In this document: one piece after another, positions 1 to 58,906 of the stretch | How the letters are laid out: every line of letters starts with the position of its first letter | How positions within the stretch are numbered: position 1 is the stretch's first letter | Assembly (NCBI GenBank): GCA_900128565.1 | Contig: LT635917.1 | Location: 1-58,906, forward strand | Source: Stramenopiles sp. TOSAG23-6 | Lineage: Eukaryota | DNA: 58,906 nucleotides | Direction: 5' to 3' | The notes under the pieces: generated by a model | What the model saw: only the letters and a program-made list of their open reading frames with translations | Databases searched by the model: none | Told to the model about the DNA's origin: nothing | Translations under genes and position numbers: made by a program

Positions 1-896
1 GGCTCAAAGAAAGGCATTAAAAAAGGCTGCAGATAAAGCAGCAGAGACAGATAATACAGTACGGGAGCTTCGCAAAGACGATACAATGAAACGCCTTACA
101 AAGTTAGTTGGTGGTATCACTGATCCGGAATTTTCTCAAGCATTAGAAGATACACTTTCCACTCTAGGAAAACCTGGAGGTTACAATGGAAATCCAGATG
201 ACGTATTTGGTGGACCAGGAATAGATCCAAGTGTGTCTGAACCTACAGTGGACGCCAATATAGCAAAAACATTACAAATGTTATCTGAAGCTGGTAAATC
301 TGGAATTGATGGAATGGAACCAGCAGCAGCTGAAGCTTTAGGTGAAGACATGATGAAGAATATTATGCAAGATTTTGAACGCATGGGAGAAAAAGAAGAT
401 TTTCAAAATGTTGTAGACGGAATGATGAAACAATTGTTGGCCAAGGAAATTATGTATGAACCAATTAAAGCCATCTGTGAGAAATACCCTGAATGGTTAG
501 CTGAAAATGAACCTTTTCTTGAGCGTGTTGAGTATGAGCGTACGTTTTCATCACGATTTTTTTTTTTCATAGAAAATTTTGTACCTAACAAAAAAATTCA
601 AAAAAAAAATATTTTTTCGCAATACATGGTTTGGACGTCAATATCAATTTATTCAAAGAATTTGCGCTTGTTACGAAACTCAGCCAGATAATTTTGAGCG
701 ACTTATGGAACTAATGCAGGATATGCAGGAATGTGGACAACCCCCGGCAGAAATTGTCAAAGAATTAGCTCCAGGATTACAGTTTGGGTCCGACGGTATG
801 CCAATAATGCCTAATATGGGTCCTGGGATGCCGTCTTTCCCTCCGATGGATATGCCGAATGTCCCTGGTATGAATCCACAGTGTACCATTTGCTAG
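1..896 (+). CDS. PEX19: Peroxin-19 (5'-partial); exons <1-539, 628-896
   Basis: Frame open from base 2. Pex19 C-terminal motifs LLAKEIMYEPIKAICEKYPEWL and LMQDMQECGQPPAEIV, ending in a CaaX box (CTIC). Removing 540-627 joins the two ORFs as YER-FGRQYQ. Confidence 0.92.
540..627 (+). other. Family intron, GT-AT, 88 nt
   Basis: GTACGTTTTC...AATTTTGTACCTAAC...AATATTTTTTCGCAATACAT; restores the PEX19 frame (C|GG = Arg). Confidence 0.88.
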
Positions 897-1183
897 AATA
901 TTTTTTTTTTGCTTAAATAATTTGTTTTTATGATAAATGAAATATATTTTTTGTGTTTATAATAATATATCCACTTTGGTGAAAAAAATTCTGAAATCTA
1001 TAAAAAAAAAAAAAAAAATGTTACAAAAAAAATCACGAAAAACAAATCACAATCGCAATCCAATGACACGTGGCAAAAAAAATAAAAAAGCGCGCGAAAA
1101 ATTTCAAATCAAAAATTCAAATGCATTGTGACATCAAGTTTTCCCCCCTAAAGTAATTTATCTGTAGATAAAATTATTAAATA

Positions 1184-4100
1184 ATGAGTAATAATATTTG
1201 TTTCGCTGCTGCTGCAGAGCGAGGGTATGATGTCAATGAGCTCATTGGCGAAGGAACATTTGCTCAAGTATTCTCTGCGGTACATAAAAAAAGTGGTTCA
1301 AGAGTTGCACTAAAGGTAATGCGTAAGACTGAGCTATCAAGGCGAGGAATGCTACCTCGCGTTCGCGGGGAGATTGAAACGCACGCTTTCTGCTCAAGGC
1401 ACGCAGCTGTAGTAAGAATGTATGATAGTTTTGAAGATTTAAATAGTATTTATATTGTTCTAGAGCTATGTGAAGGAGTATCGGGACCATTAGATTTATA
1501 TGAACTGCTAAAATATAGCCCTAAAAAGTCTCTTGAGGAGAGTCAAGCACGTACCGCCATGGACTCTCTTCTAAGTGCAGTTTTATATTTACACGAGCGT
1601 GGCGTACTACATCGCGATATTAAAGCATCGAACCTTTTACTTTCTTCCCGAAATATAAATAAAAACAATGGGGAAAACAGAAAAGAAATAGGAACAGGCG
1701 CAGCACTTAAACTTGCTGACTTTGGTCTCGCAGTTCGACTTCAGCGTCCAGATGAGCAAAGATTTACAATTTGCGGAACTCCAAATTATTTAGCACCAGA
1801 AGTATTATCTGGTTCAGCACAAGGTACAGCAAGGGATATGTGGTCCGTAGGTTGTGTGTTGTATACGATGCTTATCGGGACGCCTCCCTTTGAAGCACAG
1901 CGACCACAAGAAACCATGGAAAGAATTCGACACATGGACTTCGAACTACCAGGTACCTTATCACTGGAGGCAAGAGATATCCTCGCACGCTTACTTACAC
2001 CTTTTCCAAACAAACGCATCACTGCCAAGGAAGCATTACAACATCCATTTATGAACAAAAACCGCCTTCGAAAACCTCTACAGCAAGAAAAAGTAAAGAT
2101 TTTAGAGAAAAAGCGGGATGTTTGTCCTTCCCGTCAGTTTCCATTGCCCGAAGTTATTGATGTCACAACCTCTCTACTACAGTCTGAAGTTGAAGTAGAA
2201 GCTGAATTAGAATCACTTTTTGGTAGTGATGTATGTGATACATCAAGTCGGAGTATTATGACAATACATTCTACAACTAGTCAAGTGAAAAGAAGTCGAT
2301 ACCCAGGGGACGGTGAAAAGCGCCAGACGACTTCAACAATGTTAAAGGACATTGGAATCGAACCTAATCATATAAATATGGACAATGAAGTGTATTTAAA
2401 GCCTTGTAATACAAAACGAATAAAAGCAGTTTTCAATGCCGAAAGAGTCCTTAGTAAAGATGTAAAAGCAAATCTCGCTGATACAAATAAGAATTCAAAT
2501 ATTCAGACAAAGAGTGTTCATATTTTAAAATCAGGGTGTATTTTATGTGAAATTAATGCAATGAATATGGATAATATATTATGGCTTCAGAGTCCTACAC
2601 GATTAGTACTTCGTATATCTAGAAATGGTCAAATGTGTCATTTAGGGTTGATATACTCCCCGAATTCATTCAAGATCAAAAGAGTAATATCACGTTATTC
2701 TCTTTCTAAACTACCTATCGAATTGTGTGGTATCTATCAATATGCATCAATCATTGTAAAAGCATTGCGCTCGAAAACCTCAAAAGTAGTTTTGTCGTCA
2801 TCTTGTTGGAAAGCTTCTTTAATGGAAAGTAGGGATTTTGTGTTAGCATTTACTCAAGACGAGATGCCGATTACACGTACTGGGCGAAGAATTCAACGGG
2901 TTTTATTAGATGCAAATGGATCAACTGCAACACTGTGGTTCAAAAGTAATGATTCTTGCAACGTGTCACGACATGTCGATAGTATTACACTTTGTCTGAG
3001 TGACACTATCTTTCTGACTGAAGGAAATTCAGACGAAAATGAAGTAATAACTGCTATTTTATTACAAGCTCAACAAATCCAGAAAAAATGTCTTTTGGAA
3101 GAAAGTTTATCCATAAAAAACATGAATTCAAAGTTTCCCATTACAAAAACTGTAAGAGATATCTTTAGTGACGAGCAAATATATTCCCAGAAAACAACAC
3201 AACTGAAACCACCTCTAGTTGTAGGACCATCAATGCGTGATATATCAAATTCGACGCCTTTTTCTTCTATGAGGTCTAACCCAAATAATGATACATCTTT
3301 TTGTACGTATGCTTCACGTGCCAGTTCTGTCTGGACATCCGCGACCAGCTCATGGAATACTTCTGTAACATCAATTATGATGTCTTCAAATGTTGGCGTC
3401 CCAGTCACAAAATACTCAAGAACATCAGATTCCAATGATTCGCCTGGTTGCATTACATCGTCTGCATCTTCGTCAATGTTAACAACTAGTTCTAGTGCGG
3501 TGAGTGGTGGTACATCTATGTTAACGACAAGTTCTAGCGCTGTGAGTGGTGGCAATTTAAGTGTAAATATGAGTAGTGATGCTTCATTTAGCAAATATCT
3601 CATTGCTGGTAATATAGAAAATGATCAGTGGATAGATAATGAAACTTCATGGTTCGTTAGCCCTGAATGTATCGAAGAGTCAGAAGCACAAGTTCAAGAG
3701 ATAAATGAAGATAGAAATGTTCTACAAAACACTTCATCAAGGTCATGTTGTAACATTAAAAAAAACACACAAAACCTAATGGTTTTACAACGTGAAATGA
3801 ATACGCCATGTGTGACTACAGATATGTTATCAGCCGCATCTGATGCATTAGATCTCTTGAAAGTTCCACTTGAAACTTCTATAGAAGAAACAACAAATGA
3901 ACAAACCTGTCAACAAAATTTAAACAATACTCAACCTAATGAAACCGACCTTGAGAACATTTCAGTATGTCAAGCTAATCGATCTTCAGAAGGGGATTTA
4001 CACGTATCGTTCAGCGATGGTGCATCAATAGTTTTAAGCCAAGAGGCAAACTACGTCAGTTACCGTACTTCATTGGAGAAGACTGAAAAAAGTAAAATAT

Positions 4101-4192
4101 TTTATTTAAATGGAATTTCTAGCTCAAATGATCTCCCTAAACATATTCTTGTACGGCTGGCATTGGCCGCTCAAATGGAGAATATTTGGTAA
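1184..4192 (+). CDS. PLK4: Polo-like kinase 4 (SAK-like), single exon
   Basis: Kinase motifs GEGTFA, HRDIK, DFG, TICGTPNYLAPE. Cryptic polo-box-like segment YQYASIIVKALRSKTSKV..KASLME..DF and C-terminal PB3-like VSFSDGASIVL..LPKHILVRL. Confidence 0.85.
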   Translation: MSNNICFAAAAERGYDVNELIGEGTFAQVFSAVHKKSGSRVALKVMRKTELSRRGMLPRVRGEIETHAFCSRHAAVVRMYDSFEDLNSIYIVLELCEGVSGPLDLYELLKYSPKKSLEESQARTAMDSLLSAVLYLHERGVLHRDIKASNLLLSSRNINKNNGENRKEIGTGAALKLADFGLAVRLQRPDEQRFTICGTPNYLAPEVLSGSAQGTARDMWSVGCVLYTMLIGTPPFEAQRPQETMERIRHMDFELPGTLSLEARDILARLLTPFPNKRITAKEALQHPFMNKNRLRKPLQQEKVKILEKKRDVCPSRQFPLPEVIDVTTSLLQSEVEVEAELESLFGSDVCDTSSRSIMTIHSTTSQVKRSRYPGDGEKRQTTSTMLKDIGIEPNHINMDNEVYLKPCNTKRIKAVFNAERVLSKDVKANLADTNKNSNIQTKSVHILKSGCILCEINAMNMDNILWLQSPTRLVLRISRNGQMCHLGLIYSPNSFKIKRVISRYSLSKLPIELCGIYQYASIIVKALRSKTSKVVLSSSCWKASLMESRDFVLAFTQDEMPITRTGRRIQRVLLDANGSTATLWFKSNDSCNVSRHVDSITLCLSDTIFLTEGNSDENEVITAILLQAQQIQKKCLLEESLSIKNMNSKFPITKTVRDIFSDEQIYSQKTTQLKPPLVVGPSMRDISNSTPFSSMRSNPNNDTSFCTYASRASSVWTSATSSWNTSVTSIMMSSNVGVPVTKYSRTSDSNDSPGCITSSASSSMLTTSSSAVSGGTSMLTTSSSAVSGGNLSVNMSSDASFSKYLIAGNIENDQWIDNETSWFVSPECIEESEAQVQEINEDRNVLQNTSSRSCCNIKKNTQNLMVLQREMNTPCVTTDMLSAASDALDLLKVPLETSIEETTNEQTCQQNLNNTQPNETDLENISVCQANRSSEGDLHVSFSDGASIVLSQEANYVSYRTSLEKTEKSKIFYLNGISSSNDLPKHILVRLALAAQMENIW
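3473..3553 (+). repeat. Two-copy in-frame tandem repeat (SMLTTSSSAVSGG) in the PLK4 linker
   Basis: 42-nt period with synonymous differences. Confidence 0.8.
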
Positions 4193-4363
4193 ATTCCAAT
4201 TTCAACTTGTATTTATATTATTAAAAGTTAACCGAAAAAATCGGTTTTGTTCCCCCCCCCAAAATATCAAAATATTTGTGTAGCTAGTTTTTATTACAAA
4301 ATAAAATAAAAAATAAAAAATAGCTTTTTGTATTATTTTTTTTTTATAATGTTTTTATAAATA

Positions 4364-5863
4364 TTAAAAAGTATTTGGAAATATTTCGTCTGAAATCGAG
4401 TCTCCTAATATGGAATCAACTCCTTTCAATTCTTTCCAGCCTCCATACTTTGCTATATAGAGTACTGCAAGTTGATTAGGAAGAGCTCTAAATACAATTG
4501 CAACATCCATTGGTGTAGACTTAAAATCCATATCCATGATTGGCAAATGAAGTATCTGTGTAGTGTCACGGGCTGTGAAGAATATTAAAAAAAAAAAAAT
4601 GTTACATACAAAATTTGGTACAAAAAAAGTTACATTTGAAATGAGTGATGAAAACGTACATTTCCCTGAAGATCAAACGGGGGCGAGGAAGAACCTAAAC
4701 TAGCCCAACTTGTGATAAAGGCACATTTCGTCTTTCCAAAAAACCCAGGGTATTTGGATGTAATTCCAGAGTATGAACCATCTTGCCGAGGAGAAAGCCA
4801 AGAGCGAACGTCTTCTGGTGTTTTGAATCCTCCTTTATCTGCCAAAATCACTCCTTCATAGTTCCCCCCGTATGTTTTGTGAAAAAAATATTTCAAACAT
4901 TTGAAATCGTTAGGTACGAAATTGCGTACGAAAAAAAAATTATAAATTTGAAATGGAAGAGGACAACATACATGTTGCATCTTGCAATTCTTCCCATCTA
5001 CTACGATAATTTATAGTCATCATTGAAATATCAGCATCACACGAATTAAGAAAATGTGATGTAATAATATCATTTGATGAAACATAAGGCACTACATTGT
5101 TCTCAAGAACTCTACTTTTTGCAATGTCAATTTGCTTTTTATCTACATAAAATGCTAGTGGACGCCCCTTTGGCTTACTAAATACACCTTGAACCATAGA
5201 CTTGATAAATGCAAGGCTATTACCATACTTAAAATCGGATTCTCCCATTAACCTTTTTTCCTGCGTTTTCTCATAATCAAATTTACGTTTAGGTATAATT
5301 TTTGGAATTGGAGATAATTCACCAGAGTCGTTAACAATGTCTGCCAATGAGTTCAAGACTTCGTAGTATGTAAAACCGTCAGCAACTACGTGGCTCATTG
5401 AAAAGATCATGGCAAAACTAGTTTCATCTATTGGAGCCAATAAGCATTTAGTGACAGGCGTTTGATGTTGGAGAATAACTTTCCCCTTCCCTACAGCTAA
5501 TTTTCTGCTCAAATCGACGAGACGAGAATATTCCGTTTTCATACTTAGATCTTGTACTGGAGTTTCTTTGATAGTGAGAATTTTCTCAACGTGAAATCGT
5601 TCAATCACAGAAGGATAGACAAGTTGAACACTTTCGCCTTTAAATTTACATAAAGTTCCACAAATCCAAGGATTTTTTTCAGCAACGAGATACAACCGAT
5701 TTTCAATGTGAGTTATGACGTTGTTAATATTTCCTCTAAAAAATGTTATAGTGCAAATTGGTGGATGTTTAAATTGTCCTGTTGCGCCTGAACTAAGTTC
5801 TCTCTTAAATAGCGGCTCTGCACAGTCATAAGGACAATTTTCAATAGAAATACCGTTTCCCAT
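4364..5863 (-). CDS. CoA-dependent (HxxxD) acyltransferase-like protein; exons 5863-4972, 4871-4660, 4567(or 4555)-4364
   Basis: SHVVADG HxxxD motif; three ORF fragments joined in frame by two family introns. Confidence 0.65.
4568..4659 (-). other. Family intron, GT-GT (92 nt) or GT-AG to 4556 (104 nt)
   Basis: GTACGTTTTCATC...AAATTTTGTATGTAAC...AATATTCTTCACAGCCCGT. The first AG is out of frame; both the positional end (4568) and a later AG (4556) are in frame. Confidence 0.7.
4872..4971 (-). other. Family intron, GT-AT, 100 nt
   Basis: GTATGTTGTC...TTTCGTACCTAAC...CACAAAACAT; joins DAT-YGGNYEG in frame. Confidence 0.82.
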
Positions 5864-6125
5864 TTGTTACTATGAAATAGAAATCACGTAGTAGTAGTTA
5901 CCAGTAGTATGTAGCAAATAATGACAACAAAAAATTGTTGCCGTTTGTAAAAAAACGCAAAACAAAACGCCACGTGTTTTTTCTCGATTCAGTTCAAAAG
6001 GAAACACATGAGTCCATAGTACATGGTACAAATAGGTACTGCAGTGGAATACATACTACGAGATTTTGCCTCTAGCTAGGAGCCAGTATTCTCCGTCGTG
6101 AATATTTTAGTTGAATATTTTGACA

Positions 6126-8675
6126 ATGTATAATGTGTCGTTTGCATCCCGAACAGTGATATCTGTTTCAACTCGTCGTTTGACGATGGTTGTGTCTCAG
6201 AACTCGAGACAGGGCGTACATTGCCAAAAGCGAAATTTCAGTATACGAACACCCTTTTCAAAACCAAACCGAAACAACAGAAATAAACGTTTCTTTTCAG
6301 CAGCATCAAATAGTTTAGCATCACAGCGTCATGTAAAGGCGGGTGGAATTATAGATTTGGATACAGACCACGAATTTTGTGATAAAAATGACAGGAAAAC
6401 ATATAATAAAATGGGAGTGTCTTTTCAAAGTAGTAGTGAATCTATTGTTACTCCAGTTGAAGAAGATAGACAAGACGATGAACCGCCCACAGTTCAAATA
6501 GTTACACAAAAGTTAAATCGAGAACAAAGTAATGACCTTCTTCAAGGTGTACTAGATTCGGAAATTATAGGAAATACTGATTGGACCGGTGAGGAGTTAA
6601 TCTCACAACTTTTAGCAGATGTTTTTCAGTTACAGCCCAACGTAAGTGCAGAAGAGTTAGTCTCTATGATCAATGATTTCAATACAAGTAAAGATAGTAG
6701 AAATTACAGAAAAGGTATGGCTGCAAGATTTTCAAGGTTGTTATTTGGGTTTATTAAAAAACAAGCGGAAAAAGCTCCGGCGGACATCAAATCGAGTTTG
6801 ACTTCTCCCCATCCTCCCGAATTTCTGAAAAGTCTGATATCGAAATATATGCTTGGTGAAGGTTGGAATTCTGCATATGCAGAAAGTGAAATTTCTAGAC
6901 CAATCAATGATGCACTTGTGTATTTACGATCTCATTGGGCTGTAGAACTTCAAGCTCTACATAGTACCGCTTTAGCTTGGTCAGATGAGTTTGATAATTC
7001 TCTATATTTACACCGCGAATTTGGTACGAGAGCTTTACGATTACATCGTATATTACGTGCAACATTGTCAAAAGAGAAATATATTTCACTTTTTCAACTT
7101 TTAGGCGCTTTTAATGATCAAAAAGGAATTCATTCAAAACGTGAAAAAGAACAATTATTTCTTGACATGGAGTCTCTAATAACAACTGACGAAAATTGGT
7201 GTCCACGTGACATGTCGCCTGAAGCTTATGATCCTTCATATGCCAAAAACTCAGAAAAGAAGATTAAATTGACGTTTGGTGTATCTCCTGGTGTTCCGGT
7301 TGGTGGGAAGGTTAATGTTGTTATGCCTGATGGACAAGTGAAGGAGGTGACACGTGGCATGCAGAATGAGTATGATTTAAATGCTCAAGTTACGCGTGGT
7401 ATGCAATATGAATATGATTTAAAGAAAAATACAGCAGAAGCAGTTCCTGCAGAAACAACATCTGTAAACTTTGATATGAAAGAAGTTGAGAAGGCGCCGA
7501 AAGTTGTTGAATCGCCAGAACATAGACATTTGGTAGAAATGTTGAAGTGGTTGATTCAGGGAAAACCTGCCACTGAACGCCCTTCAGATTTAAGTGTTCC
7601 TCCAAGTAATATTGCGGCTGCTATTTTACATGCTCGATATAGATTTAGACGAGGTGTTCGACGTGTTCAAGTGAGAGAGCACAAGAAGCAAAAGCGTCAA
7701 GGACAACGTGAAAACGAAAAGCGAAACGAACCGTTCGAATCTGGTAAAATTGTTGATCGTGCTAGCCATGAAGATTCTGATATAAATGAGGCGAATCAAT
7801 CAAATGATTCACTTGATCCATTAGATGCTGATAAATCTATGAATTATATTGATGTTACTCCGAAAAAGAAAAAATTCGACAAAAGTATTCCTCCATTTGT
7901 TTTACAAGCAGGATTAAACCCTGCTCCTTTTGTTTCAGCCAATGTGTTGAGAGAGAACAAAATACCTAATGACGATTTAGTTGTACTTGTTGAATCTGTT
8001 CCAGCATTTGTAAGTGAAAACGATTTGCGTAAGGCTTTTTCACGATGTGGTGAAATTGAGAATGTATCGATTATTGGGAGAGAAAAAAATGAAGCCAAAA
8101 TAGTTTCTGAAGACAATGTGAAGATAGAAAATAAAGTAGAAAATAAAAGTAAAAAAAGTAAAAAGGGTAGAAAGGGTAAAAAGAAAGGTGACGCTCGAGC
8201 AGATGGAGAGAGAGGTAAACAAGAACTTTCATTAAGAAGTAGAAATGCCCGTAGACTAGCCATGAAAGACTGCTGGCGTAGTTTCGGAGTAATAGAATTC
8301 AAGAACAAATCTGGTCGAGATGTTGCTTTGTCATCCTCATTGAGATGTATTGGAATGTTCATTAGAGGTGAAGCACTACGCACAGTTTGTCCAAAGTTAA
8401 GGTCAACTTTGTATGTTAATAATTTAGATTTTAATCTTACAACTCATGAAGTGGCACATATGATGACTGATATGCATAGTTATGGTGATGTTCCAGGTAT
8501 TGAAATTAAAGCCAACCCTAAAGGTGAAAATGGTTCAATTTCTGGTACTAATTCTGGGCATTGTTTAATTGAATATCCAAATTATGCTGTCGCAATTTCT
8601 GCCTTAGCAAATGTCACTGGTCAACATGTTGATGGAAAGCGGCTCAAAGTAAGATGGCCAAAAAGTAAGTATTAA
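6126..8675 (+). CDS. RRM-domain protein, probably organelle-targeted
   Basis: Two C-terminal RRM-like segments (LVESVPAFVSENDLRKAFSRCGEI..FGVIEF; LYVNNL..GHCLIEY). Arg/Ser-rich N-terminus resembles a mitochondrial presequence. First ATG at 6126. Confidence 0.7.
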   Translation: MYNVSFASRTVISVSTRRLTMVVSQNSRQGVHCQKRNFSIRTPFSKPNRNNRNKRFFSAASNSLASQRHVKAGGIIDLDTDHEFCDKNDRKTYNKMGVSFQSSSESIVTPVEEDRQDDEPPTVQIVTQKLNREQSNDLLQGVLDSEIIGNTDWTGEELISQLLADVFQLQPNVSAEELVSMINDFNTSKDSRNYRKGMAARFSRLLFGFIKKQAEKAPADIKSSLTSPHPPEFLKSLISKYMLGEGWNSAYAESEISRPINDALVYLRSHWAVELQALHSTALAWSDEFDNSLYLHREFGTRALRLHRILRATLSKEKYISLFQLLGAFNDQKGIHSKREKEQLFLDMESLITTDENWCPRDMSPEAYDPSYAKNSEKKIKLTFGVSPGVPVGGKVNVVMPDGQVKEVTRGMQNEYDLNAQVTRGMQYEYDLKKNTAEAVPAETTSVNFDMKEVEKAPKVVESPEHRHLVEMLKWLIQGKPATERPSDLSVPPSNIAAAILHARYRFRRGVRRVQVREHKKQKRQGQRENEKRNEPFESGKIVDRASHEDSDINEANQSNDSLDPLDADKSMNYIDVTPKKKKFDKSIPPFVLQAGLNPAPFVSANVLRENKIPNDDLVVLVESVPAFVSENDLRKAFSRCGEIENVSIIGREKNEAKIVSEDNVKIENKVENKSKKSKKGRKGKKKGDARADGERGKQELSLRSRNARRLAMKDCWRSFGVIEFKNKSGRDVALSSSLRCIGMFIRGEALRTVCPKLRSTLYVNNLDFNLTTHEVAHMMTDMHSYGDVPGIEIKANPKGENGSISGTNSGHCLIEYPNYAVAISALANVTGQHVDGKRLKVRWPKSKY
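7348..7420 (+). repeat. Two-copy in-frame repeat VTRGMQ(N/Y)EYDL
   Basis: 42-nt period duplicate inside the CDS. Confidence 0.7.
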
Positions 8676-8717
8676 TCTAGCATTTTATAAATAATATATT
8701 AAACAATTAATAGAATT

Positions 8718-8820
8718 GTATGTTTTTTTTTCCAATTTTTGTCTAATTTTTTTTTTCATACGAAATTTCGTACCTAACAAAAACATTTAGAAAATTCAAT
8801 TTTTTTTTTTTGAAAAACAA
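8718..8820 (+). repeat. Non-coding copy of the intron family (probable 3'UTR intron; 3' end uncertain)
   Basis: GTATGTTTTT at 8718 and CATACGAAATTTCGTACCTAAC at about 8757-8778, starting 43 nt after the stop codon. Confidence 0.7.
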
Positions 8821-8896
8821 AATCTTGGTTTTCATAAATTTGAAAGTATAAATTGTTGACACCTAGTAGAAGTTACTACATATAATCATATCATAG

Positions 8897-10526
8897 TTAT
8901 AGTGTTTGCTTCTCGGAATGTTGTTTCTGTTGCTCTTGAATTATCTTTTGTTGTTGTTGTTGTCTAATCATCAAATACTGTGAAAAAGTATGTCAAATTT
9001 GTTAGGTGTTAAGTACAGAATTTGATACAAAAAACATTTTTAAAAAAATTAATGATGAAAATGTACATGTTTCTCATCCGATACTTCAAAACGTTTTCAA
9101 ACAGTACAATTGATTTATGAAGTCTATCGCGCGAAATTTGATCTAAATTAGGAATATTTAGTTTTTTTATTAAATCTTGACGCAACATCTCGAGTTTCTC
9201 ATTACTCATATTAGCAGTGGCATTTAAAGTAGCTTGAGACAAATGTTTAGGATTACTGATTCGAGGATCGGGAAGTCTTTTACTTGCCATCTTCATTTGT
9301 TCTTTTTGATACTCTAAATGTCGCACAATATTCTGTGCATTCTGCAAGCGAGCTTCAGCAGCACGCACAGCAGAATTACACATTGCCATGTGTGCTTGAA
9401 GTTCTTGCTGGCGTTTCTTCCTGTGTAAATATGTATTGTGAAAAAAAATATTTTTAGAATGTTTTTTATTTTTTTTGTTAGGTACGAAATTAGGTACGAA
9501 ATTTTCATCGTAAAAAAAATACATTTGAAATGAATGATAAAAACGTACATACCACAGGGTCAAAGCAATTCTCTAAATTTGCTTTTCTATTATATAGCTG
9601 TTTCTGAACACGAGAAATTCGTTTAGTTTTCTTATTCACATCGTTGCTCTTCGGAATCACATTTTCTTGATTACTCAATCCCGTAGGATTGACACTGCTA
9701 TTATCTCTATGTAAGAATAATCGTAGACTTTCTCTATATTGAATTTTACTTGGAGCTGTAAGTGCAGGTATTTTGGAAAATATTTCAAAAAAAAATTGTT
9801 AGGTACAAATTTTCGTACGAAAAAAAATGGAATTTGAAAAAAACTAAAACATACAGTAAACTCCGAAGCTCCGCGAGAAAATCGGATAAGATTTCGATCC
9901 CGTTCTAAAAGACATGTCAAACGTTTTGCAGGGGGTATGTCAGTATCAGGAACTGTTCCATTGACTTTATCCCATGATCTAGAGAATCTAAACGCTTCGT
10001 CAGTATATCCAATTTCCCTAGGTCGTTTTTCTAATCGTCTACTTCCAGATGCACCTGCCTTTTTACCATCAACTTCAGTGGATTTACCCTTACTCTTACC
10101 GCGACTTTTACCTTTACTTTTGGTCTGGCGCTTTGTCTTTCCTCCTGTTTTTAATCCAGCTCCACCCTGCACACTTCCCCCTCTATCAAGTGATTGACTC
10201 ACTTGAGCTAATTGCTGCGCGCGAGCTAAAGCAGCTTTATCTAATTGTTCTCTTGCCCATTGCATTAATCTAGCCCCATATTCATACATTGTCCTTAACA
10301 TCGGATTAGTTCCATGTAAGCACGCTGCGTTGAAATCATTGTGAAAATCGTTCAACGTTCTGTATCCGCCGTGCTGATTAAGTCTCTGTCTCATTGTGGT
10401 GAGATTCGGGGCTCTTGAGCGTGTCTGTTGATGGACCCCCTTAATATGAAGATCCCACCGACTAAGACGATCAAGACATAGTTTTAATACAATATGAAGA
10501 GTACTGTAGTCGCTTTCAGTTGACAT
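8897..10526 (-). CDS. Uncharacterised protein with a degenerate bromodomain-like N-terminus; exons 10526-9855, 9765-9549, 9430-9067, 8972-8897
   Basis: PNLTTMRQRLNQHGGYRTLNDFHNDF resembles the bromodomain PMDL..I..Y....F..D segment. Continuous frame after removing three family introns; the last exon is less certain. Confidence 0.6.
8973..9066 (-). other. Family intron, GT-TT (94 nt) or GT-AG to 8978
   Basis: GTACATTTTCATC...CTGTACTTAACACCTAAC...TTTTTCACAGTATTT. The positional end gives a Gln-rich 25-codon tail; the AG gives an almost immediate stop. Confidence 0.65.
9431..9548 (-). other. Family intron, GT-AT, 118 nt, with duplicated branch motif
   Basis: GTACGTTTTT...AATTTCGTACCTAATTTCGTACCTAAC...CACAATACAT. 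The downstream CAG would create TGA. Confidence 0.82.
9766..9854 (-). other. Family intron, GT-CT, 89 nt
   Basis: GTATGTTTTA...AATTTGTACCTAAC...AATATTTTCCAAAATACCT. This end opens a 217-nt exon in phase with the next intron; the downstream CAG leads to a stop at 9675. Confidence 0.8.
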
Positions 10527-10786
10527 GCTAGGTTGGTAACACTTAGTAACACTTCCTGTTCAAACACGCAAAAATAATCTATCGAAAAAGCTTTTCTTTT
10601 TTCTTCGAAATTCAGCTTTTTTGACCACATCACATAGTGACGTCATCCCAAGTTTATTTTGGCCAAGTGCTACGTATAGTCTATATCACATATGACACTA
10701 CCTGGCTATAAGATAAACAATCTAATTTTGTGAGCAAATTGTTATACTTTAGTGTATTCTTTTTTTTTGGCAAATTGTATTGGATC

Positions 10787-12675
10787 ATGTATATACCCAA
10801 AGTAGCAAATATTAAAAAGCTTGTTGAAAACCCAGCATGTGTAGTCCAAGATATGATTGACGGATTAATTGAACTCAACCCCAATACCCGCCGTTTAGAT
10901 GGTTTCCCTGAAATCAAAGTTGTTGTTCGTGCTGACTGGTGTATTAAAAACAACAAAGTTGCAATAATATCAGGTGGTGGTAGTGGACATGAACCCGCGC
11001 ACATTGGCTTTGTTGGTCAAGGAATGTTAACTGCTGCTGTAGCTGGTGAAATATTCGCAAGTCCCTCAGCGGATGCAGTATTGGCTGCTATTCGTGCTGT
11101 CACTGGCAAGGCTGGAGTTTTACTCATTGTGAAAAACTACACCGGGGACCGCTTAAACTTTGGTCTTGCGGCTGAAATGGCAAAGGCAGAAGGATACAAT
11201 GTTGATATAGTGGTGGTACGTGACGATGCAGCGCTAGAAGGAGATAAACAACGGGGTATTGCAGGGACAGTATTAGTTCATAAAATTGCTGGGGCTTGTG
11301 CTGAAGAAGGCAAATCACTCGCAAGAGTGCGCGAAGTAGCCGCAGAAGCTGCATCACGGGTATATTCAATGGGCGTTGCTCTCAGCACATGCACGAAACC
11401 GGGACAAAATATAAAAACACAGGAGGATAGATTAGCGAATGGAGAGATGGAGCTTGGTATGGGTATGTATGTTTTATTATTTTCAATTTCGATTTTTTTT
11501 CGTACGAAATTTTGTACCTAACAAAAATATTGAATGTAAAATATTTTTCAAAATACATACACGGAGAGCGAGGACGAGGTCGTTCGAATATGCTCCCAGT
11601 GAGTCGTATTTGTACAGTTCTATTAGATACAATATTAGAAAAAATGGAAAACACGACATTTGGGTCAGTTGTTTTAATAAATAATCTAGGAGGTGCAACC
11701 GCGATGGAAATTGCAGTTGTTGCTAAATTTCTTATGGCAGATTTACGAAGCAGAGAATTTCGAGTTTCTCATTTAATTTCTGGTCGATTGATGTCTGCAC
11801 TTGACATGCAAGGTGTTTCTGTCAGTATTCTTCCTCTATCTCGTGAAACTGCGTCATTCATTGAAAGTTACACAGATGCTCCTGGTTGGCCACGAGTTGC
11901 TAAGTTAGCGTCTTCACAGCGTTGTCCTCAAGAAAATTCAATTTCAATTCCAGAGTTCACTACTACAGAAAATATGTATGAAATCCAAAATATGGAAACT
12001 ATAGCACCTCATATTGAATTATTACAAAAAACAATTCGTGCTGTCGCTGAGTCTGTTATATCAAAAGAAGCTATGTTGACACATTGGGATGGTATTGTAG
12101 GCGATGGTGACTGTGGTACTACTTTAAAATTTGGATTTGAATCAGTACTCAATGATTTACCTAGCTATCCTTTGTTATATCCTAAAGGTGCATCTTTAGT
12201 TATGAGAGCTCTTAGTAGATCTCTTAGAGGTATGGGTGGCTCTTCCGGGGCTCTATATGCTATTGGTCTCTCTGCTGCAGAACGTTCGATGTCAAGTGAC
12301 GAAAATCTAGACGAAACAAATATGCAAATGCAAAACTTTTGCTACTGGGTCAGAGCACTTCGCTCAGCGATTCATGCTATAATGTCTCATGGTGGAGCTA
12401 AACTCGGTGATCGCACAATGTTGGATGCTTTATTGCCAGCCATAGATGTTTTGGAGTTGGCAATTGAAAGCAATAATACTTCAGACTGGAAGAAAGCTGT
12501 TAGTGCTTCGGCATCTGCGGCTGAAATTGGAGCGCATTCCACCAAATCAATTCATATTGCTGGTGCTGGAAGGTCCGCATACATTGAACAATCTCATTTA
12601 GGAGGAATTCCTGATCCTGGTGCTATGGCTATTTCCTACATAATGAAAGCAATATCAGACTCTCTTATTTTATAG
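10787..12675 (+). CDS. DAK1: Dihydroxyacetone kinase / triokinase (DAK1+DAK2 domains); exons 10787-11466, 11559-12675
   Basis: SGGGSGHEPAH, VKNYTGDRLNF, ELGMGIHGE (across the junction), GDGDCG, GDRTMLDAL, GRSAY, PDPGA. Confidence 0.95.
11467..11558 (+). other. Family intron, GT-AT, 92 nt
   Basis: GGT AT|GTATGTTTT...TTTTGTACCTAAC...AAAATACAT|A CAC GGA GAG restores GIHGE. Confidence 0.93.
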
Positions 12676-12971
12676 TTAAAAAAATCATTTTTATTCATAT
12701 TGAGTTTTAGAGGTTGTTTATATTTTGTAATAGTTTGAAATTTTATTGTTTTTGTTTCGAAGGAAGTAGAAATGTTTTTAGTAGGTAAATATAAACACAT
12801 AAAAAAAAATTGGAGAGGAGAGGGGGGTTTTCTCTTTTTTCGGAGATTATTCAGTTACATCTTACTACAGTAGATAGTCAAAAGATATCCTATCAATTGC
12901 AGCTTTGTTAAGTAAAAAAGAACATCGAAGAACAAAGGAATGAACTAACTACTCACTAGGCGAGACCAATA

Positions 12972-15900
12972 ATGAAGATATCTTTGATTGAAGAACAACT
13001 AGCTACTTGCAGCTTATTGCCAGGTTGGACAGAATCAGAAAATGCAGACGGTGAAAAATACTACATTCATGAAACTACTGGGGAGACATCCCTAGACGCA
13101 CCGACGTTACTCGAAAGAGTAATTGAAGGAGCAAAGGCTAGTGCCCCATTAAAAGACGGTTGGATTCAAAGCCACGATCATGAAGAAGATGTTTATTTCA
13201 TACATGATGTATCAGCTGTGAAATCTTGGGATAGACCGACTGATCTTGAAAAGCCTATTGAGACGTCTAGGGCTACATCGTCTCACTCTAAAAGTGAGTT
13301 TCCTTCTGGTACAACTTCTCGTGGAACAAAAGGTTCACTCCCAACTTTAGCAAGTATAACATTGGCCTCAAAAGTGCGATCAAATGCATTGAGCTTGCAA
13401 TCAATAGTTGATAACAAGCATGCTTTTGTCCAGGGCTTTGACCCCAAAACAAATGAAATGTATTACCATAACAACGAAACAGGTGAGAATCAGTCAGAGG
13501 AACCTGTAAACTATGTGACATTTCTGGATGATCTACATATGTTTGCAGTCATGAAAATACAATGCATGTTTAGAATGCATAAAGCAAGAAATATAGCTAA
13601 ACAAAGACGGAATAAACATATTTCAAATGAAGGTTTGGACAATGTAGCGAAAAGTAGAAATTTTTGGAAAGATCGCGAAACTGCAAAGAAAGAAATAGCA
13701 AAGGCAAAATACTCTGCAAAATCTAAAGAGCAAAAAATCAAAGAAAGAAAACTACGCAAAATACAATTGAAAGACCGATCAATAGAAGAAAACATCGAAA
13801 AGATGGAAACTTTGCATTCTGAAAAAGAAAAAGAGTTGCGTCTGAAAGAAAAAGAATCAAAAAGATTGATTGAGGCAGCAAATGCAATTCGATCTCGATC
13901 AGACGAAGCTGCAGGAGTTGTCGAAGTCACAGACGAAGGCCCATTGAGAGAAGAAGCAATCATTGAAGCAAAAAAGTTATTGAAACGGGCAAATTTTGCA
14001 GAGAAAGAGTCAAATGAAGCACAAGAAGAAGTAAAAATTGCAGCTGATGAACTTTTTATGGCTGTAAATAAACTTCTTCATGCAAGAAAGGCAAAAATTG
14101 CAATCAAATTACTCCGTATACGAAAAGACAGAATGATAGCTGAACGTACATTAAAAGAAATACACGGATCGTGCATTCCAAAAATCAGTGACGCTGAAAT
14201 AGCAGCACAGAGGTCGGTAAAAACACACGGGAAATGGAAACGGGCTCGTCGATCAATGTCAGGGCAGCTTGTCGCTTTGAAAAAGATGGGAATAGCTCAT
14301 GCGAATGCGGAGCGCATATTGAGAGGAAAAACAAATAAAATACTTGTAGAATCTAAAAACATTGAGATGGTTTCCATAGAAAAAAACAAAGCAATAAACA
14401 TAGAAAGAAAAATTCATGTACAATACCAAGACATTGGTGTCGAGATGGCCAAACTTAGTGTAGAAGAAGCATGGAAACGTTGCGAAGTAGCTAAATCAGT
14501 TGTGGCTTCACTTGATGCATTTCGTGACACAGATAGCAATGCCAAATTGAAAGAAATTTATGATGCTGATGCCGATCTTAAAGAAAAAAATGCAAAATGG
14601 GAAAAATTACATATTCTTTTTAGTCTTGCAAAACAAAGTTTTAAAGACACTACAAAAGCTGTTGAGGAATCCTTAGAATTCACAGAATCGGAAATGAAAT
14701 CACACAAAGATCGTTGGATCGATTTTGACACTTCTGCAATTGGTACAAACCAGCATTCAAAATTTGAAATAGGAATTATTCAAGTATTCCTCAAATCAGT
14801 ATTGAAATGCCAGGCTAGATTTCGAGGAAATAAAGGAAGAAAAAAATTTAAAGCTTTACAAGCTGATGAGCAAATACGTCTAGATGAAGAAGTATTTAGT
14901 TTTCTGATGGATATTCCATTCATGTCGGAGGTTTCACAAGATAATTTGTCCAAGTTTACATCGGAAATTGCAGTAAAAAGGTTCAGAAAAAATGAAAATC
15001 TCGTGACCGAAGGAAATACCTGTACGATCCAAGGTGATACAGGAACTTTCTTTTTTATCATGAAAGGAGAAGGTAAATTGTTTATTGGTGAAAAAGAAAT
15101 TATCACCTTAACAAATGGAAACTATTTTGGGGAAGAATTCATTTTTGGCCACATAAAACGATTGTGTACCGTTGTTGCTTTCAGCAGTTCAGTGACATGT
15201 ATATGTGCATCCTTAAGTACAATGAAAGAATTAATCAAAATCTCACCAAAAATGAAAATGTCTATTGAAGCTGAAGGAAGACGCTTACGCTCATTTCGGC
15301 GGCCTATAGAATATTTAGTTGAACACCTACCTATGTTTGCGTCTCTTACGCAGCAACAAAAAGAAAAAGTAGACGCAGCAGCTCATCGATTGTCATTTAA
15401 CGACGATGTACATATTATTGATGAGGGAGATGAAATCGATGATACATCTAAATTTTACATAATTGAGTCTGGATTTGTCAGATGTGAAAAAGTCTTAGTA
15501 CAAGGACTTCCCCCACAAGCTTTAGATACATTACGGGGTAGCCAATTTTTTGGTCAAAGAGCTTTCATTGGGCATGGTGTCCGACTATCAGGGGTGATTG
15601 AACGCACAGTTACATGTATTACAGAAGGAACGGTTTTGTGTATTGCAATTGATAAGCCAACGTTTACATCTATTTTTGCTTCTGACCATCCTGATATTCT
15701 AGCTGCAGAGCAAATGTACGAACTTTCAAATGCTCACAATTCGCTGTCAAAAGAGGAGTTGATGGAAAAACGACTGAAGGAGCATATTCAAAAAGAAATG
15801 GAAATTTATAAAAGATCTTTAGAGATACAAGACAACGAAGACTTATTAGAAGAAGAGGAAATGAGACTTCGAGAACTAAAGATAATGCAGGAAGAAGATA

Positions 15901-17565
15901 GGCTTAGTGCAGCGAATGAGAGAATGCTAAGAAAACGCGTTGCCAAACGTTGGAAAAATCAACATATGACGAAAATGAGGGAAATGTGGAAATCTAATAC
16001 AGAAAGCATTAAAAAAAAACAGTTGGAAGACGCTCGAAAACGCAAAGAAGCTGAACGACAAAGACGTATTGAAGTAGCAAATCGTGAGCACAATGAATGT
16101 TTACAAATGAGAATAGAAGAACATGCACAGTGTAATTGTGGTGATTTGTTCTGGGGCATCGAATTACTAAAGGAAATGATTAGAGATGAATTTGCTGCAG
16201 CACAATCTCATAGAAATAGAATTAATCAAAGAGTCAAAGAAAAACAACACGTTAAATGGCATCACGAATTGCGTCGCAGAAAGAAAGACAAGGCAGAGAA
16301 ATTGGCTGCTGTGTACGCATCGCGACATCGTAATTATATGAATAGATTCTGGAAATCTAAGAACTCGGCGGATATCATTGCTCATAATTGGACTCGCCAA
16401 AAATCAGATGAGAAGATAATAAAAAAACTAGTTTCTGGACCAGTAGGTTTCATTATTCCCATAGATGAACCTTCCCCATTAGATGCGATTCTACCTGATC
16501 TTAAAGGTCGCCCAATGACTGTAATTCCACAACGTGCACGTCGATTACAATCAGTTCACAATGAAAATGTTGATGTCTACTTACCCCCCTTACTTGCAAT
16601 TACACGTTCTTCTCCTAACCCGGCGGACCTGCCTCCAGACACGGTTAGAAGTATCGAAAAAGATGTGTATAGCCCTAGAGTGCGGAGTAGACGAGGTTAT
16701 ACCACGTACAGTAGAAACCCTAAATGGAGGGACGGATTTCGAAGCAGAGCTGAAACATCACGAAAGTCCAAAGATGTTAAGAGTAGGATGTTACACAAGA
16801 GAGCAGCAACATCACGTGCTAAACTCAACACAACCGCGACATTAAAGTCTCCACCGGCATCGCCCACAGCAATACCACAAAATATAGATCTTTCCGTAGA
16901 CATTCCAAAAGAGCTTAAAGCTTTTGTTGAACAAGTAAATATAGTTGTCAATGAAAAAGGAACTCTTTTTGCTGCGGAGATGAATTCTTTACGCCATGCA
17001 TTATCAGATGCTGATGAAGATCAAACACAAACTACAACAGAAGCACAAATTATTAATCAATTGCGAAAGCAAGGATTAGGTATACCACGTAAGTTTGTCA
17101 CTGCAATGTTTGTATCATTAGCAAAGCTAACACATAAAAGTTCAGTAGAAGAAACGCGCATTCAGTATAATAGCCTAATAGACTGTATGAGTAAATTTGT
17201 GGTGCCGATTTCACCAAAACAAAAGAGAAACCTATTTTTGAAAGGTTTCTCAAAAATGCAGTTCGCAGTTAAAAAGGGAGTACATGTACATTTTCAAAAT
17301 TGAATTTCGAATTTCTTTTTTTGTACCAAATTTTGTACCTAACAAAAAACAATTGAAATATGTTTTGACAATACATGTCCCACCAAATGATAAATTGAAT
17401 AAACGTATTTTCAAAATGAAGTATGCGCTTGCAATCAAAGCAGGTATGAAAATAGATCATTCTGATAGCGCTAGTGGTGATGGGGTAAGTAGTATAGAAT
17501 CTGATAGTGGATCATTTTTTAATACAGTGGATGACTTACAAGCTAAAAAAAATAAAATTAAATAA
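12972..17565 (+). CDS. Large WW / IQ / coiled-coil / two cNMP-binding-domain protein; exons 12972-17285, 17377-17565
   Basis: WW-like GWTE..YYIH..T and GWIQ..YFIH..SWDRP; IQ-like IQCMFRMH and CQARFRG; cNMP-like FFFIMKGEG..GNYFGE and FYIIESG..SQFFGQRA. Confidence 0.75.
17286..17376 (+). other. Family intron, GT-AT, 91 nt
   Basis: CAT|GTACATTTTC...TTTTGTACCTAAC...GACAATACAT|GTC; no AG near the 3' end; joins two ORFs in frame. Confidence 0.8.
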
Positions 17566-17779
17566 ATTTTGACAAAACTGTTGATCCAATGTTACGATTT
17601 ATTAACGCATACGTTATTTTTATTTCTATCACTCCTTGCTTGCGCTTGAGATACGTACTATTCCAAATACTAGAGGTACTGTTAGTATCTTTTTTTGTCA
17701 ACTACAAAAGTCAAGTGGTATCGCATCATTACACTATATTTCGATACAATTAACACAAAGAGTATTTCAACTTTCTCAT

Positions 17780-19852
17780 ATGAGTGCTAACACTAATACC
17801 GCGTCGGCTGAAGCAAAATGTATTTCTTTGCCATGTTGGCCTCTCGGTGTACCACATGTTGAGAGCAGAAAGCAGCAGCCGACTCGTATAGACTTGCCTG
17901 ACACACGTAATAAAAATATACGAGCTTCTTCTTTAGATATACAGCACGATATTCCAAGACTACCTAATGCAGAGGAAGAATTTCTCCTTGAACAGGGCAT
18001 CTCACTCCCCGAAGTTGATGAAATAAGCTCTGATGTAGACAATCAAACCTGTTCATGTTGGCCACCTGGTCAACGAGTTGAATCACAAGCTGTTTCTCCA
18101 AATCCAGCGAATATTCATCAAACAAAAGACGTTGTATATAAAGGCATTCCATTGAAAGAGAAAGAATCTTACACAGATTCAGATGGTGTCGCGAAAGTTC
18201 AAGAAGAATTGTGGTTAATATTTACTTTTTATGCTATCCATGGGAAACCGCAAAAGCCCCATATGATGACAGAAAATGAATGGATTCGATTTCTTGTTGA
18301 CTGTTGGTTACTTCCCATAAGTTCGGTGAATAAAAAGTCGCTGCGTAAACGACGCTCTGTAAAATCTCAAAACTTAATGAAGGGAAAAGGATATCCCAAA
18401 TTATTGAGTCCACAGGTGGCTTGTTTATTGTATAAACGTGCTGTAAATTATCGATCCGACGGTATGTACGTTTTCATCATGAATTTTAATTTTATTTTTT
18501 TCGTACGAAATTTTGTACCTAACGATTTTTTATTTTATTTTTTTTCACAATACATGTATTTTCAAAACTTTTTGAATGCTTTGATATTCATTGGTTCGAA
18601 ACTTTATAGTAAAGAATCCAGTGACAATGGTCTTGGAAAATTAACTGCAAATGGTGCATTTTCATTAATCCTCCAGCGGCATGTTTTACCGAAATGCCTC
18701 GCACGGCGTAGAATTATTCCAGTCGTTCATGTACATTTTAATTTTAATTTCGAATTTATTTTTTTTTTCGTACCCAAATTTGTACCTAACAAAACATTTG
18801 CATATAAAATATTTTTCACAATACATCATATTCTTGCATCACACGATGTGACACAACTTTATCGATACTACAAAAATCCCCTCCTAGAAATATTTAATTT
18901 GTATACAGTGGATAAGGGAGAGTTTTTTTCTCGTATTGATGAGAGATACAAAGAAAAAAGTACAAAAAATGGTATAAAATTTAAATTGGGTGTCGGCGTG
19001 AGGACTATGGGTAACGAGAAATGGTGGAAATTTTGTAATGACTTTGGCTTATCTAAATTACTATCCCACTGTAAACTGAATGAGATTTATCTTAATGTGG
19101 GCTCCATTGTTCAAGTAAAAGACAAAATTGTACAGGAAATGTTTTTTGAAGGATTTTGGGAAGCTTTCATTAGAATATCTCAGTTGGTATATGATGACCC
19201 ATCTGCTTCATTTGGTGTTTCTTTTATACGCCAAATTCGTGCAGTATTTCTCATGATGTGGAGATCTATTGAAGAAGGTGCAAGAAATACCAGGAGAGAG
19301 TATAATTCTATACGTTGTGGAAGAAATTGTTCGGACGAAGTGAAACCTTTAGCTGCTAAAATATTTGGAGATGCATTCTTGAATGATTGGCGATCAACTA
19401 ATTTTCATGATTATGGCGAATACAAACGCCTTGGAGTTTACTCTTCGGATTGTGTTCTTTCAAGAATGACTGAAGATAATGCTCGTGTATCACTCAATAC
19501 TTCTAATATGATAAAAGAACAATTACTAATTTCTGGGCGAAATAAAACAAAGCAGATCATCGAAGACACAAAGTTTCAAAATGATTTACAAATAGGATCA
19601 GACGTTGAGCTAGCACGTTTTGTAGAGGATAGAAAAAATAGTGTTTCCGAAATAGCCAACTTTTCAAAAATAATCCCGAATGATAAATTATCGAATCACA
19701 ATGTAGATAAAAGAGGTAGAACAAAACTTGTAAATCATTCATCAAAGCAGCGACAGCTTGAATCTGTACGACTTGTAGGTAGATTACCCGGTAGAAATTT
19801 TACACCTCTAACTGAAACGGATAAAAAGGGACGATGGTCTATTTTGACATAA
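17780..19852 (+). CDS. Uncharacterised protein with degenerate EF-hand-like helices; exons 17780-18465, 18556-18730, 18827-19852
   Basis: Long ORF with repeated L..IF..Y / M...EW..F..D segments; two stop-free family introns inside. First ATG at 17780. Confidence 0.6.
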   Translation: MSANTNTASAEAKCISLPCWPLGVPHVESRKQQPTRIDLPDTRNKNIRASSLDIQHDIPRLPNAEEEFLLEQGISLPEVDEISSDVDNQTCSCWPPGQRVESQAVSPNPANIHQTKDVVYKGIPLKEKESYTDSDGVAKVQEELWLIFTFYAIHGKPQKPHMMTENEWIRFLVDCWLLPISSVNKKSLRKRRSVKSQNLMKGKGYPKLLSPQVACLLYKRAVNYRSDGMYVFIMNFNFIFFVRNFVPNDFLFYFFSQYMYFQNFLNALIFIGSKLYSKESSDNGLGKLTANGAFSLILQRHVLPKCLARRRIIPVVHVHFNFNFEFIFFFVPKFVPNKTFAYKIFFTIHHILASHDVTQLYRYYKNPLLEIFNLYTVDKGEFFSRIDERYKEKSTKNGIKFKLGVGVRTMGNEKWWKFCNDFGLSKLLSHCKLNEIYLNVGSIVQVKDKIVQEMFFEGFWEAFIRISQLVYDDPSASFGVSFIRQIRAVFLMMWRSIEEGARNTRREYNSIRCGRNCSDEVKPLAAKIFGDAFLNDWRSTNFHDYGEYKRLGVYSSDCVLSRMTEDNARVSLNTSNMIKEQLLISGRNKTKQIIEDTKFQNDLQIGSDVELARFVEDRKNSVSEIANFSKIIPNDKLSNHNVDKRGRTKLVNHSSKQRQLESVRLVGRLPGRNFTPLTETDKKGRWSILT
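18466..18555 (+). other. Family intron, GT-AT, 90 nt, in-frame and stop-free
   Basis: AT|GTACGTTTTCATC...TTCGTACGAAATTTTGTACCTAAC...CACAATACAT|G. Confidence 0.8.
18731..18826 (+). other. Family intron, GT-AT, 96 nt, in-frame and stop-free
   Basis: CAT|GTACATTTTA...AAATTTGTACCTAAC...AATATTTTTCACAATACAT|CAT. Confidence 0.8.
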
Positions 19853-19873
19853 TAAACTTTATTTACATATTAA

Positions 19874-22800
19874 TTAGTCTTGTTCACGTTCATTGCAATA
19901 TACACTAGATGACCGAACATAGATATTATGTCTCAACTTCCGTTGAGTTTGTCTGGTCGAATTATTCGCTATTTGGTTTACTTTTATTCGTTCTTTTACA
20001 TTTTGCATGAGTATACTATCCGATGATATATTTAAAGATTTTGTGTTGGTATCTGAACCACCAGACTCTTTTGAGGGGAAATAATGAACATTACCGAGTA
20101 CACTCTTTTCAATATTTTGTTGGTTATATTCTTTGGATACATTAATCTTTTTTTCTATATCTTCTTCCTTATGCTGGGCTTTTGATAATTTATTTGAGAT
20201 AATGTGATGTCGATGATGATCAATACGCTCTATATTACGTACATTACTCTTATTGTCATCACAATTATTTTCTTGTATTATGAAATCTAATCTTCTTTTA
20301 GCTTCTAAGGTTTCTTCATATTGTTGTTTTTGTATATTTAAAGATGTGGAGCAATATGGAAAGTCTCTTTTGCTGTGATACTCGTGCTTTAGCCTCTCTT
20401 TCAATACATCGACTAAAGTATTGGTTTGCTTTTCCAAGGACCTATTGGCTTCACAAGGAGAATAACATTCATCTTTTAATGCATGTATAAATTTAATTGG
20501 GAGTAGCGATGTTTTCATATTTCTATACATTTTTGCATCGATAATTTCTTTTTCGGGATCGTTTTTGTAATGATCATTAGGCTTCATCAATAAATATTCT
20601 AACATTGGATTATGATTTCTATTATCTTCTGCTTCAGCTTCAAATCGTTGAATATTAACCCATTCTGTTCGCCTATCTTTTAACTTTGATTTGTCTATTT
20701 CTTGTTGTTTATATAATGTTATATGTTTAGATGTTGTTTCTGCATGTAAACTTTCAAGCCACGCTACTGTATCGAGAGTGGTTGCATAGTCTAATACAGT
20801 GTAACCACGTGTAGTACAAAATTTGGTCGTTAGTATTTGAGACTGTGTTTGGTTTATAGCTATATTGTTTTGCAGTGAAGAGTACAAAAGTTGTGATACA
20901 TCCAGTCCCACTTGTACGCTTAAGTGGAGGGGTGTTTCCCGATTTCGATTTAAATTATCAGCATTCGCACCTGCTGTTAGAAATAATTGTATACTTTCAT
21001 ATGAATTATTCTCAGCTGCGATGTGTAAACATGAGTTCCCTTCAAGAATAAGTTCGCGAATATTAATGAGCTCGCTTATTGGCGTCCTAACAAATCCCAT
21101 ACCGTCAGGTGATTTTCGTTCGGGTGTATTTTCCATCAATTTTTTGAGTTGACATAAATTGTCCTTGTAACACGCACTAAAGAAGTCATCTGACCAAGAT
21201 CGCAAACGGGGACCAATAATCTTTGTTTTCCAGAATATCTGAATTGTTACTGCTGCTTTTCTCTTATCCTCAACATAATTTCTCATCCAAATTAATCGAA
21301 TAACTCGCTGAAATTTTACTATTGATAACTTCTTCTTTAATATGTTCATACGAAAATAATGTGTTCGGAAACAATTTATAATACGATTTGCAGCGTTTCT
21401 TCTTCTTACTGTAAATGTTTTCAATTGTAAAGATTTCTTCTTAAATGACCTCACAAGAAAGACAGCTGCATATAGTTTTTCCCGAGGCTATATGTAGAAA
21501 AAATATATCAACTTTCAAAATGTTAGTTTGTAAATTTAGAAAAATATTGAGAAAATAATGAAGATATATGAATGGGGAATATATTGTACCTTACTGCAGC
21601 TAAATGCTAATATGGAGCTACCGACTTTGTCTCCCATGAGCTTTTGATCCAAGAATTTTTTCTCCTTTTCTAATGTCCAAAGTCTATCCAAATATCCTCG
21701 TATATGTTTTTGTACTCTTGAGACATAAAATTCCGGCAATACTTTTTCAAAATTTCTTCGAGATAGATATCCTAGAATATGTGCACTAACTCTTGTTTTG
21801 AGTCGTTGATTATGAAGCGAAGTACGTATTTTCCCAGTAAACTTTGCCAAACAAAGTTTTCTATTCACACTGTCTACCACAGATGTCTCTAATAAGCCTA
21901 ACCCATTCAGCATGCGCACTCGTGTTAATTTTTTCAGTATACTATGAAAATTGTAGTATGTATTATAATTGTTCCATTTCTTTTGAATTAGCTTTGTGCT
22001 ATCTACTATAGCTTCCCGATGAAAGATGCGCCTCGTAACTTTTATCCAATGTCGTTTAGCGTTTTGAACCCTCCATATTTTGCGAATAAGTGATACTGAC
22101 TTCATCAAATGTCTTGAACGCAAAACTAGACGCCATTTTGATCCAATACAAAAACCAGCCCAGCTGGCTAATCGCAATGTTCGTCTGAGTAACAAGTATC
22201 GCACGAAAGGAGCTATTAAATCAACTACTTTAGTTTGGTGCCATGTCTGTAAGCGCTGCAAGGTATCAGTCTTTCCAAAAAACATTGTCATACCAAGAGC
22301 CCAAGAACAGTGTTTTACTTTTTTCCCTCTAGAATCAATCAACTGTGGTTTAGGTAAAGCTTCCTCTGCGAGTATTCTACAAGCTTCTTTAGGATCAGTT
22401 TCGGCATTTACATTATTCAAAAATTTAAAGTATCCCAGTTTTGCAGCCCGATTAATACAAAATGTCTGGTATTTTTCTCTGAATGGAAATCCTTCTCGCT
22501 TGATAGTGCACACATCCATAATACCTGAAAATAATAGTTGCCGGTACACTTTGAAGTAGTTATATGATGCAACACCATCTATTGGCCGAAAGTGTATGTC
22601 ATTAGGTTTGATACATCGGAGATACCAAGGATTTGTGTGATGCAATGTATATGCAAGGTTCTTTAACTGTGACATGTATTGACTTGTCATTGTCTTGTGT
22701 TGATTCTTATGTCGTTTCTTATTGTACAAATCTGAAATATACGAGATACTGCTATTCCGGAGTAAATCTAGAAGTTGCGGAGGTACTTTGTCCTTATTTT

Positions 22801-24805
22801 TCGAAACAAATTTTCGAGCATCGTACACAACTTTTCCAGCATAATGTTTAATGGTAAAAACATGTTTTTTTTTATTGTCTCCTTTGAAGTATCTGGAGGC
22901 TTCGACAACAGCTTTCGTTGTACATTTATTGAGCACATTCTTATCTTTTCCAAATATATTTTTACATGTATTCAAGAAAGTGTCATCATTACCAGCACCT
23001 TGCACGGATACGTCATCTAAAATGGGCAAAATACCCAGAAACTTTTTTGATTTTTTCCCTATCAGATGACAACACGGAGTGTTGTCTTTATGATCTGGTA
23101 TGATTGATAGATCTATTTTCTCTGCATCAAATATTGCTTTTTCATCCTCAAAAACATGTTTATTGAACATTTGCTGCAATTTTTCATTGGCAAAATTAAT
23201 ACATAGTTGCTCGTATGAATTTTTAGGCATGACTTCGAACCCAAAGATGTCCAGAAGTCCAACGAAAGTTTGTTTCTCTCCAGTTGGTGGTTCAAGTAAG
23301 TCATTACATACTACCTCTATAAGCCAAGCAAACACCTTGCTATACAAGTCTCGAGCCAAAGCGTCACAGTTTCCTTTTGATACTTTTGATTCACAAGGCT
23401 CATCTGCAATTTCTCCTCCAGGAAGTTTAAGGCGATATATAACTAACATATCTAAAAGTGTATCATCAAGGCCAAATAATTTAGATACTTCAGCGACCAT
23501 TTCCGGATTCTTTACAACAGATCCCTCTTTACCAGCAGGAATAAACTTTAGATTCATCAATTTTAGACACCCTGCAAGTATTCCCCACATTATCTGTTGA
23601 GTTTCTTCATTTACATTAGCCCTACGCAACGCTGAGCGTACAGATATTTCATTGTCGGAATTCATTTTCATACAATCAAACTCTTCTGTCAAACCATGAC
23701 CAACATCGCACTCCCCACCGATCATTAAGGCTGAATAATGAGAACATTGTTTAAGTTTTAAATCGCTGCATTCAGAAAAACCATGACTATTACCACCCCT
23801 TATGAGATGATAAAATATATGATAATTTCGCTCTCCTTTCCCTTGATTCGATATTCTTGATTTTTCTAAGAGATAATGTTCCATTTCTGCACCCACTATT
23901 TTACCATTATTGAACCAAATCTTTGTAAATTTGCCAAATCTAGAAGAATTATCGTTCATATTAGTCTTTGCATTACCAAATGCTTCAAGAAAAGGACTTA
24001 CACCAGATATCATATTTGTTACATCATTAGATTCATTTTTGTTCCCAAGAGATTCACCTAATTTTAACTTTTTCCAATCTGATAGTTTAGCTAGATATCT
24101 CATAATATTTGTGCAAGCTACAGTTTTACCTGAACCTGATTCCCCAGATACAATACATGATTGATTCTGCGATGTTTTGTTATCAGCATACTGCCCCCAA
24201 TACGATAAATGTGCAAGTGAATAGACACTTGGGTCAGATCCAAGTTTATACATCTTTTGCCTTGGATATTCCGCGATACAATCCATATCCAATAGCTTCA
24301 TATAGGGATTGACACTTATGACAATGTCACTACAAAATGTATAACAATTATAATTTTCTACAAATCTTCGCTTAATCATGATTAGTAAAGATGCTTCTCC
24401 AAAGCCGATTATATTGCAGACGTCATCTTCAACTTTTCCACTCTCGTGTGAATAATTCCAAACACAAACTTCATTTTTACTAAAATATTTTTCCTTACCA
24501 TTCCTTGTCCTCACTAGTGTTTTCTCGTTTTCTGTTGACAATAGGTCGCCTATTTCGTATAATTTTGTGCAAGTCGTTGCTTCTATGGATGATATACAAG
24601 GACCAGGACAGGTCCCATGTTTTTTGTATTGTTTAATGTACTCATCGGGTGACAATTTCGTCCAACCTAGTTTATTACGAAAGTCCTTGTCAGTCTCAAT
24701 GCTTTTGATGAAACTTTTTCGGTGATTATCTGCAAAGATAACATCTTTAAGTAGCTCGTATTTACCCTTTCTATCCTTTCCTGCTCGGTAGTAGCATTGT
24801 GGCAT
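19874..24805 (-). CDS. Unconventional myosin with IQ motifs and ankyrin repeats; exons 24805-21590, 21487-19874
   Basis: P-loop GESGSGKT, LEAFGNAKT, NSSRFGK, LLDIFGFE, RCIKPN; several IQ-like motifs; ankyrin-like GNSCLHIAA and ETPLHLSV. Confidence 0.9.
21488..21589 (-). other. Canonical GT-AG intron, 102 nt (divergent from the family)
   Basis: AAG|GTACAAT...ACTAAC...ATATTTTTTCTACATATAG|CCT; joins the myosin ORFs in frame. Confidence 0.85.
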
Positions 24806-25053
24806 ATTAGCCACTAAAGTGCAATTAATACTTATTTAGAAGGAGAAAGAAGGAAAAAGTGTAAGATTTCAATTTACTAAATGTAACTGCCGGTCGGTCA
24901 TATGATATGTCAAATCCTTTTCCCGTTAGTTATAACCTAATAACACCTTAACAAAGGCCACTATTCTGTCAGAAAACAATCCAAATGATTTCAAATAGGA
25001 TTAAATAGCTAAACTTTCACTTCATAATACATTTGGCAATATAACTTTTAGTT

Positions 25054-25686
25054 ATGCAAAGTTTAGTCTACCCTTGGTACGCGAAAGTAGATCCAAAGAC
25101 TGACCGCCTGTACTACGTCTCACAAAATGGACCCGGTAACTCGTGGATCTCTTTGTGGGAGTTACCCTATAATACACCTGTCGCAAATCATTTCGTTATA
25201 ATGCAATACAACAAGCGGAAACAAATGGAACTGCAGAGAAACAATCTCCTGAAGCAGCAGCAAGAATACTTTCGGCAGCAACAAGCTCAACTTCGAAAAA
25301 AAGAGGAGCAAAAACGGCAGCAAAGGTCCATGTTACAACAACAACTGGAAAGGAAAAAACAAAACGAATTGAAGGAAATGCAACAAAAAATGGAAAAGAT
25401 GGTAAATAAGAATAAAAGCAGATGTCGAATAACAACGATCGGTTCTCGGGTTACTGCGAAATTGTGTGACGACTGTTACTATGAACTCAAATCTAATTGT
25501 GTAGTTTGTGGGAATTCGTGTAGTAAATCTAAATTTTTCGGAAAACTATGTGTACTCTGTGGTTTTGGACTTCGCGCGAATGAATGCAGTCAATGTAAGC
25601 AATATATTAAACACGGCAAACCAGCTTTATTATGCTATGACTGTGGTTTTGGTTTGAATAATGACTCATGCTGTGCTAAAGGATAA
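25054..25686 (+). CDS. WW domain + Gln-rich coiled coil + PHF5/Rds3-like zinc-cluster protein
   Basis: WW-like W..KVDPKTDRLYYV..SLWELP. C-terminal C, five CxxC pairs, C spacing as in PHF5A (CR..KLCDDC..CVVC..LCVLCGFG..CSQC..ALLCYDC..C). Confidence 0.65.
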   Translation: MQSLVYPWYAKVDPKTDRLYYVSQNGPGNSWISLWELPYNTPVANHFVIMQYNKRKQMELQRNNLLKQQQEYFRQQQAQLRKKEEQKRQQRSMLQQQLERKKQNELKEMQQKMEKMVNKNKSRCRITTIGSRVTAKLCDDCYYELKSNCVVCGNSCSKSKFFGKLCVLCGFGLRANECSQCKQYIKHGKPALLCYDCGFGLNNDSCCAKG

Positions 25687-25852
25687 AATAATAAATAATC
25701 TCCATATATATATAGTACCGGGTAACATTTTTCTATTCAGTCCAAAAAAAAGCGCACACGCTTTGATAATTCCTGTCTTCTTCGCGTGTCTGGCGTGTTT
25801 GGTCTCTTTCAAGCATAGACCAATTACTCTCAAGTGTTGTAGCTCAAACAAA

Positions 25853-26185
25853 ATGTCTAACCACGATGAACTCTGTATGTCCTATGCTGCTTGCATGCTC
25901 CACGATGGTGGTGTCGAAGTAACCGAGGAGTCTCTCCTCGCTGCTGTTGAAGCTTCTGGAAACGAAGTTGAAGGGTACTGGCCAATGCTTTTCACCCAAC
26001 TTCTCAAGAACCAAGACATCAACGAACTCATCTGCGTACCTCGCGGTGGCGGTGGTGGTGGCGGTGCTGGAGGTGATGCTGGCGGCGCTGCTGCTGAAGA
26101 GGAAGTAGAAGAGGAAGAAGAAGAGGAAGAAGAAGAAGTCGAAGTCGGAAATATGTTCGGCGGTGACGACGATGACGCTTGGTAA
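25853..26185 (+). CDS. RPLP1: 60S acidic ribosomal protein P1
   Basis: ELCMSYAACMLHD..V.VEGYWPMLF, Gly/Ala hinge, acidic tail; ATG at 25853. Confidence 0.92.
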   Translation: MSNHDELCMSYAACMLHDGGVEVTEESLLAAVEASGNEVEGYWPMLFTQLLKNQDINELICVPRGGGGGGGAGGDAGGAAAEEEVEEEEEEEEEEVEVGNMFGGDDDDAW

Positions 26186-26418
26186 TTTTCTCCTCGCGTT
26201 GAACTCTCAATGACGCATTTTCCCTGAAAAGTACTCTGCAGCGAAATAGATAATTCAATAATGTATCTTTATGCTATTTAATTGTATTTGTTTTGATGTG
26301 GAGTGTTTTTTTTTGTAGGATTAGATAAGTTTGAACTTCAAATCTTTTTTAGATTTTGTTGGTTAATCTTCTTCTTTTCTCCCGGAATTTGAGTCAAAGA
26401 GAATCGTTGCATTATGAA

Positions 26419-26443
26419 TGTGAAGCGCAAATTGCGCTTCACA
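26419..26443. repeat. Perfect 12-bp inverted repeat TGTGAAGCGCAA-A-TTGCGCTTCACA
   Basis: Read directly in intergenic DNA. Confidence 0.85.
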
Positions 26444-26516
26444 AAATTTATTGTCGAAATTTTGTACATAGTAGAATTCATTTAATGTGATATTTCATAT
26501 TTATAATATACATGTT

Positions 26517-26626
26517 GTATATTTTTCGTTAATTTAATAAAAAGACATCTTGTTTCTTTTGTTTTTTTTTGGTACGAAATTTTGTACCTAACAAAAACTT
26601 TTACAACATATTTTCTTACTATACGT
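26517..26626 (+). repeat. Non-coding copy of the intron family
   Basis: GTATATTTTT...GGTACGAAATTTTGTACCTAAC...CATATTTTCTTACTATACGT between RPLP1 and YIP1. Confidence 0.65.
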
Positions 26627-26856
26627 ATATAAGTTATTTCTTGTTTATTGAATATTTATTGATAGTATGCTTGACACAATTTTAATTATTGGAGCTTGTA
26701 CTTTCCCATGTTTATTAATTCTGTTTTTATGATTTTTATGATTTGTTGCGTAGAAATGAATTGCACAGATGTCACAAGTTGACTAAGTTGAATTACAACA
26801 CTAACAACATAGCTCTGAGACAGCTAAGAGATACTGAGATTACTTCACGTTTGTGC

Positions 26857-26874
26857 GGGTTAGGGTTAGGGTTT
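26857..26874. promoter_or_regulatory. Short interstitial telomere-type motif GGG(TTAGGG)2TTT, possible telo-box
   Basis: About 180 nt upstream of the YIP1 ATG; function inferred. Confidence 0.35.
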
Positions 26875-27052
26875 CAAGCAAAAAAAAGAGAAAAGCATCA
26901 AAAAGTTCGCCAAAAAGTTCAACAGAGAAGTCGAAGTCGCTCGCTACAGCAACCTGCTAATAACTAGTAAATACAAATAATAGCCGTTTATTACGCTCCG
27001 AATATTCTGTATTTACATAGTAGACCTTTTCAATCAATAGCAATAGAATACG

Positions 27053-27721
27053 ATGGACTCTTTTGGTGGAGGATTTGGTGGAGGGTTCAATGATAAAAGT
27101 ATGGGTGGAAATAACCAATATGGACGCCCTGTAAACTCTATGAACCAAATGGGCTCTATGGGCCCCCCTATGCACAACAGCGGTAAAATGGGCATGACCC
27201 CTTTAGATGAACCTCCATTATTGGAGGAACTTGGTGTAGACTTTATCCACATGAAAAAGAAAACTTTAGCTGTTCTCAATCCAATGATGAAATTAGAGCC
27301 AGAAATTATCAGTGATGCAGATATTTCAGGCCCGATCTGCTTTTGTTTGCTCCTTGGGTTCTTACTTACTTTTAGTGCTGAGCTTAAGTTTGGATACATT
27401 TACGGATTCTTCTTATTTGGCTGTTTCGGTGTATATGTGGTATTGAATCTACTCTCAGAAGTTGCATCTATTGAAGTTCTTCGGGTGTATTCCATACTTG
27501 GTTATGCATTGCTACCGATTTTACTTGTAGCTTTACTCAAAATTTTTATCGAACCAAAAGGATTGATTGCAGGCACATTTGGATTAGTTTGCATCTTCTG
27601 GTGTACCGTAGTATCTACTCGATTTTTCGAAAAAGCTTTGAATTCTAATCAACAACGTTTTCTAATTGCGTATCCTATATTTCTTTTTTATGCATGCTTT
27701 GCTCTCATTACAATATTTTGA
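27053..27721 (+). CDS. YIP1: Yip1 / YIPF5-family Golgi membrane protein
   Basis: EPPLLEELG, DADISGPICFCL, FGYIYG, SILGYALLP, QQRFLIAYP..LFY. Confidence 0.93.
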   Translation: MDSFGGGFGGGFNDKSMGGNNQYGRPVNSMNQMGSMGPPMHNSGKMGMTPLDEPPLLEELGVDFIHMKKKTLAVLNPMMKLEPEIISDADISGPICFCLLLGFLLTFSAELKFGYIYGFFLFGCFGVYVVLNLLSEVASIEVLRVYSILGYALLPILLVALLKIFIEPKGLIAGTFGLVCIFWCTVVSTRFFEKALNSNQQRFLIAYPIFLFYACFALITIF

Positions 27722-27865
27722 GTGTAAGTGTAACACTATTAATACTGTCTGCGTCAAATAAAATATATTACAAATACCTATATCATTGACGCAGATTGCG
27801 TATATCATTATTATATATATATTATGTTTGAAAGTTTGTCTAGCGATTATCACTTCCAGATTTTT

Positions 27866-30800
27866 TCAAATTAAGGTAGTTAAATGTGCAGTTTGCAAAG
27901 CAGACTTTATCCAATCTACGTCGACTTTTGTATTTTGGTTTACAGATATTCGATACGCATTTTCTCTATTTGTCTCCCATAAGGATTTCAGATTATGTTT
28001 TATCCAATTTGTGTACTCTTCCGTATCTGGGAGTATCTGCTTGCCGTCCTTTCGTAGTGGAAGTTTAAATTCAGAGAAATTTATATCTTCGTTTTCCCAA
28101 ATTTTGTGTTTCCTACCTTGTGCTTGACTAATTCTTGAATATTGTCTTGCAAGTGATTTCTCAAAGCCAAATGGAAGCAAATGCAGAACTAGAACGTCAT
28201 TTCTAGGAGGAAGAAATAAAGCATTGATAAGGCCGCCACCATGTAAAGCAATTAATACATCAGTGATATGCATCGCACGGACCTGCTCAAGAAATGTTAG
28301 TTTTTCCATTTGTAGACGTTGTACGCGAAATCCTTCTTCAATTGCCACTTTTTCAACTTCATCCCAATTTAAAACACGATGATTTTCTCGCTCTATAATT
28401 GTGAAAACAGGGGTTGAATTAAGTTTGATTTTCTGTTGTTGACTCCAATAACTTTGTAATTTTTTTCTGGTGTCTTTGCTATTTGAAATATAATCATTTT
28501 GTTTTTGTTTTGCAGACTTTTTTTTGTTCATGTTTTGTAAAATACCAAGGTTACTGTAGAAAAATTGAAGAAACTGATTGCTCCAATACTCTCGAGAGTG
28601 ATTATTTGCATCACTTGATACTTGTTGTTTATCTGTATTACTTGTTATGTTTCTATTCTCAAGAGTATGCATTTTTTCACCTTCTGTGCTACTTTTATCA
28701 TGACATGTGTCATTTGAAGTATCGGAATTACAGTCTATAGAGCTGTCATGAGGTATTATTATTTCATTAGAGAGCATACTTAACCGATCATTCAATCCGA
28801 CAATAGCATGTCTAAAACACATTGGCCATATTGATTCCGTTGAGGTAGCTTCTTGTAATTCAGCCCACGTGATAATTCGATGACGAGATATCATTTGAAA
28901 AAGGGAATAATATTGACCAAGTTGTTTTACTAAAGTGTCACCTCCATTTCGCATGTCATTGGAAATTAGAACCAACTGAATATCACGATCTGCAGCAAGA
29001 TATTCAGGTGCATGTTCCATCACAGTTGCCCAGAGAGCCATAAAACTATCATGAAACGTAGACCAATGTTGTGGGAAATTTGTCATGGAAAAGAAGAAAG
29101 TTGGCGCCATTACTATTTGCTTACACCGAAGTCTTGCTTCTTCCCATCTTTGGCCAACTGTACGTAAAGCAAGGCCACGAGGCTCGTTATTGTAATGCAT
29201 ACCCCTGAAGGAAGGTATCGAAAACAATCCATGAAATCGACGTGGTCGAATAGTGCGATCCCTAGTATCTCTCGGGTCATGAAGGATTTCTTGGCCATGA
29301 AATACCTTTGAAGCGCCTAAGCTTACGTTTCCTTCCATCGATGGAGTTAGTGGCATGGCTGATGGATCAGGCCCAAATTGTTTATCAAAGAATATAAATT
29401 CCCCATGTTTAATAGCGATTCTTTCGAAAGAGCATGACATTGTGATATTGCTGTCTGAACAACGCACAGATGACATTGACGGTGGTGCGCTGGAAATTGT
29501 ACTATTGTTCGTTTGGAATTTATCCCCAGTCCGGATTGAAGGTAACCTCTGAACATCTCCACTAGCACGTAAATAATGTTTACGTTTATTAAATACATGA
29601 TGGGAAAAGGGATTATCAATCGGTCGATGTAAATAATCAAATACAGCGAGAGTATCAATAGCTGGTGTATGCATGTTAATCGAAGGTTTTGCAATAATAC
29701 TATGGTGTAACTTTGACTTTCCAAGACCTTCAAATTTAACTAATTGGCTATGGTACAATTCTTTCATATTTGAACTTTTAGTATTTGTACCAATTTCGGA
29801 ATGGGTAAGAGAAAGCCCTGCTCCTCTATGCTTATTTATATTGTGAAAAATATTTAAAAAAAAAAAAACTTAGGATACAAAATTTTGTACGAAAAATAAC
29901 TAAATTTAAAATTCATGATGAAAACGTATTATGGCTATCAATTGAAGCACCTGCAGGAGGTACAAAATTTGGGTATACTAGATAAAGTCCATTTTGTACC
30001 ATAAACCGCAATGCTAATCTCTTCCAGGATGACCATGTATTCCACTTATTCGACGCTGCATGAGGTAATGTTAATTTTAGCATTGATAATATCTCATGCC
30101 CTGCCTGCTCTGATTTATTTATTACATTTTCAGGTCGCCTGAAGATCCACCCTCTATTCTTCTTTGTTGTGTCGACAAGTGATGGTAATGCAACACCTGG
30201 TTCGGATAAACTATTCAGTTCGCTAATCCACTTACGAAACCGAAGCCATTGTCTAGGAAATAATACAGCCCCCCAAGAAGATGGTACTTGAAGTAAAAAC
30301 GGAGTATCACTTGCAGGAAAATCAAATGGGCGCCATAAAATGTCATTCCAATGTGGCCTATATAGAGAAACTCCAAAAATATTTTCATGATTCCCATATG
30401 CCACTACAGAAGCCGTTGCCCATTCTAAGAAGTGGGGTGATACTTCAACATCATCCTCTAATAATATTGCATATTCGTGATATTCATCTTTATTTGTGTT
30501 TCGATTTCTTCCTTCTGCTGTAGGCCACCAAGATTCCAAAGTTGATAATGCAGAGCCTGCATTACTTTCTCTCCAGTTAACTGTAATTTTTCCATGCGAC
30601 CACCGCAAGTCTTTTATTAGCTGCTGTAATCTATTGCGATGCGATGAAGAGTCATAATCAACCGTTATCTTCACATCAACAGGCATACCCATCACATCAG
30701 CTGCTAGAAGAGAATTCCAAAGCCTCTGCAGCGATTCAACTCGACTACATGCGAATATTAATAAAACAAATCGAAATTTGTATTTTTCATTCATAAAACT

Positions 30801-32459
30801 TTGCTTTAATGTGTTTTTAGGCGAGATTTCTTTTCGCTGTTGAAAATTAGGAAATAGTTCTCGCAAATTTTGGGCATTTGGTGTGCTTTGGGTTCTTTTG
30901 GTTCTACCATTTATTTCTGATAAATTATTGTACGAAATCGCACTAGTTGTAAATGGCACTATAACACTTCGATTTTCACCAACTCCCAAGAAATTACCTG
31001 CGATAGAACGAAATTCCCACAAATTCAGCAAGCTATCATTAGGCTGAATCCAAACTTTTAATCTAAATGAGCTATTTGGTCTCAAATCGTAAAGTCGTAA
31101 TGGTTCATCAACAGTTTCTCTACATGTACGAATCCTCTCTATAAACATTTGTTGCTTTGGTATCCCGCTGTCACTATCATTTGGATTTGGTATCCCGCTG
31201 TCACTATCATTTGGATTAGTATATGAACCAGTGTTTCCATCACCTGTAACGAATTCATCAACAACAATACATATCACCCCTTCTTCACCAACACGAAATC
31301 TTGTTGGGCGTAAAACGATCCACGCATTATCTGGTCCAACTGTTGCAAATCGATTTGGGGTGAGAACAAATATAGCAGGTCCCGCGTTTCGATGTATTTT
31401 TATTGAGTCATCGTATACTTCTTTATTAAATTTTGAGTCATTGCCGAGAGAATAATTTGTGCTTTCAGTATCCAAAATATCACCCTTGCGAGAATAGTCA
31501 TTAGATAGTAGATGATTTGGTGGTAACAAATCTACCTCAAATATAATGGTTGTTATTTTACCTAATAATAAACCAGTTGAAGAAGAATGTAAACTTGCGT
31601 GTATAAAGTGCGGTCCATGAGATAGATTTACTATATAAATACCATCATTTAAGGCGCCCCGATTGACACAAGATAACCGATAATCCTCTGATTTATTGTT
31701 TGTGCCAATGTATCTATTATTAAGGTTGACAGTGTAATCCAGTGTAATACAAATATCAACATTTTTTGGTAGAGCAAACCCGTCGCGACCAGAGCCAAAA
31801 CCGGAGAAAAGAAAGAGAACTTTGACGGTACTACCATATACAACTTCCGATTCTACTGGTGTTAAGAATGTAATTGTAGGGTTATTCTGTCTATCTATAT
31901 CTCCAATGAGATGGTTACTGGAGTGTGGCCGTATGATTGCGGCTAAAGAAAGCGGAAATCGTAATTTTATTGCTGGAGTAGCATCAGGATCTAAAACTTC
32001 AAAAATGACTGTGCATTTACTACAGCCATACGTGGAATATGTAGGATAAATTATCCCAGATTTAGATGTTGGGTATTTCGGCAATGATTCAATAGAGATA
32101 GTATGAGTCCCTGAATCAATACGATCTACCAGGATTTGTAAACTAAAGTACTCATGTAATTCTGAAGACTGATTGGCAACTGGAAGACAACTCGTTGTCC
32201 TTCCTTGGTCAATATGTACACAAATTTTATCTACCTCTGGACACTGCCTCGCATTTCTCAATGGTGTTGCTACTTTATCATCATGCAGGAAACGCTGCAA
32301 ACTATTTGCGTATCTAAGTCTAACAATAACGGCAAAGGGATTTAATACAACCGAAAAAGGTCTCGGCCATTCGATGCTGAGACAATCACTTTGAAGTCCC
32401 AGTGTTTTTTTTTGTATAAAGCATAAGCAAAATACTAGATACAATCTTGTTGCATTCAT
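27866..32459 (-). CDS. Secreted multi-domain glycosyltransferase: GT-A-fold domain fused to a GT61-like domain; exons 32459-29930, 29835-27866
   Basis: Signal peptide; RVESLQRLWNSL..ESWWP..LLEDDVEVSP..QVPSSWGA..YPNF; C-terminal TFLEQVRAMHITDVLIALHGGGLINALFLPP typical of GT61/DUF563. The ORFs are joined by an AT-AA family intron. Confidence 0.7.
29836..29929 (-). other. Family intron, AT-AA, 94 nt
   Basis: A|ATACGTTTTCATCAT...TTCGTACAAAATTTTGTATCCTAAG...AATATTTTTCACAATATAA|AT gives SH-N-KHRGAG in frame. Confidence 0.75.
31156..31215 (-). repeat. Perfect 30-nt tandem duplication (NPNDSDSGIP x2)
   Basis: TTTGGTATCCCGCTGTCACTATCATTTGGA twice. Confidence 0.9.
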
Positions 32460-32820
32460 TCTGCTATAAATACTCTAGGTGTATCCGTCGCTCTTGGTCC
32501 TGTAGCAGTTATTGTCTGTCGTAATAGGACAAAAGATATCAATATATATTGTATCTTAGTGCGTACTAGATGTGTTACCTCTTCGTTCGTGTTGGCAGAA
32601 ATTTGAGATTTAGATTTGGTCGTACACAACACGAAATACCGGGTTCCAAGTTCCAACTTCGAAGTTCTTGGATCTGAAGCAGGTTTGTATTAAATTCGTC
32701 AGTTCCTCATGATCACTCTTCTGGCAGTCAGTTCAGAGTTCAGAGTTCAGAGCTTGACCAGTTGATCCGGAATACTACATCTCTGGAGGTGAGAAATCAT
32801 TGATTCTTCTTTCAAATACA

Positions 32821-34170
32821 ATGAGAGATCGATACAATTCCACGACTTCTTCGTATACAAAGAAGCAAAGATCATTATCGATGAATGCAGAGTTTCCAAA
32901 TCGAATAGATCCGACCTATCATAGATCTATCTCTGTTTCACAAAAGAGAAGAGACATTAAAACTCGAAGAAGTGATGACTCAGTCTGGGACAAAAAGAGA
33001 GATAAAAAGAGCCATATGTCTCGATGCCAAATGGCTACATTGAGTGTCACAATAACGTTGTTACTATGTACCATTGTGTTGTTGCTTATGGCGAGTAGCA
33101 TGCTTGGTCGGCCTGGTAATTCTCAAAATCTAGTACCACGGTCTCCTGTCCCACGTAACATCCCTGTTCCAGTTGTTGAAAGTAAAACATTCACCCTTGC
33201 CACTCTTAATATCGCAAGCTATAAATATGACTCTGAAGATGATACATTTTCTTCCGCAAAATTCATCGGGACAGAGTTGGCAGCATTACCTCAAGGTGAA
33301 CCCGATGTAGTTTTTGTACAAGAAGCCGGAATGATCACCGGTATTAAGTTTCATTATGACCACGAAAATAAGACTCCAAAAAGATCAGAAGATTATCACA
33401 AGCTAGAAAGCCCTTCACGGTGGGCTCAGTTGCCTCACTATGCCTTACATCATTTCACACCGAGGGATGCAAATGCTCTAGCAACATATGTTCATAGGGA
33501 GGATAATCCTTTAATTTTTGGAAAGAAAAAGGGTAGAGTAAAGGTATTTAATGCAAACATTGAAGATTATGACAAAGAGAAACAAAGTGAAGAATATGAA
33601 TGTGAATTCAAAAACAGTGCAACAGTCACACCGTTAAAATTGGGCCGTGGTAATGAAATCAAGGTCGCAAATATGTTGCTGAAGATAAATGAAACACCCC
33701 AATGTAGTAATAAATTTAAAAGAATGATCGAAAAAATGAAAAGTATCACCTCGGTGAGACTTCAAGTCGAATTTGTCAAGAAAATCAAATTAGATTTGTT
33801 GAAAAAGGTTGTGGAAGCCAATGCTGGGATCATTGTAGGTGATTTTGATACAAACCGGAATAAGTCGAATCGAAAATTATTCGAAGATTTTGATGATAGC
33901 GTTAGAGCTGCTTGGAATGGATGTGCTCAAACGTATTTGAAGCAGAAGGGATACGAAAGTGCGAGAGTGAAGGGTAAGTATAGAACTTCTTATTATGGTG
34001 GTGTGACGGATTACATATTTTATAGATCTAGTTTAATCAAACTAAAAAGTGTAGAGTTAATTGATTTATTAGAAAAATATGAAGATGGAAAAAATGTGAT
34101 CACCGATCCATTTTGGGAAAAGATTCCAACGGATCATAACGGACTTGTAGCAAAATTTGAATTTAGGTAA
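32821..34170 (+). CDS. Type II membrane protein of the endonuclease/exonuclease/phosphatase (EEP) superfamily
   Basis: One TM segment, then TLNI, DVVFVQE, IVGDFD, TDYIF, TDHN motifs; first ATG at 32821. Confidence 0.75.
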   Translation: MRDRYNSTTSSYTKKQRSLSMNAEFPNRIDPTYHRSISVSQKRRDIKTRRSDDSVWDKKRDKKSHMSRCQMATLSVTITLLLCTIVLLLMASSMLGRPGNSQNLVPRSPVPRNIPVPVVESKTFTLATLNIASYKYDSEDDTFSSAKFIGTELAALPQGEPDVVFVQEAGMITGIKFHYDHENKTPKRSEDYHKLESPSRWAQLPHYALHHFTPRDANALATYVHREDNPLIFGKKKGRVKVFNANIEDYDKEKQSEEYECEFKNSATVTPLKLGRGNEIKVANMLLKINETPQCSNKFKRMIEKMKSITSVRLQVEFVKKIKLDLLKKVVEANAGIIVGDFDTNRNKSNRKLFEDFDDSVRAAWNGCAQTYLKQKGYESARVKGKYRTSYYGGVTDYIFYRSSLIKLKSVELIDLLEKYEDGKNVITDPFWEKIPTDHNGLVAKFEFR

Positions 34171-34255
34171 AAAATAAAAAAAATTTGGGAAAAGATTCCG
34201 ACGGATCATAACGGACTTGTAGCAGAATTTGAATTTAGATAAAAAATAAAAAAAA
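34112..34255 (+). repeat. 72-nt tandem duplication covering the EEP gene's last codons and stop
   Basis: Copies start at 34112 and 34184; three substitutions. Confidence 0.9.
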
Positions 34256-34417
34256 TGTTTCAATTGAAGCATTTCATTTTTGGTATTTGAAAGATTTAGT
34301 GATAAAGTTACACACGATAATCAAATGTCATCCATACACAATCTTTGGTACCACAAAGTGTCGTGCTATATATTGATACGGAATATTAATAATTATGTCT
34401 TGGCTTCTAAATCTTCG

Positions 34418-34447
34418 TTTTTTTCATAGATAATTTCGTACCTAACA
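34418..34447 (+). repeat. Degenerate non-coding core of the intron family
   Basis: TTTTTTTCATAGATAATTTCGTACCTAAC between convergent genes; no clear donor or acceptor. Confidence 0.5.
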
Positions 34448-34464
34448 TCTACGAAGTGTAATAC

Positions 34465-37400
34465 TCATTCCCAATCACTTCCCTCACTCTCTCCATCGTC
34501 AGAAAAATCACTTTCTGCAACATCTGAATACTTTCCTTCATCCTCATCATCATCAGAATCACACAAATTTGTGTAACTGATAGGTTTACGATTTCGACCA
34601 CCTCGCCGCGATGATTTCTCAGTATCCATTGATCTTTCATCAATAATATCACCATCGTCATCATCGATGACGTCATCAACATTAAATTCTTCTTCACTAG
34701 AAGATGTATTTTGGAAGAATATTTCAATTTGTTTTTCGTTAGGTACAAAATTTTTATAAAAAAATAAATTCGAAATTGAAAAAAAAATAAAACATACATA
34801 ATATTTCAATAGATTTCTTTTTTGCTACTTTCTTTTTTGATTTCACTTTGACTCTTTTTGCCTTTGGAGTCTTTGCTGTTGGTGATTCAGTTGATACATT
34901 TGGTTTCTGGTACAATTTTACTCGTTCAATCAAATCGGATTTCTTACCTTTTGTTGATATGCCATACTCTGCACAATATGTTTTCAAGACTGCAACTTTC
35001 ATTTTTTTCAATTCACCATTAGTGAATATTTTTTTCTGTTTAAATCCATCGCTTTGCTGAGACTTTGACTGAGGAGTATGAATTGTGAAAAAATACTATG
35101 TAGAAAAAAATCGTTAGGTACGAAATTTCGTATGAAAAAAAATTAGGTAAAAAAATTATCATGAAAACGTACATCCGCCTTATCAGTTTTAAAATTACTG
35201 TGCGATCGCTTTGTTGGCTTCGAAATCATTGGTGAAAATGTGTTTTCAGACACTGCAATTTGAGCCATTCGCCTGTTCTATGAAAAATATTTTTTTTTTT
35301 TACCGAAAATAAAAAAAATTGTTAGATACGAAATTTTCATAGTATAATAAATCAAAATTCAATTTTGGAAAACATACATGGATAATGGAAGATCATTGAA
35401 GTCTGAATCATCGGAGGAGTCATCGGATATATTCACGGTTTTTTTCATGATTTTTTTTGATTTTTCAGGATTTGGAATTGAAAGCGATGAAATATTAGAT
35501 GTTGGAGATTTTTTCGTTATTTTTGGTTCTTTTTTTACTTTTGGTTCAAAAAATTGAGAAATTGGTTTTGTGTTGGCTTTTGCTTTTACATTCTCGTTAC
35601 TTGCTTCTTCTTTTACTTTCTCTTTTTTTACTTTTGGTTTCTTCTTCACGACTCTCTTGCGTCTTTTCTTTTTATTACCATTTTGAGCAGCTTCCTTCGC
35701 TTCTCTTTCTGCATCTGCATCGGCTTGCATAGCATCTTCAAAACGTATAATAGATGCTTCTAAAGCAATGAGATCGGCCTCCCATAATTCCTGAATAGAA
35801 GTTTTTTGAAGTAATCGCATTACAGCAGTTTTTTCATCAAGTTCCTTTTTCAACTTTTGGACTTTTTCGACAGTAAGTGACCGAATATTCATATTCAGCA
35901 TATAATCGTACCCACGCTCACGAGTTTGCTTTTCTTTTTCTTCATCATCTTTCTTCTTTTCCTTCTTTGAAGCTGGTTGAATAAGCACATAACCATTAAT
36001 CTTCATTTCAGCCACGAGTTCGGCCTCTTTCCTCCTGGAAATTACAAGTTTACCTTCAACGACTTCAGTCACAAAACGCATTTGGTTTGCAAGACGTGTG
36101 TGTTCAGCTTTCAAAGTCTTTAATAAATGGCGTTTGCGGTGTCCATACATACGTAAACGTGTTTTATAGAAGCGGTCAATAATACTTGAAATAGTTTTAA
36201 ATTTCGTGACTTTTTCAGACACAGTTTCACTTTCAATCTCTGGCATGGCCAAAGGTGCATTATCAACGATCATAGAATCCATCACAGGAACAATAGCCGG
36301 AGCTTCTTCATTTTCATTAAATTCGGTCGCTGGTGGAAGACCCGGTTGGACTAGAATCATATTCGAATTGGAAAGTTTTGAAGTCATCTTAAAATCACTT
36401 AAAAATGTTGCATTTTTCAATGGTTCTTCTCCGTAATCTACAGTAGGTGCTAGAGTTATAGTGAAACTGACGGTTGCATCTGTATGGTTTTCGTTATAGT
36501 CAACAACGAGTTGCTTTCTAGGCTTACTATCAGTCTTTTTCTTTCCCTTCGATTTCGATTTTGATTTCGATTGATTCTTTTCAGGTTCGGATAAAACTTC
36601 GAGTAATTCTTTGAATTTTTGAGTCCACATTCCGACAGGAAGTTCAGAAATATGAAGGATTCCTCCAGGACCTGGTTCGATCACTTCGACCAAGCCTTTA
36701 CACATAAACCCAAACGCATTCTTTTTCTGAAATACTTCTGTCGTGCCTTGAAAACCACGATACCAGGGAACAAGGTTTTTAGCTACAGTAATAGAATCAC
36801 CTCCTGATAGTAATTGACGAAGACAATTGATAATATCTTTGGGATTGTAATTAGGAATTTCTGTAGACCAACCCGTACCAATACCAGCACATCCATTAAC
36901 AAGCACAAGTGGAATAACTGGACAATAGTATGAAGGTTCAACACTTATACCGTCATCATCAAGGTAATCAAGTATAGCATCATCATCGGGATGAAAAATA
37001 TGTCTTGTAATTTCAGCTAATCGAGTAAAAATATAACGAGGTGACGCTGAATCTTTTCCACCTTGAAGACGTGTACCAAATTGACCACCAGGATATAAAA
37101 GGTTGAGATTATTAGAACCAACATAATTTTGTGCCATACCCACAATTGTACCCATTAACGACGCTTCACCATGATGATACGCAGCATGCTCAGAAACGTA
37201 TCCTGCAAGCTGTGCTACTTTCAGCTCTTTGGTTAATTTACGTTTAAAACAAGCAAAAAGAACTTTTCGCTGAGATGGTTTGAGTCCATCAATGAGGTTC
37301 GGGATGGCTCGTTTTACAGAAGCCTGAGAAAACAAAACAAATTCCTTATTGAAAAAATCTTTGTATGTCATTTCTTTCATGGAAAAATCTACGTACGTCC

Positions 37401-39788
37401 CAGCTTTCACTGCACCAATCCAATCCTTCCTTGCATGTATTTTGGAAAAATATTTCAAAAAAAAACAATTAAATTTGTTAGGTACAAAATTTCGTATGAA
37501 AATGTTTTTTCGAATTAAAAAAAAAATAAAACATACATCAGCATTATCTTTTGAAAAGGCAAGTTTAATCAGTTCAGCATCACCATCAATCCATTTGAAT
37601 GGGATGACATTAGTATCAAGATTAGCAAAATATTGCTTTGCTTCTTTAGAAGTTGAAGTACCAAGACCTTTATAATACTTGATATGCCAACCTTTCTGTT
37701 TTGGTAAAGTTTCATTGCCTTCCTCATCAATTCCAAGAATATTACGAGACTTCCAAGTCTCATACTCAGGAACTGTATGAAACAAAATTTGCTTCTTATT
37801 TCGTGTTACTTTTACAATCGGTGTTATAAATTCTTTGATAAAACCTGGAACTTGCATTAAAGAGGGATTAAACCAGTGTAAGAAATTCAAAAGTAGCCCT
37901 TTAATATGAGATCCATCGTAGTCTTGATCAGCCATAATTAAAATTGAGCCATACCGAAGTTTCTTAATATTTTCTGTGTCATACGAGACATCTCGTCGAA
38001 TTCCCATAATTTTAATAATGTTTTGGATTTCATCATTATTTGATACCTGAGAATGCTTTGCTTCGCGTACATTTAAAGGCTTCCCTATAATAAAAAAAAT
38101 GTGTACAGTTTTGAAATTTGTTAGGTACAAAATTACATACGAAAAAAAAATCAAATTGAAATGATAAAAACATACCTTTTAAAGGAAAAACACCATAAAA
38201 ATCTCTGCCTACAATGGAAAGACCAGAAACGGCAAGTGTTTTTGCAGAATCTCCCTCAGTCAGAATAAGCGTACATATGTAATTTTAGGAAAATATTTCA
38301 AAAATTGATTTTTTTTGTTAGGTACGAAATTTTGTATTAAAAAACATGGAAATGTATGATGATGAAAACGTACTGATAACTCTTTGAAGTACCAGCCTTA
38401 TTTGCATCATCTAATTTCGGAATCCCACGAATTTTTTTCAACTTTGTCGCTTGCTTACCAACGTTACGAGACCGAAAATTAGCAAATTGCATTGCCGCAT
38501 CCACGATTCCCATACTCTTTGACACAACTTTCTTCAATATTGCAGGAGACAAAATTGCAGAAGAACCGAAATCTTTATGCTGAGTAGTCAGAGCTTCTTT
38601 TGTCTGTGAATCAAATGATGGATTTTCGATAAGGCAATTGATAAAAACACAAATGAAGTTTTTTGTTGCTGCTTTACTTAACGCTTTGGCTTTCTTATTT
38701 TTTCGTGCACATTCTTTTTGAATAACAGAAACGAGTTGATTCACAATAAAATCAACATGAGTTCCACCTTTAGTAGTAGCAATACTGTTCACAAATGAAA
38801 CTTGTTCGAAACGTGTTCCATCACTAGGACAAATCGAAATTTCCCAACGATCATTCAAGCGTTCGTGAAGCATTTTCGTAGATCGGCCCTCTGCAGCCAA
38901 CGTCGAGAGACAGGATCGTGAACATAATTTCACATAATCTGGAAAGTTTTTGATGTGAAGTTTCTCGCCATTAAGATACACACGAACAGATTTATCAGTA
39001 ACACCGGCTAAATCATAAGTACGTTTTTTGAAAATATTACATATTTCTTCATTTAATTCAAACATTCCAAATTTTTCAAGGTCTGGTTTGAAAGTTATCT
39101 TTGTATACGATTGAGTTTTATGAGCATCTGTGATTACAGGCGACTCTGTCTTTGTCATATTGTTACGAAAAACTTGAACGTATTTCTTTTTCAATTTTGA
39201 GTCAACTGTTTCAACAATAAACTTTGTGGAGAAAATATTAGCAAGCTTAGCACCAAAGCCATTTCGACCGCCTGTGACTTTTTTCTTATCATCGTTGTAA
39301 TTTGAACCAGTAAGAAGATTTCCAAAAATTAATTGAGGTACATACATTTTCTCTTTCTTATGCATCTGTACAGGTATTCCCTTCCCATTATTGGCGACGG
39401 AAACAGTCCCAGACTCGCGGTTAATGCAAACTTTGATCCACGTCATCCCTTCTGGATCACGCTGTTTATTGTCAGCTGCATTTACGAGAATCTCATCAAA
39501 TATCTTAAAAAGAGCTGGAACATATGTACACGTCTTGCGAACTAGGCGACCTCCTTTATCTGCTAAATCTTCAAAATTATCTGCTGCAGGAACGTCCGCG
39601 TTTTCACTTGATGTTGGGAGAACAGCGGGGACATCCGTAAAAGTCCACGTATCATACGTAGTTGGTTGAACACTACCAACATAAGTATCTGGGCGTAATA
39701 GAACATGCTCTCGCTGATTTACTTTTTTGTAAATATTTTCTACCCTATTTGGAGTCAATGTCTGGCGTCTGTTGAAGTTTTCCGACAT
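34465..39788 (-). CDS. TOP2: DNA topoisomerase II with C-terminal SAP domain; exons 39788-38374, 38276-38176, 38084-37537, 37434-35378, 35272-35173, 35077-34798, 34703-34465
   Basis: EHVLLRPDTYVGS, DEILVNAADN, GGRNGFGAK, TEGDSAK, PLKGKPLNV, DQDYDGSHIKG, YYKGLGTS, DGLKPSQRK, YHHGE, SPRYI. Six family introns restore a continuous frame. Confidence 0.97.
34704..34797 (-). other. Family intron, GT-AT, 94 nt
   Basis: TAT|GTATGTTTT...TTTTGTACCTAAC...CCAAAATACAT|CT opens the acidic TOP2 tail; the nearby TAG gives another frame. Confidence 0.8.
35078..35172 (-). other. Family intron, GT-AT, 95 nt (in-frame CAG 9 nt downstream also possible)
   Basis: GAT|GTACGTTTTC...TTTCGTACCTAAC...CACAATTCAT|ACT. 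Confidence 0.75.
35273..35377 (-). other. Family intron, GT-AG, 105 nt
   Basis: AT|GTATGTTTTC...TTTCGTATCTAAC...AATATTTTTCATAGAACAG|G; the second AG is the in-frame one. Confidence 0.82.
37435..37536 (-). other. Family intron, GT-AT, 102 nt, in-frame and stop-free
   Basis: Removal converts FSKDNAD[34 aa]ARKDW into the conserved FSK..AD.RK.W helix. Confidence 0.9.
38085..38175 (-). other. Family intron, GT-AG, 91 nt
   Basis: AAAG|GTATGTTTTT...TTTTGTACCTAAC...ATTATAG|GG restores PLKGK. Confidence 0.92.
38277..38373 (-). other. Family intron, GT-AT, 97 nt
   Basis: CA|GTACGTTTTC...TTTCGTACCTAAC...AAAATTACAT|A restores SYQCTLILTEGD; contains an in-frame stop. Confidence 0.92.
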
Positions 39789-40054
39789 GTTAAATATCAA
39801 TGTTCGTATGTCAGGCAAAATTTTCTTTTCAAAGCACACTATTTATTGTTTAGGAAGTCGTCTTTTTTTTTTTTTTTGATGTGAAAAATATCATTTGAAT
39901 TCCCGCCAAAAAAAAATACTGATGTCACAAAACTGCTCGACGTCGTAAACAAAAAAAACCTAAATCTCTATTATTTTATATTTTTTAAAATAAATTAAAA
40001 TCCACATTCCTCGGAAACAAATTTAATTTTCAAACTACTTTGACTTTTTGAGAA

Positions 40055-43027
40055 TTAAGGATCAATTTTGCTTTCTTTTCCATGCAACAAGGACTTAAAT
40101 GATCCGAGCATTTTATTGATTTTTTTATTCTGCTCGGAACTTCTCGGGCTTTGCTTTCCCTTCTTGTGGAGCTTTCCCTTCTTGTGGAGATTCTTTTGAA
40201 ACGCCTTTCCAATTTTTTTTTCCAATGAATTAAGTGCAACACCCTGTTGATTGACTTTTGAATGCAATTCTTCATATTTTGTCTTGTTGTGCGCTTGTGC
40301 CATCTTCAGAAACTTCTTAACTATGGTTTCATTATGGTTCTTCATTTTTTCTTCTAAAACTTTATTCTGTTTTTGTGTCTCATTCAATTTTTCTTCTAAT
40401 GATTTGTTGTGTGCATGACTCTCCTTCATTTTTGATTCCAAATGAGCAAATGTGTTTTTGTGGATCTTTGTCTTGGAATCTAACTTTTCTAATTCAGATT
40501 TATTCTTTGAAGTATGATGATTCGTCTGCTTTAGTTTTTCTTTCAGCGAGTTATATTGTTCCATCATGTGTGATTTTAATTCTTCAATATGATTCATTTT
40601 TACTGTCAGCTCATCCGATTCCTCTTGCTGCATAAATTTGTCTTCTGAAACATTCTGTTGCTTCAGTTTTGCCTTTAATTTGTTCAGCTGCAATTCTTTT
40701 TGTTTTATGGAATGTTCCAGCTGCTTCAATTTTTCTTTATTCTTCTTCATGTGCAATTCTCTTTCTTTCATGGAATTTTCAAGCTGCAAAAATTTTTCTT
40801 TTGGAACATAATGTACGTTTATTTTCCTTTGTAATTCGTTCAGCTGCAATTCCTTCTCTTCCAAACGCTTCTTAAATTTGTCTTTTCGAATATAATTTTC
40901 CCTCGTTTTTGCTTGAATTTTTTCTGAAGAATCTTCATCTTCCATTCTTAACCTTGACATCTTCAAAGCATTTAAATGAATATGTTTTGGAACATGGTGA
41001 TTTTCCATTTCTGCTTTTAACTTTTTAATTTCTGCTTCTTTTTCTCTATGAAGATGTTTCGAAACATAATTATTCTCAATTTCTGCTTTCAAGTTTTCGA
41101 TTTCAATGTTTTTCTCTTTAATTTGGTCATCCATGTCCCAATCTTTATTTTCATTGATTTTCTTAGATTTCCTCTTTTTCACGAGTTTCCACCCGTGGAG
41201 ATTGTAGACTTGATTAGCATAAGTTTTATGGCGTTCAAGTAAATCCTGAATATTTTCCATACGACGGCTATGATTCAAAGTCGCATGCATATTCTTCATC
41301 AGCATATTTTTAAATGAATTTCGACGTTGTAATGTTTGACCACCATTGTCAGACTCACCATTGACAGACTCAAAAATATTCTCCATTGAAGATTTATAGT
41401 TTTCATTCGCTTTGTCGATAGCACTTGAAAGTGTGTCACCTTCATCATGATTCGCTTTAAGGTTGCTTATTTCATTTGCATGAGTCTCAACTACATCAAG
41501 AATTTTCTTTTCTGTCTCTTCGTGTTTGTTGGCATCTTTATATGTTGAATCCACTAGGTGATTTCTAATATTATCTTTAATGATTAACCTATGGTCGGCC
41601 TCAGCAAAGACACGAGCATGTGTAGTTGATTCACGCTGTGCTTGAACATATTGTCTTTTGCGTTCATGTAATGCTCTCAACCTTACTACAGACTTCCAAT
41701 ATGTTTCAGGTTCATCCATATTCTTCATGGTCATGTACTTGTATGATAATCTACGCTTTAGCTTTGAACCTCCAATTCGAGCATTTGTGGTGTTCTTCAT
41801 AGATGATCTATAGTTTTGACGTGCATCTTCCATGGCGCTTTGAAGGCTTTTTTTATTCGTGTCCCCATTGAGATTGGTTTTAGCCGGTGTATAACCCAAT
41901 GAAGGAAAAGGATTCCAGCAAGCTGAATGCGATTTTTGAAGATCCTTAATTTGATTTAAGTGATCCGCATGCGCCTTTTTCATTTCATGGTGTTCGCCAT
42001 GGATACTAGGATTAGCCTGAAGGGTAAGCGCAAAAGATTCTTTGTGTGCATTTCGGCTTTCTTGTAGTGCTAAACGAAGTGCAGCATTCGCATTCTGTTG
42101 ATGATCATGATCTTCAATTTTAAGTCCTACAAGAGATCCAATATGTTTGTTAGAAGCATGCGTCATTTTTTTTTCAATAGTCGCATACTCTTTAGAACGT
42201 TTTTTCACATCTAAGTGAGCACTCAGAATATCAGCCACTGCTTTTTTATGATTTGATTTTATATTTCTCATCGCAAAAGCTTCTTTATCTGCCCGTTTTT
42301 TTTGTGTTGGTGTATTATTACCTTCTTTTGCAGCTTTTCTTCTACGTCTGTGTACAAGTTGTAATCGTAAAATGTCATCACTGTGCGCATCCCCCATTCT
42401 TTTAAATTCTTCATGTAAGTCCGCTTTTTTTCTCTTATCACTTATATGGTGAATATTCTCCAATGCTGAATCGAATCTGGCATGTTCCACCTCGATATTT
42501 TGCCTTAGTTTCTCCTCATAATCCTTTTTCACTGATGACTTGTACTTTCTTACTGAGCTCTTCACAGCCAATACGTGGTCTTCTTCAGCTTTTTGGATTG
42601 AATCAGAATGAAAAGATCTCAGTCTTGTGACCTCGGTATCAGAGATTCTGGCGATGTCACCGTGATACTTTTCGGCCACCCAAAACATTTGTAATAGAAA
42701 ATCATCTTGAATAAATGAATTAGAACGAGATAGAGTTCTACCTCTTGTATGCCTCTTTTTGTCTAACAACGAATCCAAAACATCTGTAATTGCTGAATAA
42801 AATATAACTTTTTCGTGAGCTTTATCAGTGGCTGTTTTATTCGGAGTAACCACGTGCCGAACGTATTCGTCGGCGGCGTTAACGATGAGCATCAGTGCCT
42901 CATCCTTATCTTTTTGTTTCAGATGAATTCCAGCTTTATTTATCCGAGCAGTCAAAAGCTTCGAAAGCGATAATTGACAATCTTCTCGAAGTTTCTTGGC
43001 TTGTTTCTCGTCGACATATAAAAACAT
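40055..43027 (-). CDS. Uncharacterised His/Lys-rich coiled-coil protein with internal repeats
   Basis: About 990-codon ORF with heptad-rich C-terminal half and recurring L.SA...A..NY.SSM segments; first ATG at 43027. Confidence 0.7.
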   Translation of the reverse strand: MFLYVDEKQAKKLREDCQLSLSKLLTARINKAGIHLKQKDKDEALMLIVNAADEYVRHVVTPNKTATDKAHEKVIFYSAITDVLDSLLDKKRHTRGRTLSRSNSFIQDDFLLQMFWVAEKYHGDIARISDTEVTRLRSFHSDSIQKAEEDHVLAVKSSVRKYKSSVKKDYEEKLRQNIEVEHARFDSALENIHHISDKRKKADLHEEFKRMGDAHSDDILRLQLVHRRRRKAAKEGNNTPTQKKRADKEAFAMRNIKSNHKKAVADILSAHLDVKKRSKEYATIEKKMTHASNKHIGSLVGLKIEDHDHQQNANAALRLALQESRNAHKESFALTLQANPSIHGEHHEMKKAHADHLNQIKDLQKSHSACWNPFPSLGYTPAKTNLNGDTNKKSLQSAMEDARQNYRSSMKNTTNARIGGSKLKRRLSYKYMTMKNMDEPETYWKSVVRLRALHERKRQYVQAQRESTTHARVFAEADHRLIIKDNIRNHLVDSTYKDANKHEETEKKILDVVETHANEISNLKANHDEGDTLSSAIDKANENYKSSMENIFESVNGESDNGGQTLQRRNSFKNMLMKNMHATLNHSRRMENIQDLLERHKTYANQVYNLHGWKLVKKRKSKKINENKDWDMDDQIKEKNIEIENLKAEIENNYVSKHLHREKEAEIKKLKAEMENHHVPKHIHLNALKMSRLRMEDEDSSEKIQAKTRENYIRKDKFKKRLEEKELQLNELQRKINVHYVPKEKFLQLENSMKERELHMKKNKEKLKQLEHSIKQKELQLNKLKAKLKQQNVSEDKFMQQEESDELTVKMNHIEELKSHMMEQYNSLKEKLKQTNHHTSKNKSELEKLDSKTKIHKNTFAHLESKMKESHAHNKSLEEKLNETQKQNKVLEEKMKNHNETIVKKFLKMAQAHNKTKYEELHSKVNQQGVALNSLEKKIGKAFQKNLHKKGKLHKKGKQSPRSSEQNKKINKMLGSFKSLLHGKESKIDP

Positions 43028-43340
43028 CGTAGCGGTTATCTGTGTCACCTGTTTCCGTAAAATATATGATTTACTGATTTACTCAGTGAACGGTAGTATA
43101 CACAGAATATCCTTGAAAGATTTTTCGGTTACATCATGTGAAGCAGATTATAGCTCTTACGTACAAAATTTTGGTACGAATCTTTTTTTGAAACGTTTTG
43201 TACATGTCCTATGCTTCTGATATATTTTTTTCATTAAATTTTTCAATTAGGATTTTTCTTTTGTAGTCAGTCTAGATCTGTGCATCACTACCAAAACCAC
43301 TAATAGTACCTACTACACTACGAGACGTATCATCATCATC

Positions 43341-44559
43341 ATGAATAACTCTTTTCATGAGAAACCCTCTCTGTATACTGTAGCAACACATTCTGTGGAA
43401 AGTTTAGAAAATTTTTGTAGTACTTGGGATAGCTCTAGTGATTGCTTTCCTGATAAGCTTCTAGCTCCACTTCCTTTGACAACTCCAAATCCAACCAAAA
43501 TCCAAAAAAGAAAACAACACGATGACACATCTTCGTACACTTTTGAAGGGGAAAACATATTGAAGACGAAAAATGTATCACGTCGTCTAGAAAAATGTGC
43601 TTCAAAACTTAAAATACCTATAAAATTTTTNTCTCCGGCCGCTTGGCGTGGTGTTATGCGGAATGTACCAGCCTCGTACCGTGATGAATCACGTAAAGCT
43701 TTGGCAAAACAAACTTTTATGAACACAATTGTTGCGAAAGCATCTAGTAAGGAGCATGTTATTTTAATTTCCAGAAATAAGCCTCGAATGGTAGGTACTG
43801 GTCGCATTCTTGTCCTTGTTGGGCTAAAATACCGAGGAAACGTTGGAAGTATTGTCCGGTCTGCCGTGCAAGCAAACGCATTTGATGAAATATATTATGT
43901 GGAAAATAGATCGTCAGATGAGGAGTATCTCAATTTGACAACTCTTGTGAAGCGAAAAGATGGTAAAACTGGAGAGGATGAATCTGAACATGGTATTCCT
44001 GGTTATGAACTCAAAACAAAAAAACGAATGCGGGTGACTGATAAAGAAGTGGACTACTTTTCTATTTTTAATGCTCCACTGATTCCGTTTCGAAGATTTA
44101 AATCCGTGGGTGATTTTATGAGTGTTGCCTCTAATGAATTAGTGACGGTAAACAGTTCTTGTAATTCTGGTGTTTCTAATATTCCGAATGAAAACTTAGT
44201 TACAATGAAAACTACAAACGGGCGGGTAATGGTTGCATTAGAATGCTGTGACTCTGCTTTCGACATGTATGTTTTCAACGTTCAAAATTTCAAAAGCAAA
44301 TTGTACCAAATTTTGTACCTAATTTTTTTTTTCTTTAAATATTTTCTCAAAATACATTTACAGTGAAGATGCTAAGAATATTTTAGCCAAGGAAGATTTG
44401 TATCTTGTCATGGGTGCTGAAGATATCGGTGTGCCCATGGAAATAATGAATTCTTGTAGTGCTTTAGTAAAAATACCAGCATTGTCCGCTTCAGTCAATG
44501 TTTCGTGTGCTTTTAGTGCAGTACTGACTATTCTTAAAGACTTAGATTACAATAAATAA
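43341..44559 (+). CDS. SpoU/TrmH-family (SPOUT) RNA 2'-O-methyltransferase; exons 43341-44266, 44358-44559
   Basis: GNVGSIVRSA; second exon LVMGAEDIGV and VKIPALSASVNVSCA. Confidence 0.85.
44267..44357 (+). other. Family intron, GT-AT, 91 nt (in-frame CAG at 44363 also possible)
   Basis: CAT|GTATGTTTTC...TTTTGTACCTAAT...AATATTTTCTCAAAATACAT|T. Confidence 0.78.
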
Positions 44560-44857
44560 AAGCCAATATTGAATATTAATAAAATTTCAAATTTCAAAGT
44601 TGACCGTTTTTTTCCGTTGAAAGTCACGTACTAAAATGTCTCTAAACTCTCTAGCTAGAACTATATACAGTAGTAGCAGCTACTGTACGACTATTTTTAA
44701 GTAGGTTTGAGTTTAGTATCTCCAGCTTCATCAGATTCCTTGATCTCGATCGATGCTGCACATTATTTAAGCAATTACATAAACTTCATGATGTATCGAG
44801 AGAACTAAAATGCATAATAAGTTAGCGTGACTCAGTTAAATTGGAGTGTAAAAAAAA

Positions 44858-45124
44858 ATGCTGAATAATTCGGACGTAATACTGCAGCAGCAGCGCAAAC
44901 GTATTTTAATAAAAAAAAGAAACCACGTTTCAGGAAGTGATCAAATGGTTGTAGATGATATTTTGCGGCCGCATATAGCGTCACAACGAAATCAAAAAAG
45001 CAATCCTGCTCTGCGTTGCAACTGTTTTCAATGTCGGTGGATACATAGTAGTGAATTGAGACAAAGATTATTAGATGAACTAAAGACTCAAGTAGATGTC
45101 CTCAAAGATGCATTGAAGCAATAA
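44858..45124 (+). CDS. Small hypothetical protein (88 aa)
   Basis: ATG-initiated ORF in otherwise gene-free space with a C-terminal coiled coil; no recognisable family. Confidence 0.4.
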   Translation: MLNNSDVILQQQRKRILIKKRNHVSGSDQMVVDDILRPHIASQRNQKSNPALRCNCFQCRWIHSSELRQRLLDELKTQVDVLKDALKQ

Positions 45125-45223
45125 CACGTTATAGTAAAAGTGTAAACTAGAATTATAAATTAGTATCAGAATTATTTATTTTTTTATCGTGGTCAATAGA
45201 AAATTAACTTGTAAATAGACAAT

Positions 45224-48200
45224 TTATCGCAACTCTTCAACAATGTTAGAACCTTCTTGATTATTTGATCTTTCACTGTCGCTTGATAAACTACTTTGGT
45301 TTCTTTTCTGTGCCCTCATCAACGCTGGGTTCATTTTTTTCTGTGCAGCAATAACAGTTTTCAAAATTGAAGCTTCATTTTCAAGTTTTTCTTCTTCAGT
45401 GGGTTCTCTCTTTTTGGTCCTTTGTCCCGTCCGAGCGTAGTGTAACTGCAATTCTGCTAGCTTTGCAGCATTCTCTTTTGCCAGGTCAGGTAAAGGAAGA
45501 CCTTGGGAATCTGTTCCTCGTGGGGCAAATAAACGATCTAAGTTTTTCCTTATGACATCACAACCTGGCATAGTTTTTATAAAAGTAGCAATGCCATCCT
45601 CGGTCATTCTATGACACTGGCTAATATCACAAGATTTCAGAGCTGGGCAACATTTACTTAAACTGGCTAATGAAACGTCAGTCAGTAAAATGTCCCATGT
45701 AACATTCAAGATTCTGAGGGTGTTAAACGACTCTGAAATATACCCGAGCCCTTTGTCAGTTACATATTTGCAGTGTGAAATGTCCAACTCTTCGATGAAA
45801 AGTTGTTCTGCCAAAACTTTCAGCCCAGCATCTGTTATCTGTGTACAAAATGAGAGGTTAAGTCGATGGACTCTATTCATTCTTTGTGCAATAACGGACA
45901 TTGATGCGTCAGATACCTTTGGGCAACCTGCAAGAGAAATATATTCCAGATTTATCATATTATCAATAAATCCTTCAATTGCCTGGTCTGAAAGCGCGAG
46001 TATATGACCCAAATCAATCTCTACAAGTCCTAGATGTCTTGACTCGCCCTTTTCTTCATCGAGAAAGAAGTTTTTCCAAAGTGAATCCACATCTAAATTA
46101 GTGCAACTATTTAGCTGCAACTTATGGAGACTTTTAGCACGCTTTGCGATACCAAGAATAGCATGGTTTGAAAGTGAAATACAGTCGTTCAAAAAGATGC
46201 TTGATATTCTTCGAAGCATCAATCGCTGAGCTTCAGGTCGACCATCACCGACTTCATCAAACCAGAAACAGTCATCGGTGATATATGGAAGGTTTGTCAA
46301 GTCTAGCCATTCCAATTGCCAACAATTGTGTGTCAAATTCTTTATGGATTTATCAGTCAATTGTGGCAAATGAGCGAGATCTAAAGTTGTAAGGCATGTG
46401 AACGTTTTACTAACAGAGAATATAGCATCATCTCCAATACGACTACAGCCTCGCATCTTCAACTCTTTTAGTTTACTTCCAAATGGTGCAGTGTCAGCCC
46501 ACGATTTTACTCCTTTAGTAGTTACGTGAACGCACCATGTTAAATCAAGGTATTCAAGTTTGCAACATCCTTTCGCTAAACTTGAAATTGAAACATCTGT
46601 AATAAATTTACAATGTCGGATATCTAGTTCACGTAAATCATCACAATGTTTTGTGATTTCACACAATCCCAAATCACTTACGCGAATGCAACCAGCAATA
46701 TTAAGACGTCGAAGCCTACCACAAGACTCGCCAAGACACTGCATCGCATCATCAGTAATTGTTCTACAATTTTCGATGTCTAACTTTTCAAGAAATTTCA
46801 TTCTTTCTGTCATACTGTTGAGAATAGTATCGTTCAAATGCTCGGCGCGATTTAATTTAAGTTGTAAAACATTTCGACAGTTGTAGCAAATGGCAAGTAA
46901 ATCACTTGCTGGTGCGTCTTCAAGATCTTCTAAATCAATGACATCAGTGGGCAGCATTCGCTGTGCACGATCTACAAAAAATACCACAATACGGGGATCA
47001 TGAATTTCATGAAGCCATCCGAGGTGTATATCATTGTAAATGTCAGGTTGTACATGGAGAGCGTACTGATATATTTCTGCAGCACATCTGACATATTTAA
47101 TTGGCATTCCTGGCCTCATTAGACCAAATTTAATGGGAATGTATGCCAACTTTGTAACATTATCTTCAAAAAATGCTGGGTTAATCTCTTTTAGAGCTTC
47201 CCAAATATCCAAACAAATATCTGCAAATGTTGGATCGCCAGTATCCGGAAGACCTTCGAACATTGCTGCTGCTCCTGCTGCGTTCTGACCATTACGAAAC
47301 ATCAACAGGGCGTCTTTTATTCTTGCCCTATACTCGGCTTCACCCCGTTTACGATCAGTGCCGTACCCAAAATGATTACACAATGCAGACGCGTAGGCAA
47401 CAAGTGTATTTCTATCATATGGATTTTCATTAAGCACTCGTTTAAAAGACAACGATGCAAGATAATATAGGCGATCTGACTCAAGACGAAGATCTGATGT
47501 ACCCATGAGGTAGTGCTCGTGAGCATGTTCAGCGGTGAGGCCAATGCGGTAAAATGCAACTTGCTGTACAGTACCAATGAAGTATTTCCCCCCATCGCCA
47601 TCAGAAGAACCAATGCGTAATGGCATTCGAGATCGCTCAATCATTGCTGACTTCATATGTTCTTCATCTACCTGAATTGCCTCCCGTCGCCGATTGCAGC
47701 TATTTTGAATATCCTTCATAAAACTATTTTGCCTCTCCCTTATTAAACCTTGTCGAACTATATCTTCTGCTTGCCTCTTAGTAATTCGAATGATTCCCTC
47801 TTCTTTTAATTCTGCATCAGTCTTTTTTGATAAACTAATCTTCAGAGTTGTCTCTTGATAGAGTTTCATGGCTGTTTTTAGCATTTCACGCTTTGCTTCC
47901 GGGTTTTTCAATTCTTCTGCAATAACTTTTCGAGCACGTGCCTCGCATTTTATTGATTCTGTGTTTTCTTCATCTTTAATTCGGATTAATTCTTTCGCAC
48001 GAAATTTCGTATGAGCTTCTTTCGCTTCTTTTACGGATCTTGTGACATCCAGAAAAGCAACAAGATGACCATTAATGTACATTCGGCATTGACCACCATC
48101 GTATGTACACACAATATGATACCAAGTATTATATTCAAATGGTTTCGGTGATTTGACTCGTAAATTTACCATTTCCAGAGGCATGTATACAAGAAAAATC

Positions 48201-51200
48201 CAGTAATTAGCTTTACTTGCCTGTAATAAGAATCTTCCATTTTCAATTAAAACCTTTTCTTTCTGAGGTGCACCTGTTACTTTTGTCCAGCACTCAATAG
48301 AAAAGTGAACTTTTGGCTGCATAGGGCATAACAGGTCACTCGCCGTGAAATCAACGTGTGCTCTTGCACCTTCTACGAACGCAATGCCTTTTGAACATAA
48401 TGCATCTTCGGCCGAATCATTTTTTACAAATCCATCCGCACGGAAACGAACTGCACGAGAGTAACGGCCATTTAATTTTTCTCCTGCGGAGCCTAAATTC
48501 TTTGCATGTTTACTATTGACTAAATCATCCAGTGGCCAGTATCCTACAGGAGGATCAGAACCATCTTTCGGTGTAAGTATACGGGCACGATATGTTGTAT
48601 TTCCTGCCATTTTTGCATCTGCGGCTAATACTGAACCTTTTGAATAATGCCGAAGTTGTTCTACACTGAGGCGAATTCGAGCAGATACATTATGTATATC
48701 GGGCACTTCAAATCTAAAACAAACGGGCTGTAATTCAAATCGCTCCTTTGTAGGTGCAGTTACTTCAATCTTCAACATCTCACATAATCGCGACAGTGTA
48801 GGTACTAGATAATTTTCTGTCATTATTGTATGTAATCTCCAACGTTCAATACCACTTAATGCAAATCGACCAAATCGTTCTTCAATTGCTAACATCACAT
48901 CTTCAAGCCAGAATTTACCGTATCCAGGTGCAGCACCAGTCATTAAATTGAAAATATGACATGCAACTTCTGCAAAAGCAGATTCTGAAAATAATTGCTG
49001 GATTCTAGCAGACTCACGGGCTTGGACACGAATTATTCCTTTTAACGCACGAGCAGCCATTTCAACAAGTAGAGATGAACGTACGGCATGACTATTTGCT
49101 TCATTCTTAACCTCACCAGCATACACCTCTATATCGCCCTCTGGTTCATCGTTCACTGGCGGATGCACAGGAATTTGGATATTATCCCATTCACCATCGG
49201 CCCTTACTTTATAATAGGACGACCCGATACGAAGTTGGCTCCCTCGGCGAATTTCTAATCGCCAATCTTTATTACAGAGTATATGTTTCTTTCCGAATTC
49301 AAGCCCAGCAGTTCCGTCAAGTTTGCGCCAGAAGCGTGACCGAATTTCACCAAGTAACCTCATATTCATCCCTCGAGTATGCATCTCACCAGACCAAAAA
49401 ATAGCTTCTATTTCGCTCGCAGATCGATTTGACACCTCCTCTGCAAAATCAGTTACAATCTCATGTATAAGTTGATGTGTCGCGGCAGTGCATTCTGCAC
49501 CATCTTTAACAGCTTGAATGCGATCACCATTATGTGCAACCAAATTAAATGCATCTGAGCTGAGTGGTTTATCTAACGCGTGCAAAAGCTCCGGCCTGAA
49601 ATGACGCCAAAATATCGACTGACCTCGAGCTGATGAAGATTGACCTAGTCTTTTGGAAAGTACATCAAAATCAATGGGAGGAAAGGTTCTACTTGGGTTA
49701 AGAATATAGAACTTACCATCAGTCCCCACATAACAACGAGTATCAAATGCAGTAAATGCATCGCATGCCATCATATCATCTCGACCCTTAACTCTGTGTT
49801 CTTTTATATTTAAACGTGCAGCAGCTTGCTTCAAGTATGATTGAGCATCTTGGTTCTTCATTGTAACATGAAATCCTCTGTCTATTGAGCCAAATACAAG
49901 TTTTTCTTGTAAACCCAGAAGCTTGCCTTTTTTATCGCGTTCTTCGTGTACAATTGGAAGTATCGCTGTACAAAGAACACGGAAACCAAGAAAATCTACG
50001 ACACACTGTAAAGGCACTCGAAGTTTAGGAATATTGCATCGATAATACGCCATTGTAGCTCTTAATTCAGCACCCCCCATCTTCATCGCTGCTTGGTCAT
50101 TTCCATTGTAAACGCCATGATAGTCTAATAATACTTTGAAGCGGATTCCATGGAAAGCAAATTTTTCTCTTACAAATCTACCCCCATCGCCTTTCTTAAC
50201 TGCAAATGGTTTGGCTAATTTTTCTGAGCGGGGCATGAAGAATTCTTTCACTATTTTTTTGGCATGTGTTTCTGCAGTATCAACAAAAAGGTCAATGACA
50301 AGATGCATTTCTTTATACTTTTCATATTTTTGCGCTGGTGTTCTTTCTGGCATTTCCGAAGCATGATAAAATCTCTCAACCCAATTAGTCCGATCATCGG
50401 GAGATACTTGCATCATTTGTAGAGCAGCATTAGCATCATCACCAACAGCTTCTTGCACACGAACTATTTTACTAATTCGCTCTTTTTCGCGCTTCGCTTC
50501 TTTTAGTTTAAGTTCAGCTTCCTCTACAGCAGCCATTCTTCTTTTAACCTTTTGAGAAAGGTGTTCTAATTTATCCCGCATTTTCTTTTTATTCGCTTCA
50601 AGGATTTGCATTGCACGCTCTGGGTCTTCCTGGCTTTGAGCCATCAAAATGGCTCTTTCTGCAGCTTCTTTTTGCACACGCAATGCTTGCCCTGCACGAT
50701 ATTCAACCATTGCTTTCAACGTCGCATCTCTTTTCCGTTGTAACGACAAAGCTCTATTTGTCATTTTACCGTATTCAAGATCAGTGTGTAATATTCGTTT
50801 CAAAGATTTTGCAAAAGCAACTGCCCATTCCTCTCGAAAATTAAAGTTATTTACATAATGCTCAGCAATCTGTGGGAGAGGCCAGAACCTAAATTTCTGT
50901 AGTAAAATACGCTTACTTGGACACTCTAAAAGCAAATTTCGAGCTTTGTGCTCAGTAACGAATTTGTGCATCCAGCGCATCCTTTCATACAATTGAGTAT
51001 AGCTAGGATCAGGTCTCGCCATTTCTAGTCTCAATAAAAACTCAGATGACTCTTCCCCCCCTCTAAATAGTTCTGCAGCTTCAGGTAATGCTTCTTGCGC
51101 TCTGACAAGAGCTCGTTTGCGTTCTGTATCAGGTAGGTTGGGAGGCGGACGTACTTTATTTCCAATCATCGTTCTGAATGCATTGACTGCATTATCTGAA

Positions 51201-53845
51201 AGCCCTTTCATTCTAGCCATATCATCAAATCTACGTTCTACCTTTTCCCACATGACAGCTATTTGTTCAGCCATCATAAGTTGTATAATGTCATCACGTG
51301 TTGGTTTCTTACCTTTGTCGCTGAGAGATTGTTTCATTTGTCGCATGCGGACCTTTGCATTCCATTTAACTTTTCTCTGACCGACCATATTTTCTTTTTT
51401 TTCAAATTCTACACGTACTCGTTCAGCTGCACCCTGCTTGGCTCGTTTAAGAGCTTTGAGGAGCGCAGCACGTTCTTTAGTGACAATAGTACCATGTCGC
51501 CCTTGTCGTCCCCTAAATAAAGTTTGTATTTTTTCTGAAGCTTTCATTAAGATTAAATTATCATGAACTTCAGCGTTTTCATACCACCCGTGTTTCAATG
51601 CAACTGTCTTTCCACCACCACCTGTATTCCGTGGCATCATATCAGCATAATTTGGTTTGAGAGGATCGGACCTACCCATTAGAAGCGCACGCTTATGTAT
51701 CCTCGATTTATTAGCATTTCCCAAGAGGGGTCTAAATTTAGTTGCATCTTTATTCATACTGTTGATAAAATTCGACATAGTGATCATTCCTGCTTGTACT
51801 TGTTCTATACACGACATGTGCAACAATTGGAATTCGCTCATATGGGTGTATCTGTGTGGCAATCCAAGTAATTCGGAAAAGAACATAGAGCTATGTATTA
51901 GTTCAAGACACCATTCACGAAATCTATGCTGACTGAGAAAATTCGTACCACCACTATCATATTTAAATGCTCGAGCTACAAGCCCTTGTAGTTCTGAGTT
52001 GGTAGCCCTTCGTGATGGTTCCACATTTGCAAGACTTTCAATACCACGTGTAGCTCGTACTAATAAATTAAGTAGATCTTCCTTTGTCATCTTTTCATCA
52101 CCTACTTCATGAGATGTTTTGAAGTGCCAATATGCCCAATCCATTTTTTCTCGAAGAGATGATGGTAAATACATATTATTCGAATTTTTACCACAAAAGA
52201 AAACAACAAGAAGAAAGATATCTCGCAAATCTGCACCTGGAGCTCCGAGTTCATTGGCAGCATCAGGTGTAAGTTCTAACACAGCTTCAAATAAAACTGA
52301 AAATTTCGCTTCGCGAACACGCAATCTTTCTGCAAATGCTTGCTTATCACGAAGATATTTCAACTTCTCTTCGCTTTCATCGAATACTTTCTTTGCAGCA
52401 TCAACTTCACCTTGAAGCATGATGATAATCCCGCGTGAAATAGTATCATCACCTTCAGTTTTTTCTTTCAAGTCTTCTTGTTTTTCTTTCCATTTCTTTT
52501 TATTTTGATTCCAACGTCTTCCCATCAGTCCAATTTGTTCCTGATATCGATTATATAGTACAAGACCACGTGGCATTTCCATTAGAAGAGACTCTTGTCT
52601 CAAAGCAGTGTGGTACGTTTGTCGAAGACTCTTTTCTTTACTATTTGCTTTCATATCATTTTCCCGTGCTTTCTTCAAGCTTAATGCATCTTCCTTCTTT
52701 TCTTTTGCTTTTACCTTGTCTTCTATACCTTGCCATGTTTTCATATATACTTTATACTCATCAGGGTCCAGTGCCTTTTCATTCGTGCGCCTTTCTTTTT
52801 CTCGTTTTAAGCTTGCTTTTTCTCGTCGCTCTTTTCGCGATTCTTGTGCATCTTTACGTCGTTTTTGTTCCTTTTCTATGGATACTAGATGCTCTTGAAG
52901 CTCATTGTCATTGATAGAGAAATCCTGTGGATCATAGGCATCTTCCTCCAAAACAGATTTCTCCGATTTTGAGAGTATTTCAGATTCTAAATCACTTGCA
53001 AGTCTCGAGCTAAAACCAATAAAAATGGGGCTCATAATTTTGACGTCGAAAGCTTTTTTCAAAAGTTTTTTTCGAGCATATTCTATTATTATTTCGTCTT
53101 CATCAGTCCAATCTTCATCATCATCCTCATCGTCGGATATAAAAGCATCAACGTCCATGTCCTCACCATCATTAAAAGCATCTTCGTCATCCTCATTATC
53201 ATCATTTTTTAAAAGAAGTTTCCTTGATCTAGGTCGAGTTTTTTTTGATCTTTTTTTACGTTTTTTTCGTTTTCTATTATTTTCAGCGTTTTCTTGCTTT
53301 TTGCGAAATTCCCTTTCACGTTCCAATTTAGTTTTCTTTCTTCTTGGTTTTGAGTTTCCCTCTTTTTTCTTAACACGACGCTCTAGAAGGAGATCTTCAT
53401 CGCTAGTATCGTCTTGTATGCTCGACGACATATTCTTTTTCTTTTTCTTTGGGAAAAATATTTGATGCTGTTTTTCATTTGAAGCATCATCATCTGATTC
53501 TATATCTATCTGTGGAAAGTTTCTTAAATAATGCTCTTCTTTATTAAAATGTCCTATTTCCATGGCATATTCCTTTACAGCTGGATGCCAGACACTTCGA
53601 GTTTTTGCCCTTTGATCGGAGTCTATTTTGCGAGATATATTCTCAATTACCTTGAAAAATTCAGACCAATATACCCTCCAAGATCCATCTTGAAACCCTT
53701 TGAACATTTTGATAGCCTCAGTAGCATCATGGGCACTCCAGCGTTGAAATATTTTATCTAGATCATTCTCACGGATTGCATCCACAACTTCTGGCGCGAG
53801 GCGAACACCAGTAAGAGAGAAACCACAACCAAGTGAGGCTCCCAT
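45224..53845 (-). CDS. Giant single-exon protein: EF-hand-like/IQ + Clu domain + LamG/ConA-like domain + cysteine-containing LRRs
   Basis: Clu-like VPLQCVVDFLGFRV, GTDGKFYILNPSRTFPP, EMHTRGMNMRLLG, LVEMAARALK; LamG-like FSIECW..WYHIVCTYDG..MYING; many LxxLDLxxCxxITD repeats; MGASLGC N-terminus. Confidence 0.8.
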   Translation of the reverse strand: MGASLGCGFSLTGVRLAPEVVDAIRENDLDKIFQRWSAHDATEAIKMFKGFQDGSWRVYWSEFFKVIENISRKIDSDQRAKTRSVWHPAVKEYAMEIGHFNKEEHYLRNFPQIDIESDDDASNEKQHQIFFPKKKKKNMSSSIQDDTSDEDLLLERRVKKKEGNSKPRRKKTKLEREREFRKKQENAENNRKRKKRKKRSKKTRPRSRKLLLKNDDNEDDEDAFNDGEDMDVDAFISDDEDDDEDWTDEDEIIIEYARKKLLKKAFDVKIMSPIFIGFSSRLASDLESEILSKSEKSVLEEDAYDPQDFSINDNELQEHLVSIEKEQKRRKDAQESRKERREKASLKREKERRTNEKALDPDEYKVYMKTWQGIEDKVKAKEKKEDALSLKKARENDMKANSKEKSLRQTYHTALRQESLLMEMPRGLVLYNRYQEQIGLMGRRWNQNKKKWKEKQEDLKEKTEGDDTISRGIIIMLQGEVDAAKKVFDESEEKLKYLRDKQAFAERLRVREAKFSVLFEAVLELTPDAANELGAPGADLRDIFLLVVFFCGKNSNNMYLPSSLREKMDWAYWHFKTSHEVGDEKMTKEDLLNLLVRATRGIESLANVEPSRRATNSELQGLVARAFKYDSGGTNFLSQHRFREWCLELIHSSMFFSELLGLPHRYTHMSEFQLLHMSCIEQVQAGMITMSNFINSMNKDATKFRPLLGNANKSRIHKRALLMGRSDPLKPNYADMMPRNTGGGGKTVALKHGWYENAEVHDNLILMKASEKIQTLFRGRQGRHGTIVTKERAALLKALKRAKQGAAERVRVEFEKKENMVGQRKVKWNAKVRMRQMKQSLSDKGKKPTRDDIIQLMMAEQIAVMWEKVERRFDDMARMKGLSDNAVNAFRTMIGNKVRPPPNLPDTERKRALVRAQEALPEAAELFRGGEESSEFLLRLEMARPDPSYTQLYERMRWMHKFVTEHKARNLLLECPSKRILLQKFRFWPLPQIAEHYVNNFNFREEWAVAFAKSLKRILHTDLEYGKMTNRALSLQRKRDATLKAMVEYRAGQALRVQKEAAERAILMAQSQEDPERAMQILEANKKKMRDKLEHLSQKVKRRMAAVEEAELKLKEAKREKERISKIVRVQEAVGDDANAALQMMQVSPDDRTNWVERFYHASEMPERTPAQKYEKYKEMHLVIDLFVDTAETHAKKIVKEFFMPRSEKLAKPFAVKKGDGGRFVREKFAFHGIRFKVLLDYHGVYNGNDQAAMKMGGAELRATMAYYRCNIPKLRVPLQCVVDFLGFRVLCTAILPIVHEERDKKGKLLGLQEKLVFGSIDRGFHVTMKNQDAQSYLKQAAARLNIKEHRVKGRDDMMACDAFTAFDTRCYVGTDGKFYILNPSRTFPPIDFDVLSKRLGQSSSARGQSIFWRHFRPELLHALDKPLSSDAFNLVAHNGDRIQAVKDGAECTAATHQLIHEIVTDFAEEVSNRSASEIEAIFWSGEMHTRGMNMRLLGEIRSRFWRKLDGTAGLEFGKKHILCNKDWRLEIRRGSQLRIGSSYYKVRADGEWDNIQIPVHPPVNDEPEGDIEVYAGEVKNEANSHAVRSSLLVEMAARALKGIIRVQARESARIQQLFSESAFAEVACHIFNLMTGAAPGYGKFWLEDVMLAIEERFGRFALSGIERWRLHTIMTENYLVPTLSRLCEMLKIEVTAPTKERFELQPVCFRFEVPDIHNVSARIRLSVEQLRHYSKGSVLAADAKMAGNTTYRARILTPKDGSDPPVGYWPLDDLVNSKHAKNLGSAGEKLNGRYSRAVRFRADGFVKNDSAEDALCSKGIAFVEGARAHVDFTASDLLCPMQPKVHFSIECWTKVTGAPQKEKVLIENGRFLLQASKANYWIFLVYMPLEMVNLRVKSPKPFEYNTWYHIVCTYDGGQCRMYINGHLVAFLDVTRSVKEAKEAHTKFRAKELIRIKDEENTESIKCEARARKVIAEELKNPEAKREMLKTAMKLYQETTLKISLSKKTDAELKEEGIIRITKRQAEDIVRQGLIRERQNSFMKDIQNSCNRRREAIQVDEEHMKSAMIERSRMPLRIGSSDGDGGKYFIGTVQQVAFYRIGLTAEHAHEHYLMGTSDLRLESDRLYYLASLSFKRVLNENPYDRNTLVAYASALCNHFGYGTDRKRGEAEYRARIKDALLMFRNGQNAAGAAAMFEGLPDTGDPTFADICLDIWEALKEINPAFFEDNVTKLAYIPIKFGLMRPGMPIKYVRCAAEIYQYALHVQPDIYNDIHLGWLHEIHDPRIVVFFVDRAQRMLPTDVIDLEDLEDAPASDLLAICYNCRNVLQLKLNRAEHLNDTILNSMTERMKFLEKLDIENCRTITDDAMQCLGESCGRLRRLNIAGCIRVSDLGLCEITKHCDDLRELDIRHCKFITDVSISSLAKGCCKLEYLDLTWCVHVTTKGVKSWADTAPFGSKLKELKMRGCSRIGDDAIFSVSKTFTCLTTLDLAHLPQLTDKSIKNLTHNCWQLEWLDLTNLPYITDDCFWFDEVGDGRPEAQRLMLRRISSIFLNDCISLSNHAILGIAKRAKSLHKLQLNSCTNLDVDSLWKNFFLDEEKGESRHLGLVEIDLGHILALSDQAIEGFIDNMINLEYISLAGCPKVSDASMSVIAQRMNRVHRLNLSFCTQITDAGLKVLAEQLFIEELDISHCKYVTDKGLGYISESFNTLRILNVTWDILLTDVSLASLSKCCPALKSCDISQCHRMTEDGIATFIKTMPGCDVIRKNLDRLFAPRGTDSQGLPLPDLAKENAAKLAELQLHYARTGQRTKKREPTEEEKLENEASILKTVIAAQKKMNPALMRAQKRNQSSLSSDSERSNNQEGSNIVEELR

Positions 53846-54157
53846 GAATTACTGAGTTTAGCCAGAAAATTCGTCTAAATAATTAGTTGTACCAGAATTA
53901 TCCATTCTATCATGAAAGTAACATTGTAAGGAGAAGTTTTTCGAAAGACCTTGAATTTGGTGATACTAGTATGCAAATAAGAGAGATTGCTTCGGTTACG
54001 ATCTGATCTGAGTCAACAGTTACATTTTTCTAGCTAAATTCGAAATTCGCGACCGTTGGAAAAATTTGAAGAAGATACTCAACAAATAAAACAAACAACA
54101 AACAACAACAACACATTGATATAAGATCTCAGATCTAGCTATAATCTACTTCCAGGG

Positions 54158-56973
54158 ATGCTGCCTGGCACCCCAAGGGAATTACGGATTGCCATTTCAA
54201 ATGCAAAAAATAAATTGAGTGAATTACAAACAAATTTGCCGGATAGATTAAAAGAGCTTAAACATTTAAAGAATGAGTTATCCAAGGAGCAACTACAAAC
54301 TGAAGACTTGTGTGAAGACTTCTTGGATAAAACACTTGAAGCAAAGTCAAAATCAGCAGAGAAGGCTAAAGTAAATCGCGTAACATGGGATTGTCCTCGT
54401 AGAAGAATGAAAAATCGTTGGATTGGCACAGATCCTCATCCAAAAAGTGTTGATGCAATTGTAAAGAAAAAAACTGAGGAGACTATAAAAATAATAGAAA
54501 GACTCCGCTCAGAGCTATCCTTTTCACTATCGCGTGAGAAGGGAGTCACTTTACGAACGATCAAAATGATGGAACAAATTCGTGCTAGTATTAATTTGCA
54601 TAATATTACTAGAAGAAGTACTTTATTGACTCAAAGATTAGCTGACCTTTCTCAGAAAAAGGAGAACGATGATAAAAATGTAGAATTATCTAAAGCCAGT
54701 TCTTCAGACTATCATATCGAGACGTTAAAAGATAGAAAATATGAAAACCATTGTGAAATATTATTAAGGTATACTGAAATGCTGGACGATCCTATTTTCA
54801 TTGTGTTGTCAAGATTTGACGAAATAAATGATGAATGGGAAGAAATAGGACGAAGTGAGGTGTCTTCACAAGTTGACGGCACATCTCCGAGCTTTCTAAG
54901 AACAACTGTAATACCGACTGATGGTCGATCATACCCAATTAATATTAGTTTATATAGCATACAAATGGATGATAGGATTGCCATTAAGTTCGTAGGTTCT
55001 ACAGAAACCTCTCTTGCTGAGCTTGTGGATGATAATGGTCGTATGTTTTCATCATAATTGTTTTTACCTAAATGTTTTTTTCGTACGAAATTTTATACCT
55101 AACGATTTTTTTTTCAAATATTTTTTAGCATCGCATATGAACTGCATTTGTTTATTTATAAAAGAATTGGTGTCGAAGATTCGAAATCTGGAATCCTTTC
55201 ATTGCGTCTTTTACCAAACATGTTTAAAAAAATAAAGCATTACGACTTTGTTGGAACTCATCGAGAATGTACGTTTTATTTTTTTTTTCAATTTCGATTT
55301 TTTTTTCGTACGAAATTTTGTACCTAACGATTTTTTTTGAAATATTTTCCCAAAATACATGTGCAACATTTTGTTTATCTATACCAGATGTTGAACAGAT
55401 TACCCCGGGACTTCGTTTAATAGAACAAACTCAAGAATCTCCATTTTCCATCATCGTACCATTCCAACTTCTCGCAATATTTATCGAAAGGATAAAGAAA
55501 ATGATTGGATTCTTGAAAAGTTCAAATTTTGAAAATGTAACAACGAAACAGAAAATTCAAATTTCTGTAACTTTGAAACATCAATCAAATTTATTACAAG
55601 AATATCAAAATTATCTAAATGAATTAAGCGAATATAAACAACCTTTTCTTAAAACTGTTGATTATATACAAAACAAAACAGCACTGCGATTTGTTCCAAC
55701 AAATTGTCATTTAAATTCTATGCTACTTATTAATGGTAGTAACACAGAAACTATTTGCACTGTCACAGCTGGATTTCCTGCTGCTCATTCAGTAGGATTT
55801 CGTACAGGAGGTCTCCTTTCCCTCTGGGAGAAATTTCATGAAGCATCAGAAAAGTATAAAGATAAAGATGTCTTCAGTATCGGAAAAGAAGGACCATCGT
55901 ATAAAATAGACAAAGAAGTCTCAATAGCTAATATACATGATCTTGCTACACAAAGCATCAAAATAGCACGGCGTAGGGATGTCGTGTTTTCTCAGGCAAT
56001 GTCCATATTGATTTCAAGTTTTCAAGCACAGCTACGAGTGATGTCAGAAAAATCAGATTCATCGTATGCACGGTGGTGGAAGCGGCTGGTAGATGTTGGG
56101 TTTCTCATCCATTTCAGTACTTTTATTGAACTTGATGAAGACAGCAGAGCTCAACTGGAAGACATTGTAGATATAGTAAACTGCCTTCAAAATGTTCACA
56201 TACTTGTAACACAAAAAGAAGCACCAATGAACAGTGGTATTTGTATTCAATGCAAAAAAAAAGATTACGTTATAGAATTTTGGTCACCGGAAATAGATTG
56301 GAGTCGAGTTCCACATAAATATTTAAAAAGTCACCGAATTTCTATATTTCCAGTTCTTACAGCTCTAAATGTACGTATTGATAGGCTTGGCAAACATGTT
56401 GAAGCTTCTATGCTCTTGCAGAAAATTAATGAGACTGCTTTAACAGCATTAAAAGACTATCAAGATCAGATTCTGGAAGCAAATATTGGTGTAGCGGTTG
56501 CTGCTATGTTGCAGCCTAACTCGCATGGTATTGTGGAAGATGAAAAGTCAAGGAATGAAAAGGTACAATTATTAATTACGGAAATGAAAAATATACCAAA
56601 GCAGCCAGTACATAATTCCAAACAGACGTTTCGAGATTCTAGTGAATTACACGACGATGTTGTCGACTCTCTAATATTATTTCAAAATATAGCAATTCAA
56701 AGTGATTCAGGTCATGTGATTCTATGTGTAGATGGCATTGACATTTCTCACATGGTATTAACATTAGAGAATGCAGTATTTTTAGTTGAAAAGTATGGAC
56801 TATCACCAGAAGAGTTTAGTAAAATAATGACAGCGATAAGAAGTCGAGGTGTATCTCCTACAATATGCGAAAAAAATAGAAATTTACCTTTTTACAGATT
56901 TAGTCAGGATACCTCAGAGCATTTACCTCCATTTTTACGACCACCGAGAGAATCAATAAAGCAAAGTTCATAA
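54158..56973 (+). CDS. Inositol polyphosphate 4-phosphatase-like protein (C2 + INPP4 domain) with degenerate catalytic motif; exons 54158-55040, 55137-55268, 55361-56973
   Basis: C2-like EIGRSEV..SPSF; INPP4-like FVPTNCHL, GFPAAHSVGFRTGGL, DVVFSQA, VTLE-like LTLE; CVDGIDI in place of CKSAKDR. Confidence 0.75.
55041..55136 (+). other. Family intron, GT-AT, 96 nt
   Basis: C|GTATGTTTTC...TTTTATACCTAAC...AATATTTTTTAGCATCGCAT|AT; the TAG at 55128 is out of frame. Confidence 0.8.
55269..55360 (+). other. Family intron, GT-AT, 92 nt
   Basis: AAT|GTACGTTTT...TTCGTACGAAATTTTGTACCTAAC...CCCAAAATACAT|GT. Confidence 0.85.
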
Positions 56974-57331
56974 TGAATTTATTGAAATAAATCGTTGTAA
57001 ATAGTTCACGTAGATTTATTCAATTAATTATGTTAATACATTAAGATCATGTAACTTTCAAAAAATTTATACGATGAGCCATGCGGGAAACAGCCATGAG
57101 GAAATCGAAAAAAATTGAGTTCTAATAAATATGTAAAGCTTTAAGTTCCTCTGTCCAATGTCATATACCCAAGGTTTTGTCGACACAATTTAAAATGGCC
57201 TTTTGGGTCCGGGACCCGGGTACCGGCCAAGAACGAAATTGATGATGGCCGAAACTTCTCACGACATGCGCTGCGAGGTACCGCGACCGGGGTTCTAAAC
57301 ATCGAAATACTGTAATACATAGCTGTTGAAA

Positions 57332-57502
57332 ATGCCAAGAACTACAGCATTAGGGTCTGTCTTTCGCTTTACTGCAATCGCTGTAGGCGCTATTTACGGT
57401 GGCAAGAAATTGGAGAATCTTCAGGCTATGGAGGCAAAAGGTGAGCTTCCCCATCAGAAAGTTGCAGCTGCCCACGGTCATGCAAAGGCCGGGGCTCACT
57501 AG
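57332..57502 (+). CDS. Mitochondrial ATP synthase subunit e-like (56 aa; not in the ORF track)
   Basis: MPRTTALGSVFRFTAIAVGAIYGGKKLENLQAMEAKGELPHQKVAAAHGHAKAGAH matches the R(Y/F)xA(L/I)xxGxxYG single-TM signature of subunit e. Confidence 0.7.
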   Translation: MPRTTALGSVFRFTAIAVGAIYGGKKLENLQAMEAKGELPHQKVAAAHGHAKAGAH

Positions 57503-57654
57503 TTAGTTCATAGAGCTCACTGGTTAGTCTATCGAGCTTTTATCGTACAAATGATGTCATTGTAGTAGTGACATGTATAGAATAGTTGGTATGGTTTATA
57601 TGTGGTGATATTGATTAAATATTGAACATCAAAACAATAATTTACGTATGTTGT

Positions 57655-58843
57655 TTAATATTTATTTTTGAGAATTAAAAGCCTTGTCCGTCTTTGGTCC
57701 ATTGGAATAACTTCCCGCAAAATTTCTTGCACTCGCACAATAATCGAATCTTTATCATACAGTACTGAAATTGAACCAGCTATACAGACTTCAAGATTAT
57801 TACAACTCTTATTGACACTTTTCTTCGAATCTTTTATCGGTTTTGTCGTTGATTTTGAACGTTTTTTTTCATTCTCTTTTTTTGCCTCTTTCATCTTTTC
57901 GTCGTGACGCATTATACAATCTTCTCGAAGTCTACGAAGAATGTCATTGGCATTTTCACCATTGGAAAGCATGCGGAGTCGTGGCATTCCACGTTGAAGC
58001 AATTTCTGGGCTGCTTTGGCACATGTGGGGCAAGTCACGTCCAGAACGATGGTGTCTATTGTGCCTCTATATAAGGATTCCTCTCCGTTTGCGTCTACAT
58101 GTTTGACTTCACAACGTTGTCCACTCTCAAAACCATCCTGTTTGAGTAAAGCTATTTTATACGTATCATCCAAGGCCAGTTTTAATGTATCGTCGTAATC
58201 TCCACGTACTTCACGACCTCTAAATATCTTTTGTATTATAATTGCTTTATCGTTTTCCATTTTGCGTTTTTCTTTACATTTTCTAAATTCTATACGTCCA
58301 CATTGACCACGGTACAATCTCTGGGTAATCATTGCTGATTTATACCGTCCTTCAGAACGGCGTTTTTTTTGTAATGCGTTTAATCGACCAATTTTACCTC
58401 GTTGTACGGATTGTATACGAACTGCTGATAGAGTGTGAAGTTCTGGTGTTGGTGGAGGAATTGCAATGCACTCGTCGCCAACTTTCTGTGCAAATCGCGT
58501 TGCATTGATTGCATCGAAGCATTCTTTAGCTAGAGCTTCCTTCCCAACACTTGCAAGTGACCACATTAGTGTACCTTCTGCACGTTTGACCAAACGCCAT
58601 GCCTCGTCGATTGATGAATGTAGTCTCATTTGATTTGGTTTGTGTTTTTGAAGATAAACAGGCATATCATTAAAGATACTTTCTACTTGACGAAGAATTC
58701 GTTTTGTAGGTGTTAAATCATAAAGATCGATATCTTTTCGTAAAATTGAAACACGAGTTGTGCATTTAACTATAGTATTACTACGCCGCAACAAGGAAGT
58801 CTGAAGCTTCATTTCAGTGCTTACATCTGCTTCATTGGTTTCG
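57655..58843 (-). CDS. IQ-motif protein, 3'-terminal exon (5'-partial)
   Basis: Three IQ-like motifs (IQSVQRG, TQRLYRG, IQKIFRG); frame open up to the family intron at the window edge. Confidence 0.7.
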
Positions 58844-58906
58844 ATGTATTCTGGAAAAATATTTCAAAAAAAATCTAAAAAAAATTGTTAGGTACAAAAT
58901 TTCGTA
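58844..58906 (-). other. Family intron, 3' part only (ends CCAGAATACAT)
   Basis: TACGAAATTTTGTACCTAAC...AAATATTTTTCCAGAATACAT; truncated by the window end. Confidence 0.75.

Follow-up and report, generated by a model that had tools for sequence, protein, structure and literature searches.

The introners of Micromonas pusilla and Aureococcus anophagefferens are described as short sequence families that interrupt many unrelated genes in the sense orientation only, that carry splice signals and terminal inverted repeats and duplicate their target on insertion, and that take one splice site from the element and the other from the duplicated target (PMC11282704, PMC9860276). These introners give GT-AG introns. 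In the tunicate Fritillaria borealis, non-AG 3' ends (AC, AT) are common among many recent, probably MITE-derived introns, which are removed by a major-type spliceosome, and the U2AF subunits are duplicated (PMC13326754, PMC11282704); as reported there, most of these introns also lack GT (AG-AC, AG-AT) and they are very diverse. The marine protist Amoebophrya has repeated introns whose borders are overlapped by short direct repeats and which carry inverted repeats and non-GT-AG ends; the report describes borders without preferred dinucleotides, hairpins of 8-20 nt, and a U1 that was not found (PMC7789003). Finally, rare conserved GT-AT introns, of both the U2 and the U12 type, occur in human and mouse as isolated cases within intron sets that number in the hundreds of thousands, and can be spliced by either spliceosome (PMC1557818), indicating that GT-AT splicing is chemically possible.

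We analyzed a window of 58,906 nt (contig LT635917.1) from an uncultured marine stramenopile; all intron counts refer to these 59 kb. The window holds a family of introns whose nearest known counterparts are the non-canonical introns, derived from transposons, of Fritillaria and Amoebophrya. The family is like the introners in its sense-only copies in unrelated genes and in its splice signals, and may share with them the terminal inverted repeats, the target duplication and a splice site formed from it, but its members mostly end in AT, the putative duplicated target being usually AT, and the duplication would be of 2 bp as against 3-9 bp (PMC9860276). Unlike the introns of Fritillaria, they have a canonical GT and branch site and form a single dominant family, in a stramenopile protist; unlike those of Amoebophrya, they have uniform borders, weak folding and a textbook donor match to U1 and U6. 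GT-AT, exceptional in animals, is here the majority class in the window. An earlier note on this DNA was not aware of any description of such introns. Our literature search found no description of a GT..CAT family of this kind, although GT-AT introns in animals and non-AG ends in Fritillaria were already on record (PMC1557818, PMC13326754). The U2AF duplication of Fritillaria is the kind of change that the earlier note had proposed for this organism.

With at most one mismatch, GTACCTAAC occurs 25 times in the window against 6.04 expected (sd 2.48; shuffle maximum 15), a count reached in 0 of 100 shuffles, and its 18 exact matches align with one another across about 100 nt. An nhmmer profile made from 13 copies returned 24 stretches at E <= 5.1e-4, 13 of them the seeds. 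A weaker match (47963-48011, E 0.008) lies antisense within an uninterrupted ORF and was left out of the count. The 24 copies comprise 20 complete elements within ORFs, one truncated at the window end and three partial remnants outside ORFs (E4, E12 and E14), which had gone unnoticed before (Table 1). Each of the 21 genic copies runs in the sense direction, and together they occupy 11 genes, as previously counted, with lengths of 86-118 nt (88-118 nt in the earlier note); their insertion phases are mixed, and long ORFs with intact domains flank each of them.

Table 1. Family copies (E1-E24) and the myosin intron in the window
Copy	Position	Strand	Location	Ends, length, phase	Remarks
E1	540..627	+	PEX19	GT..ACAT, 88 nt, phase 1	Flank GC, not slidable
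E2	4574..4659	-	Acyltransferase-like gene	Candidates GT..CA (86 nt), GT..GT (4568), GT..AG (4556), AT..AG	GT..CACAG reading (87 nt) breaks frame
E3	4872..4971	-	Same gene as E2	GT..ACAT, 100 nt, phase 1	By frame
E4	8717..8787	+	Directly past stop of RRM-protein ORF		Partial: donor half and branch motif; nhmmer E 1.2e-11; neither side flanked by ORF
E5	8973..9066	-	Last intron of gene 8900-10559	GT..TT at homologous position, 94 nt	ATTAG end (103 nt) likewise in frame
E6	9431..9548	-		GT..ACAT, 118 nt, phase 1	CACAG 10 nt downstream
E7	9766..9854	-		GT..ACCT, 89 nt, phase 0	CT end equals CT flank; ACAG 10 nt downstream (26 codons, then stop)
E8	11467..11558	+	Dihydroxyacetone kinase	GT..ACAT, 92 nt, phase 2	Divides GMG/IHGE motif at the slash
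E9	17286..17376	+	WW/IQ/cNMP-binding protein gene	GT..ACAT, 91 nt, phase 0	RNA contigs
E10	18466..18555	+		GT..ACAT, 90 nt	Multiple of 3, stop-free, frame uninformative; read-through gives Phe/Ile/Asn-rich insert
E11	18731..18826	+	Same gene as E10	GT..ACAT, 96 nt	Multiple of 3
E12	26559..26628	+	Intergenic, between ORFs		Partial; nhmmer E 2.6e-10
E13	29836..29929	-	Glycosyltransferase-61 gene	ATACGT..ATAA, 94 nt	AT-AA probable; TA and CA ends also keep frame; downstream exon matches Pfam GT61
E14	34399..34447	+	Between two convergent genes		Partial; nhmmer E 1.3e-5
E15	34704..34797	-	TOP2, C-terminal region	GT..ACAT, 94 nt	AG 7 nt downstream; acidic tail under ACAT reading, Leu/Met-rich string under AG reading
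E16	35078..35172	-		GT..TTCAT, 95 nt	In-frame AGs also at 35096, 35069; next exon SAP domain, E 3.7e-12
E17	35273..35377	-		GT..ACAG, 105 nt	AG at ACAT-homologous position; CATAG 5 nt upstream breaks frame
E18	37435..37536	-	TOP2	GT..ACAT, 102 nt, phase 0	
E19	38085..38175	-	TOP2	GT..ATAG, 91 nt	AG end equals AG flank
E20	38277..38373	-	TOP2	GT..ACAT, 97 nt, phase 2	Flank CA, not slidable
E21	44267..44357	+	SpoU-like gene	GT..ACAT (91 nt) or, ending at 44363, GT..ACAG	Both keep frame
E22	55041..55136	+	INPP4-like gene	GT..CGCAT, 96 nt	Acceptor placed by family homology, homologues aligning too loosely to fix it; TTTTTTAG 8 nt upstream (stop precedes next donor)
E23	55269..55360	+	Same gene as E22	GT..ACAT, 92 nt, phase 1	
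E24	58844..58906	-		..ACAT	3' part, truncated at window end; CCAG 6 nt upstream shares frame
Myosin intron	21488..21589	-	Myosin gene	GTACAA..ACTAAC..ATAG, 102 nt	Not of the family; GTAAGG..ATAT (21490-21594) also in frame; Myosin_head in upstream exon

The donor GTAYGTTTT and the branch motif TACCTAAC are the best conserved blocks of the element and match U2-type signals, in agreement with the earlier reading: GTAYRT opens 19 of the 20 complete copies, and CTAAC (CTAAT in E21) in all 15 GT-AT or GT-CT copies examined. From the branch A to the intron end there are 33-47 nt, an A/T-rich tract followed by ..AATAC and two further bases. AG is near-universal at the end of introns, and the last base is almost always G. 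In this family, assignment of the ends by reading frame gives 14 GT-AT (ACAT in 12, TCAT, GCAT), one GT-CT, two GT-AG, one probable AT-AA and two ambiguous introns, a tally identical to the earlier one; AG closes two of the 18 introns whose end could be assigned, and all 14 GT-AT copies end in CAT. The claim that most introns of the organism end in CAT therefore holds within the window; beyond it, the claim is an extrapolation from 59 kb. The myosin intron is the sole non-family intron seen in the window, as had been stated, but its description as GT-AG is one of two readings that keep the frame.

Exact GT..AT removal is needed to keep the frame and the conserved residues. At E8, exon 1 matches Pfam Dak1 up to position 201-203 and exon 2 from 202 onwards, and against PDB 1un9_A exon 1 extends to residue 218-220 and exon 2 starts at 219, so that the two exons are contiguous in both comparisons. 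The exons around E18 are likewise contiguous in TOPRIM_C (88, then 89-90), and six homologues of TOP2 align without gaps across the junctions of E18, E19 and E20. Use of an in-frame AG at 37426 in place of the E18 end would remove ARK, where homologues carry [DE]RK. Fifteen PEX19 homologues align without gaps across the E1 junction, with R at the junction codon, and after excision of E17 to E15 the TOP2 tail is an unbroken ORF that includes a SAP domain. In the public annotation of GCA_900128565.1, two gene models impose GT-AG sites, and conserved residues are lost as a result. The matching public models carry names beginning GSMAST32. Nearby AGs, which the earlier note had regarded as potential alternative ends, break the frame at E6, E7, E15 and, as TTTTTTAG, at E22; those at E16 and E21 are in frame. 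The frame admits other ends at E10 and E11, whose lengths are divisible by 3, and at E15, E16 and E21.

The two bases that precede GT are AT in 11 copies, and because of this 2-nt direct repeat most copies can be read equally as AT...AC, with the same mRNA as product. The introns could then be cut two bases upstream at both ends (NN-GTAYGT...ATAC) and belong to the U2-dependent AT-AC introns, which are known to exist (PMC1557818). The two registers differ at E1 and E20, and the AT-AC cut fails at both. At the PEX19 junction it would yield W, whereas the motif is present in 16 of 106 homologues, which have R (9), N (4), M (2) or T (1) and never W; at the TOP2 E20 junction it would yield I, present in 0 of 97 homologues, as against Q in 10. 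Moreover, the match of the PEX19 RNA contig begins at 628 and not at 626, the 5' ends would become AT, CT, AG, GC, CA and TC, and the U1/U6-fitting GTAYGT would lie 2 nt inside the intron. U2-type AT-AC introns are rare, and their first and last bases pair, A (+1) with C (-1). We consider an AT-AC family improbable; the register is GT-AT wherever the two differ and are testable.

RNA was represented by contigs from two poly(A) metatranscriptomes (X8 and X9) that cover 2 of the 21 introns, E1 and E9; they are indirect evidence, judged by match coordinates and not by their unmatched letters, the junction table being dominated by repeat noise. At two element borders these contigs part from the genome sequence. 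At E1, X8 record 18 matches from 628 and is preceded by 20 unmatched letters. At E9, the match of X8 record 23 stops at 17280 and 34 letters continue, and that of X9 record 32 begins at 17372, preceded by 49 letters; both are consistent with removal of 91 nt, and because of a 5-nt ambiguity (TACAT) they fit either register. None of these unmatched letters match the element. That the elements are retained, in pseudogenes, or that CAT is a misassembled or miscalled CAG, can scarcely be credited: apart from the thin RNA coverage nothing speaks for it, and CAT is repeated across 14 distinct copies as well as in loose-end consensus sequences of other runs, intact-domain ORFs flank the elements, and the RNA contigs depart from the genome at the borders.

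In an independent DNA metagenome (X3), contigs enter the E1 and E9 elements by 27-47 nt, at the same sites, which argues against excision at the DNA level, as for the eliminated sequences of ciliates. The other route without a spliceosome would be a structure that joins the ends, as in the nonconventional introns of euglenids, which also have border repeats resembling target-site duplications (PMC11282704). The GUAU and AUAC ends of the element can pair, and 4 of 15 minimum-energy folds show them paired with a 2-nt overhang at the 3' end. The folds are weak, however (z from -2.12 to +1.01, with 1 of 15 below -2), the borders are uniform, and the best conserved blocks are the U2-type donor and branch, so that removal without a spliceosome appears very improbable. 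Removal by the minor spliceosome would accommodate the unusual ends, since a published table for four species lists GT-AT (7) and AT-AA (8) among non-canonical U12-type introns (PMC1557818, Table 2), and CCTAAC is loosely similar to the branch consensus of U12 introns. U12 introns have the donor RTATCCTT and a branch site about 10-20 nt from the 3' end. Here, ATCC is present in 0 of 20 donors, which read GTAYRT and then T-rich sequence, and 33-47 nt separate the branch motif from the end; with donor and branch distance both at odds with the class, we regard a U12 type as exceedingly improbable.

The elements resemble an introner, a small intron of transposon origin, and belong to a very abundant repeat: depth in X3 reaches thousands at the elements as against about 7.5 in single-copy flanks, although depth is not a copy number. 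In addition to their similarity across unrelated genes, they have short terminal inverted repeats (GTAT...ATAC) and, in 13 of 18 evaluable copies, a 2-nt direct repeat (AT, with CT once and AG once). The repeat is absent from five copies; in E1, E20 and E22 both bases differ, which fits a simple target duplication poorly. Relatives of PEX19 with 62-76% identity are uninterrupted at the E1 site, in records that may be DNA or RNA. The analysis revealed neither a transposase nor an empty site, nor any insertion polymorphism. The best explanation, which we think probably correct, is that the copies are one non-autonomous mobile element acting as an intron and cut as GT..CAT by the major spliceosome. 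Each insertion would bring its own donor, branch motif, A/T-rich tract and ..AATAC, and the final two bases, which usually repeat the pair before GT, would arise as from a 2-bp target-site duplication, mostly of AT. The odd 3' end may thus stem from the duplicated target. The major spliceosome would cut before GT and past the last two bases, releasing an intron GU...CAU in which U replaces the final G; a cut so placed would exactly restore the reading frame and the conserved residues.

If so, the splicing machinery of this organism would accept an unusual intron end, through tolerant or adapted 3' splice-site recognition. The machinery probably still recognizes AG as a 3' splice site, since AG terminates two members, at the homologous position, and is rare within the elements. 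No snRNA was found in the window. A 3' cut set by position alone, with an AG-independent second step and at a constant distance from some signal inside the element, or else from the branch site, would leave as last bases whatever the target duplication supplied. U12-type introns pick their 3' ends mostly by distance. Consistent with such a rule, the dinucleotides at the homologous position are AT (14 copies), CT, AG (two copies) and perhaps AA, GT and TT, the CT of E7 and the AG of E19 copy the 5' flank, and an AG is skipped 5 nt (E17) and 8 nt (E22) upstream of the in-frame end. Against it, AT accounts for 14 of the 17 defined ends, and the odd ends AA, GT and TT are precisely those of the ambiguous copies. 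E1, E20 and E22 end in AT despite a non-AT flank, suggesting that AT itself matters, and the branch site does not serve as a fixed ruler, the stretch from branch A to end varying from 33 to 47 nt. We consider a purely positional rule rather unlikely.

Tentatively, it is possible that the second splicing step needs no terminal G in this organism, and that signals of the element fix the cut two bases past ..ATAC in a retuned spliceosome. The last two bases would then be merely the duplicated target (AT, CT or AG) and upstream AGs could be passed over, as in E17 and E22; U2AF35, Prp8, Slu7, Prp18, Prp22 or the snRNAs would be retuned to a group-II-like GU...AY end. With the cut set in this manner, any AT site could receive the spreading transposon as an intron.

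The eukaryotic DNA of the window is AT-rich (GC 0.31-0.41), and its genes are long and mostly uninterrupted. When up to one mismatch is allowed, the motif GTACCTAAC is found 25 times as compared with 6.04 expected, a count reached by none of 100 shuffles, and its 18 exact matches can be aligned across about 100 nt. A profile made from 13 copies retrieved 24 stretches of the window in an nhmmer search (E ≤ 5.1e-4), the 13 seeds included; one weak antisense match within an uninterrupted ORF was left out of the count. Of these 24, 20 are complete copies that break up an ORF, another is truncated where the window ends, and the remaining three are partial and situated outside ORFs. The 21 genic copies, which hit 11 genes, are all in the sense orientation. 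In the alignment of the copies, conservation is highest in three blocks: GTAYGTTTT opens the element, TTTCGTACGAAATTTTGTACCTAAC is central and AAATA-TTTTT-CAMAATACAT closes it. The branch motif and the 3' end are 33-47 nt apart. AG is rare inside the elements, both downstream (2, 9.6 expected) and upstream (3, 14.0 expected) of the branch site, but this scarcity does not count as independent evidence, since the copies have a common ancestry and it affects both halves. That an 8.6-kb ORF has no intron at all indicates that insertions of the family are unevenly spread among genes. An Rfam search found no family in the window, and hence no snRNA there.

Coordinates of host genes, element copies and other features of the window
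Feature	Position	Strand	Remark
PEX19 gene			host of E1
Acyltransferase-like gene			host of E2 and E3
Partial copy E4	8717-8787	+	lacks one end; outside ORFs, likely UTR or spacer
Unnamed gene	8900-10559		host of E5-E7
Dihydroxyacetone kinase (DAK), public model P0228	10712-12675	+	host of E8
WW/IQ/cNMP-binding protein gene	12960-17303		host of E9
Unnamed gene	17606-19852		host gene
Myosin gene intron	21488-21594	-	single non-family intron
Partial copy E12	26559-26628	+	as E4
Glycosyltransferase-61 gene			host of E13
E13	29836-29929	-	probable AT-AA intron
Partial copy E14	34399-34447	+	as E4
SAP-domain and acidic-tail exons	34799-35077	-	seemingly part of TOP2
E17	35273-35377	-	GT-AG
TOP2, public model P0002	35359-39842	-	host of E18-E20 and, seemingly continuing past the model, of E15-E17
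Start of exon after E20	38268-38276	-	ATGTACG
SpoU-like gene			host of E21
Single N	43631
Intronless ORF	45224-53848	-	CLU domain, laminin-G-like, LRRs
INPP4-like gene			host of E22 and E23
E22	55041-55136	+	only in-frame end past an AG
IQ-motif gene			host gene

Few signals of eukaryotic genes are as constant as the terminal AG, which structures account for by pairing of the intron's last G with the first G. To assign borders, the donor was fixed at the conserved GT, and ends were sought that leave the long ORFs on either side in the same frame. This reproduced the tally of the earlier note, according to which most of these introns are GT-AT and lack an AG acceptor: 14 are GT-AT, all ending in CAT (ACAT in 12, TCAT and GCAT in one each), one is GT-CT (E7), two are GT-AG (E17 and E19), one (E13) is probably AT-AA, and two (E2 and E5) are assigned no single end. 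The lengths of E10 and E11 are divisible by three, so that frame leaves alternative ends, and in E15, E16 and E21 it leaves choices because AGs open alternative frames too. E13 starts with A instead of G and probably ends with A instead of T, either a paired change at both intron ends or the mark of a dead intron. A terminal AG stands at the homologous position in E19, whose 5' flank is also AG, and in E17 (ACAG). The only in-frame ends of E17 and E22 lie 5 and 8 nt downstream of out-of-frame AGs (CATAG and TTTTTTAG, respectively); in both, splicing seems to pass over the first AG past the branch site. Homology lent no support to the E22 acceptor, the nearest homologues of the INPP4-like protein in a representative search being 26-29% identical, with gaps of 5-27 columns around E22 and E23. 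The myosin intron has two in-frame readings, GTACAA..ATAG (102 nt) and GTAAGG..ATAT (105 nt); its obvious GTAAGG..ATAG pairing is out of frame. A regular expression for further GT..CTAAC..AG introns was too permissive to be useful.

Evidence independent of frame came from homologues. At E8, the match of DAK to the Pfam Dak1 profile reaches position 201-203 in the upstream exon and starts from 202 in the downstream exon; likewise, exon 1 matches structure 1un9_A up to residue 218-220 and exon 2 from residue 219. Reading through from exon 1 gives GMGMY where 1un9_A has GMGIH. From this contiguity, cutting out GT..ACAT rebuilds GMG-IHGE exactly. In TOP2, six homologues align gap-free over E20, E19 and E18, and the TOPRIM_C profile is continuous at E18 (position 88, then 89-90). 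Once E17, E16 and E15 are removed, the C-terminal part forms a single ORF that encodes a SAP domain (PF02037, E 3.7e-12) as well as an acidic tail. At E1, PEX19 gave a gap-free alignment with 15 homologues. A search for RNA-derived short PEX19 peptides of the same organism gave a best match of 76% identity and none near 100%, and hence no direct junction peptide; its matches were used solely as homologues. The observation of the earlier note, a dominant intron family that mostly lacks an AG acceptor, is confirmed.

A search of sequencing runs identified DNA runs that contain the sequence and five metatranscriptomes in which its share is small; contigs from three RNA runs, together with those of an independent DNA metagenome (X3), were mapped over 1-19900. 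In a poly(A) metatranscriptome (X8), a 197-nt contig equals 628-804 without a difference, and the 20 letters that precede this match do not match the element. At E9, a 269-nt contig of X8 matches 17046-17280 and continues for 34 further letters, and a contig match in a second poly(A) metatranscriptome (X9) begins at 17372 with 49 letters ahead of it; these contigs are consistent with an excised length of 91 nt and a 5-nt ambiguity (TACAT). The X3 contigs extend 27-47 nt inside the same elements, with ends at 11495 and 17312 and a start at 17329. Thus, RNA contigs part from the genome sequence at element borders whereas DNA contigs do not, which is support rather than proof, since it comes from contig coordinates at only two introns. 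Elsewhere in 1-19900 RNA coverage is patchy, and uncovered parts are uninformative. The contig joints listed for this region are repeat-induced, between copies, with no splice joint among them. The depth ratio of element to exon is high in X3 and in another RNA run (X6) and far lower in X8 and X9, but was given no weight because contig depth is a poor measure. Long loose ends are also common to X8 and X9 at positions 11228 and 13860; they probably stem from conserved stretches of the DAK gene and of a homologue of the WW/IQ/cNMP-binding protein gene in other organisms. A metagenome scan with a 16-nt pattern, which proved too short, found a real element in none of the 117 loci listed (nhmmer, E ≤ 1e-4), and a 25-nt element core had no match in viral contigs or in genome contigs.

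In 13 of 18 evaluable copies the two nucleotides before GT are the same as the intron's last two (AT in 11, CT in E7, AG in E19), an identity that the earlier note had not recorded. Most copies are therefore equally readable as AT...AC. The copies without the repeat are E1 (GC/AT), E20 (CA/AT), E22 (TC/AT), E17 (AT/AG) and E13 (TA/AA). At the PEX19 junction, the GT-AT register encodes R and the shifted register W; the motif is present in 16 of 106 homologues, of which nine have R and none W. The corresponding residues in TOP2 are Q and I, found in 10 and none, respectively, of 97 homologues with the motif (22 more lack it). Together with the PEX19 RNA contig, whose match starts at 628 and not at 626, these junction residues support GT-AT as the register.

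The elements have the anatomy of introners, small non-autonomous mobile elements that are spliced from genes and are tolerated there for that reason. They form one family, inserted in sense only and in mixed phases, with inverted ends (GTAT..ATAC) and a 2-nt direct repeat at the borders, and are a very abundant repeat in X3, where summed depth is in the thousands at the elements and about 7.5 beside them, figures that are not a copy number. The donor and branch site would come from the element itself, and the 3' end would be ..ATAC plus the duplicated target, usually AT. E1, E20 and E22 have no direct repeat and differ at both bases, and their end is still AT, an indication that AT as such is preferred; a simple duplication model is left incomplete. 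The exon after E20 starts with ATGTACG, seven bases identical to AT plus the start of the element, an identity that could be fortuitous or point to a preferred target.

Structure-guided removal of the kind known from euglenids is unlikely, since the RNA folds of 15 copies are weak (z between -2.12 and +1.01, with one below -2). Removal by the minor spliceosome is also unlikely, because the donor lacks the U12 consensus and because of the distance of the branch motif from the intron end. The best reading is an inferred removal of the elements by the major spliceosome, with U instead of G at the last position. Within the reach of sequence, homology and a little RNA, the interpretation in the earlier note is supported; the relaxed or rewired spliceosome that it proposes is putative.

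Public annotation evidently missed these introns. The top matches to TOP2 and DAK are gene models named GSMAST32..., identical to the window wherever aligned, and both use forced GT-AG sites. The TOP2 model reads nine residues from E20 and misses CTLILTE and ARK, and the DAK model has ELGMGMYRGRG instead of ELGMG-IHGE-RGRG, so that the GIHGE stretch is lost. TOP2 seems to continue beyond three family introns into the SAP-domain and acidic-tail exons, before which the public model ends. Such forced models suggest that the proteomes of this abundant ocean lineage, which serve phylogenomics and metatranscriptome mapping, are likely damaged at many loci; gene finders restricted to GT-AG mis-model every affected gene.

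We found no description of a GT-AT intron family in the main texts searched. In the passages matched in two papers on uncultured marine stramenopile genomes, "intron" occurs twice, in the methods, and "splice" and "canonical" are absent (PMC5778133), or "intron" is absent (PMC8163842). MAST goes unmentioned in two introner surveys (PMC9860276, PMC12130899), the second of which states that it dropped families with unfamiliar splice sites unless transcript-supported. In Fritillaria borealis, GT-AG accounts for fewer than 10% of introns and the types AG-AC and AG-AT are frequent; an origin from MITEs has been suggested, and U2AF is duplicated (PMC13326754, PMC11282704). Non-canonical introners that bear both inverted and direct repeats are known from Amoebophrya (PMC7789003), and rare conserved GT-AT introns from human and mouse (PMC1557818). 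The present family appears to be of the same kind as known transposon-derived introns with a non-canonical border, but differs from them in its canonical donor and branch site, its uniform CAT 3' end and its stramenopile host. Both intron ends are scrambled in Fritillaria and Amoebophrya, whereas here the donor stays textbook.

If this reading is true, the main intron class of a free-living organism, with textbook donor and branch site and a U at its end, would be a natural experiment in 3'-splice-site choice, and a cleaner one than Fritillaria or Amoebophrya. It would also mean that a mobile element can make introns wherever a 2-bp target occurs, with no need of an AG, which is relevant to the mechanism behind bursts of intron gain.

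Follow-up and report, generated by a model that had tools for sequence, protein, structure and literature searches.

Probable GT..AT splicing of a Pex19 intron that belongs to an introner-like family in stramenopile DNA

Few signals in eukaryotic genes are as constant as the AG with which introns end and, to our knowledge, genomes dominated by another 3′ dinucleotide are almost unknown outside Fritillaria. In these larvacean tunicates AT is the commonest 3′ intron end, reported for 44% of introns in Fritillaria pellucida and 34% in F. borealis, and the last three intron bases are described as YAY ‘almost invariably’, a triplet said to stand ‘often’ just before the 5′ splice site as well (PMC13326754). 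The same report proposes that splicing adapted through divergent U2AF paralogs and changed snRNA methylation. Introners, a second point of comparison, are transposon-like intron families described from Micromonas, Aureococcus and many aquatic eukaryotes (PMC9860276, PMC12130899 and PMC11282704); according to PMC12130899, surveys of them accept 5′ ends of GT, GC, GA or AT and 3′ ends of AG or AC, and one survey dropped families whose non-canonical sites it could not confirm. Most introns of Amoebophrya are reported to be non-GT-AG and include repeated families with direct repeats over their borders; they are described as having no dinucleotide signature and inverted repeats of 8–20 nucleotides (nt), with a hairpin that joins the intron ends (PMC7789003). 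Lastly, animal GT-AT introns are listed as rare single exceptions, U2-type or U12-type, among hundreds of thousands of introns, one U2-type case with a good 5′ site and pyrimidine tract being that of DGCR2, conserved between human and mouse (PMC1557818). A literature search for non-AG introns in MAST or other stramenopiles found no report, and the main text of a MAST single-cell genome paper, supplements aside, deals with introns only in its methods (PMC5778133).

Here we describe an interruption of a Pex19 gene at 540–627 of a window of 58,906 nt, by which we mean the whole stretch of DNA that was analysed. The window is compact eukaryotic DNA with a GC content of 0.31–0.41 and long open frames under the standard code, and comparison of its whole length with Rfam and with tRNA genes gave no matches. 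A preliminary description had read 540–627 as a Pex19 intron with a GT donor and an AT acceptor; the sequence is as it described, and both flanks match the Pex19 family. The parts of the gene are as follows.

2..539, + strand: Pex19 exon 1, the first of the last two exons of the gene, whose 5′ part is cut off by the window start; PF04614 at E 1.6e-18 (profile positions 64–170), homologs at most 65% identical; ends in TAT GAG C, giving an intron of phase 1
540..627, + strand: Pex19 intron in the GT..AT register, 88 nt, beginning GTACGT and ending ATACAT; family profile E 2.2e-18 (seed member)
540..548, + strand: 5′ splice-site motif of the Pex19 intron, GTACGTTTT; family consensus GTAYGTTTT from the family alignments
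582..589, + strand: branch-site-like box TACCTAAC of the Pex19 intron, with a putative branch A at 588, 39 nt from the intron 3′ end
609..627, + strand: T-rich tract and terminal CAATACAT of the Pex19 intron; free of AG from the branch box up to the exon
628..896, + strand: last Pex19 exon, starting GG TTT GGA and ending in CTIC and a TAG stop; PF04614 at E 1.7e-11 (profile positions 178–248)

The two flanks of 540–627 match PF04614 (Pfam) colinearly, and the gap in the profile between them is taken up by a single junction codon together with four further residues from exon 1 and two from exon 2. Removal of 540–627 in silico restores the Pex19 frame together with conserved residues, and the product carries both the Pex19 domain and a CaaX-like end, its C-terminal CTIC standing directly before the stop. 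Measured against a U2-type intron, the interruption has the GT consensus, a YTRAY branch sequence and a T-rich tract, and lacks the terminal AG. The first AG past the intron, at 657–658 and thus 31 nt downstream, does not keep the frame, and only 18 codons stay open behind it; since the intron itself has none beyond the branch box, an AG acceptor is excluded for Pex19 unless the gene is dead.

The Pex19 intron is one of 22 copies, in 59 kb, of an introner-like family of about 90 nt (nhmmer, E ≤ 3e-8), and its resemblance to the others is not chance. The family profile was seeded with 11 copies, including the Pex19 intron, that were found by motif scanning and then aligned; the 11 copies outside the seed have E values from 3e-8 to 2.9e-15, and all 22 window copies score 29–73 bits. 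Copies interrupt Pex19, a dihydroxyacetone kinase gene (Dak), TOP2 and at least eight other open reading frames (ORFs) of unrelated genes, with open frames joined by all 11 seed introns, and four more copies are intergenic, in untranslated regions or degenerate. Since the other overlapping ORF pairs (at 25.6 kb, 27.7 kb, 17.55 kb and 34.4 kb) are separate genes and not introns, the family accounts for essentially all introns seen in the window. Mean pairwise identity is 0.71 (range 0.54–0.85) and intron lengths run from 88 to 118 nt, with no excess of multiples of three. The signals held in common are GTAYGT, the branch-like box, a T-rich tract and a terminal ACAT, and along the family alignment GTAYGTTTT is followed by TTTCGTACGAAATTTTGTACCTAAC and then by GAAATATTTTTCCAAAATACAT.

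Among the 16 coding copies every 5′ end is GT and every one reads GTAYRT (16/16 each), the GTACGT of Pex19 at 540–545 agreeing with the U2-type GTRNGT. CTAAC or CTAAT is likewise present in 16/16, the nearest box lying 33–47 nt from the 3′ end with the T-rich tract after it. The ends are GT..AT in 14 copies, GT..CT in one (9854–9766) and GT..AG in one (38175–38085, in TOP2), and the last three intron bases are CAT in 14/16, the exceptions being CCT and TAG. Before the GT, the exon ends in AT in 11 of the 14 AT-type copies (exceptions: GC in Pex19, CA at TOP2 38373 and TC at 55041), and the flanking dinucleotide equals the terminal dinucleotide in these 11 and in the one CT copy; TAT or CAT stands directly upstream of 8 of the 14. 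Terminal inverted similarity is limited to a short GTAT..ATAC. Predicted folds are weak, with minimum free energies of −3.6 to −12.2 kcal/mol, and 9 of the 16 copies have no pairs between 5′ and 3′ end. In a metagenome collection, an 18-nt family core occurred at 66 loci, none of which (0/66) held a full copy (all ≤21 bits).

In most of these copies the AT before the donor makes neighbouring registers look alike; the Pex19 exon, as the preliminary description pointed out, ends in GC and escapes this masking. Removal of 540–627 gives ...VEYE-R-FGRQYQ..., with a CGG codon made up of C 539 and GG 628–629, and a shift of 2 nt upstream, to 538–625 (GC..AC), gives ...VEYE-W-FG..., exactly the two products that had been set against each other. 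More generally, shifts of −1 and −2 give Trp, −3 gives Ala-Trp and +3 gives Arg-Ile; shift 0 (GT..AT) and shift +1 (TA..TG) yield an identical mRNA with codon CGG, and shift +2 (AC..GG) yields CGT, also Arg.

An alignment of Pex19 proteins had been named as a means of deciding between the two products, and when we ran it the junction column favoured Arg, the commonest residue in homologs, and never contained Trp. In 14 homologs (17 found, 3 shorter than 230 amino acids left out) the column reads R7, K5, N1 and S1, and a profile built from these 14 scores the Arg product at 390.1 bits vs 387.1 for the Trp product, a margin of just 3 bits. We extended the set through a search with exon 2 of 1.84 billion representative proteins, in which 149 of the 150 matches listed were new and one longer than 600 amino acids was dropped. 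Of the 148 further representatives that were then aligned, 119 reach the junction column, with R74, N15, K15, S6, Q3, A2, I2, G1 and P1, so that the combined column (n = 133) holds 81 R, 20 K, 16 N, 7 S, 9 others and no W. None of the matches listed from the 1.84 billion proteins, among which a same-species protein fragment across the junction was also sought, exceeded 77% identity. The two products differ by one residue, and by this comparison the homologs clearly decide for Arg as the predicted residue. Because its mRNA is identical to that of GT..AT, the TA..TG cut at 541–628 can be set aside only on the assumption of one cutting register for the whole family; the register of the Pex19 intron is most likely GT..AT on comparative evidence.

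Three family introns in TOP2 and one in Dak interrupt conserved motifs.

38277..38373, − strand: TOP2 family intron, GT..AT; exon ends CA; Gln or Ile before CTLILTEGDSA, depending on register
37435..37536, − strand: TOP2 family intron, GT..AT; exon ends AT; removal restores ..ARKDW (A-RK-D-W)
38085..38175, − strand: TOP2 family intron with canonical ends, GT..AG; removal restores FPLKGKPLNVREA
11467..11558, + strand: Dak family intron, GT..AT; exon ends AT; removal restores GIHGE

The TOP2 intron at 38373–38277 is informative for the register because its exon ends in CA. It had been put forward as behaving in the same way as Pex19, and it does: the product reads SY-Q-CTL with GT..AT and SY-I-CTL with the −2 shift, the Gln fitting homologs and the Ile being unseen in them. 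Shifts of 0 to +2 place Gln before the Toprim motif CTLILTEGDSA, −1 places Leu, −2 and −3 place Ile, and +3 destroys the Cys; in the 109 homologs that have the motif (of 120 TOP2 homologs) the preceding residue is D65, K15, Q8, E6, N5, H5, A3, M1 or R1, and Ile or Leu in 0/109. The x-RK-x-W at the junction of the other AT-type TOP2 intron (37536–37435) is kept in 110/120 homologs. In Dak, shifts of −3 to 0 give one protein, with GIHGE, because AT precedes the GT, and shifts of +1 to +3 give MH or MY instead; the junction residue is Ile in 112/112 homologs with the motif E-x-G-x-G-?-HGE-x-G (of 120 Dak homologs). With upstream shifts ruled out in Pex19 and TOP2 and downstream shifts in Dak, GT..AT alone remains, if the family is cut uniformly, and the protein comparisons thus support it as the sole register that would fit Pex19, TOP2 38373–38277 and Dak together.

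The remaining copies assigned to reading frames differ in how firmly their AT ends are placed.

17286..17376, + strand: family intron, GT..AT; 7-nt repeat TACATGT on both flanks; RNA-library contig
18466..18555, + strand: family intron, GT..AT; exon ends AT; in-frame AG 54 nt downstream
18731..18826, + strand: family intron, GT..AT; exon ends AT; next AG out of frame
44267..44357, + strand: family intron, GT..AT with ambiguous acceptor; exon ends AT; in-frame AG 6 nt downstream
55041..55136, + strand: family intron, GT..AT; exon ends TC; CAT acceptor keeps the frame, which would be broken by use of an AG 8 nt upstream of it
55269..55360, + strand: family intron, GT..AT; exon ends AT
35078..35172, − strand: family intron, GT..AT, ending TTCAT; in-frame AG 9 nt downstream
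34704..34797, − strand: family intron, GT..AT
9766..9854, − strand: family intron; CT both at the family-position end and at the end of the exon
9431..9548, − strand: family intron, GT..AT; 118 nt; branch box duplicated
4872..4971, − strand: family intron, GT..AT, ending AAACAT; in-frame AG route shut by an immediate stop
58839..58906, − strand: 3′ part of a 17th copy, cut by the window end; ends ATACAT before an ORF

Independent support for the AT end is available for five copies, namely Pex19, Dak and two in TOP2 through homology and 17286–17376 through RNA. For the copies at 18731, 55041, 9548 and 9854, use of the next AG would shift the frame and truncate the product, and for that at 34797 it would shift the frame but leave it open; an in-frame AG 6–54 nt downstream could instead be the acceptor in 4–5 of the 14 AT-type copies, including those at 18466, 44267, 55269 and 35172. 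The acceptor of 18466–18555 is accordingly placed by family position only, because of its in-frame AG 54 nt downstream, and that of 55041–55136, which is without homologs, by frame only. For 9854–9766 the family-position acceptor is in frame, as worked out by hand from the coordinates and the ORF list, with 86 open codons after it vs 26 after the next, out-of-frame AG. GT..CT and a constant ..AC end with a 2-nt duplication explain this CT/CT copy equally well. In two copies, whose donors lie at 4659 and 9066, CACAG stands close to the 3′ end; by the frame test the former has three candidate acceptors and the latter none.

Four seawater metatranscriptome runs contain parts of the window, and their contigs were compared with positions 1–20000. 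In one contig from the poly(A) metatranscriptome X4, position 17280 is followed directly by 17372, so that 91 nt are skipped, the shorter side of the joint being 49 nt long. The 7-nt repeat at this joint allows eight registers, among them AT..AC (register 3) and GT..AT (register 5), and in none of them would the intron end in AG. With 4 differences from the window in 167 positions, the contig comes from a related strain; the joint points to removal of this sister copy of the Pex19 intron from RNA, although an intron-less allele of the related strain is conceivable. Among the contigs listed for positions 1–20000 none crosses 539/628, coverage stopping at 534 and resuming at 664; the poly-A/T stretch of the Pex19 intron drew hundreds of unrelated contigs and false joints. 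The exact 22-mer ending at 539 was absent from the metagenome collection.

Taking this evidence together, we put the probability at roughly 80% that 540–627 is a U2-type spliceosomal intron of Pex19, cut before the GT at 540 and after the AT at 627 to leave an Arg codon. The most serious competitor, itself improbable, moves the borders upstream to 538–625, so that the family would form an AT-AC-like class with a constant ..ATAC end and Pex19 would carry Trp. The pair of A at +1 and C at −1 is established as compatible at intron ends. Eleven of the 14 AT-type copies can be read as AT..AC with the same mRNA, the CT/CT copy at 9854–9766 would end in AC too, and PMC1557818 is consistent with such a pairing. 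What tells against an NN..AC register is the protein evidence, with Trp in 0/133 homologs at the Pex19 junction and Ile in 0/109 at that of TOP2, together with the 5′ ends it would impose: GC, CA and TC in three copies, with no constant first base, and the conserved GTAYGT two bases inside the intron. Chemical cuts one or two bases downstream, at 541–628 (TA..TG) with the same mRNA or at 542–629 (AC..GG), are slightly less probable again. They likewise give Arg in Pex19 and Gln in TOP2, and the repeat at 17280–17372 permits them, but in Dak shifts of +1 to +3 replace the I-H of GIHGE, which is invariant in 112/112, and across the family the terminal bases would vary with the exon while the GT of a perfect GTAYGT was split.

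Equally slim is the chance that no non-AG splicing takes place, whether because Pex19 here is a pseudogene or holds a retained insert, because the AG at 657–658 is used, or because the element is missing from the expressed DNA copy (through polymorphism or excision at the DNA level). In its favour, none of the listed RNA contigs lies across the Pex19 junction, and the strain behind the one RNA joint is a diverged one; yet the frame after 628 encodes a well-conserved Pex19 C-terminus with its CaaX box, the route through 657–658 stops after 18 codons, the splice signals are intact in the copies, and the conserved genes Pex19, Dak and TOP2, the last with two AT-type introns, would each have to be broken. 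An intron of the minor spliceosome would have the U12-type consensus, RTATCCTT at the 5′ site and a branch box TCCTTAAC close to the 3′ end. GT-AT is indeed a rare U12-type subtype in animals, with seven cases listed in PMC1557818, but the 5′ ends here read GTAYGTTTT and the branch box lies 33–47 nt from the 3′ end, and we regard this as the least probable of the four. Two further candidates were rejected. A hairpin-guided nonconventional intron of the Euglenid or Amoebophrya type does not agree with weak folds, ends unpaired in 9/16 copies and uniform borders, and a ciliate-type TA-bounded eliminated sequence from 541 to 623, although in frame, would add two residues absent from the homolog alignment, the genetic code here being standard.

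If the Pex19 intron is cut from GT to AT, the major spliceosome would remove the introns of this family, and U1/U6 and U2 would recognise the 5′ end and the branch as they do in other introns. The 3′ end would be (A)CAT where ordinary introns have (Y)AG, and the second step would take A at −2 and U at −1 instead of AG. A contact between G at +1 and U at −1 could stand in for the usual G-G contact; alternatively, the intron end may be read by an altered 3′-site factor, the role that has been suggested for U2AF in Fritillaria. Three flanks (Pex19, TOP2 38373 and 55041) do not match the 3′ AT, which argues that it is part of the element. The exon-final AT would then lie outside the intron. Its mirroring of the terminal AT, like that of CT by CT in one copy, would reflect either a 2-bp target duplication, in which case splicing would take out one copy along with the element, or a preference of insertion or splicing, comparable to the symmetry AG|GT..AG seen in ordinary introns.

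Of the known systems, the 3′-AT introns of Fritillaria come closest. As far as PMC13326754 describes them, the likeness extends to the 3′ AT, to the YAY end (CAT in 14/16 here) and its counterpart upstream (TAT or CAT in 8/14 AT-type copies here), to a retained T-rich tract, to the major spliceosome being held responsible and to a suspected transposon origin. The host, however, is a stramenopile protist and not a chordate, every 5′ end here is GT(A)YGT whereas that report gives mostly AG 5′ ends for F. borealis, and a single homogeneous family makes up essentially all introns seen. With introners the family shares many similar short copies in unrelated genes that bring their own splice signals, a marine host, a short GTAT..ATAC inverted similarity and a possible 2-bp flank repeat; it differs in its 3′ AT, which is outside the splice sites that the survey reports give as accepted, in that 3 of 14 flanks mismatch a target duplication, and in that no autonomous element was seen. 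Amoebophrya, in the account of PMC7789003, is likewise a marine protist with repeated intron families, but the introns here have uniform ends and weak folds, with end pairing absent in 9/16 copies. In contrast to the animal GT-AT introns catalogued in PMC1557818, GT..AT is the dominant class in the window.

The relatives of the TOP2 and Dak proteins are stramenopile, algal or plant. The best TOP2 match (P0018) and a top Dak match (P0140) are both labelled eukprot GSMAST32.ASY1.ANO1.*, and the other named TOP2 relatives, at 37–46% identity, are mostly stramenopiles and green algae. The host DNA is stramenopile, with a source label that suggests MAST-3. A tunicate origin, prompted by the splice pattern, was rejected on the basis of these relatives and of the MAST-like label of the top matches. 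A giant-virus origin, prompted by Atlas cluster labels, was rejected as well, IMG/VR relatives of TOP2 being just 35–41% identical and Pex19 being without a viral relative.

Beyond the single Pex19 intron, the analysis points to an introner-like family with GT..AT ends in stramenopile DNA, a variation on intron types already known and one that public annotation models wrongly. At odds only a little better than even, we lean towards a broader reading, in which CAT has replaced YAG as the main 3′ splice site in a free-living marine stramenopile that is MAST-3-like by source label, its genes were populated by one introner-like element whose 5′ and branch signals are perfect, the change arose independently of Fritillaria, and the public gene models of the lineage are systematically wrong at intron borders. 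The near-uniform intron family would be a natural experiment in which the 5′ site, the branch site and the T-tract are canonical and the last base alone has changed, from CAG to CAT, with AG-ending siblings in the same genes. Which spliceosome component tolerates or reads this end, and whether U2AF is changed as in Fritillaria, are testable.

Alignment of P0018 with the spliced TOP2 product gives 1184 identities in 1381 columns, 7 mismatches and 190 gap columns; because only 7 columns are mismatched and the remainder are gaps, P0018 is a gene model of the same DNA. It runs into the 38373 intron and then omits CTLILTE, and A-R-K is missing at the 37536 intron. The Dak model P0140 reads GMGMY and then RGRG, losing IHGE. 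Since both models lose conserved motifs at family introns, the public models missed the GT..AT intron type, and the motifs lost in this way are catalytic or otherwise conserved. The loss of IHGE from Dak and of CTLILTE and RK from TOP2 means that the proteins predicted for this uncultured lineage need to be annotated afresh under a rule that admits GT..AT introns. The P0018 model is also without several other conserved stretches.

One coding copy of the introner-like intron family contains an AG ahead of its acceptor:

55041-55136, + strand, family intron copy with an internal AG; the CAT acceptor keeps the frame

This AG lies 8 nt upstream of the frame-preserving CAT acceptor, and splicing at it leads to a stop after 35 codons. 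Joining the donor at 55041 to an acceptor at 55360 is also in frame and omits the 132-nt exon 55137-55268. Either the AG is bypassed at this copy, or else that exon is skipped.

Three further copies have 3' ends that depart, or may depart, from AT:

9766-9854, - strand, copy ending in CT at the family acceptor position, where an acceptor is in frame
4573-4659, - strand, copy with CACAG near its 3' end; the preceding exon ends in AT
about 8980-9066, - strand, copy with CACAG near its 3' end; the preceding exon ends in AT

The exon upstream of 9766-9854 likewise ends in CT, and this copy is the sole hint of a 2-bp target duplication instead of a fixed AT. Sibling copies carry CACAATACAT where the other two have CACAG, and for the copy with its donor at 4659 there are three candidate acceptors (4573, 4565 and 4556).

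Four copies or fragments lie in UTRs or intergenic sequence, with no clear coding frame:

8718-8792, + strand
26557-26626, + strand
29839-29929, - strand
34415-34462, + strand

In one of these (29929, - strand), the 5' GT is replaced by AT.

Family introns are mis-spliced in two public gene models built from the same DNA:

35362-39842, - strand, TOP2 gene, model P0018
10712-12672, + strand, Dak gene, model P0140

Both models also drop further conserved coding stretches; P0018 lacks the DGLKPSQ segment and has gaps in 190 of 1,381 columns. In the protein Atlas, the clusters nearest the TOP2 fragment 35362-38178 (- strand) bear a Nucleocytoviricota label. The only IMG/VR relatives, however, are 35-41% identical, and the label is no indication that the window is viral in origin.

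Intron A/T homopolymers (553-610 and other intronic poly-A/T runs) drew hundreds of unrelated metatranscriptome contigs; as a consequence, depth in the read layout rose into the hundreds and spurious long-distance joints appeared.

One single open frame contains no family intron:

45227-53848, - strand, open frame of 2,874 aa in which a CLU and a laminin-G-like domain occur together with leucine-rich repeats

The assembly carries a single N at position 43631.

Follow-up and report, generated by a model that had tools for sequence, protein, structure and literature searches.

Introners, as described in Micromonas, Aureococcus, fungi and many aquatic protists, are near-identical short introns found in unrelated genes, with short terminal inverted repeats, splice signals of their own and sense orientation (PMC9860276, PMC12130899). 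The described families have canonical ends, and the accessible part of one curated survey states that 3' sites were taken as AG or AC and that unverified non-canonical families were discarded (PMC12130899). In Amoebophrya, a dinoflagellate parasite, repeated introns have inverted-repeat ends, non-GT-AG termini and short direct repeats that span the junction of exon and intron, no dinucleotide pair dominates, clear splice signals are lacking and standard gene predictors fail (PMC7789003). The major spliceosome of the tunicate Fritillaria borealis processes introns with AC or AU 3' ends, which are recognised by duplicated, divergent U2AF subunits (PMC13326754). AT-AC and GT-AT ends can also be spliced and are found in U12-type and, rarely, U2-type introns, according to the accessible part of PMC1557818. 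The known animal and plant cases are single conserved oddities or, with those of Physarum, make up a minority of a U12 class with an RTATCYTT 5' site and a branch site 10-12 nt from the end (accessible parts of PMC1557818 and bioRxiv 10.1101/2020.10.12.336362).

The 58,906-nt stretch of DNA analysed here, referred to as the window, carries a repeat family that, like introners, consists of many near-identical short introns in unrelated genes, sense-oriented and with splice signals of their own; its ends are short inverted repeats. Of the 19 coding copies with resolved boundaries, however, 14 have AT as their end. The family resembles the Amoebophrya introns in its repeated, inverted-repeat, non-GT-AG character and in defeating standard gene predictors but displays uniform GT...AT ends, strong yeast-like 5' and branch boxes and no family-wide hairpin. 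In Fritillaria, an animal and not a stramenopile, the 5' end is also non-GT and 95 % of introns are affected, whereas GT is kept here and AG introns coexist. The terminal dinucleotides are the same as in the rare introns of animals and plants and in the Physarum U12 system, but here GT...AT is the majority class, the boxes differ and, in the coding copies that end in CAT, 33-47 nt separate the branch box from the 3' end. Literature searches returned no description of a GT-AT introner, and text searches within three MAST genome papers (PMC5778133, PMC8163842, PMC12614181) gave no account of non-canonical splicing, though their supplementary intron statistics could differ.

A probable intron without AG in a dihydroxyacetone kinase gene

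The kinase gene is very probably intact and two-domain, and the gap at 11467-11558 a genuine intron without an AG end (Table 1). Exon 1 ends GAG CTT GGT ATG GGT AT (11466), the intron runs from GTATGT to ATACAT, and exon 2 opens A CAC GGA GAG. Excising 11467-11558 thus joins the exons as ELGMGIHGE, as the initial annotation had read it. Both Pfam domains scored above threshold (Dak1, 262.4 and 70.9 bits; Dak2, 122.2 bits), and the Dak1 profile passes seamlessly across the joint at 201|202, with positions 2-201 in exon 1 and those from 202 in exon 2. Against the solved structure of the Citrobacter freundii kinase (1un9), exon 1 covers residues 12-218, exon 2 begins at 219 and the histidine corresponds to residue 220. 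That enzyme, a two-domain ATP-dependent dihydroxyacetone kinase/triokinase, has a full Dak1 and Dak2 and its histidine in GIHGE, as here; compared with known Dak1-Dak2 kinases, the protein is ordinary once the intron is correctly removed. An alignment of DAK homologues had been proposed as a check, and G[IV]HGE was present at the junction in 12/12 aligned homologues (13 comparison rows, with the public gene model P0003 left aside from the count). The covalent binding of dihydroxyacetone by this histidine, stated in the same annotation, agrees with the hemiaminal link given in the accessible part of PMC6429413.

The motifs GGGSGHEP, NYTGDR, GDGDCG and DRTMLDAL were also found, which we take to be kinase motifs. 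Relative to an independent 2024 DNA run the gene displayed 18 differences, of which 12 were synonymous and 13 at codon position 3, a pattern indicative of purifying selection on both exons in their joined frames.

All GT-AG, GC-AG and AT-AC pairs with a donor at 11200-11524, an acceptor before 12000 and an open frame were enumerated, giving 606 solutions. Not one G[TC]-AG solution in this set kept GIHGE, so that the claimed loss of the histidine under any GT-AG solution held under exhaustive search. The nearest canonical pair, GT at 11463 to the AG ending at 11566 (104 nt), leaves ELGM|ERG at the cost of GIHG, again as annotated. GIHGE was kept by three AT-AC solutions, each with its acceptor at 11556, and only 11465-11556 was seamless. 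No AG occurs anywhere in 11453-11564. Compared with U2-type GT-AG introns, the kinase intron has a GTRNGT-like 5' site and a CTAAC-like branch box and lacks the terminal AG.

The exact boundary first proposed required correction. The AT at 11465-66 is repeated at 11557-58, and excision of 11465-11556 (AT...AC) or 11466-11557 therefore yields an identical mRNA. Taken by itself, this gene is compatible with GT-AT and AT-AC alike; the AT-AC ends are formally present, the same reading is possible in 11/14 siblings, and the 3' end is non-AG in either case.

Table 1. Predicted features of the window. Positions are counted from its first letter; residue numbers marked 4gfh follow yeast Top2.
Feature	Position	Strand	Basis or remark
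Kinase exon 1	10787..11466	+	Start codon 10787 (ATG); last codon incomplete (AT, phase 2); translation
Kinase intron, 92 nt, GT...AT reading	11467..11558	+	Repeat-family member, nhmmer E 8.5e-13
5' splice-site-like box GTATGTTTT	11467..11475	+	Consensus GTAYGTTTT; GTA invariant 14/14
Perfect 12-nt palindrome TTTCGTACGAAA, element core	11498..11509	+	Read from sequence; block conserved in family
Branch-site-like box GTACCTAAC	11514..11522	+	37 nt from 3' end; invariant block
Conserved 3' block AAATATTTTTCAAAATACAT	11539..11558	+	CAT invariant 14/14
Kinase exon 2	11559..12675	+	Remaining Dak1, then Dak2; stop 12673-12675
CAC codon, substrate-binding His	11560..11562	+	Aligned to His220 of 1un9
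Sibling intron, Pex19 gene, GT...AT	540..627	+	No AT before GT (flank GAGC)
Sibling intron, GT...AT	4872..4971	-	Frame join, nhmmer
Sibling intron, GT...AT, branch box duplicated	9431..9548	-	Frame join, nhmmer
Sibling intron, GT...AT, WW/cNMP-binding gene	17286..17376	+	Frame join; polyA RNA contig starts 17372
Sibling intron, GT...AT	18466..18555	+	Frame join, nhmmer
Sibling intron, GT...AT	18731..18826	+	Frame join, nhmmer
Sibling intron, GT...AT, topoisomerase II tail	34704..34797	-	Frame join, nhmmer
Sibling intron, GT...TTCAT	35078..35172	-	Alternative end: in-frame AG 18 nt upstream
Sibling intron, GT...AT, topoisomerase II	37435..37536	-	Seamless 648|649 (4gfh)
Sibling intron, GT...AT, topoisomerase II	38277..38373	-	No AT before GT (flank ATCA); seamless 441|442|443 (4gfh)
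Sibling intron, GT...AT	44267..44357	+	In-frame AG 6 nt downstream
Sibling intron, GT...CGCAT	55041..55136	+	No AT before GT; TTTTTTAG 8 nt upstream of end
Sibling intron, GT...AT	55269..55360	+	Frame join, nhmmer
Family copy, canonical GT...AG, topoisomerase II	38085..38175	-	Seamless 475|476|477 (4gfh); control
Family copy, GT...AACAG	35273..35377	-	Frame join
Family copy, ACAT changed to ACCT	9756..9854	-	AG 12 nt further on, in frame
Family copy, GT...CACAG, 87 nt	4573..4659	-	In frame
Family copy, GT...CACAG	8978..9066	-	Just upstream of stop codon
Family copy, +1 A instead of G, boundaries ambiguous	29840..29928	-	nhmmer
Family copy cut by window end	58845..58905	-	Ends ...AATACAT
Unrelated canonical GT-AG intron, 102 nt, myosin/ankyrin gene	21488..21589	-	Branch box ACTAAC; frames by hand

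A repeat family of introns in unrelated genes

The kinase intron is in all likelihood one copy of a transposon-like introner family that is very abundant in the genome. We identified 24 copies of about 90-100 nt in the window (nhmmer, E<1e-4), residing in unrelated genes that include those for the kinase, Pex19 and topoisomerase II, the last of which holds six. All 21 copies inside gene bodies lie on the sense strand. Their shared layout is a GTAYGTTTT start, a branch-like box and an ...AATACAT end, and an alignment of 14 copies displayed invariant columns at the starting GTA, the branch box and the final CAT. The branch box matched 25 times in the window against 6.0 expected, a count that none of 100 shuffles reached. 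In a DNA metagenome, bins holding the element had roughly 10 to 1000 times single-copy depth.

In 14/14 coding copies ending in CAT, long upstream and downstream frames meet exactly at GT...AT. An in-frame AG alternative lies nearby in four of these; in the other ten, the first AG past the branch box either breaks the frame or does not occur within 40 nt. Five further coding copies have GT...AG boundaries, and the unrelated canonical intron at 21488-21589 indicates that the organism also uses AG. The Pex19 junction is seamless at about 174|175|176. In the copy at 55041-55136 a perfect TTTTTTAG would break the frame and must be skipped under GT...AT; the junction was judged against remote INPP4-like homologues, for which the N-terminal alignment is weak and blastp aligns only residues 360-867. 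AT directly precedes the GT in 11/14 copies and is missing in 3/14, and because of those three only GT-AT accommodates the full set of 14.

We therefore have, judging from sequence, a putative introner family with non-AG 3' ends. The initial annotation had called the kinase histidine the strongest single argument that the non-AG end is real. The end itself is supported, by seamless homology, the frames of 14/14 siblings and depletion from polyA RNA, but the repeat family is a stronger argument than the single kinase gene.

The element ends are short inverted repeats (ATGTA/TACAT). No target-site duplication longer than AT was seen in 14 flanks, although AT is frequent before the element, and a TA duplication in the style of Tc1/mariner fitted, by eye, only a minority of these flanks. 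An autonomous transposon partner was not seen, and the element core had no matches in viral contigs. Folding of the kinase copy was no better than that of shuffles (z -1.55; 11/200 fold as well), and the 14 copies gave no consensus end-to-end helix (-1.12 kcal/mol); the stable structure joining intron ends that typifies euglenid nonconventional introns was thus not found.

RNA and independent DNA

An independent DNA contig (run X3) spanning 10715-11495 crosses exon 1 into the kinase intron with the element kept. In two polyA RNA runs of separate studies (X8 and X12), bins holding the element were 159-fold and 103-fold poorer, respectively, than the remaining bins after normalisation to this DNA run; these figures rest on contig depth, a poor measure. 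In a non-polyA RNA run (X6), which may hold DNA or pre-mRNA, the element was undepleted (0.160 vs 0.152).

An RNA contig from X8 maps to 17372-17538 from its 50th letter onwards, and its first 49 letters map elsewhere. Its depth multiplied by 49 gives 341.5, compared with a whole X8 signal of 340.2 in the upstream bin. This contig is probably a join across the sibling intron at 17286-17376, known from depth and not from junction sequence. The kinase joint 11466/11559 was not among the 15 joints listed of 148 (positions 1-20000, four runs, three of them RNA and the fourth DNA); kinase RNA pieces among those listed covered 10851-11129, 11888-12150 and 12046-12196. A search of a large protein collection for the spliced kinase, with exon 2 as query, returned only the gene model and a DNA-derived fragment, and the same collection held no matches to the INPP4-like exon or to the 62-aa exon that follows intron 17286-17376. 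A search for relatives among metagenome contigs kept 80 loci, the best being 54-61 % identical and located on long, probably bacterial contigs, with no close relative and no empty-site allele.

Candidate mechanism and rival readings

The host appears to be a compact, AT-rich marine eukaryote through whose genes introner copies may have spread. The closest protein with a name bears a EukProt label that begins GSMAST32, which points to a MAST-3-like stramenopile. Each copy has signals of its own, with GTAYGT as a strong 5' splice site, TACCTAAC as a branch-like box and ...AATACAT as a conserved end, and the spliceosome would cut at G1 of the GT and past the last T of CAT to give GU...AU introns. 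With such cuts the mRNA would read GMG|IHGE and the catalytic histidine would be kept. Against such cuts, G1 would pair poorly with a 3' AU in the active site where the major spliceosome carries out its second step. We tentatively suggest, as a possibility that falls somewhat short of probable, that the major spliceosome has gained a second 3' rule, CAU, chosen even past a good upstream AG; that a family numbering in the thousands has exploited this rule; that most introns of the genome are GU...AU; and that protein sets published for this uncultured stramenopile lineage carry systematic errors there. If junction reads bore this out, the organism would be a natural system with a uniform AU 3' splice site genome-wide beside ordinary AG sites, and its otherwise textbook 5' and branch signals would make it a clean test bed for 3' site choice. 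It would also be a further case of splicing rules reshaped by a mobile element.

The same intron and mRNA would result if the major spliceosome cut at AT (11465) and AC (11556), with an A1-C pairing in place of G1-G. The first two bases would then derive from a 2-nt AT target duplication and the 3' site from the element's own ...TAC end. Compensation between A1 and C(-1) occurs in yeast. This reading draws on the AT before GT in 11/14 copies, on the seamless solution of the enumeration being AT-AC and on the recognition of that pair for both spliceosomes (accessible part of PMC1557818). We consider it unlikely, however, as GC, CA or TC precedes the GT in three coding copies that need the same excised length, including one in topoisomerase II, an essential enzyme, and two copies would end in TC or GC, not AC. 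Conservation would also run the wrong way round, with the splice-critical 5' AT in 11/14 copies and the exonic 3' AT in 14/14. A transformed minor spliceosome, U12-type-like and comparable to the expanded Physarum system, might instead tolerate GT-AT and have a 3' site without an AG requirement. GT-AT is documented among U12-type introns (accessible part of PMC1557818), conservation of the 5' box extends to +9 (GTAYGTTTT vs GTATCYTTT), the branch box ACCTAAC is akin to CCTTAAC, and an upstream AG is apparently skipped in 55041-55136. Conservation to +9 may merely reflect recent copying, however, and positions +5/+6 are GT rather than CC/CT. The U12-type consensus has RTATCCTT at the 5' site and TCCTTRAC about 10-15 nt from the end (bioRxiv 10.1101/2020.10.12.336362), whereas the 5' site here is GTATGTTT or ATGTATGT and the branch box sits 33-47 nt before the end. 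AG is used by five family copies that carry these same two boxes, and overall we regard splicing by a minor spliceosome as improbable. Scans of the window with Rfam and for tRNA genes gave no matches.

It is extremely unlikely that a canonical model is right and the protein a pseudo-kinase without the histidine, with GT (11471)...AG (11568) or GT (11463)...AG (11566) as the intron. Both solutions are in frame, and a public gene model built on the same DNA, P0003 (EukProt GSMAST32.ASY1.ANO1.1916.1), reads ELGMGMY|RGRGRS. They would nonetheless remove or alter IHGE, invariant across the 12 aligned homologues, in a gene whose other catalytic motifs are intact and whose exons both appear to be under purifying selection; moreover, GT-AG logic fails in 10/14 siblings and would remove conserved topoisomerase II residues. 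P0003 looks like an ab initio artefact, since other conserved blocks are dropped as well, for example 33 residues after GHEPAHIGF. Gene models of uncultured marine grazers that are based on GT-AG would lose catalytic residues in this way, here the kinase histidine, and the low gene counts of such organisms may partly come from them. Introner surveys based on annotated canonical introns would likewise overlook a family of this kind. We also find it very improbable that RNA splicing plays no part and that the element is a gene-inactivating MITE, is excised from DNA in an expressed nucleus like an IES, or is removed without the spliceosome in a structure-guided manner, like the nonconventional introns of euglenids. 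Such readings would accord with the short inverted-repeat ends ATGTA...TACAT, with the 8-bp terminal stem that can form in the kinase copy and with the distinct splicing mechanism proposed for Amoebophrya introner elements, which have inverted and direct repeats (PMC7789003). Against them, the independent DNA contig retains the element, and the conserved boxes, GTAYGT and TACCTAAC, are signals of the classic spliceosomal type. Simple inactivation is excluded because 14/14 excisions are in frame, six copies lie in topoisomerase II and the substitutions point to purifying selection.

The kinase join and its canonical alternatives

The window was found to be compact eukaryotic DNA of ~36 % G+C, with long ORFs and short gaps between them. 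Excision of 11467-11558 from the dihydroxyacetone kinase gene gave ...ELGMG IHGE RG..., as the initial annotation had claimed, and an alignment of homologues from plants, oomycetes, algae, an animal and bacteria bore this out, with G[IV]HGE at the join in all 12 (the public gene model of the kinase, P0003, was excluded). In the numbering of the Citrobacter freundii kinase structure 1un9, exon 1 stops at residue 218 and exon 2 starts at 219, the His being residue 220. Going by the alignment, we take this GIHGE His to be the one that forms a hemiaminal link with the substrate. The covalent bond itself, also asserted in the annotation, has literature support, dihydroxyacetone being described as held by a hemiaminal link to a His in both groups of such kinases (PMC6429413).

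No AG occurs anywhere in 11453-11564. We enumerated all GT-AG, GC-AG and AT-AC pairs that leave an open frame (donors 11200-11524, acceptors <12000), which yielded 606 solutions; none of the G[TC]-AG solutions retained GIHGE, confirming that a canonical intron costs the gene its His. The pair previously singled out, GT 11463 with AG 11566, does produce ELGM/ERG. The nearest protein in a large collection was P0003 (eukprot:GSMAST32.ASY1.ANO1.1916.1), which models this or near-identical DNA. It imposes GT 11471 with AG 11568, giving ELGMGMY/RGRGRS without the His, and is also missing other conserved stretches, among them 33 residues following GHEPAHIGF and several shorter ones in the Dak2 half; these losses look like spurious canonical introns set within real exons. 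The original observation was correct, and the canonical rule demonstrably yields a damaged kinase model.

Compared with the window, the population in the DNA metagenome run X3 displayed 18 differences in the kinase, in both exons, 12 of them synonymous and 13 at codon position 3. An independent X3 contig (10715-11495) continues from exon 1 into the intron, showing that the insert exists in environmental DNA collected years apart and did not arise during assembly. Exon 1 was 54-61 % identical to genes on long, probably bacterial metagenome contigs of up to 1 Mb (loci L001-L080), and a protein search with exon 2 returned ≤39 % identity apart from the near-identical entries P0003 and P0004.

Coordinates of the kinase gene, its intron and other features of the window
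Feature	Position	Strand	Description
Two-domain dihydroxyacetone kinase	ATG 10787, stop 12673-12675	+	Pfam Dak1 + Dak2
Kinase exon 1 part	10787-11464	+	Pfam Dak1 profile positions 2-201
Kinase intron GTATGT...ATACAT	11467-11558	+	92 nt separating both kinase frames
Kinase downstream frame	start ATA CAC at 11557/11559, to stop 12673-12675	+	Dak1 202-312, then full Dak2
INPP4-like host gene	54158-56973	+	Remote relative of inositol polyphosphate 4-phosphatases
Degenerate family copies	8718-8786, 26558-26624, 34409-34463	+	3' or intergenic DNA

Sibling copies in the window

Look-alike inserts occupied gaps between other ORFs of the window. The motif GTACCTAAC had 25 matches at ≤1 mismatch versus 6.0 expected, a count reached by 0/100 shuffles, and a family profile built from 17 copies returned 24 matches (E<1e-4) in 58.9 kb. 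These comprised 14 coding copies with a CAT end, five coding copies with an AG end, one with A at +1, one truncated by the window end and three degenerate copies. All 21 copies within gene bodies lay in sense orientation. The consensus runs GTAYGTTTT(CATCAT)..., TTTTTTCGTACGAAATTTTGTACCTAAC, then ...AAATATTTTT(C)CA(C/A)AATACAT, with the initial GTA, the branch-like box and the terminal CAT invariant. The element ends form short inverted repeats and the core contains a perfect palindrome, TTTCGTACGAAA; no target duplication beyond a frequent AT was found at the copies checked, and no autonomous partner element was seen in the window. Summed depth in X3 was 66-7155 in bins with a family copy versus ~7.4 in other bins, which, depth not being a copy number, suggests that copies number in the thousands across the community.

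GT...AT excision fused long upstream and downstream frames in 14/14 CAT-ending copies. For 10 of these, the first AG past the branch box either breaks the frame or does not occur within 40 nt; for the other four it is in frame, about the chance rate. Homology was continuous across three further junctions: yeast topoisomerase II (structure 4gfh) aligned as residue 441, split codon 442 and residue 443 across 38277-38373 and as 648 then 649 across 37435-37536, with the GT-AG family copy 38085-38175 of the same gene as control (475, 476, 477), and the Pex19 Pfam profile ran to ~174 before intron 540-627 and from ~176 after it. A canonical GT-AG intron outside the family (21488-21589) shows that the organism also splices with AG.

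Copy 55041-55136 (+), in the INPP4-like gene, contained a perfect TTTTTTAG whose last base is 55128, 8 nt short of the putative CAT end. Splicing to the AG at 55128 would disrupt the frame and reach a stop codon 34 codons later, versus connection to the next exon and a further 536 codons from the CAT end at 55136. Remote INPP4-like homologues aligned gap-free at this junction, but weakly. If the skipping is real, the 3' site is not set by a 'first AG' rule. The host protein has CVDGIDIS where homologues have CKSAKDRT and, judged from sequence, may be catalytically inactive.

Individual copies varied further. The topoisomerase II gene, 34704-39839 (-), carried six, four with an AT end and two with an AG end. 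Copy 9431-9548 (-; 118 nt) had an internally duplicated TTTCGTACCTAA block and hence two branch-like boxes. In copy 29840-29928 (-), A replaces G at +1 (ATACGTTTT) and the 3' end is altered (...AAGCATAGAGGAGCAG), the only in-frame ends being AG at lengths of 106, 109 and 112. The three degenerate copies lay downstream of stop codons, sense to the upstream gene, and could be either introns of the 3' UTR or insertions that are decaying.

Boundaries and mode of removal

An AT at 11465-66, overlooked in the initial annotation, is repeated at 11557-58, so that AT(11465)...AC(11556), the sole seamless AT-AC solution among the 606, gives an identical mRNA; the kinase mRNA is compatible with both readings and cannot discriminate between them. 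Across the family, AT precedes GT in 11/14 CAT copies, which are then readable as AT...AC, but GC, CA or TC stands there in the other three (540-627, 38277-38373 and 55041-55136), and two copies would terminate in TC or GC instead of AC. GT and AT ends were each present in 14/14, the only pair common to all CAT copies. The AT-AC reading would make the splice-critical 5' AT less conserved than an exonic AT, which under that reading occurs in all three codon phases. We therefore favour GT...AT as the reasonably likely boundaries of the family, and consider cutting of the same introns as AT...AC rather unlikely.

GTAYGT and TACCTAAC boxes are signals for U1/U6 and U2 in intron-poor eukaryotes. 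AG-ending family copies with the same two boxes were spliced in frame, and from the boxes and these copies together we infer spliceosomal removal, in which the spliceosome would act on family introns under an unusual 3' rule, CAU; the cut sites and the spliceosome type are likewise inferred, the analysis covering one window. A transformed minor spliceosome is a possible agent, as GT-AT is common in non-canonical U12 introns of Physarum and tolerated in U12-type splicing (PMC1557818); the family 5' box, however, departs from the U12-type at positions +5 and +6, and 33-47 nt separate the branch box from the 3' end. The major spliceosome of Fritillaria has adapted to AU and AC ends via divergent U2AF (PMC13326754). 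Structure-guided removal was not supported: the ends of the kinase copy can pair (GUAUGUAU with AUACAUAC), yet the fold was no better than shuffles (z = -1.55; 11/200 folded equally well), and no end-to-end helix was common to the 14 CAT copies.

The closest systems include the non-canonical introns of Fritillaria (PMC13326754) and rare GT-AT and AT-AC introns (PMC1557818). Introners (PMC9860276, PMC12130899) are also close but have canonical ends, whilst the ends of Amoebophrya introner elements (PMC7789003) are non-canonical and heterogeneous. A uniform GT-AT introner was not described in the literature searched, outside which supplementary files may hold intron statistics; nor was non-canonical splicing in marine stramenopile genomes, including in the texts of PMC5778133, PMC8163842 and PMC12614181.

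RNA depth and a probable sibling join

RNA contigs covered 10851-11129 (X6, not polyA-selected), 11888-12150 (X8) and 12046-12196 (X12) of the kinase, and no RNA or DNA contig bridged its junction among the joints listed (15 of 148). RNA depths were normalised to X3 and compared between the 10 copy-bearing bins and the other 20 in window positions 1-20000. In the two polyA-selected runs, from separate studies, values were 0.00082 versus 0.131 (X8; 159-fold depletion) and 0.00006 versus 0.0065 (X12; 103-fold). X6 displayed no depletion (0.160 versus 0.152), suggesting DNA carry-over or plentiful unspliced or excised intron RNA. Contig depths are a crude measure and DNA may be present in RNA libraries, so the ~100-fold depletion of the element in polyA RNA is supportive of removal, short of proof.

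Going by its alignment and depth, X8 record 32 (250 nt, depth 6.97) is consistent with a join of the exons on either side of sibling intron 17286-17376. It aligns to 17372-17538 from letter 50, and 17372 is the expected start if exon ...TACAT joins GTCC..., because TACAT is present at both ends. The product 6.97 x 49 = 341.5 matches the total X8 signal of 340.2 in the upstream bin, and 167 letters give a calculated 1.745 for the next bin versus 1.74 observed.

Follow-up and report, generated by a model that had tools for sequence, protein, structure and literature searches.

Introduction

The closest described systems to the introns reported here are introners. In Micromonas pusilla, Aureococcus anophagefferens and the genomes described in a survey (PMC9860276), they occur as many near-identical short introns per genome; they are non-autonomous, carry inverted repeats at their ends, and draw one splice site from the element and the other from the flank, with mRNA length unaltered. 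In Amoebophrya, the published account of non-canonical introners (PMC7789003) describes non-GT-AG introns with direct repeats of 3–5 nt over the exon/intron borders and inverted repeats of 8–20 nt that link both intron ends; these introns fall into many families, have no common terminal dinucleotides and lack an internal transposase.

We analysed a 58,906-nt stretch of DNA (the window) from a stramenopile whose gene models bear a MAST-3-type label. All introns seen in the window fall into one family. This family shares the introner traits listed above, but its acceptor is AT (13 of 19 introns) or CT (1) and not AG, its putative duplication is 2 bp compared to the 3–9 bp given in the survey text, and a single family makes up all introns seen in the window (compare PMC9860276). 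With the Amoebophrya introners, as that account presents them, it has in common non-GT-AG introns, direct repeats over the borders, inverted repeats linking the ends and the absence of an internal transposase; it differs in its invariant donor of the form GTAYGT, its yeast-like branch site, its single family, its 2-nt repeat, and a terminal repeat of 6 nt with T and A runs after it (PMC7789003). Our literature search found no introner report on a heterotrophic MAST-3-type stramenopile; survey tables (PMC9860276, PMC12130899) may include such genomes. Introners themselves are already known, and the novelty here lies in the non-AG 3′ ends.

Two other systems share some of these features. Stowaway-type MITEs of Tc1/mariner are likewise about 100 nt, AT-rich and palindromic, and their target duplication is a 2-bp palindrome, but the Tc1/mariner duplication is TA whereas the dinucleotide here is AT, and no transposase was found in the window. 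Euglenid non-conventional introns also have non-GT-AG ends and complementary intron ends, which are thought to draw the exons together; unlike them, the introns described here have a canonical-looking donor and branch site, and covariation for RNA pairing was not found.

Results

One intron family across the window

A profile search of the 58.9-kb window gave 24 family matches, comprising 19 complete coding introns, one copy truncated at the window edge and four decayed non-coding copies (Table 1). All 24 are oriented in the sense of the gene that contains or immediately precedes them. The family design, about 90 nt long, reads GTAYGTTTT .. CGTACGAAATTTYGTACCTAAC .. AAAATAC, followed by two nucleotides. 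Median pairwise identity of the copies is 0.69, compared to 0.57 for shuffled copies, and shared alignment blocks run their full length. The best-conserved blocks are the donor (GTA[TC][GA]T in all 19 introns), the branch site (motif TACCTAAC, 24–49 nt and at the median 36 nt from the intron 3′ end) and the 3′ end; the spacer blocks TTTCAATTTCGA, TTTTTTTCGTACGAAATTT and TTGAAATATTTT are also alike among copies. The standard genetic code yields long open frames in the window, and those inspected held no reading-frame break requiring another intron type. At the copy whose first G is A (29839–29929), ORFs of 853 and 667 aa would be fused in frame if the cuts fell where they usually do in the family.

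A 20-mer pattern scan found one true additional copy, AT/AT, on metagenome contig L036. In viral contigs a 16-mer pattern matched 35 loci, none with family context, and the single match among prokaryote genome contigs, in a Bacteroidales MAG, covered the core block without the ends and was taken as chance. Rfam gave no match on the window.

Table 1. Members of the intron family in the window. Paired dinucleotides give the last two bases of the upstream exon and of the intron, in that order.
Positions	Strand	Feature	Evidence
540–627	+	Intron, 88 nt, Pex19-like gene; GC/AT, flanking repeat absent	RNA contig (X8 record 18) on window from 628 onward
4573–4659	-	Intron, 87 nt; AT/AG
4872–4971	-	Intron, 100 nt; AT/AT
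8718–8795	+	Decayed non-coding copy, 43 nt past RRM gene stop; 3′ part not alignable	E = 4.4e-9
8978–9066	-	Intron; exon end AT; candidate 3′ ends AG (stop two codons on) or TT at usual family position
9431–9548	-	Intron, 118 nt; AT/AT; branch-site block duplicated
9766–9854	-	Intron, 89 nt; CT/CT, sole locus-specific match; AG 10 nt beyond is out of frame
11465–11466	+	Final two exon bases, AT, ahead of the kinase intron; same as its final two bases
11467–11558	+	Intron, 92 nt, GT..AT, phase 2, dihydroxyacetone kinase gene	Family profile E = 2.5e-14
17286–17376	+	Intron, 91 nt; AT/AT; second GTACAT 6 nt upstream	RNA contig pieces end 17280, start 17372
18466–18555	+	Intron, 90 nt; AT/AT
18731–18826	+	Intron, 96 nt; AT/AT
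26560–26624	+	Decayed partial copy downstream of ribosomal P-protein gene	E = 1.2e-9
29839–29929	-	Copy with first G to A, 3′ end ATATAA; upstream ORF stops within	E = 3.4e-7
34415–34466	+	Partial copy, branch-site block alone, between convergent genes	E = 2.5e-5
34704–34797	-	Intron, 94 nt, topoisomerase II tail; AT/AT
35078–35172	-	Intron, 95 nt, topoisomerase II; AT/AT (3′ end ATTCAT)
35273–35377	-	Diverged intron, topoisomerase II; exon end AT; in-frame AACAG taken as AG 3′ end
37435–37536	-	Intron, 102 nt, topoisomerase II; AT/AT; RKxW motif kept by AT acceptor
38085–38175	-	Intron, 91 nt, topoisomerase II; AG/AG
38277–38373	-	Intron, 97 nt, topoisomerase II; CA/AT	CTLILTEGDSA regained on splicing
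44267–44357	+	Intron, 91 nt; AT/AT; alternative candidate acceptor, an in-frame AG, 6 nt downstream
55041–55128	+	Intron, 88 nt; TC/AG
55269–55360	+	Intron, 92 nt; AT/AT; top match to family profile	E = 2.5e-16
58844–58906	-	3′ portion of intron (end ACAT), truncated by window end

Homology and RNA contigs support splicing at AT

The stretch in the dihydroxyacetone kinase (sugar-kinase) gene that a preliminary description had flagged as an intron ending in AT is confirmed as a real intron. Its junction context is ...GGT ATG GGT AT/GTATGTTTTATT...TTCAAAATACAT/A CAC GGA GAG (slashes mark the cuts), and its branch-like TACCTAAC lies at 11515–11522. The cut can slide over the AT repeat (AT..AC, TG..CA or GT..AT), and all three positions give one identical mRNA. 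The GIHGE motif of the kinase, present as G[ILMV]HGE in 50 of 52 homologues, is regained solely by the GT..AT cut or its equivalents shifted inside the AT repeat, and this mRNA has the best score against the 52 homologues (71.0, compared to 47.7 for the GT..AG cut). The latter cut belongs to the existing gene model, where a forced GT-AG boundary loses the motif.

In the topoisomerase II gene, the spacing FSK-x5-RK-x-W is preserved by the AT acceptor alone (111.3 vs 102.9), and the motif regained at the intron with donor 38373 is found in 111 of 119 homologues. By homology, then, conserved motifs are regained at three family-intron junctions; in the unconserved topoisomerase tail, homology gave no fixed junctions at 35377, 35172 and 34797. 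In the two existing gene models that we compared, catalytic or conserved motifs are lost and false introns are placed in real exons. The relatives of this topoisomerase II among viral contigs reach just 35–41%, so we did not take the protein-atlas matches to giant-virus clusters as kin of this genome.

Two family-intron junctions agree with the RNA contig pieces. One piece begins exactly at 628, the first base past the ACAT of the intron whose upstream exon ends in GC, and the pieces flanking the intron at 17286 skip 91 nt, which is the intron length, offset by a shared TACAT. Of the 149 joints, the 15 listed included none of intron size. Homology and RNA support the reading of the family as genuine introns whose 3′ end is not AG.

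Exon ends, intron ends and a putative duplication

For the 19 complete coding introns, with those at donors 9066 and 35377 (minus strand) entered as ending in AG, the upstream exon ends in AT in 14, far above the 0.095 at which this dinucleotide occurs in the background (binomial p = 3e-11). Intron ends are AT in 13, CT in one and AG in five. Exon and intron ends are identical in 13 introns (11 AT/AT; one CT/CT, donor 9854, minus strand; one AG/AG, donor 38175, minus strand). The preliminary description had given the same 14 and 13, with the same breakdown, out of 20 introns; the numerators hold and the denominator becomes 19, the twentieth being probably the edge-cut copy or the decayed copy at 29929. 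It had also set the identity of the ends against what independent AT preferences would give. When intron ends were shuffled among introns, 13 matches were observed and 9.9 expected (p = 0.019), a small excess; for the 14 non-AG introns it was 12 compared to 10.3 (p = 0.072) and rests on the one CT/CT case.

Two introns end in AT despite a non-AT exon end, at donor 540 (GC/AT) and at minus-strand donor 38373 (CA/AT), and they contradict simple duplication because GC and CA would be predicted there. The 11 AT/AT introns say little about duplication because AT, a dinucleotide identical to its reverse complement, stands at nearly all sites; they are compatible with duplication, with site preference, or with the two bases being part of the inverted repeat. 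The survey text makes a similar point, namely that a match common to all introns cannot split duplication from site preference (PMC9860276). Overall, it is plausible that the two flanking bases represent a 2-bp target-site duplication. The further proposal of the preliminary description, that a MITE with an AT-preferring 2-bp duplication supplied donor and branch while the duplicate became the acceptor whatever its sequence, fares unevenly: the non-autonomous palindromic family with its own donor and branch is supported, while the duplicate as acceptor is a candidate reading, favoured by the one CT/CT intron and contradicted by the GC/AT and CA/AT introns.

We rejected two other framings by reasoning, as either would change mRNA length: one has a TA duplication in a mariner-like frame, the other makes the exon AT part of the element. 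We know of no DNA transposon superfamily with a 2-bp AT duplication. A post hoc reading of the decayed 8718 copy, TT/GTATG...CAAAATC+TT, would give a possible second locus-specific match; it was left uncounted, the copy's 3′ end not being alignable.

Palindromic build

Family copies bear a terminal inverted repeat and palindromic symmetry along their whole length. Across 15 copies, 81.8% of cells pair between the terminal repeat (AT)GTAYGTTTT / AAAATAC(AT) and within the central hairpin, compared to 22–49% when the pairing partners are slid by 1–3 columns, which bears out the imperfect inverted repeat GTAT(G)TTTT...AAAATAC noted earlier; its perfect part is short (ATGTAT/ATACAT). When each copy was aligned to its own reverse complement, 10 of 19 did better than 97% or more of their 200 dinucleotide shuffles (p <= 0.03); z averages 1.74 over the copies.

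Pairing of the intron ends as RNA (AUGUA/UACAU), which had also been suggested, is possible and gained no support here: none of 15 pairs was altered on both sides in the 15 copies, and the fold energies of six copies were ordinary (z from -1.47 to +0.70). The copies are less independent of each other than column shuffles predict (p = 0.004). A general test for 5′-3′ linkage among them gave no signal (Mantel r = 0.02, p = 0.37), and an apparent association of donor position 4 (C/T) with the 3′ CAAT/AAAT variant (Fisher p = 0.04) concerned sites chosen post hoc.

Depth at copies indicates very high repetition

In an independent seawater DNA run, depth was about 7–8 in single-copy bins and 1,200–7,200 in bins holding copies, supporting very high repetition of the family. 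Depth at copies is thus 150–950 times the single-copy depth, a figure that sums every matching contig, other organisms' among them, and is not a copy number; crude arithmetic gives 1,100–6,900 copy-equivalents, again with other organisms' contigs included. DNA contigs break off at copies (4911, 8767, 9854, 11495, 17312 and 17329). The ratio of depth at a copy to that at the neighbouring exon was inconsistent across bins: at 11467 it was 875 in DNA vs 17 and 0.3 in two polyA runs, and at 18466 it was 95 in DNA vs 101 and 3.6.

No transposase domain was found in the long ORFs of the window, and neither an autonomous partner, as the preliminary description had envisaged, nor an empty site nor an antisense copy was seen. 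A precise-deletion joint was absent among the listed DNA joints. All four non-coding copies share the orientation of the gene just upstream of them (two-sided p = 0.125), as would also be expected under RNA-mediated spread.

Discussion

Real introns of one family, with palindromic symmetry, high repetition and decayed non-coding copies, fit a non-autonomous introner-type element, and this introner reading of the family is well supported. Our preferred account of its origin, which we consider evenly poised between right and wrong, is that a short non-autonomous palindromic DNA element of the introner type, inserting mostly at AT with a 2-bp duplication, made these spliceosomal-type introns as it multiplied across the genes of a MAST-3-type stramenopile. 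The element would bring the donor (GTAYGT, then TTTT), the branch site (TACCTAAC) and the 3′ terminus ATAC. Insertion would occur mainly at AT, with both target bases duplicated, and splicing would take out the element together with the downstream duplicate. Because the duplicate would be removed along with the element, the acceptor would be the duplicated dinucleotide two bases past ATAC, usually AT and not AG, and picked by position, not sequence. Later, some copies may have switched to a nearby AG, and non-coding copies may have decayed. We would extend this account only tentatively, and think it somewhat unlikely, to the claim that one 2-bp-duplicating miniature transposon supplied the lineage's whole intron set, with copies numbering roughly in the thousands and a 3′ cut set by position two bases past ATAC, such that any duplicated target (AT, CT, perhaps AA or TT) could serve as acceptor.

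A serious contender, though one we would not expect to prove right, is that the same introner-like family arose without target-site duplication. The element would then run from GTAYGT to ACAT and carry its own AT acceptor, the exon AT would reflect an insertion-site or splicing preference (a local version of the (C)AG/GT exon end), and spread would be by reverse splicing of RNA or by another DNA route. In its favour are introns 540 and 38373, which end in AT after exons that do not, and the sense orientation of 24 of 24 copies, the four non-coding ones included. The exon-end pattern of C (6), A (15) and T (15) among 19 is the usual CAG with the last base alone altered, and the matches among non-AG introns do not significantly exceed independent preferences. 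The CT/CT intron, however, must then be chance, and the terminal inverted repeat and palindromic symmetry are expected of cut-and-paste elements; both are missing in fungal introners that the survey text treats as thought to be RNA-mobile (PMC9860276). We also infer that G would have to become T twice over, in the exon-end preference and separately in the acceptor, changes that duplication would yield together.

It is improbable that these are immobile old introns kept alike by a demanding spliceosome or by gene conversion. The functional signals (donor, branch site and 3′ end) are indeed the most conserved blocks, no transposase was found in the window and no polymorphism was observed, but the likeness continues through the spacers, decayed copies lie outside coding sequence, and the palindromic symmetry has no known splicing role. 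Phases are also even (6/7/6), without a phase-0 excess, and the spread is uneven: long genes of 2874, 1099, 1007 and 1003 aa hold no family introns, whereas the 5.3-kb topoisomerase gene holds six.

Far less credible is a shift of the boundaries by two bases, which would make these minor-spliceosome (U12-type) or AT-AC introns. The 11 AT/AT introns can be read as ATGTA...ATAC, and the strongly conserved branch motif TACCTAAC is loosely like the U12 branch consensus. The U12-type 5′ consensus is [AG]TATCCTT, with the branch site near the 3′ end; this start is present in none of 19 introns, and the branch motif lies beyond the U12-type distance. The reading also breaks at 540, 38373 and 9854, where introns would start with GC, CA and CT, and the RNA contig at 628 stops short of the preceding AT. 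Finally, although short elements with a 2-nt direct repeat and terminal inverted repeats recall the eliminated sequences of ciliates, it is scarcely conceivable that the copies are cut from DNA or are assembly artefacts, given that the independent seawater DNA run holds copies in place, with contigs entering those at 4659, 4971, 11467 and 17286, that the elements bear a donor and branch site, and that the frames are long under the standard code.

Few signals in eukaryotic genes are as constant as the AG at intron 3′ ends. A lineage whose introns mostly end in AT, with an ordinary donor and branch, is a natural system for studying site choice in the second splicing step. MAST-3-type hosts are heterotrophic marine stramenopiles, from a group both abundant and mostly uncultured. 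Gene finders that assume GT-AG mis-build such genes, and tallies of genes, domains and pseudogenes in assemblies of this type need redoing with the right splice rule. If our preferred account of a duplicating DNA element is true, this family would be a clear case of an entire intron set replaced by one mobile element.

Non-AG introns in the kinase and topoisomerase II genes

The window is gene-dense eukaryotic DNA (~36% G+C) in which the standard code leaves long frames open; among the genes are a kinase, myosin, topoisomerase II, CLU-domain protein, Pex19 and dihydroxyacetone kinase. At 11465–11558 it reads GGT ATG GGT AT, then GTATGTTTT...CAAAATACAT, then A CAC GGA GAG, and excising 11467–11558 (92 nt) from the dihydroxyacetone kinase gene gives ELGMGIHGERG. 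We scored all cuts up to 14 nt away from each nominal end against 52 homologues, of which 50 carry G[ILMV]HGE. The top score, 71.0, belongs to the GT..AT cut and to the AT..AC and TG..CA cuts, which yield an identical mRNA. The GT..AG cut of the existing kinase model loses IHGE and its product scores 47.7, so the flagged stretch is a real intron with a non-AG end.

Two topoisomerase II introns, named here by donor position, behave similarly. At 37536 (−), splicing to the AT acceptor yields FSKDNADARKDW, spaced like the homologues' FSKKRVEDRKDW, and scores 111.3 versus 102.9 for an AG acceptor 9 nt downstream. At 38373 (−) splicing restores CTLILTEGDSA, a motif found in 111/119 homologues; protein homology allows GT..AT or cuts shifted by 1–2 nt, and we chose GT because the donor is invariant across the family. 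Sliding to AT..AC is impossible at 38373 and 540 because their exons end in CA and GC. At these three junctions, which homology fixes, the 3′ end is truly non-AG.

The RNA evidence consists of contigs alone. One from a polyA library fits the window starting at 628, immediately after the ACAT of intron 540, while its 20 preceding letters do not fit. Two others (two samples, one study) end at 17280 and begin at 17372; the 91-nt skip equals the length of intron 17286, and the offset of 5 nt corresponds to the TACAT common to exon end and intron end. These joints are absent among the 15 of 149 joints listed, and the contigs therefore support the proposed cuts, short of proof.

The best database matches for the two genes, GSMAST32.ASY1.ANO1.1916.1 (kinase, P0121) and GSMAST32.ASY1.ANO1.1919.1 (topoisomerase II, P0001), are identical to the window over all aligned parts and are therefore models of the same genome. 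We take the GSMAST32 label to denote a MAST-3 marine stramenopile. Runner-up topoisomerase matches reach 44–55% identity, named stramenopile and green-algal proteins among them. In the topoisomerase model, one intron is partly read as coding sequence, CTLILTE and RK are missing, and pieces of real exons are cut out. Coding sequence skipped by the models includes 33 residues in kinase exon 1 and several 7–37-residue blocks in topoisomerase II, and the models also terminate within a family intron. Unusual introns are not mentioned in the portion of the MAST-3 single-cell genome paper's main text consulted (PMC5778133).

Existing gene models and non-coding or variant family copies in the window
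Feature	Position	Strand	Remark
Kinase model P0121	10787–12672	+	forces GT-AG
Topoisomerase II model P0001	34700–39788	−	forces GT-AG
Decayed or partial family copies	8718, 26560, 29929, 34415		non-coding
Family copy	29839–29929	−	the 29929 copy listed above; A for first G; 3′ end ATATAA

A single intron family

Motif scans, alignment and a profile search found 24 family copies in the window: 19 complete coding introns, one cut by the window end and four decayed or partial. Their common design is GTAYGTTTT(CATCA) .. TTTCAATTTCGA .. T-run .. CGTACGAAATTTYGTACCTAAC .. TTGAAATATTTTYC(A/C)AAATAC plus two bases, with lengths of 87–118 nt (median 92), phase counts of 6, 7 and 6, and a TACCTAAC block 24–49 nt (median 36) from the 3′ end. 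Pairwise identity has a median of 0.69, versus 0.57 in shuffled copies. Topoisomerase II holds six copies and several long genes none; among the window's long frames, inspected short of full gene models, we saw no interruption requiring an intron of another kind. One intronless frame at 45227–53848 (−) encodes 2874 aa of unusual architecture (CLU, laminin-G-like domain, leucine-rich repeats).

Unspliced, an 853-aa ORF stops inside the variant copy that begins with A; cuts placed where the family normally has them would fuse it in frame with a 667-aa glycosyltransferase-61 ORF. Spliced that way, the copy would be an AT..AA intron, although one such join in three would be in frame by chance alone.

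Some copies show further peculiarities. The donor is tandemly duplicated at 17280–17291 (+), GTACATGTACAT, with the frame kept by either; position 17280 is also where a piece of one RNA contig stops. Two branch-site blocks (TACCTAA.. repeated, 12–31 nt apart) at 9474–9497 (−), 35120–35156 (−) and 55065–55103 (+) suggest internal duplications inside the element. Introns often lie in neighbouring pairs ~200–375 nt apart (9431–9854, 34704–35377, 38085–38373, 18466–18826, 55041–55360), which could be due to local hopping or chromatin preference, with too few cases to tell. A Bacteroidales MAG contig carries, at 6147–6231 (L037), a perfect 20-mer match to the family core and a few flanking bases but lacks the element ends, probably a chance sequence match. 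A single N stands at window position 43631.

Signs of a mobile element

Self-symmetry was scored by aligning every copy with its reverse complement, against a background of 200 dinucleotide shuffles. The mean z is 1.74, p ≤ 0.03 holds for 10/19 copies, and symmetry is weakest in the AG-ended ones. Pairing occurs in 81.8% of cells of the proposed terminal helix and central hairpin GTACGAAATTTYGTAC versus 22–49% for slid partners, which bears out the imperfect terminal inverted repeat of the preliminary description. Its further suggestion that the RNA ends could pair gained no support: because no pair changed on both sides and fold energies are ordinary, the repeats look inherited rather than maintained for RNA pairing.

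A seawater DNA run, probably from another sample than the source, shows a depth of 7–8 in single-copy bins versus 1,200–7,200 in copy bins, with contigs stopping at copies; crude arithmetic gives 1,100–6,900 copy-equivalents, from a depth that sums all organisms of the sample. Copies are less mutually independent than column shuffles predict (p = 0.004), with no overall linkage between 5′ and 3′ variants. A transposase was sought in the window and none found. An introner origin of these introns is well supported.

The closest systems are algal introners, in which the duplication provides one of the splice sites (PMC9860276, in part); the non-canonical introners of Amoebophrya, with direct repeats of 3–5 nt and inverted repeats of 8–20 nt (PMC7789003, in part), are also close. 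Unlike both, the window family combines a non-AG acceptor with an invariant donor and branch site of yeast type, has a 2-nt repeat and is apparently the sole occupant of its intron set. Searches of the literature on MAST-3, Incisomonas and stramenopile introns gave no description of it, the species lists of introner surveys lying outside that scope. The observation at 11465–11558, a non-AG intron with matching AT ends, is confirmed.

Possible target-site duplication and mechanism

Exons end in AT in 14/19 cases against a background AT frequency of 0.095 (p = 3e-11), and introns in AT (13), CT (1) or AG (5). The two ends match in 13/19: 11 AT/AT, one CT/CT (9854) and one AG/AG (38175). This recount replaces earlier figures of 14/20 and 13/20, and metagenome contig L036 adds one AT/AT copy. 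Shuffled pairings predict 9.9 matches (p = 0.019), so the excess over independent preferences is real but small; the 14 non-AG introns alone give 12 versus 10.3 (p = 0.072). The duplication proposed earlier gains from this excess, which includes 9854, where the CT end is in frame and an AG 10 nt downstream is not, but AT retained at the intron ends of 540 (GC/AT) and 38373 (CA/AT) counts against it. A flank common to all introns cannot alone separate duplication from site preference (PMC9860276, in part). Both a 2-bp duplication and the use of any dinucleotide as acceptor are candidate readings.

The most likely reading, to which we give an even chance, is a miniature cut-and-paste element with GTAYG..ATAC ends, inserting at AT with duplication. 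Somewhat doubtful, though a serious contender, is that the same family carries AT as part of both element and splicing signal, possibly spreading via RNA; sense orientation in 24/24 copies (4/4 non-coding, not significant) is expected from RNA-mediated spread too. Old homogenised introns, U12-type boundaries, and DNA elimination or artefact fit poorly. Under cut-and-paste insertion, the element would duplicate its AT target and supply donor and branch site, and the downstream copy of the duplication would end the intron, so that mRNA length would be unchanged.

Follow-up and report, generated by a model that had tools for sequence, protein, structure and literature searches.

How is a transcript spliced across a 94-nt element that stands between two long open reading frames (ORFs) and whose own ends read AT and AA? 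This question is raised by a locus on the minus strand of a 58,906-nt stretch of DNA from Stramenopiles sp. TOSAG23-6 (contig LT635917.1), the whole of which is referred to as the window. The first-pass annotation had described the element as an AT-AA member of an intron family and had suggested that its first and last intron bases still interact.

A glycosyltransferase gene split between two ORFs

The element, hereafter the target copy, and its surroundings comprise the following features:

29930..32474 (-), upstream ORF, 848 codons up to the element, with a glycosyltransferase-like domain ending in YPNF (ORF and homology)
29964..29975 (-), motif YPNF of the upstream ORF
29836..29929 (-), target family copy, 94 nt, ATACG...TATAA (15-mer and profile matches)
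27866..29835 (-), downstream ORF, 656 codons from the element, with a Glyco_transf_61 domain further on (ORF and homology)
29783..29815 (-), partner motif LSLTHSEIGTN at the start of the downstream ORF

The upstream frame stops 16 nt inside the element and the downstream frame opens inside it. Removal of the 94 nt at the family place joins the 848 and 656 codons in frame, as the first-pass annotation had stated. The motifs YPNF and LSLTHSEIGTN are collinear with those of the relative P0039 (residue 869, and residue 875 onward, respectively). Since one half of this conserved pair is encoded in each ORF, one gene is indicated, from which something is removed in between. Judged by homology, the target copy is shown to interrupt a predicted single, multi-domain glycosyltransferase gene, with YPNF upstream and LSLTHSEIGTN downstream, in agreement with the earlier placement of a family intron inside one gene.

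The C-terminal 329 residues encoded by the upstream ORF, searched against the full library, retrieved 1795 relatives at E<=0.001. The spacing between the two motifs was counted on the best 149 of these 1795, with P0001 excluded and 80 sequences left out that gave no match to the regular expression. The other 69 of the 149 carry YPN-x followed by S-[FL]-S-T-N-H-x-E-x-G. YPNx and E are separated by 11 residues in 66 of these 69, by 10 in two and by 25 in one.

The only database protein for the locus, P0001 (838 aa; 29913-32459 (-)), reads into the element and stops. It would suit a reading in which the copy stays in the mRNA, the upstream ORF terminates after five codons of element sequence, and the downstream ORF is expressed alone or is decaying. 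A fused protein across the junction was found neither among database proteins of 110-350 residues, queried with 200 residues from each side, nor among longer ones, queried with the downstream ORF, which is consistent with the same reading. Against it, P0001 was called automatically as an ORF on a contig of 3410 nt with no stated molecule type, the downstream frame of 656 codons is intact in DNA of ~36% G+C, and the conserved motif pair would be left divided. Non-removal is the least probable of the readings that we weigh here.

An introner-like intron family

The 15-mer that opens the family elements has 14 matches in the window at no more than three mismatches, compared to 3.16 expected, and none of 100 shuffles reached 14. 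A profile built from 10 family copies detected 22 places in the window at E<1e-5, in addition to a weaker one at 35380. The elements are ~90-118 nt long and share one layout. In the 5' part, an exon usually ending in AT is followed by GTAYRTTTT(CATCAT) and a T-rich stretch, and in the 3' part a GTAC-containing palindrome runs into GTACCTAAC, an A/T run and then AAATATTTTTYCAMAATACAT. The 3' block is usually CACAATACAT or CAAAATACAT.

Nineteen full copies have a family-aligned end, namely the target copy and 18 copies that start with G. Among these 18, the first base is G without exception, the last base is T in 17 and G in one, and intron position -3 is C in 17. The last two bases of the exon equal the last two of the intron in 12 of the 18 (11 AT and one CT), and the inverted repeat at the family termini is short, GTA/TAC only. 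The genes hit are unrelated, including PEX19, topoisomerase II, the glycosyltransferase and other ORFs. The profile search and inspection of the sequence also revealed incomplete or altered copies:

8717-8785 (+), partial family copy outside long ORFs
26554-26627 (+), partial family copy outside long ORFs
58842-58906 (-), family copy cut by the window end
38085-38175 (-), family 5' half with an unrelated 3' half ending in TATAG

The two partial copies outside long ORFs imply that the element is not confined to coding sequence. The copy at 38085-38175 (-) seems to have turned from a family member into an ordinary GT..AG intron. The elements form an introner-like, transposon-like intron family that riddles the genes of this protist.

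The family is spliced without a 3' AG

In all 16 G-start copies tested, and also in the copy at 55041, removal up to the family-aligned 3' end keeps the frame between long flanking ORFs; at the copy at 9066 the frame is ambiguous, with only 25 codons beyond. The following copies define the splice sites:

34704..34797 (-), family copy with a GT..AT joint 34703/34798 in RNA contigs from two samples of one study
35078..35172 (-), family copy with a GT..AT joint 35077/35173 in one RNA contig
35273..35377 (-), family-like copy ending in CAG at the family-aligned place, with an RNA joint 35271/35377
38277..38373 (-), family copy in topoisomerase II, placed by collinearity with the yeast and human enzymes
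37435..37536 (-), family copy in topoisomerase II, after whose removal the alignment to yeast Top2 continues without a break across residues 648 and 649
540..627 (+), family copy that interrupts a PEX19 homolog, with the exon flank GC in place of the usual AT

The joints 34703/34798 and 35077/35173 carry a 2-nt ambiguity, in that exon and intron both end in AT. The joint of the 35377 copy places the 5' cut at |GT with an uncertainty of 1 nt, so the family register is GT..AT and not AT..AC. An AT..AC register is also ruled out by the flanks GC, CA and TC, which would give variable first dinucleotides. At the 38373 copy, the upstream exon ends at yeast Top2 residue 441 and the next starts at residue 443, with exactly one split codon between them. 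No AG is usable there, and the nearest downstream AG would delete invariant residues. At the 35172 copy two AGs go unused, one lying 18 nt downstream of the branch A and the other in frame, 9 nt past the family end. AGs between the branch box and the family end are skipped at the 35172 and 35377 copies, as seen in RNA, and at the 4659 and 55041 copies, as judged by frame.

The distance from the CTAAC box to the family end ranges from 29 to 47 nt, which argues that the cut is set by the 3' block and not by distance from the box. Overall, the family is removed at |GTAYRT...(C)AT|, and its 3' cut is set by the place in the conserved 3' block and not by an AG. This is the firm result of the analysis, backed by RNA contigs as well as by exact protein collinearity: although the donor is strong and conventional and a branch box and T-run are present, the family is cut at a non-AG 3' end, mostly AT, and AGs are skipped. 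It offers a well-defined natural setting in which to study 3' splice-site choice without AG.

Non-AG introns of this kind are invisible to gene callers, so the database proteins of this organism are probably truncated. Such introns would account for truncated gene calls in this protist, and the public model of the glycosyltransferase gene stops inside the element.

The target copy deviates at its junctions

Four segments of the target copy were compared with the family:

29915..29929 (-), 5' block ATACGTTTTCATCAT, identical to the family 15-mer at 14 of 15 bases, the sole mismatch being at +1
29836..29845 (-), 3' end CACAATATAA, aligned gap-free to the family 3' block
29836..29855 (-), 3' block AAATATTTTTCACAATATAA, with T at -3 and A at -1 versus C (17/18) and T (17/18) in the family
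29869..29877 (-), branch-box region TATCCTAAG, with one T inserted and the last C changed to G relative to the family GTACCTAAC

The 5' comparison bears out the earlier description of the donor as the family 15-mer with G1 changed to A, and the AA end does lie at the family place, as had been proposed. Among the 19 full copies, the target copy is the only one with A at +1 and also the only one with A at -1, so its uniqueness at either end was rightly noted. The claim that both terminal Gs are absent stands in one half. A G has been lost at the 5' end, where all 18 other copies have it, but the family has no terminal 3' G to lose. As the family ends in T in 17 of 18 copies, the 3' change at the target copy is from T to A.

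In addition, the last exon base before the target copy is A, unlike in the family, whereas the 3' block, the block spacing and the T-run are kept. The terminal blocks contain 23 conserved columns, 7 of them no more than three bases from a junction. The target copy deviates in 4 of these 7 and in 0 of the remaining 16 (Fisher p=0.004). This clustering is compatible with compensation between the ends, with one imprecise insertion event, or with inner sites that were disabled or retuned.

Read error is ruled out as the source of the A at +1, because P0001, from an independent public contig of 3410 nt, has the same read-through residues (..DSHNTFSS), in support of the first-pass annotation. P0001 differs from the window ORF by three substitutions and a 10-residue indel. 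A 10-residue unit at ~31150-31210 (-) occurs twice in the window ORF and once in P0001, a repeat-number polymorphism.

A 4-nt direct repeat, AATA, is present at both target junctions and allows five registers (shift -1 to +3), running from 29837..29930 through 29833..29926, that all give the same mRNA. The first and last bases over these shifts are A/A, A/A, T/A, A/T and C/A, so the label AT..AA represents a choice of register. The 21-nt and 18-nt flanks of the target copy have no second occurrence in the window, and a longer variant of the element at this place is ruled out by the uniqueness of both flanks there.

The 15-mer CCAAATTTTGTACCT occurs three times in the window, at 29958-29972 (-), 17326-17340 (+) and 44306-44320 (+). 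Two occurrences are inside family copies, and the third is in the P-N-F-V-P-coding exon just upstream of the target copy, where it includes the candidate donor GTACCT described below. The sharing may be a coincidence or may reflect homology-guided insertion.

Outer GT..AG sites versus the family place

The products of the candidate removals were scored against a profile of 69 homolog segments:

no removal, unspliced: 75.9 bits
AT..AA at the family place, 94 nt removed, 24 residues from YPNF to E: 76.4 bits
mixed-site models, 106-115 nt removed, spacing other than 11: 80.9-84.6 bits
29818..29950 (-), GT..AG, 133 nt removed, cag|GTGCTT...GAGCAG|g, 11 residues: 92.3 bits
29831..29963 (-), GT..AG, 133 nt removed, donor GTACCT directly after the F codon, 11 residues: 95.0 bits

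The acceptor of the 29831..29963 (-) pair is the first AG past the CTAAG box. We propose, at a probability of roughly 45%, that the target mRNA is made mainly with the outer GT..AG pair, 29963..29831 or 29950..29818. The invariant junction bases of the family are lost in the target copy, where exon -1 is changed along with intron positions +1 (G>A), -3 (C>T) and -1 (T>A). These changes may disable or shift its own splice sites. An ordinary GT..AG pair just outside the element would then be used, by which 133 nt would be removed and the conserved motif spacing restored. The label AT..AA would then denote a single choice among five equivalent registers, and the splice that it describes would probably not be the predominant one.

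The outer sites are favored by the strong conservation of the motif spacing and by the exactness of the family-place removals in topoisomerase II. Removal as AT..AA leaves 13 residues that are absent from 66 of the 69 motif-bearing homologs. As family-place removal adds no residues at the two topoisomerase II copies, the 13 extra at the target copy make it an outlier. When surplus residues remain in frame right beside a non-canonical intron, this usually signals that its boundaries have been misplaced. The earlier assignment of AT-AA as the ends of the intron is thus disfavored, in that it leaves a 13-residue insertion and the surrounding GT-AG sites restore the spacing of 11.

Several observations speak against the outer pair. 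Measured by local standards, both outer donors are weak: scores range from 11.3 to 17.4 bits for the 19 known donors, compared to 0.0 bits for GTACCT (the 90th percentile of all GT sites) and -9.5 bits for GTGCTT (the 47th percentile), and the inner ATACGT donor scores 4.4 bits despite its A. A GT..AG pair removing exactly the 39 extra nt arose by chance in 2261 of 20000 flank shuffles (11%). The 39 flanking nt keep the frame open and contain no stop, a property required by the inner model but not by the outer one. None of the other copies lies nested within flanking intronic sequence. Moreover, the concentration of changes at the junctions also fits compensation.

Splicing of the target copy at the family place (29929..29836 or an equivalent register), with the terminal A, the T at -3 or both compensating for the loss of G at +1 and with a 13-residue loop insertion in the protein, is rather unlikely in our assessment. 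The removal is in frame with no stop in the 13 flanking codons. Apart from the junction changes, the consensus is kept in the 15-nt 5' block, the T-run and the 3' block, none of the 16 non-junction columns differing. The positional 3' cut of the family accepts either T or G as its final base, a second assembly shares the A at +1, and the target copy is unique at both ends, a coincidence expected by chance in about 1 of 19 copies. AT-AA and GT-AT are also workable U12-type termini, with 8 and 7 natural cases, respectively, in Table 2 of PMC1557818. Set against these points are that the event is single, that its boundaries are ambiguous over the five registers of the 4-nt repeat, that the branch box is altered too, and that 24 residues replace the 11 of 66/69 homologs with a profile gain of only 0.5 bits over the unspliced form. 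The joint 29835/29930 is absent among the joints listed from four metatranscriptome runs (a listing beyond which lie 29 further joints and 2209 pieces), a result that weighs neither way. RNA depth in the bin 29001-29667 is zero in all four runs, and in 29668-30334 it is ~11, which includes cross-matches of repeated element pieces.

The isosteric G-G and A-C terminal pairs of introns, by which a change at +1 is rescuable at the last base (Parker and Siliciano 1993, via PMC13326754), concern the step from G..G to A..C as presented there, whereas the target family starts from G..T. The first-pass annotation reasoned from the G..G pair of GT-AG introns, and its argument for a first/last-base interaction is not supported for this starting pair. 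That a terminal A can rescue such a change in U2-type introns is a statement of the first-pass annotation. The covariation that it saw between first and last bases comes from one copy inside a direct repeat, and the C-to-T change at -3 fits a pair between +1 and -3 equally well. That a GT..AT family cut by position regardless of AGs includes an AT..AA copy still spliced there through compensating junction changes (A+1/A-1 and/or A:U for G:C between +1 and -3) is a combination we consider unlikely. If true, the target copy would be a natural double mutant displaying end-to-end nucleotide coupling in a non-AG intron class.

A further reading is the use of one outer and one inner site (GT..AA, 115 nt; AT..AG, 106-112 nt), or of several isoforms. 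Every combination is in frame and stop-free, and the profile scores are intermediate; none restores the 11-residue spacing and no such joint is listed in RNA. Mixed use is improbable. Returning to the outer GT..AG pair, a cDNA with the 133-nt removal would reveal a crippled introner rescued by nearby ordinary sites, and a cDNA with the AT..AA junction would be in vivo evidence for coupling of intron ends. The target copy is a natural test case for intron-end coupling versus rescue by outer sites.

Comparison with known intron types

U12-type introns have a consensus donor RTATCCTT and a TCCTTAAC box ~10-20 nt from the 3' end. Unlike these, the family has the donor GTAYRTTTT and no TCCTTAAC box near the 3' end, its CTAAC box being 29-47 nt away. 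It also differs from U2-type GT-AG introns, with AT..AA at the target copy and GT..AT in 17 of 18 copies, although the 133-nt alternatives do fit GT-AG. The family (GT-AT) and the target copy (AT-AA) resemble the U12-type introns with rare but workable termini tabulated in PMC1557818 (Table 2), whose 3' site is likewise not defined by AG.

Introners and transposon-derived introns have been described in Micromonas, Aureococcus and many aquatic eukaryotes (PMC11282704, PMC12130899, 10.1101/2022.06.06.494994). Similar to the introners of these reports, the family comprises many near-identical short introns in unrelated genes, with a boundary direct repeat in 12 of 18 copies, a short candidate inverted repeat GTA...TAC and partial copies outside ORFs. 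Introners as described there have GT/GC-AG ends, the AG often coming from the duplicated target, whereas the present family mostly ends in AT and skips AGs. A full-text literature search gave no match for 'GT-AT' together with 'introner'. The family may be a transposon-derived intron of a known sort with a uniform non-AG 3' end as a new variation, and the supplementary tables of introner surveys may already list it.

Non-canonical transposon-derived introns are reported from Fritillaria borealis, Amoebophrya and Polarella (PMC11282704, PMC7789003, PMC13326754). Like the family, those introns have non-GT/AG ends with boundary direct and inverted repeats and are tolerated by the splicing machinery. 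According to the same accounts they have many end pairs and a weak 5' consensus, in contrast to the strong GTAYRT donor, CTAAC box and T-run of the family and its uniform deviation at the 3' terminal base only. The nonconventional introns of euglenids (PMC11282704, PMC4770533) share non-canonical borders and boundary repeats with the family, and pairing between the intron ends is described for them. As portrayed in these sources, they are devoid of a polypyrimidine tract and a conventional donor, both of which the window family has.

Host and transcript pieces of the family

The window has a G+C content of ~36%, and its products, read with the standard code, are ordinary eukaryotic ones: a protein kinase, a myosin head, CLU, an RRM protein, ankyrin repeats, PEX19 and topoisomerase II. 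Seawater metatranscriptomes hold pieces of the window (13 runs listed, 12 on record as RNA, from five studies, with shares <=0.18). The eukaryotic gene content and these matches together indicate a cellular marine protist. A mirusvirus origin is ruled out by the myosin, kinase, CLU, PEX19 and topoisomerase II encoded in the window. No Rfam family was found within the window.

A scan of metagenome contigs for family copies with a degenerate pattern gave two loci, neither of which matches the family profile, and both were rejected as they read as a coding gene of another organism. The same kind of scan gave no locus in viral contigs and two in prokaryote genomes (an archaeal and a bacterial MAG), which were taken as chance from their titles.

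In polyA metatranscriptomes, family pieces from 34337-35670 and 37005-38338 reach summed contig depths of hundreds to thousands, and the contigs contain many chimeric joints between family copies. The high depth and chimeric joints suggest a very high copy number of the family or frequent retention. In run X3, contigs leave the window sequence at 34414 and 34445, with loose ends of 69 and 255 letters, respectively, and these departures could be a polymorphic intron or an alternative form.

Follow-up and report, generated by a model that had tools for sequence, protein, structure and literature searches.

The window analysed here, a stretch of 58.9 kb of forward-strand DNA, carries on its minus strand a gene for DNA topoisomerase II (TOP2), whose exons are separated by short introns of one repeated family. 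The features of this gene are as follows (a slash marks a splice cut throughout).

34465..39788, minus strand: whole TOP2 coding region, 7 exons, 1579 aa, C-terminal SAP domain
38374..39788, minus strand: TOP2 exon 1, ATPase and transducer domains
38277..38373, minus strand: TOP2 intron 1, the target of this study, 97 nt, GTACGT...TTACAT, family member with a non-AG 3' end
38368..38373, minus strand: donor GTACGT of the target intron, 5' flank CA instead of the usual AT
38317..38328, minus strand: branch-like family core TTCGTACCTAAC of the target, branch A 41 nt from its 3' end
38277..38280, minus strand: 3' end ACAT of the target, CAT invariant in 13/13 copies, which share descent
38176..38276, minus strand: TOP2 exon 2 (101 nt), (Q)CTLILTEGDSAKTLAVSGLSIVGRDFYGVFPLK(G), Toprim start with the acidic E-G-D motif
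38085..38175, minus strand: TOP2 intron 2, family member with canonical end, GTATGT...TTATAG
37435..37536, minus strand: TOP2 intron 3, family member GTATGT...ATACAT, removal of which restores DNAD/ARKDW
35273..35377, minus strand: TOP2 intron 4, family member with AG end, AT/GTATGT...AACAG/, skipped in X1 and X2 RNA contigs
35078..35172, minus strand: TOP2 intron 5, family member GTACGT...ATTCAT, skipped in a 574-nt X1 RNA contig
34704..34797, minus strand: TOP2 intron 6, family member GTATGT...ATACAT, skipped in X1 and X2 RNA contigs

The exons of TOP2 match the Pfam profiles PF02518, PF00204, PF01751, PF16898, and PF00521, covering the ATPase, transducer, Toprim and breakage-reunion parts of a type IIA enzyme, and in the spliced model the domains follow as HATPase_c, DNA_gyraseB, Toprim, TOPRIM_C, DNA_topoisoIV, and SAP. 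The full domain set is common to this gene and the known type IIA enzymes, from which it differs by the C-terminal SAP domain (PF02037), found likewise in the relative P0007. Exon 1 matches human TOP2B with an E-value of 2.7e-120, and the spliced model carries the conserved motifs CTLILTEGDSA, present in 195/244 TOP2 homologues, and IMADQDYDGSHI. In the relative P0122 (62% identical) the site of the target intron is uninterrupted. Going by the label of a single near-identical database protein, the host lineage would be a MAST-3-like marine stramenopile.

Exon 1 ends with ...AGT TAT CA at 38374 and the target intron opens with GTACGTTTTC at 38373 and closes with ...CCTAAAATTACAT at 38277, following which exon 2 begins with A TGT ACG CTT ATT CTG ACT GAG GGA GAT, encoding CTLILTEGD. 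A sequence-only reading of this DNA had described a stop within the intron and a first AG past the branch inside the Glu codon of TEGD, leaving no usable AG ahead of the TOPRIM glutamate, and each of these points was borne out. Translation continued past exon 1 yields ...SKSYQYVFIIIHFHVF before meeting an in-frame stop (low end of the open reading frame at 38337), the first AG past the branch motif lies 22 nt inside exon 2 as the AG of GAG, and the stop nearest to exon 2 in its own frame is a TAA just 9 nt ahead of the Cys codon, the intervening AATTACATA being devoid of AG, so that no canonical acceptor is able to keep CTLILTE. Joining the GT donor to the AG of the Glu codon would remove 119 nt (mod 3 = 2) and break the frame. 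Excision of exactly 38277-38373 (97 nt) yields ...DDANKAGTSKSYQ/CTLILTEGDSAK and restores the motif, as that reading had proposed for a GT-AT intron. The stretch LDDAN..CTLILTEGDSA measures 25 residues in the GT..AT model, as it does in 230/234 homologues. The predicted joint, ...AGTTATCA/ATGTACG..., would join CA to A as CAA (Gln) and lead from ...SKSYQ directly into the beginning of Toprim.

Publicly the gene is represented by the model P0001, which reads ...SKSYQYVFIIIHFH/GDSAK, the sole in-frame GT-AG solution, and lacks CTLILTE, the very residues that had been expected to be lost by use of the AG. Taken at face value, it describes a TOP2 without the Toprim glutamate, that is, a dead copy or pseudogene, which we regard as a very remote prospect. 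This solution retains 9 intron-encoded residues while giving up CTLILTE, yet elsewhere the gene has an uninterrupted 1579-aa frame containing every domain, and TOP2 exons were found in RNA contigs of four runs (X1, X2, X3, and X6; metatranscriptome contigs, not raw reads). The same P0001 is faulty elsewhere, being devoid of ARK at intron 3 and of 200 C-terminal residues, which RNA contigs tie to the transcript holding TOP2 exon 4. In a search for translated transcripts crossing the target junction, the best identities were 61-62% and 58% in the shorter and near length classes, and the longer class returned only the mis-modelled P0001. Gene finders restricted to GT-AG damage genes in this genome, as shown by a public TOP2 stripped of its catalytic Toprim motif, of three further residues and of its last 200 residues.

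The target had been read as one odd intron, and it belongs to a dispersed class with 24 nhmmer matches at E<1e-3 in the window. Its architecture is confirmed as lying beyond chance, for the window contains 13 complete copies of the same layout, all of which end in an invariant CAT. The hosts of the family include TOP2, a gene for Pex19, a Dak1-domain gene and a SpoU-methylase-like gene, and the complete ACAT-type copies outside TOP2 are the following.

540..627, plus strand: sibling intron in Pex19, 5' flank GC, discriminates GT..AT from a 2-nt shift
4872..4971, minus strand: sibling ACAT-type intron, family match, frame joining
9431..9548, minus strand: sibling ACAT-type intron, branch motif tandemly duplicated
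11467..11558, plus strand: sibling intron in the Dak1-domain gene, Pfam profile position 201, one codon, then 203
17286..17376, plus strand: sibling ACAT-type intron, family match, frame joining
18466..18555, plus strand: sibling ACAT-type intron, family match, frame joining
18731..18826, plus strand: sibling ACAT-type intron, family match, frame joining
44267..44357, plus strand: sibling ACAT-type intron, putative alternative at an in-frame AG 6 nt downstream
55269..55360, plus strand: sibling ACAT-type intron, top match to the family profile

The family consensus consists of a donor GTAYRTTTT and a core TTYGTACCTAAC within a length of about 90-118 nt (typically ~95 nt), and the core has 22 matches in the window against 0.54 expected, a level reached in 0/100 shuffles. 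Mean pairwise identity among the 13 complete ACAT-type copies is 70%, and G1, T2, A3, T6, T7, T9, C-3, A-2, and T-1 are invariant in 13/13 of them, with Y at position 4 and R at position 5, although such counts do not stand for 13 independent events as the copies share descent. GTACCTAA is invariant within their branch motif, the predicted branch A lies 33-47 nt from a 3' end of the form ...AATACAT, and between the two runs a T-rich stretch, pyrimidines making up 48-76% of the 21 nt that precede the terminal ACAT. The first four exon bases past the copies show no conservation. GT..ACAT excision joins open frames in all 13 copies (at least 35 codons upstream and at least 62 downstream), whereas in 7/13, the target included, the first AG past the branch would not keep the frame. 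No AG occurs between branch and 3' end in 12/13 copies, and the lone internal AG (TOP2 intron 5, position -20) is skipped in RNA. AG-ending siblings have the same donor and the same branch as the ACAT-type copies and, side by side with them, they provide a natural system for studying how the last base of an intron is read.

The excision of family members was observed directly in contigs of poly-A seawater metatranscriptomes, of which runs X1 to X16 contain this locus. An RNA joint from 34703 to 34798 skips 94 nt (a single contig in each of X1 and X2) and a second one from 35077 to 35173 skips 95 nt (X1, side 99), so that two ACAT-type introns are removed at CAT/, also where an AG is close by, which again counts against the acceptor chosen in P0001; both of these joints come from one study (X1, X2). 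On the plus strand the ends at both joints are AT..AC, corresponding to GT..AT on the gene strand, with a 2-nt slide each. A third joint from 35271 to 35377 (X1 and X2) represents the canonical sibling AT/GTATGT...AACAG/, and one 574-nt X1 contig with 1 mismatch covers joints 35077/35173 and 35271/35377 together. As the AG-ending sibling is cut at AT/GTATGT in RNA, the 5' cut site of the family is fixed. Among the joints listed none crosses 38277-38373, and the nearby TOP2 contigs (X6 38402-38616; X1 38542-38971; X2 37922-38083 plus 33 unplaced letters) end short of the target intron; we therefore infer its cut from the siblings and from homology, assuming that the target is processed in the same way as its RNA-confirmed relatives.

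The slide seen at the RNA joints would also permit a cut 2 nt upstream at both ends, giving AT-AC-like introns (CA..AC at the target, AT..AC mostly) and ...SKSY-I-CTLILTEGD in TOP2. AT stands at both flanks in 11/13 copies, in which the mRNA is identical under either reading, and A1 with a terminal C is a known compatible first-last pair. The pairings established for spliceosomal introns are G-G and A-C, and it is a counter-point to GT..AT that a terminal U opposite G1 matches neither. However, the 3' AT is found in 13/13 copies while the 5' AT is missing in two of these related copies (CA at the target, GC in Pex19), the pattern expected of an intronic 3' AT and an exonic 5' AT, and the RNA cut of the AG-ending sibling at AT/GT argues against the shift as well. 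The Pex19 copy lacks the 5' AT and is for this reason decisive. Its exons fit PF04614 and leave space for precisely one codon at the junction, which becomes Arg by GT..AT removal and Trp by the shifted cut; in 100 homologues this column holds R 59, K 19, N 14, S 3, Q 1, gap 4, and W 0, and the closest relative, P0289, reads EEYERFGKQYQ. The slide is thereby resolved to GT..AT. For TOP2, the residue preceding the Cys is Q, as given by GT..AT, in 15 of 244 homologues and I, as given by the shifted cut, in none (L 12, M 6). The L and M found at this position in other TOP2s suggest that the chemistry of the site may allow a hydrophobic residue such as Ile. The shifted cut is accordingly rated as highly improbable, and removal at GT..AT is supported by four independent lines, namely the sibling RNA joints, the homology of Pex19, the 5' cut of the AG-ending sibling and the spacing in TOP2. 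We consider it likely that the target is a true intron within a TOP2 gene that is both intact and expressed, and that it belongs to an introner-like family that is excised at /GT...AT/, with the 5' cut directly before GTAYGT and the 3' cut directly after CAT.

The family brings along a yeast-like donor (GTAYRTTTT) together with a predicted branch motif (TTYGTACCTAAC), and its major subclass presents ...AATACAT in place of YAG as 3' end. The donor agrees with the U2-type pattern (GT with a GTRNGT-like extension) in 13/13 copies of shared descent, and the predicted branch is of the CTAAC/TACTAAC kind, tens of nucleotides upstream of the 3' end and followed by a T-rich stretch, while all 13 of these related copies carry CAT where a U2-type intron has AG. 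With U2-like donor and branch but no 3' AG, the family works like a U2-type intron without being a canonical GT-AG member, and the major (U2-type) spliceosome would probably remove it by taking CAU as 3' splice site. The same GT..AT boundaries could alternatively be processed by the minor (U12-type) spliceosome, which tolerates variable 3' terminal dinucleotides. GT-AT ends are known chiefly from U12-type introns, which weighs against the U2-type reading. In Physarum, GT-AT accounts for 17% of 1,014 non-canonical U12-type introns, the terminal dinucleotides being the same as in the window family (10.1101/2020.10.12.336362). Moreover, the family donor GTATGTTTT and the U12-type donor [G/A]TATCCTTT have G-T-A-T..T-T-T in common, and a single base separates the branch motif ACCTAAC from the U12-type CCTTAAC. 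However, the U12-type donor is given in the Physarum study as [G/A]TATC[C/T]TTT, with a branch A about 9-12 nt from the 3' end (10.1101/2020.10.12.336362), compared with GTAYRT and 33-47 nt in the window family. TATCC at +2 to +6, as in [AG]TATCCTT, occurs in 0/13 of the related copies, and the T-rich stretch as well as the AG-ending siblings with identical donor and branch are major-type traits. We judge the involvement of the minor spliceosome unlikely. A search of the window for snRNA genes gave no Rfam match and a tRNA scan of it was also empty. A GT-AT class with major-type donor and branch would widen the range of 3' splice sites usable by the U2-type spliceosome.

The family ends form a short, AT-rich repeat of 6-9 bp, a putative terminal inverted repeat, (AT)GTAT..ATAC(AT) followed by TTT/AAA, in which 82% of cells pair compared with 26-65% when the partners are slid. 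This is what would be expected if excision were guided by pairing of the ends, with the dinucleotides irrelevant, as proposed for the non-conventional introns of euglenids and for the introners of Amoebophrya. Covariation is nil (0 pairs changed on both sides), fold energies are no better than those of shuffles in 6/6 folded copies (z -1.08 to +0.47), the target and Pex19 copies show no terminal stem in the folds, and the strong conservation of donor (GTAYGT) and branch (CTAAC) speaks for normal recognition by a spliceosome, leaving structure-guided excision barely credible.

Non-canonical boundaries in tunicates are mostly AG-AC-like, whereas in the window family only the last base departs from GT-AG. 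The likeness would lie in the lineage-wide non-GT/AG boundaries and the modified major spliceosome described for Fritillaria and other tunicates (PMC13326754). Introners are known from Micromonas, Aureococcus, Symbiodinium, and others, and the reports on them describe many similar short copies in unrelated genes, co-oriented with the host and equipped with their own splice signals and short terminal inverted repeats, the removal of which leaves mRNA length unchanged (PMC9860276, PMC12130899). The window family shares these traits, the terminal inverted repeats being putative, and its 24 matches fit the pattern of many similar copies in unrelated genes. Published introners are described with GY-AG boundaries (rarely with GC or GA donors) and often target-site duplications of 3-9 bp, unlike the window family with its 3' CAT and with only AT as repeated flank, in 11/13 copies of common descent. 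The non-canonical introner elements of Amoebophrya are likewise repeated non-GT-AG introns that defeated standard annotation, with inverted repeats at either end and boundaries spanned by short direct repeats (PMC7789003). However, they are reported to have no dominant dinucleotide pair and splice positions that vary relative to the hairpin, as well as U1 components that are apparently missing (PMC7789003), compared with the sharp, yeast-like donor, branch and 3' CAT in the window.

At the Pex19 copy a duplicated AT would require an ancestral W, seen in 0/100 homologues, which argues that the inserted unit may correspond exactly to the spliced unit, with no target-site duplication. Such a footprint would be that of reverse splicing followed by reverse transcription rather than of cut-and-paste transposition, and the family may have spread through intron-precise insertion. 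The introner question gains a case in which the family ends suggest identity of inserted and spliced unit. As a broader and tentative possibility, the major spliceosome of this lineage might routinely take CAU 3' sites, with a proliferating family that inserts intron-precisely, without target-site duplication and preferentially after AT, and with a sizeable share of its genes mis-modelled publicly. If ~24 copies per 59 kb were typical, an extrapolation, then the published gene counts, domain inventories and pseudogenisation calls of such genomes would merit a re-check. The exon-2 35-mer and a family 20-mer had 0 exact matches in metagenome contigs, the 20-mer had 0 in viral contigs, and a literature search by motif string gave, among the matches listed, primer-type ones only. 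Within the window, partial family copies occur at 8718-8795, 26553-26624, 29840-29928, and 34416-34465, where the flanks are AT-rich and apparently non-coding.

The intron just before the TOPRIM glutamate codon of the TOP2 gene is one member of a dispersed family of GT-AT introns; the sequence-only reading of this site was right, and the finding is larger than it had stated. TOP2 is encoded on the minus strand of the window and its first exon, a 1.4-kb open frame, matches eukaryotic TOP2 over the ATPase and transducer regions (human TOP2B, E 2.7e-120; yeast, E 1.6e-118). It ends at 38374/38373 (...AGT TAT CA/GTACGTTTTC), and read-through into the 97-nt intron (38277..38373) gives YVFIIIHFHVF and then a stop. 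The intron contains the branch motif TTCGTACCTAAC (38328..38317) and ends in ...CCTAAAATTACAT, its last base being 38277, and exon 2 starts with A TGT ACG CTT ATT CTG ACT GAG GGA GAT, encoding CTLILTEGD. No AG was found in the target sequence from the last stop in the exon-2 frame to the Cys codon; the first AG past the branch motif is that of the Glu codon of TEGD, 22 nt inside exon 2, and joining the GT donor to it also breaks the frame. The in-frame stop, the AG within the Glu codon and the observation as a whole were hence found exactly as the earlier reading had them.

The predicted loss of the Toprim glutamate under GT-AG-only modelling is seen in P0001 (source label starting with GSMAST32), the public gene model of this TOP2; no other of 5.8 billion proteins is near-identical. 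Of the 1184 residues aligned between P0001 and the spliced TOP2 model 1179 agree, and P0001 carries YVFIIIHFH in place of CTLILTE, so that a GT-AG-only model of this gene loses the glutamate. Moreover, it lacks ARK at TOP2 intron 3, the final 200 residues, and conserved TOP2 sequence at 12 further in-frame internal gaps beyond the family introns; nine of these start with V (a GT codon), which suggests that spurious GT-AG introns were called inside exons. Relatives at 58-62% identity retain ...H/K-K-CTLILTEGD; the database protein P0122 has no intron at the target site, and in P0121 the reading runs on into another intron immediately past the Cys.

All six TOP2 introns are family members, and without them the gene encodes 1579 residues with HATPase_c, DNA_gyraseB, Toprim, TOPRIM_C, DNA_topoisoIV and a C-terminal SAP domain (PF02037, E 3.7e-12, window 34798-35077, minus strand), the latter missing from the public model. 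For the relative P0007, PF02037 is listed together with the TOP2 domains. An unbroken, Lys/Glu-rich, coiled-coil-like open frame of 1007 aa adjoins TOP2 (40055-43078, minus strand).

The 12-mer TTYGTACCTAAC (at most one mismatch) occurs 22 times in the window versus 0.54 expected, a count reached in 0 of 100 shuffles, and a profile made from family copies gave 24 matches at E<1e-3 in 58.9 kb. Thirteen matches, including the target, are complete ACAT-type copies of 88-118 nt, which start with GTAYRTTTT and end in ...AATACAT, with ATTCAT, AAACAT and TTACAT in single copies. Their mean pairwise identity is 70%; G1, T2, A3, T6, T7, T9, the block GTACCTAA and the terminal C, A and T are invariant in their alignment, and exon bases 1-4 after them show no conservation. 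The branch-to-3'-end stretch is free of AG in 12 of the 13 and looks like an AG-exclusion zone, a count in which the copies share descent and are not independent. For the AG-ending copies, the AG end is known from sequence alone in four of six.

Family matches other than the 13 complete ACAT-type copies (AG-ending copies carry the donor and branch common to the family; partial copies have AT-rich flanks of non-coding appearance)
4581-4659, copy with normal AG end
8979-9066, copy with normal AG end
9768-9854, minus strand, copy with normal AG end
35273-35377, copy with normal AG end
38085-38175, copy with normal AG end
55041-55128, copy with normal AG end
8718-8795, plus strand, partial or degenerate copy
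26553-26624, plus strand, partial or degenerate copy
29840-29928, minus strand, partial or degenerate copy
34416-34465, plus strand, partial or degenerate copy
58844-58905, ACAT-ending copy truncated by the window end (24th match)

The four partial copies may have inserted outside coding sequence and, if so, would bear on the mobility of the family. The copy at 9431-9548 (minus strand) is the longest (118 nt) because its branch motif is present in tandem duplicate (TTCGTACCTAAT TTCGTACCTAAC). TTACAG comes next after both 44267-44357 (plus strand) and 9768-9854; the latter has lost its ACAT (ATACCT) and probably uses the AG downstream, and in the former CAT/ and an AG 6 nt downstream are both in frame. 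These two copies look like a transition between AT-type and AG-type 3' ends.

Removal at GT..ACAT joins open frames in all 13 complete copies, with at least 35 codons upstream and at least 62 downstream, and the Dak1-domain host keeps the order of its Pfam profile across the junction, with one codon between profile positions 201 and 203. Splicing to the first AG after the branch breaks the frame in seven copies and in the remaining six would lose 2-18 codons or, in TOP2 intron 5, gain six.

Parts of window:33001-43000 were found, always as small shares, in 16 public runs, of which 13 are recorded as RNA (7 studies). Four seawater metatranscriptome runs (X1 and X2 of the same study, X3 and X6 of two others) supplied contigs that were placed on window:26001-46000 at 90% likeness, and TOP2 exons are covered in all four. 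Precise GT..AT removal at the RNA level was observed for two ACAT-type siblings, in a single study, and each joint can slide by 2 nt because the GT also has AT before it.

RNA joints in TOP2 (plus-strand AT..AC equals GT..AT on the gene strand)
34703->34798, skips 94 nt, one contig each of X1 and X2 (sides 23 and 31), ends AT..AC
35077->35173, skips 95 nt, X1 (side 99), ends AT..AC
35271->35377, skips 105 nt, X1 and X2, canonical sibling AT/GTATGT...AACAG/

A 574-nt X1 contig with 1 mismatch joins exons 4, 5, 6 and 7, and the SAP-domain exons therefore belong with TOP2. In this contig the internal AG at -20 of intron 5 is unused, which contradicts the six-codon gain.

A cut with both ends moved 2 nt upstream yields the same mRNA as GT..AT in 11 of the 13 complete copies. 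The 3' AT is invariant in all 13 and the 5' AT is absent from two, the target (CA) and the copy at 540-627 (GC), a pattern consistent with the 3' AT belonging to the intron and the 5' AT to the exon. The copy at 540-627 is hosted by Pex19. In exon 1 of this gene the PF04614 match runs to profile position 171 (residue 76 of 79), and in exon 2 it picks up again at 178 (residue 3), leaving exactly one junction codon: CGG (Arg) by GT..AT, Trp by the shifted cut. Among 100 homologues of at least 180 aa (from 150 listed of 812 found) this column holds R 59, K 19, N 14, S 3, Q 1, gap 4 and W 0, and P0289, the closest relative among the matches listed, reads EEYERFGKQYQ. RNA confirms a cut at AT/GT for the AG-ending sibling, so the family donor site is /GT. 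At the target, GT..AT places Gln ahead of the Cys, a residue that 15 of 244 motif-carrying homologues (of 288 proteins) have there, and the shifted cut (SKSY-I-CTLILTEGD) places Ile, found in none, yet L (12) and M (6) are present. The LDDAN...CTLILTEGDSA span measures 25 residues both in the spliced model and in 230 of 234 homologues, the nearest relatives P0002 and P0003 among them. From siblings and homology, we consider GT..AT removal of the target quite probable.

Donor, branch and CAT are sharply conserved. The major spliceosome would recognise GTAYGT and a CTAAC-type branch and would ligate after CAU, 33-47 nt 3' of the branch. Minor-type (U12) excision, for which GT-AT is a minority boundary in Physarum according to the available text of a preprint (10.1101/2020.10.12.336362), is less likely, as TATCC is found in 0 of 13 donors and 33-47 nt greatly exceeds the branch spacing of 9-12 nt reported there for U12-type introns. 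The intron ends form a short inverted repeat in which 82% of cells pair; no covariation was found between them, copies fold no better than shuffles, and folding gave no terminal stem in the target or the Pex19 copy, so that an RNA stem would not be needed and the repeat may be a relic at the DNA level. Duplication of an AT target would predict an ancestral Trp in Pex19, seen in no homologue; the inserted and the spliced unit therefore seem to be identical, with insertion favoured after AT.

No description of the family was found in main texts on non-canonical introns, introners, GT-AT boundaries and MAST-3 introns. In the available portions, a MAST single-cell genome paper has introns only in its methods (PMC5778133), a 2026 single-cell preprint gives only intronic fractions, and two introner surveys describe GY-AG families starting from annotated introns (PMC9860276, PMC12130899); the words intron and splice are absent from the Incisomonas paper (PMC12614181). 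Amoebophrya also has non-canonical introners, but theirs lack a defined dinucleotide pair in the accessible text (PMC7789003).

Parts of the family element draw very many metatranscriptome contigs (53 X1 contigs at 37466), with pile-ups at 37340-38006, 34672-35338 and 26001-26667 whose summed depths do not equal copy numbers and where chimeric joints link one copy to another. Sequence resembling the family is thus frequent in these RNA assemblies, whether it stems from other loci or from transcripts that are still unspliced. Most copies also have, immediately 5' of the branch motif, the near-palindrome TTTCGTACGAAA (e.g., 55296-55316, plus strand), which is similar to the branch block itself (GTAC).
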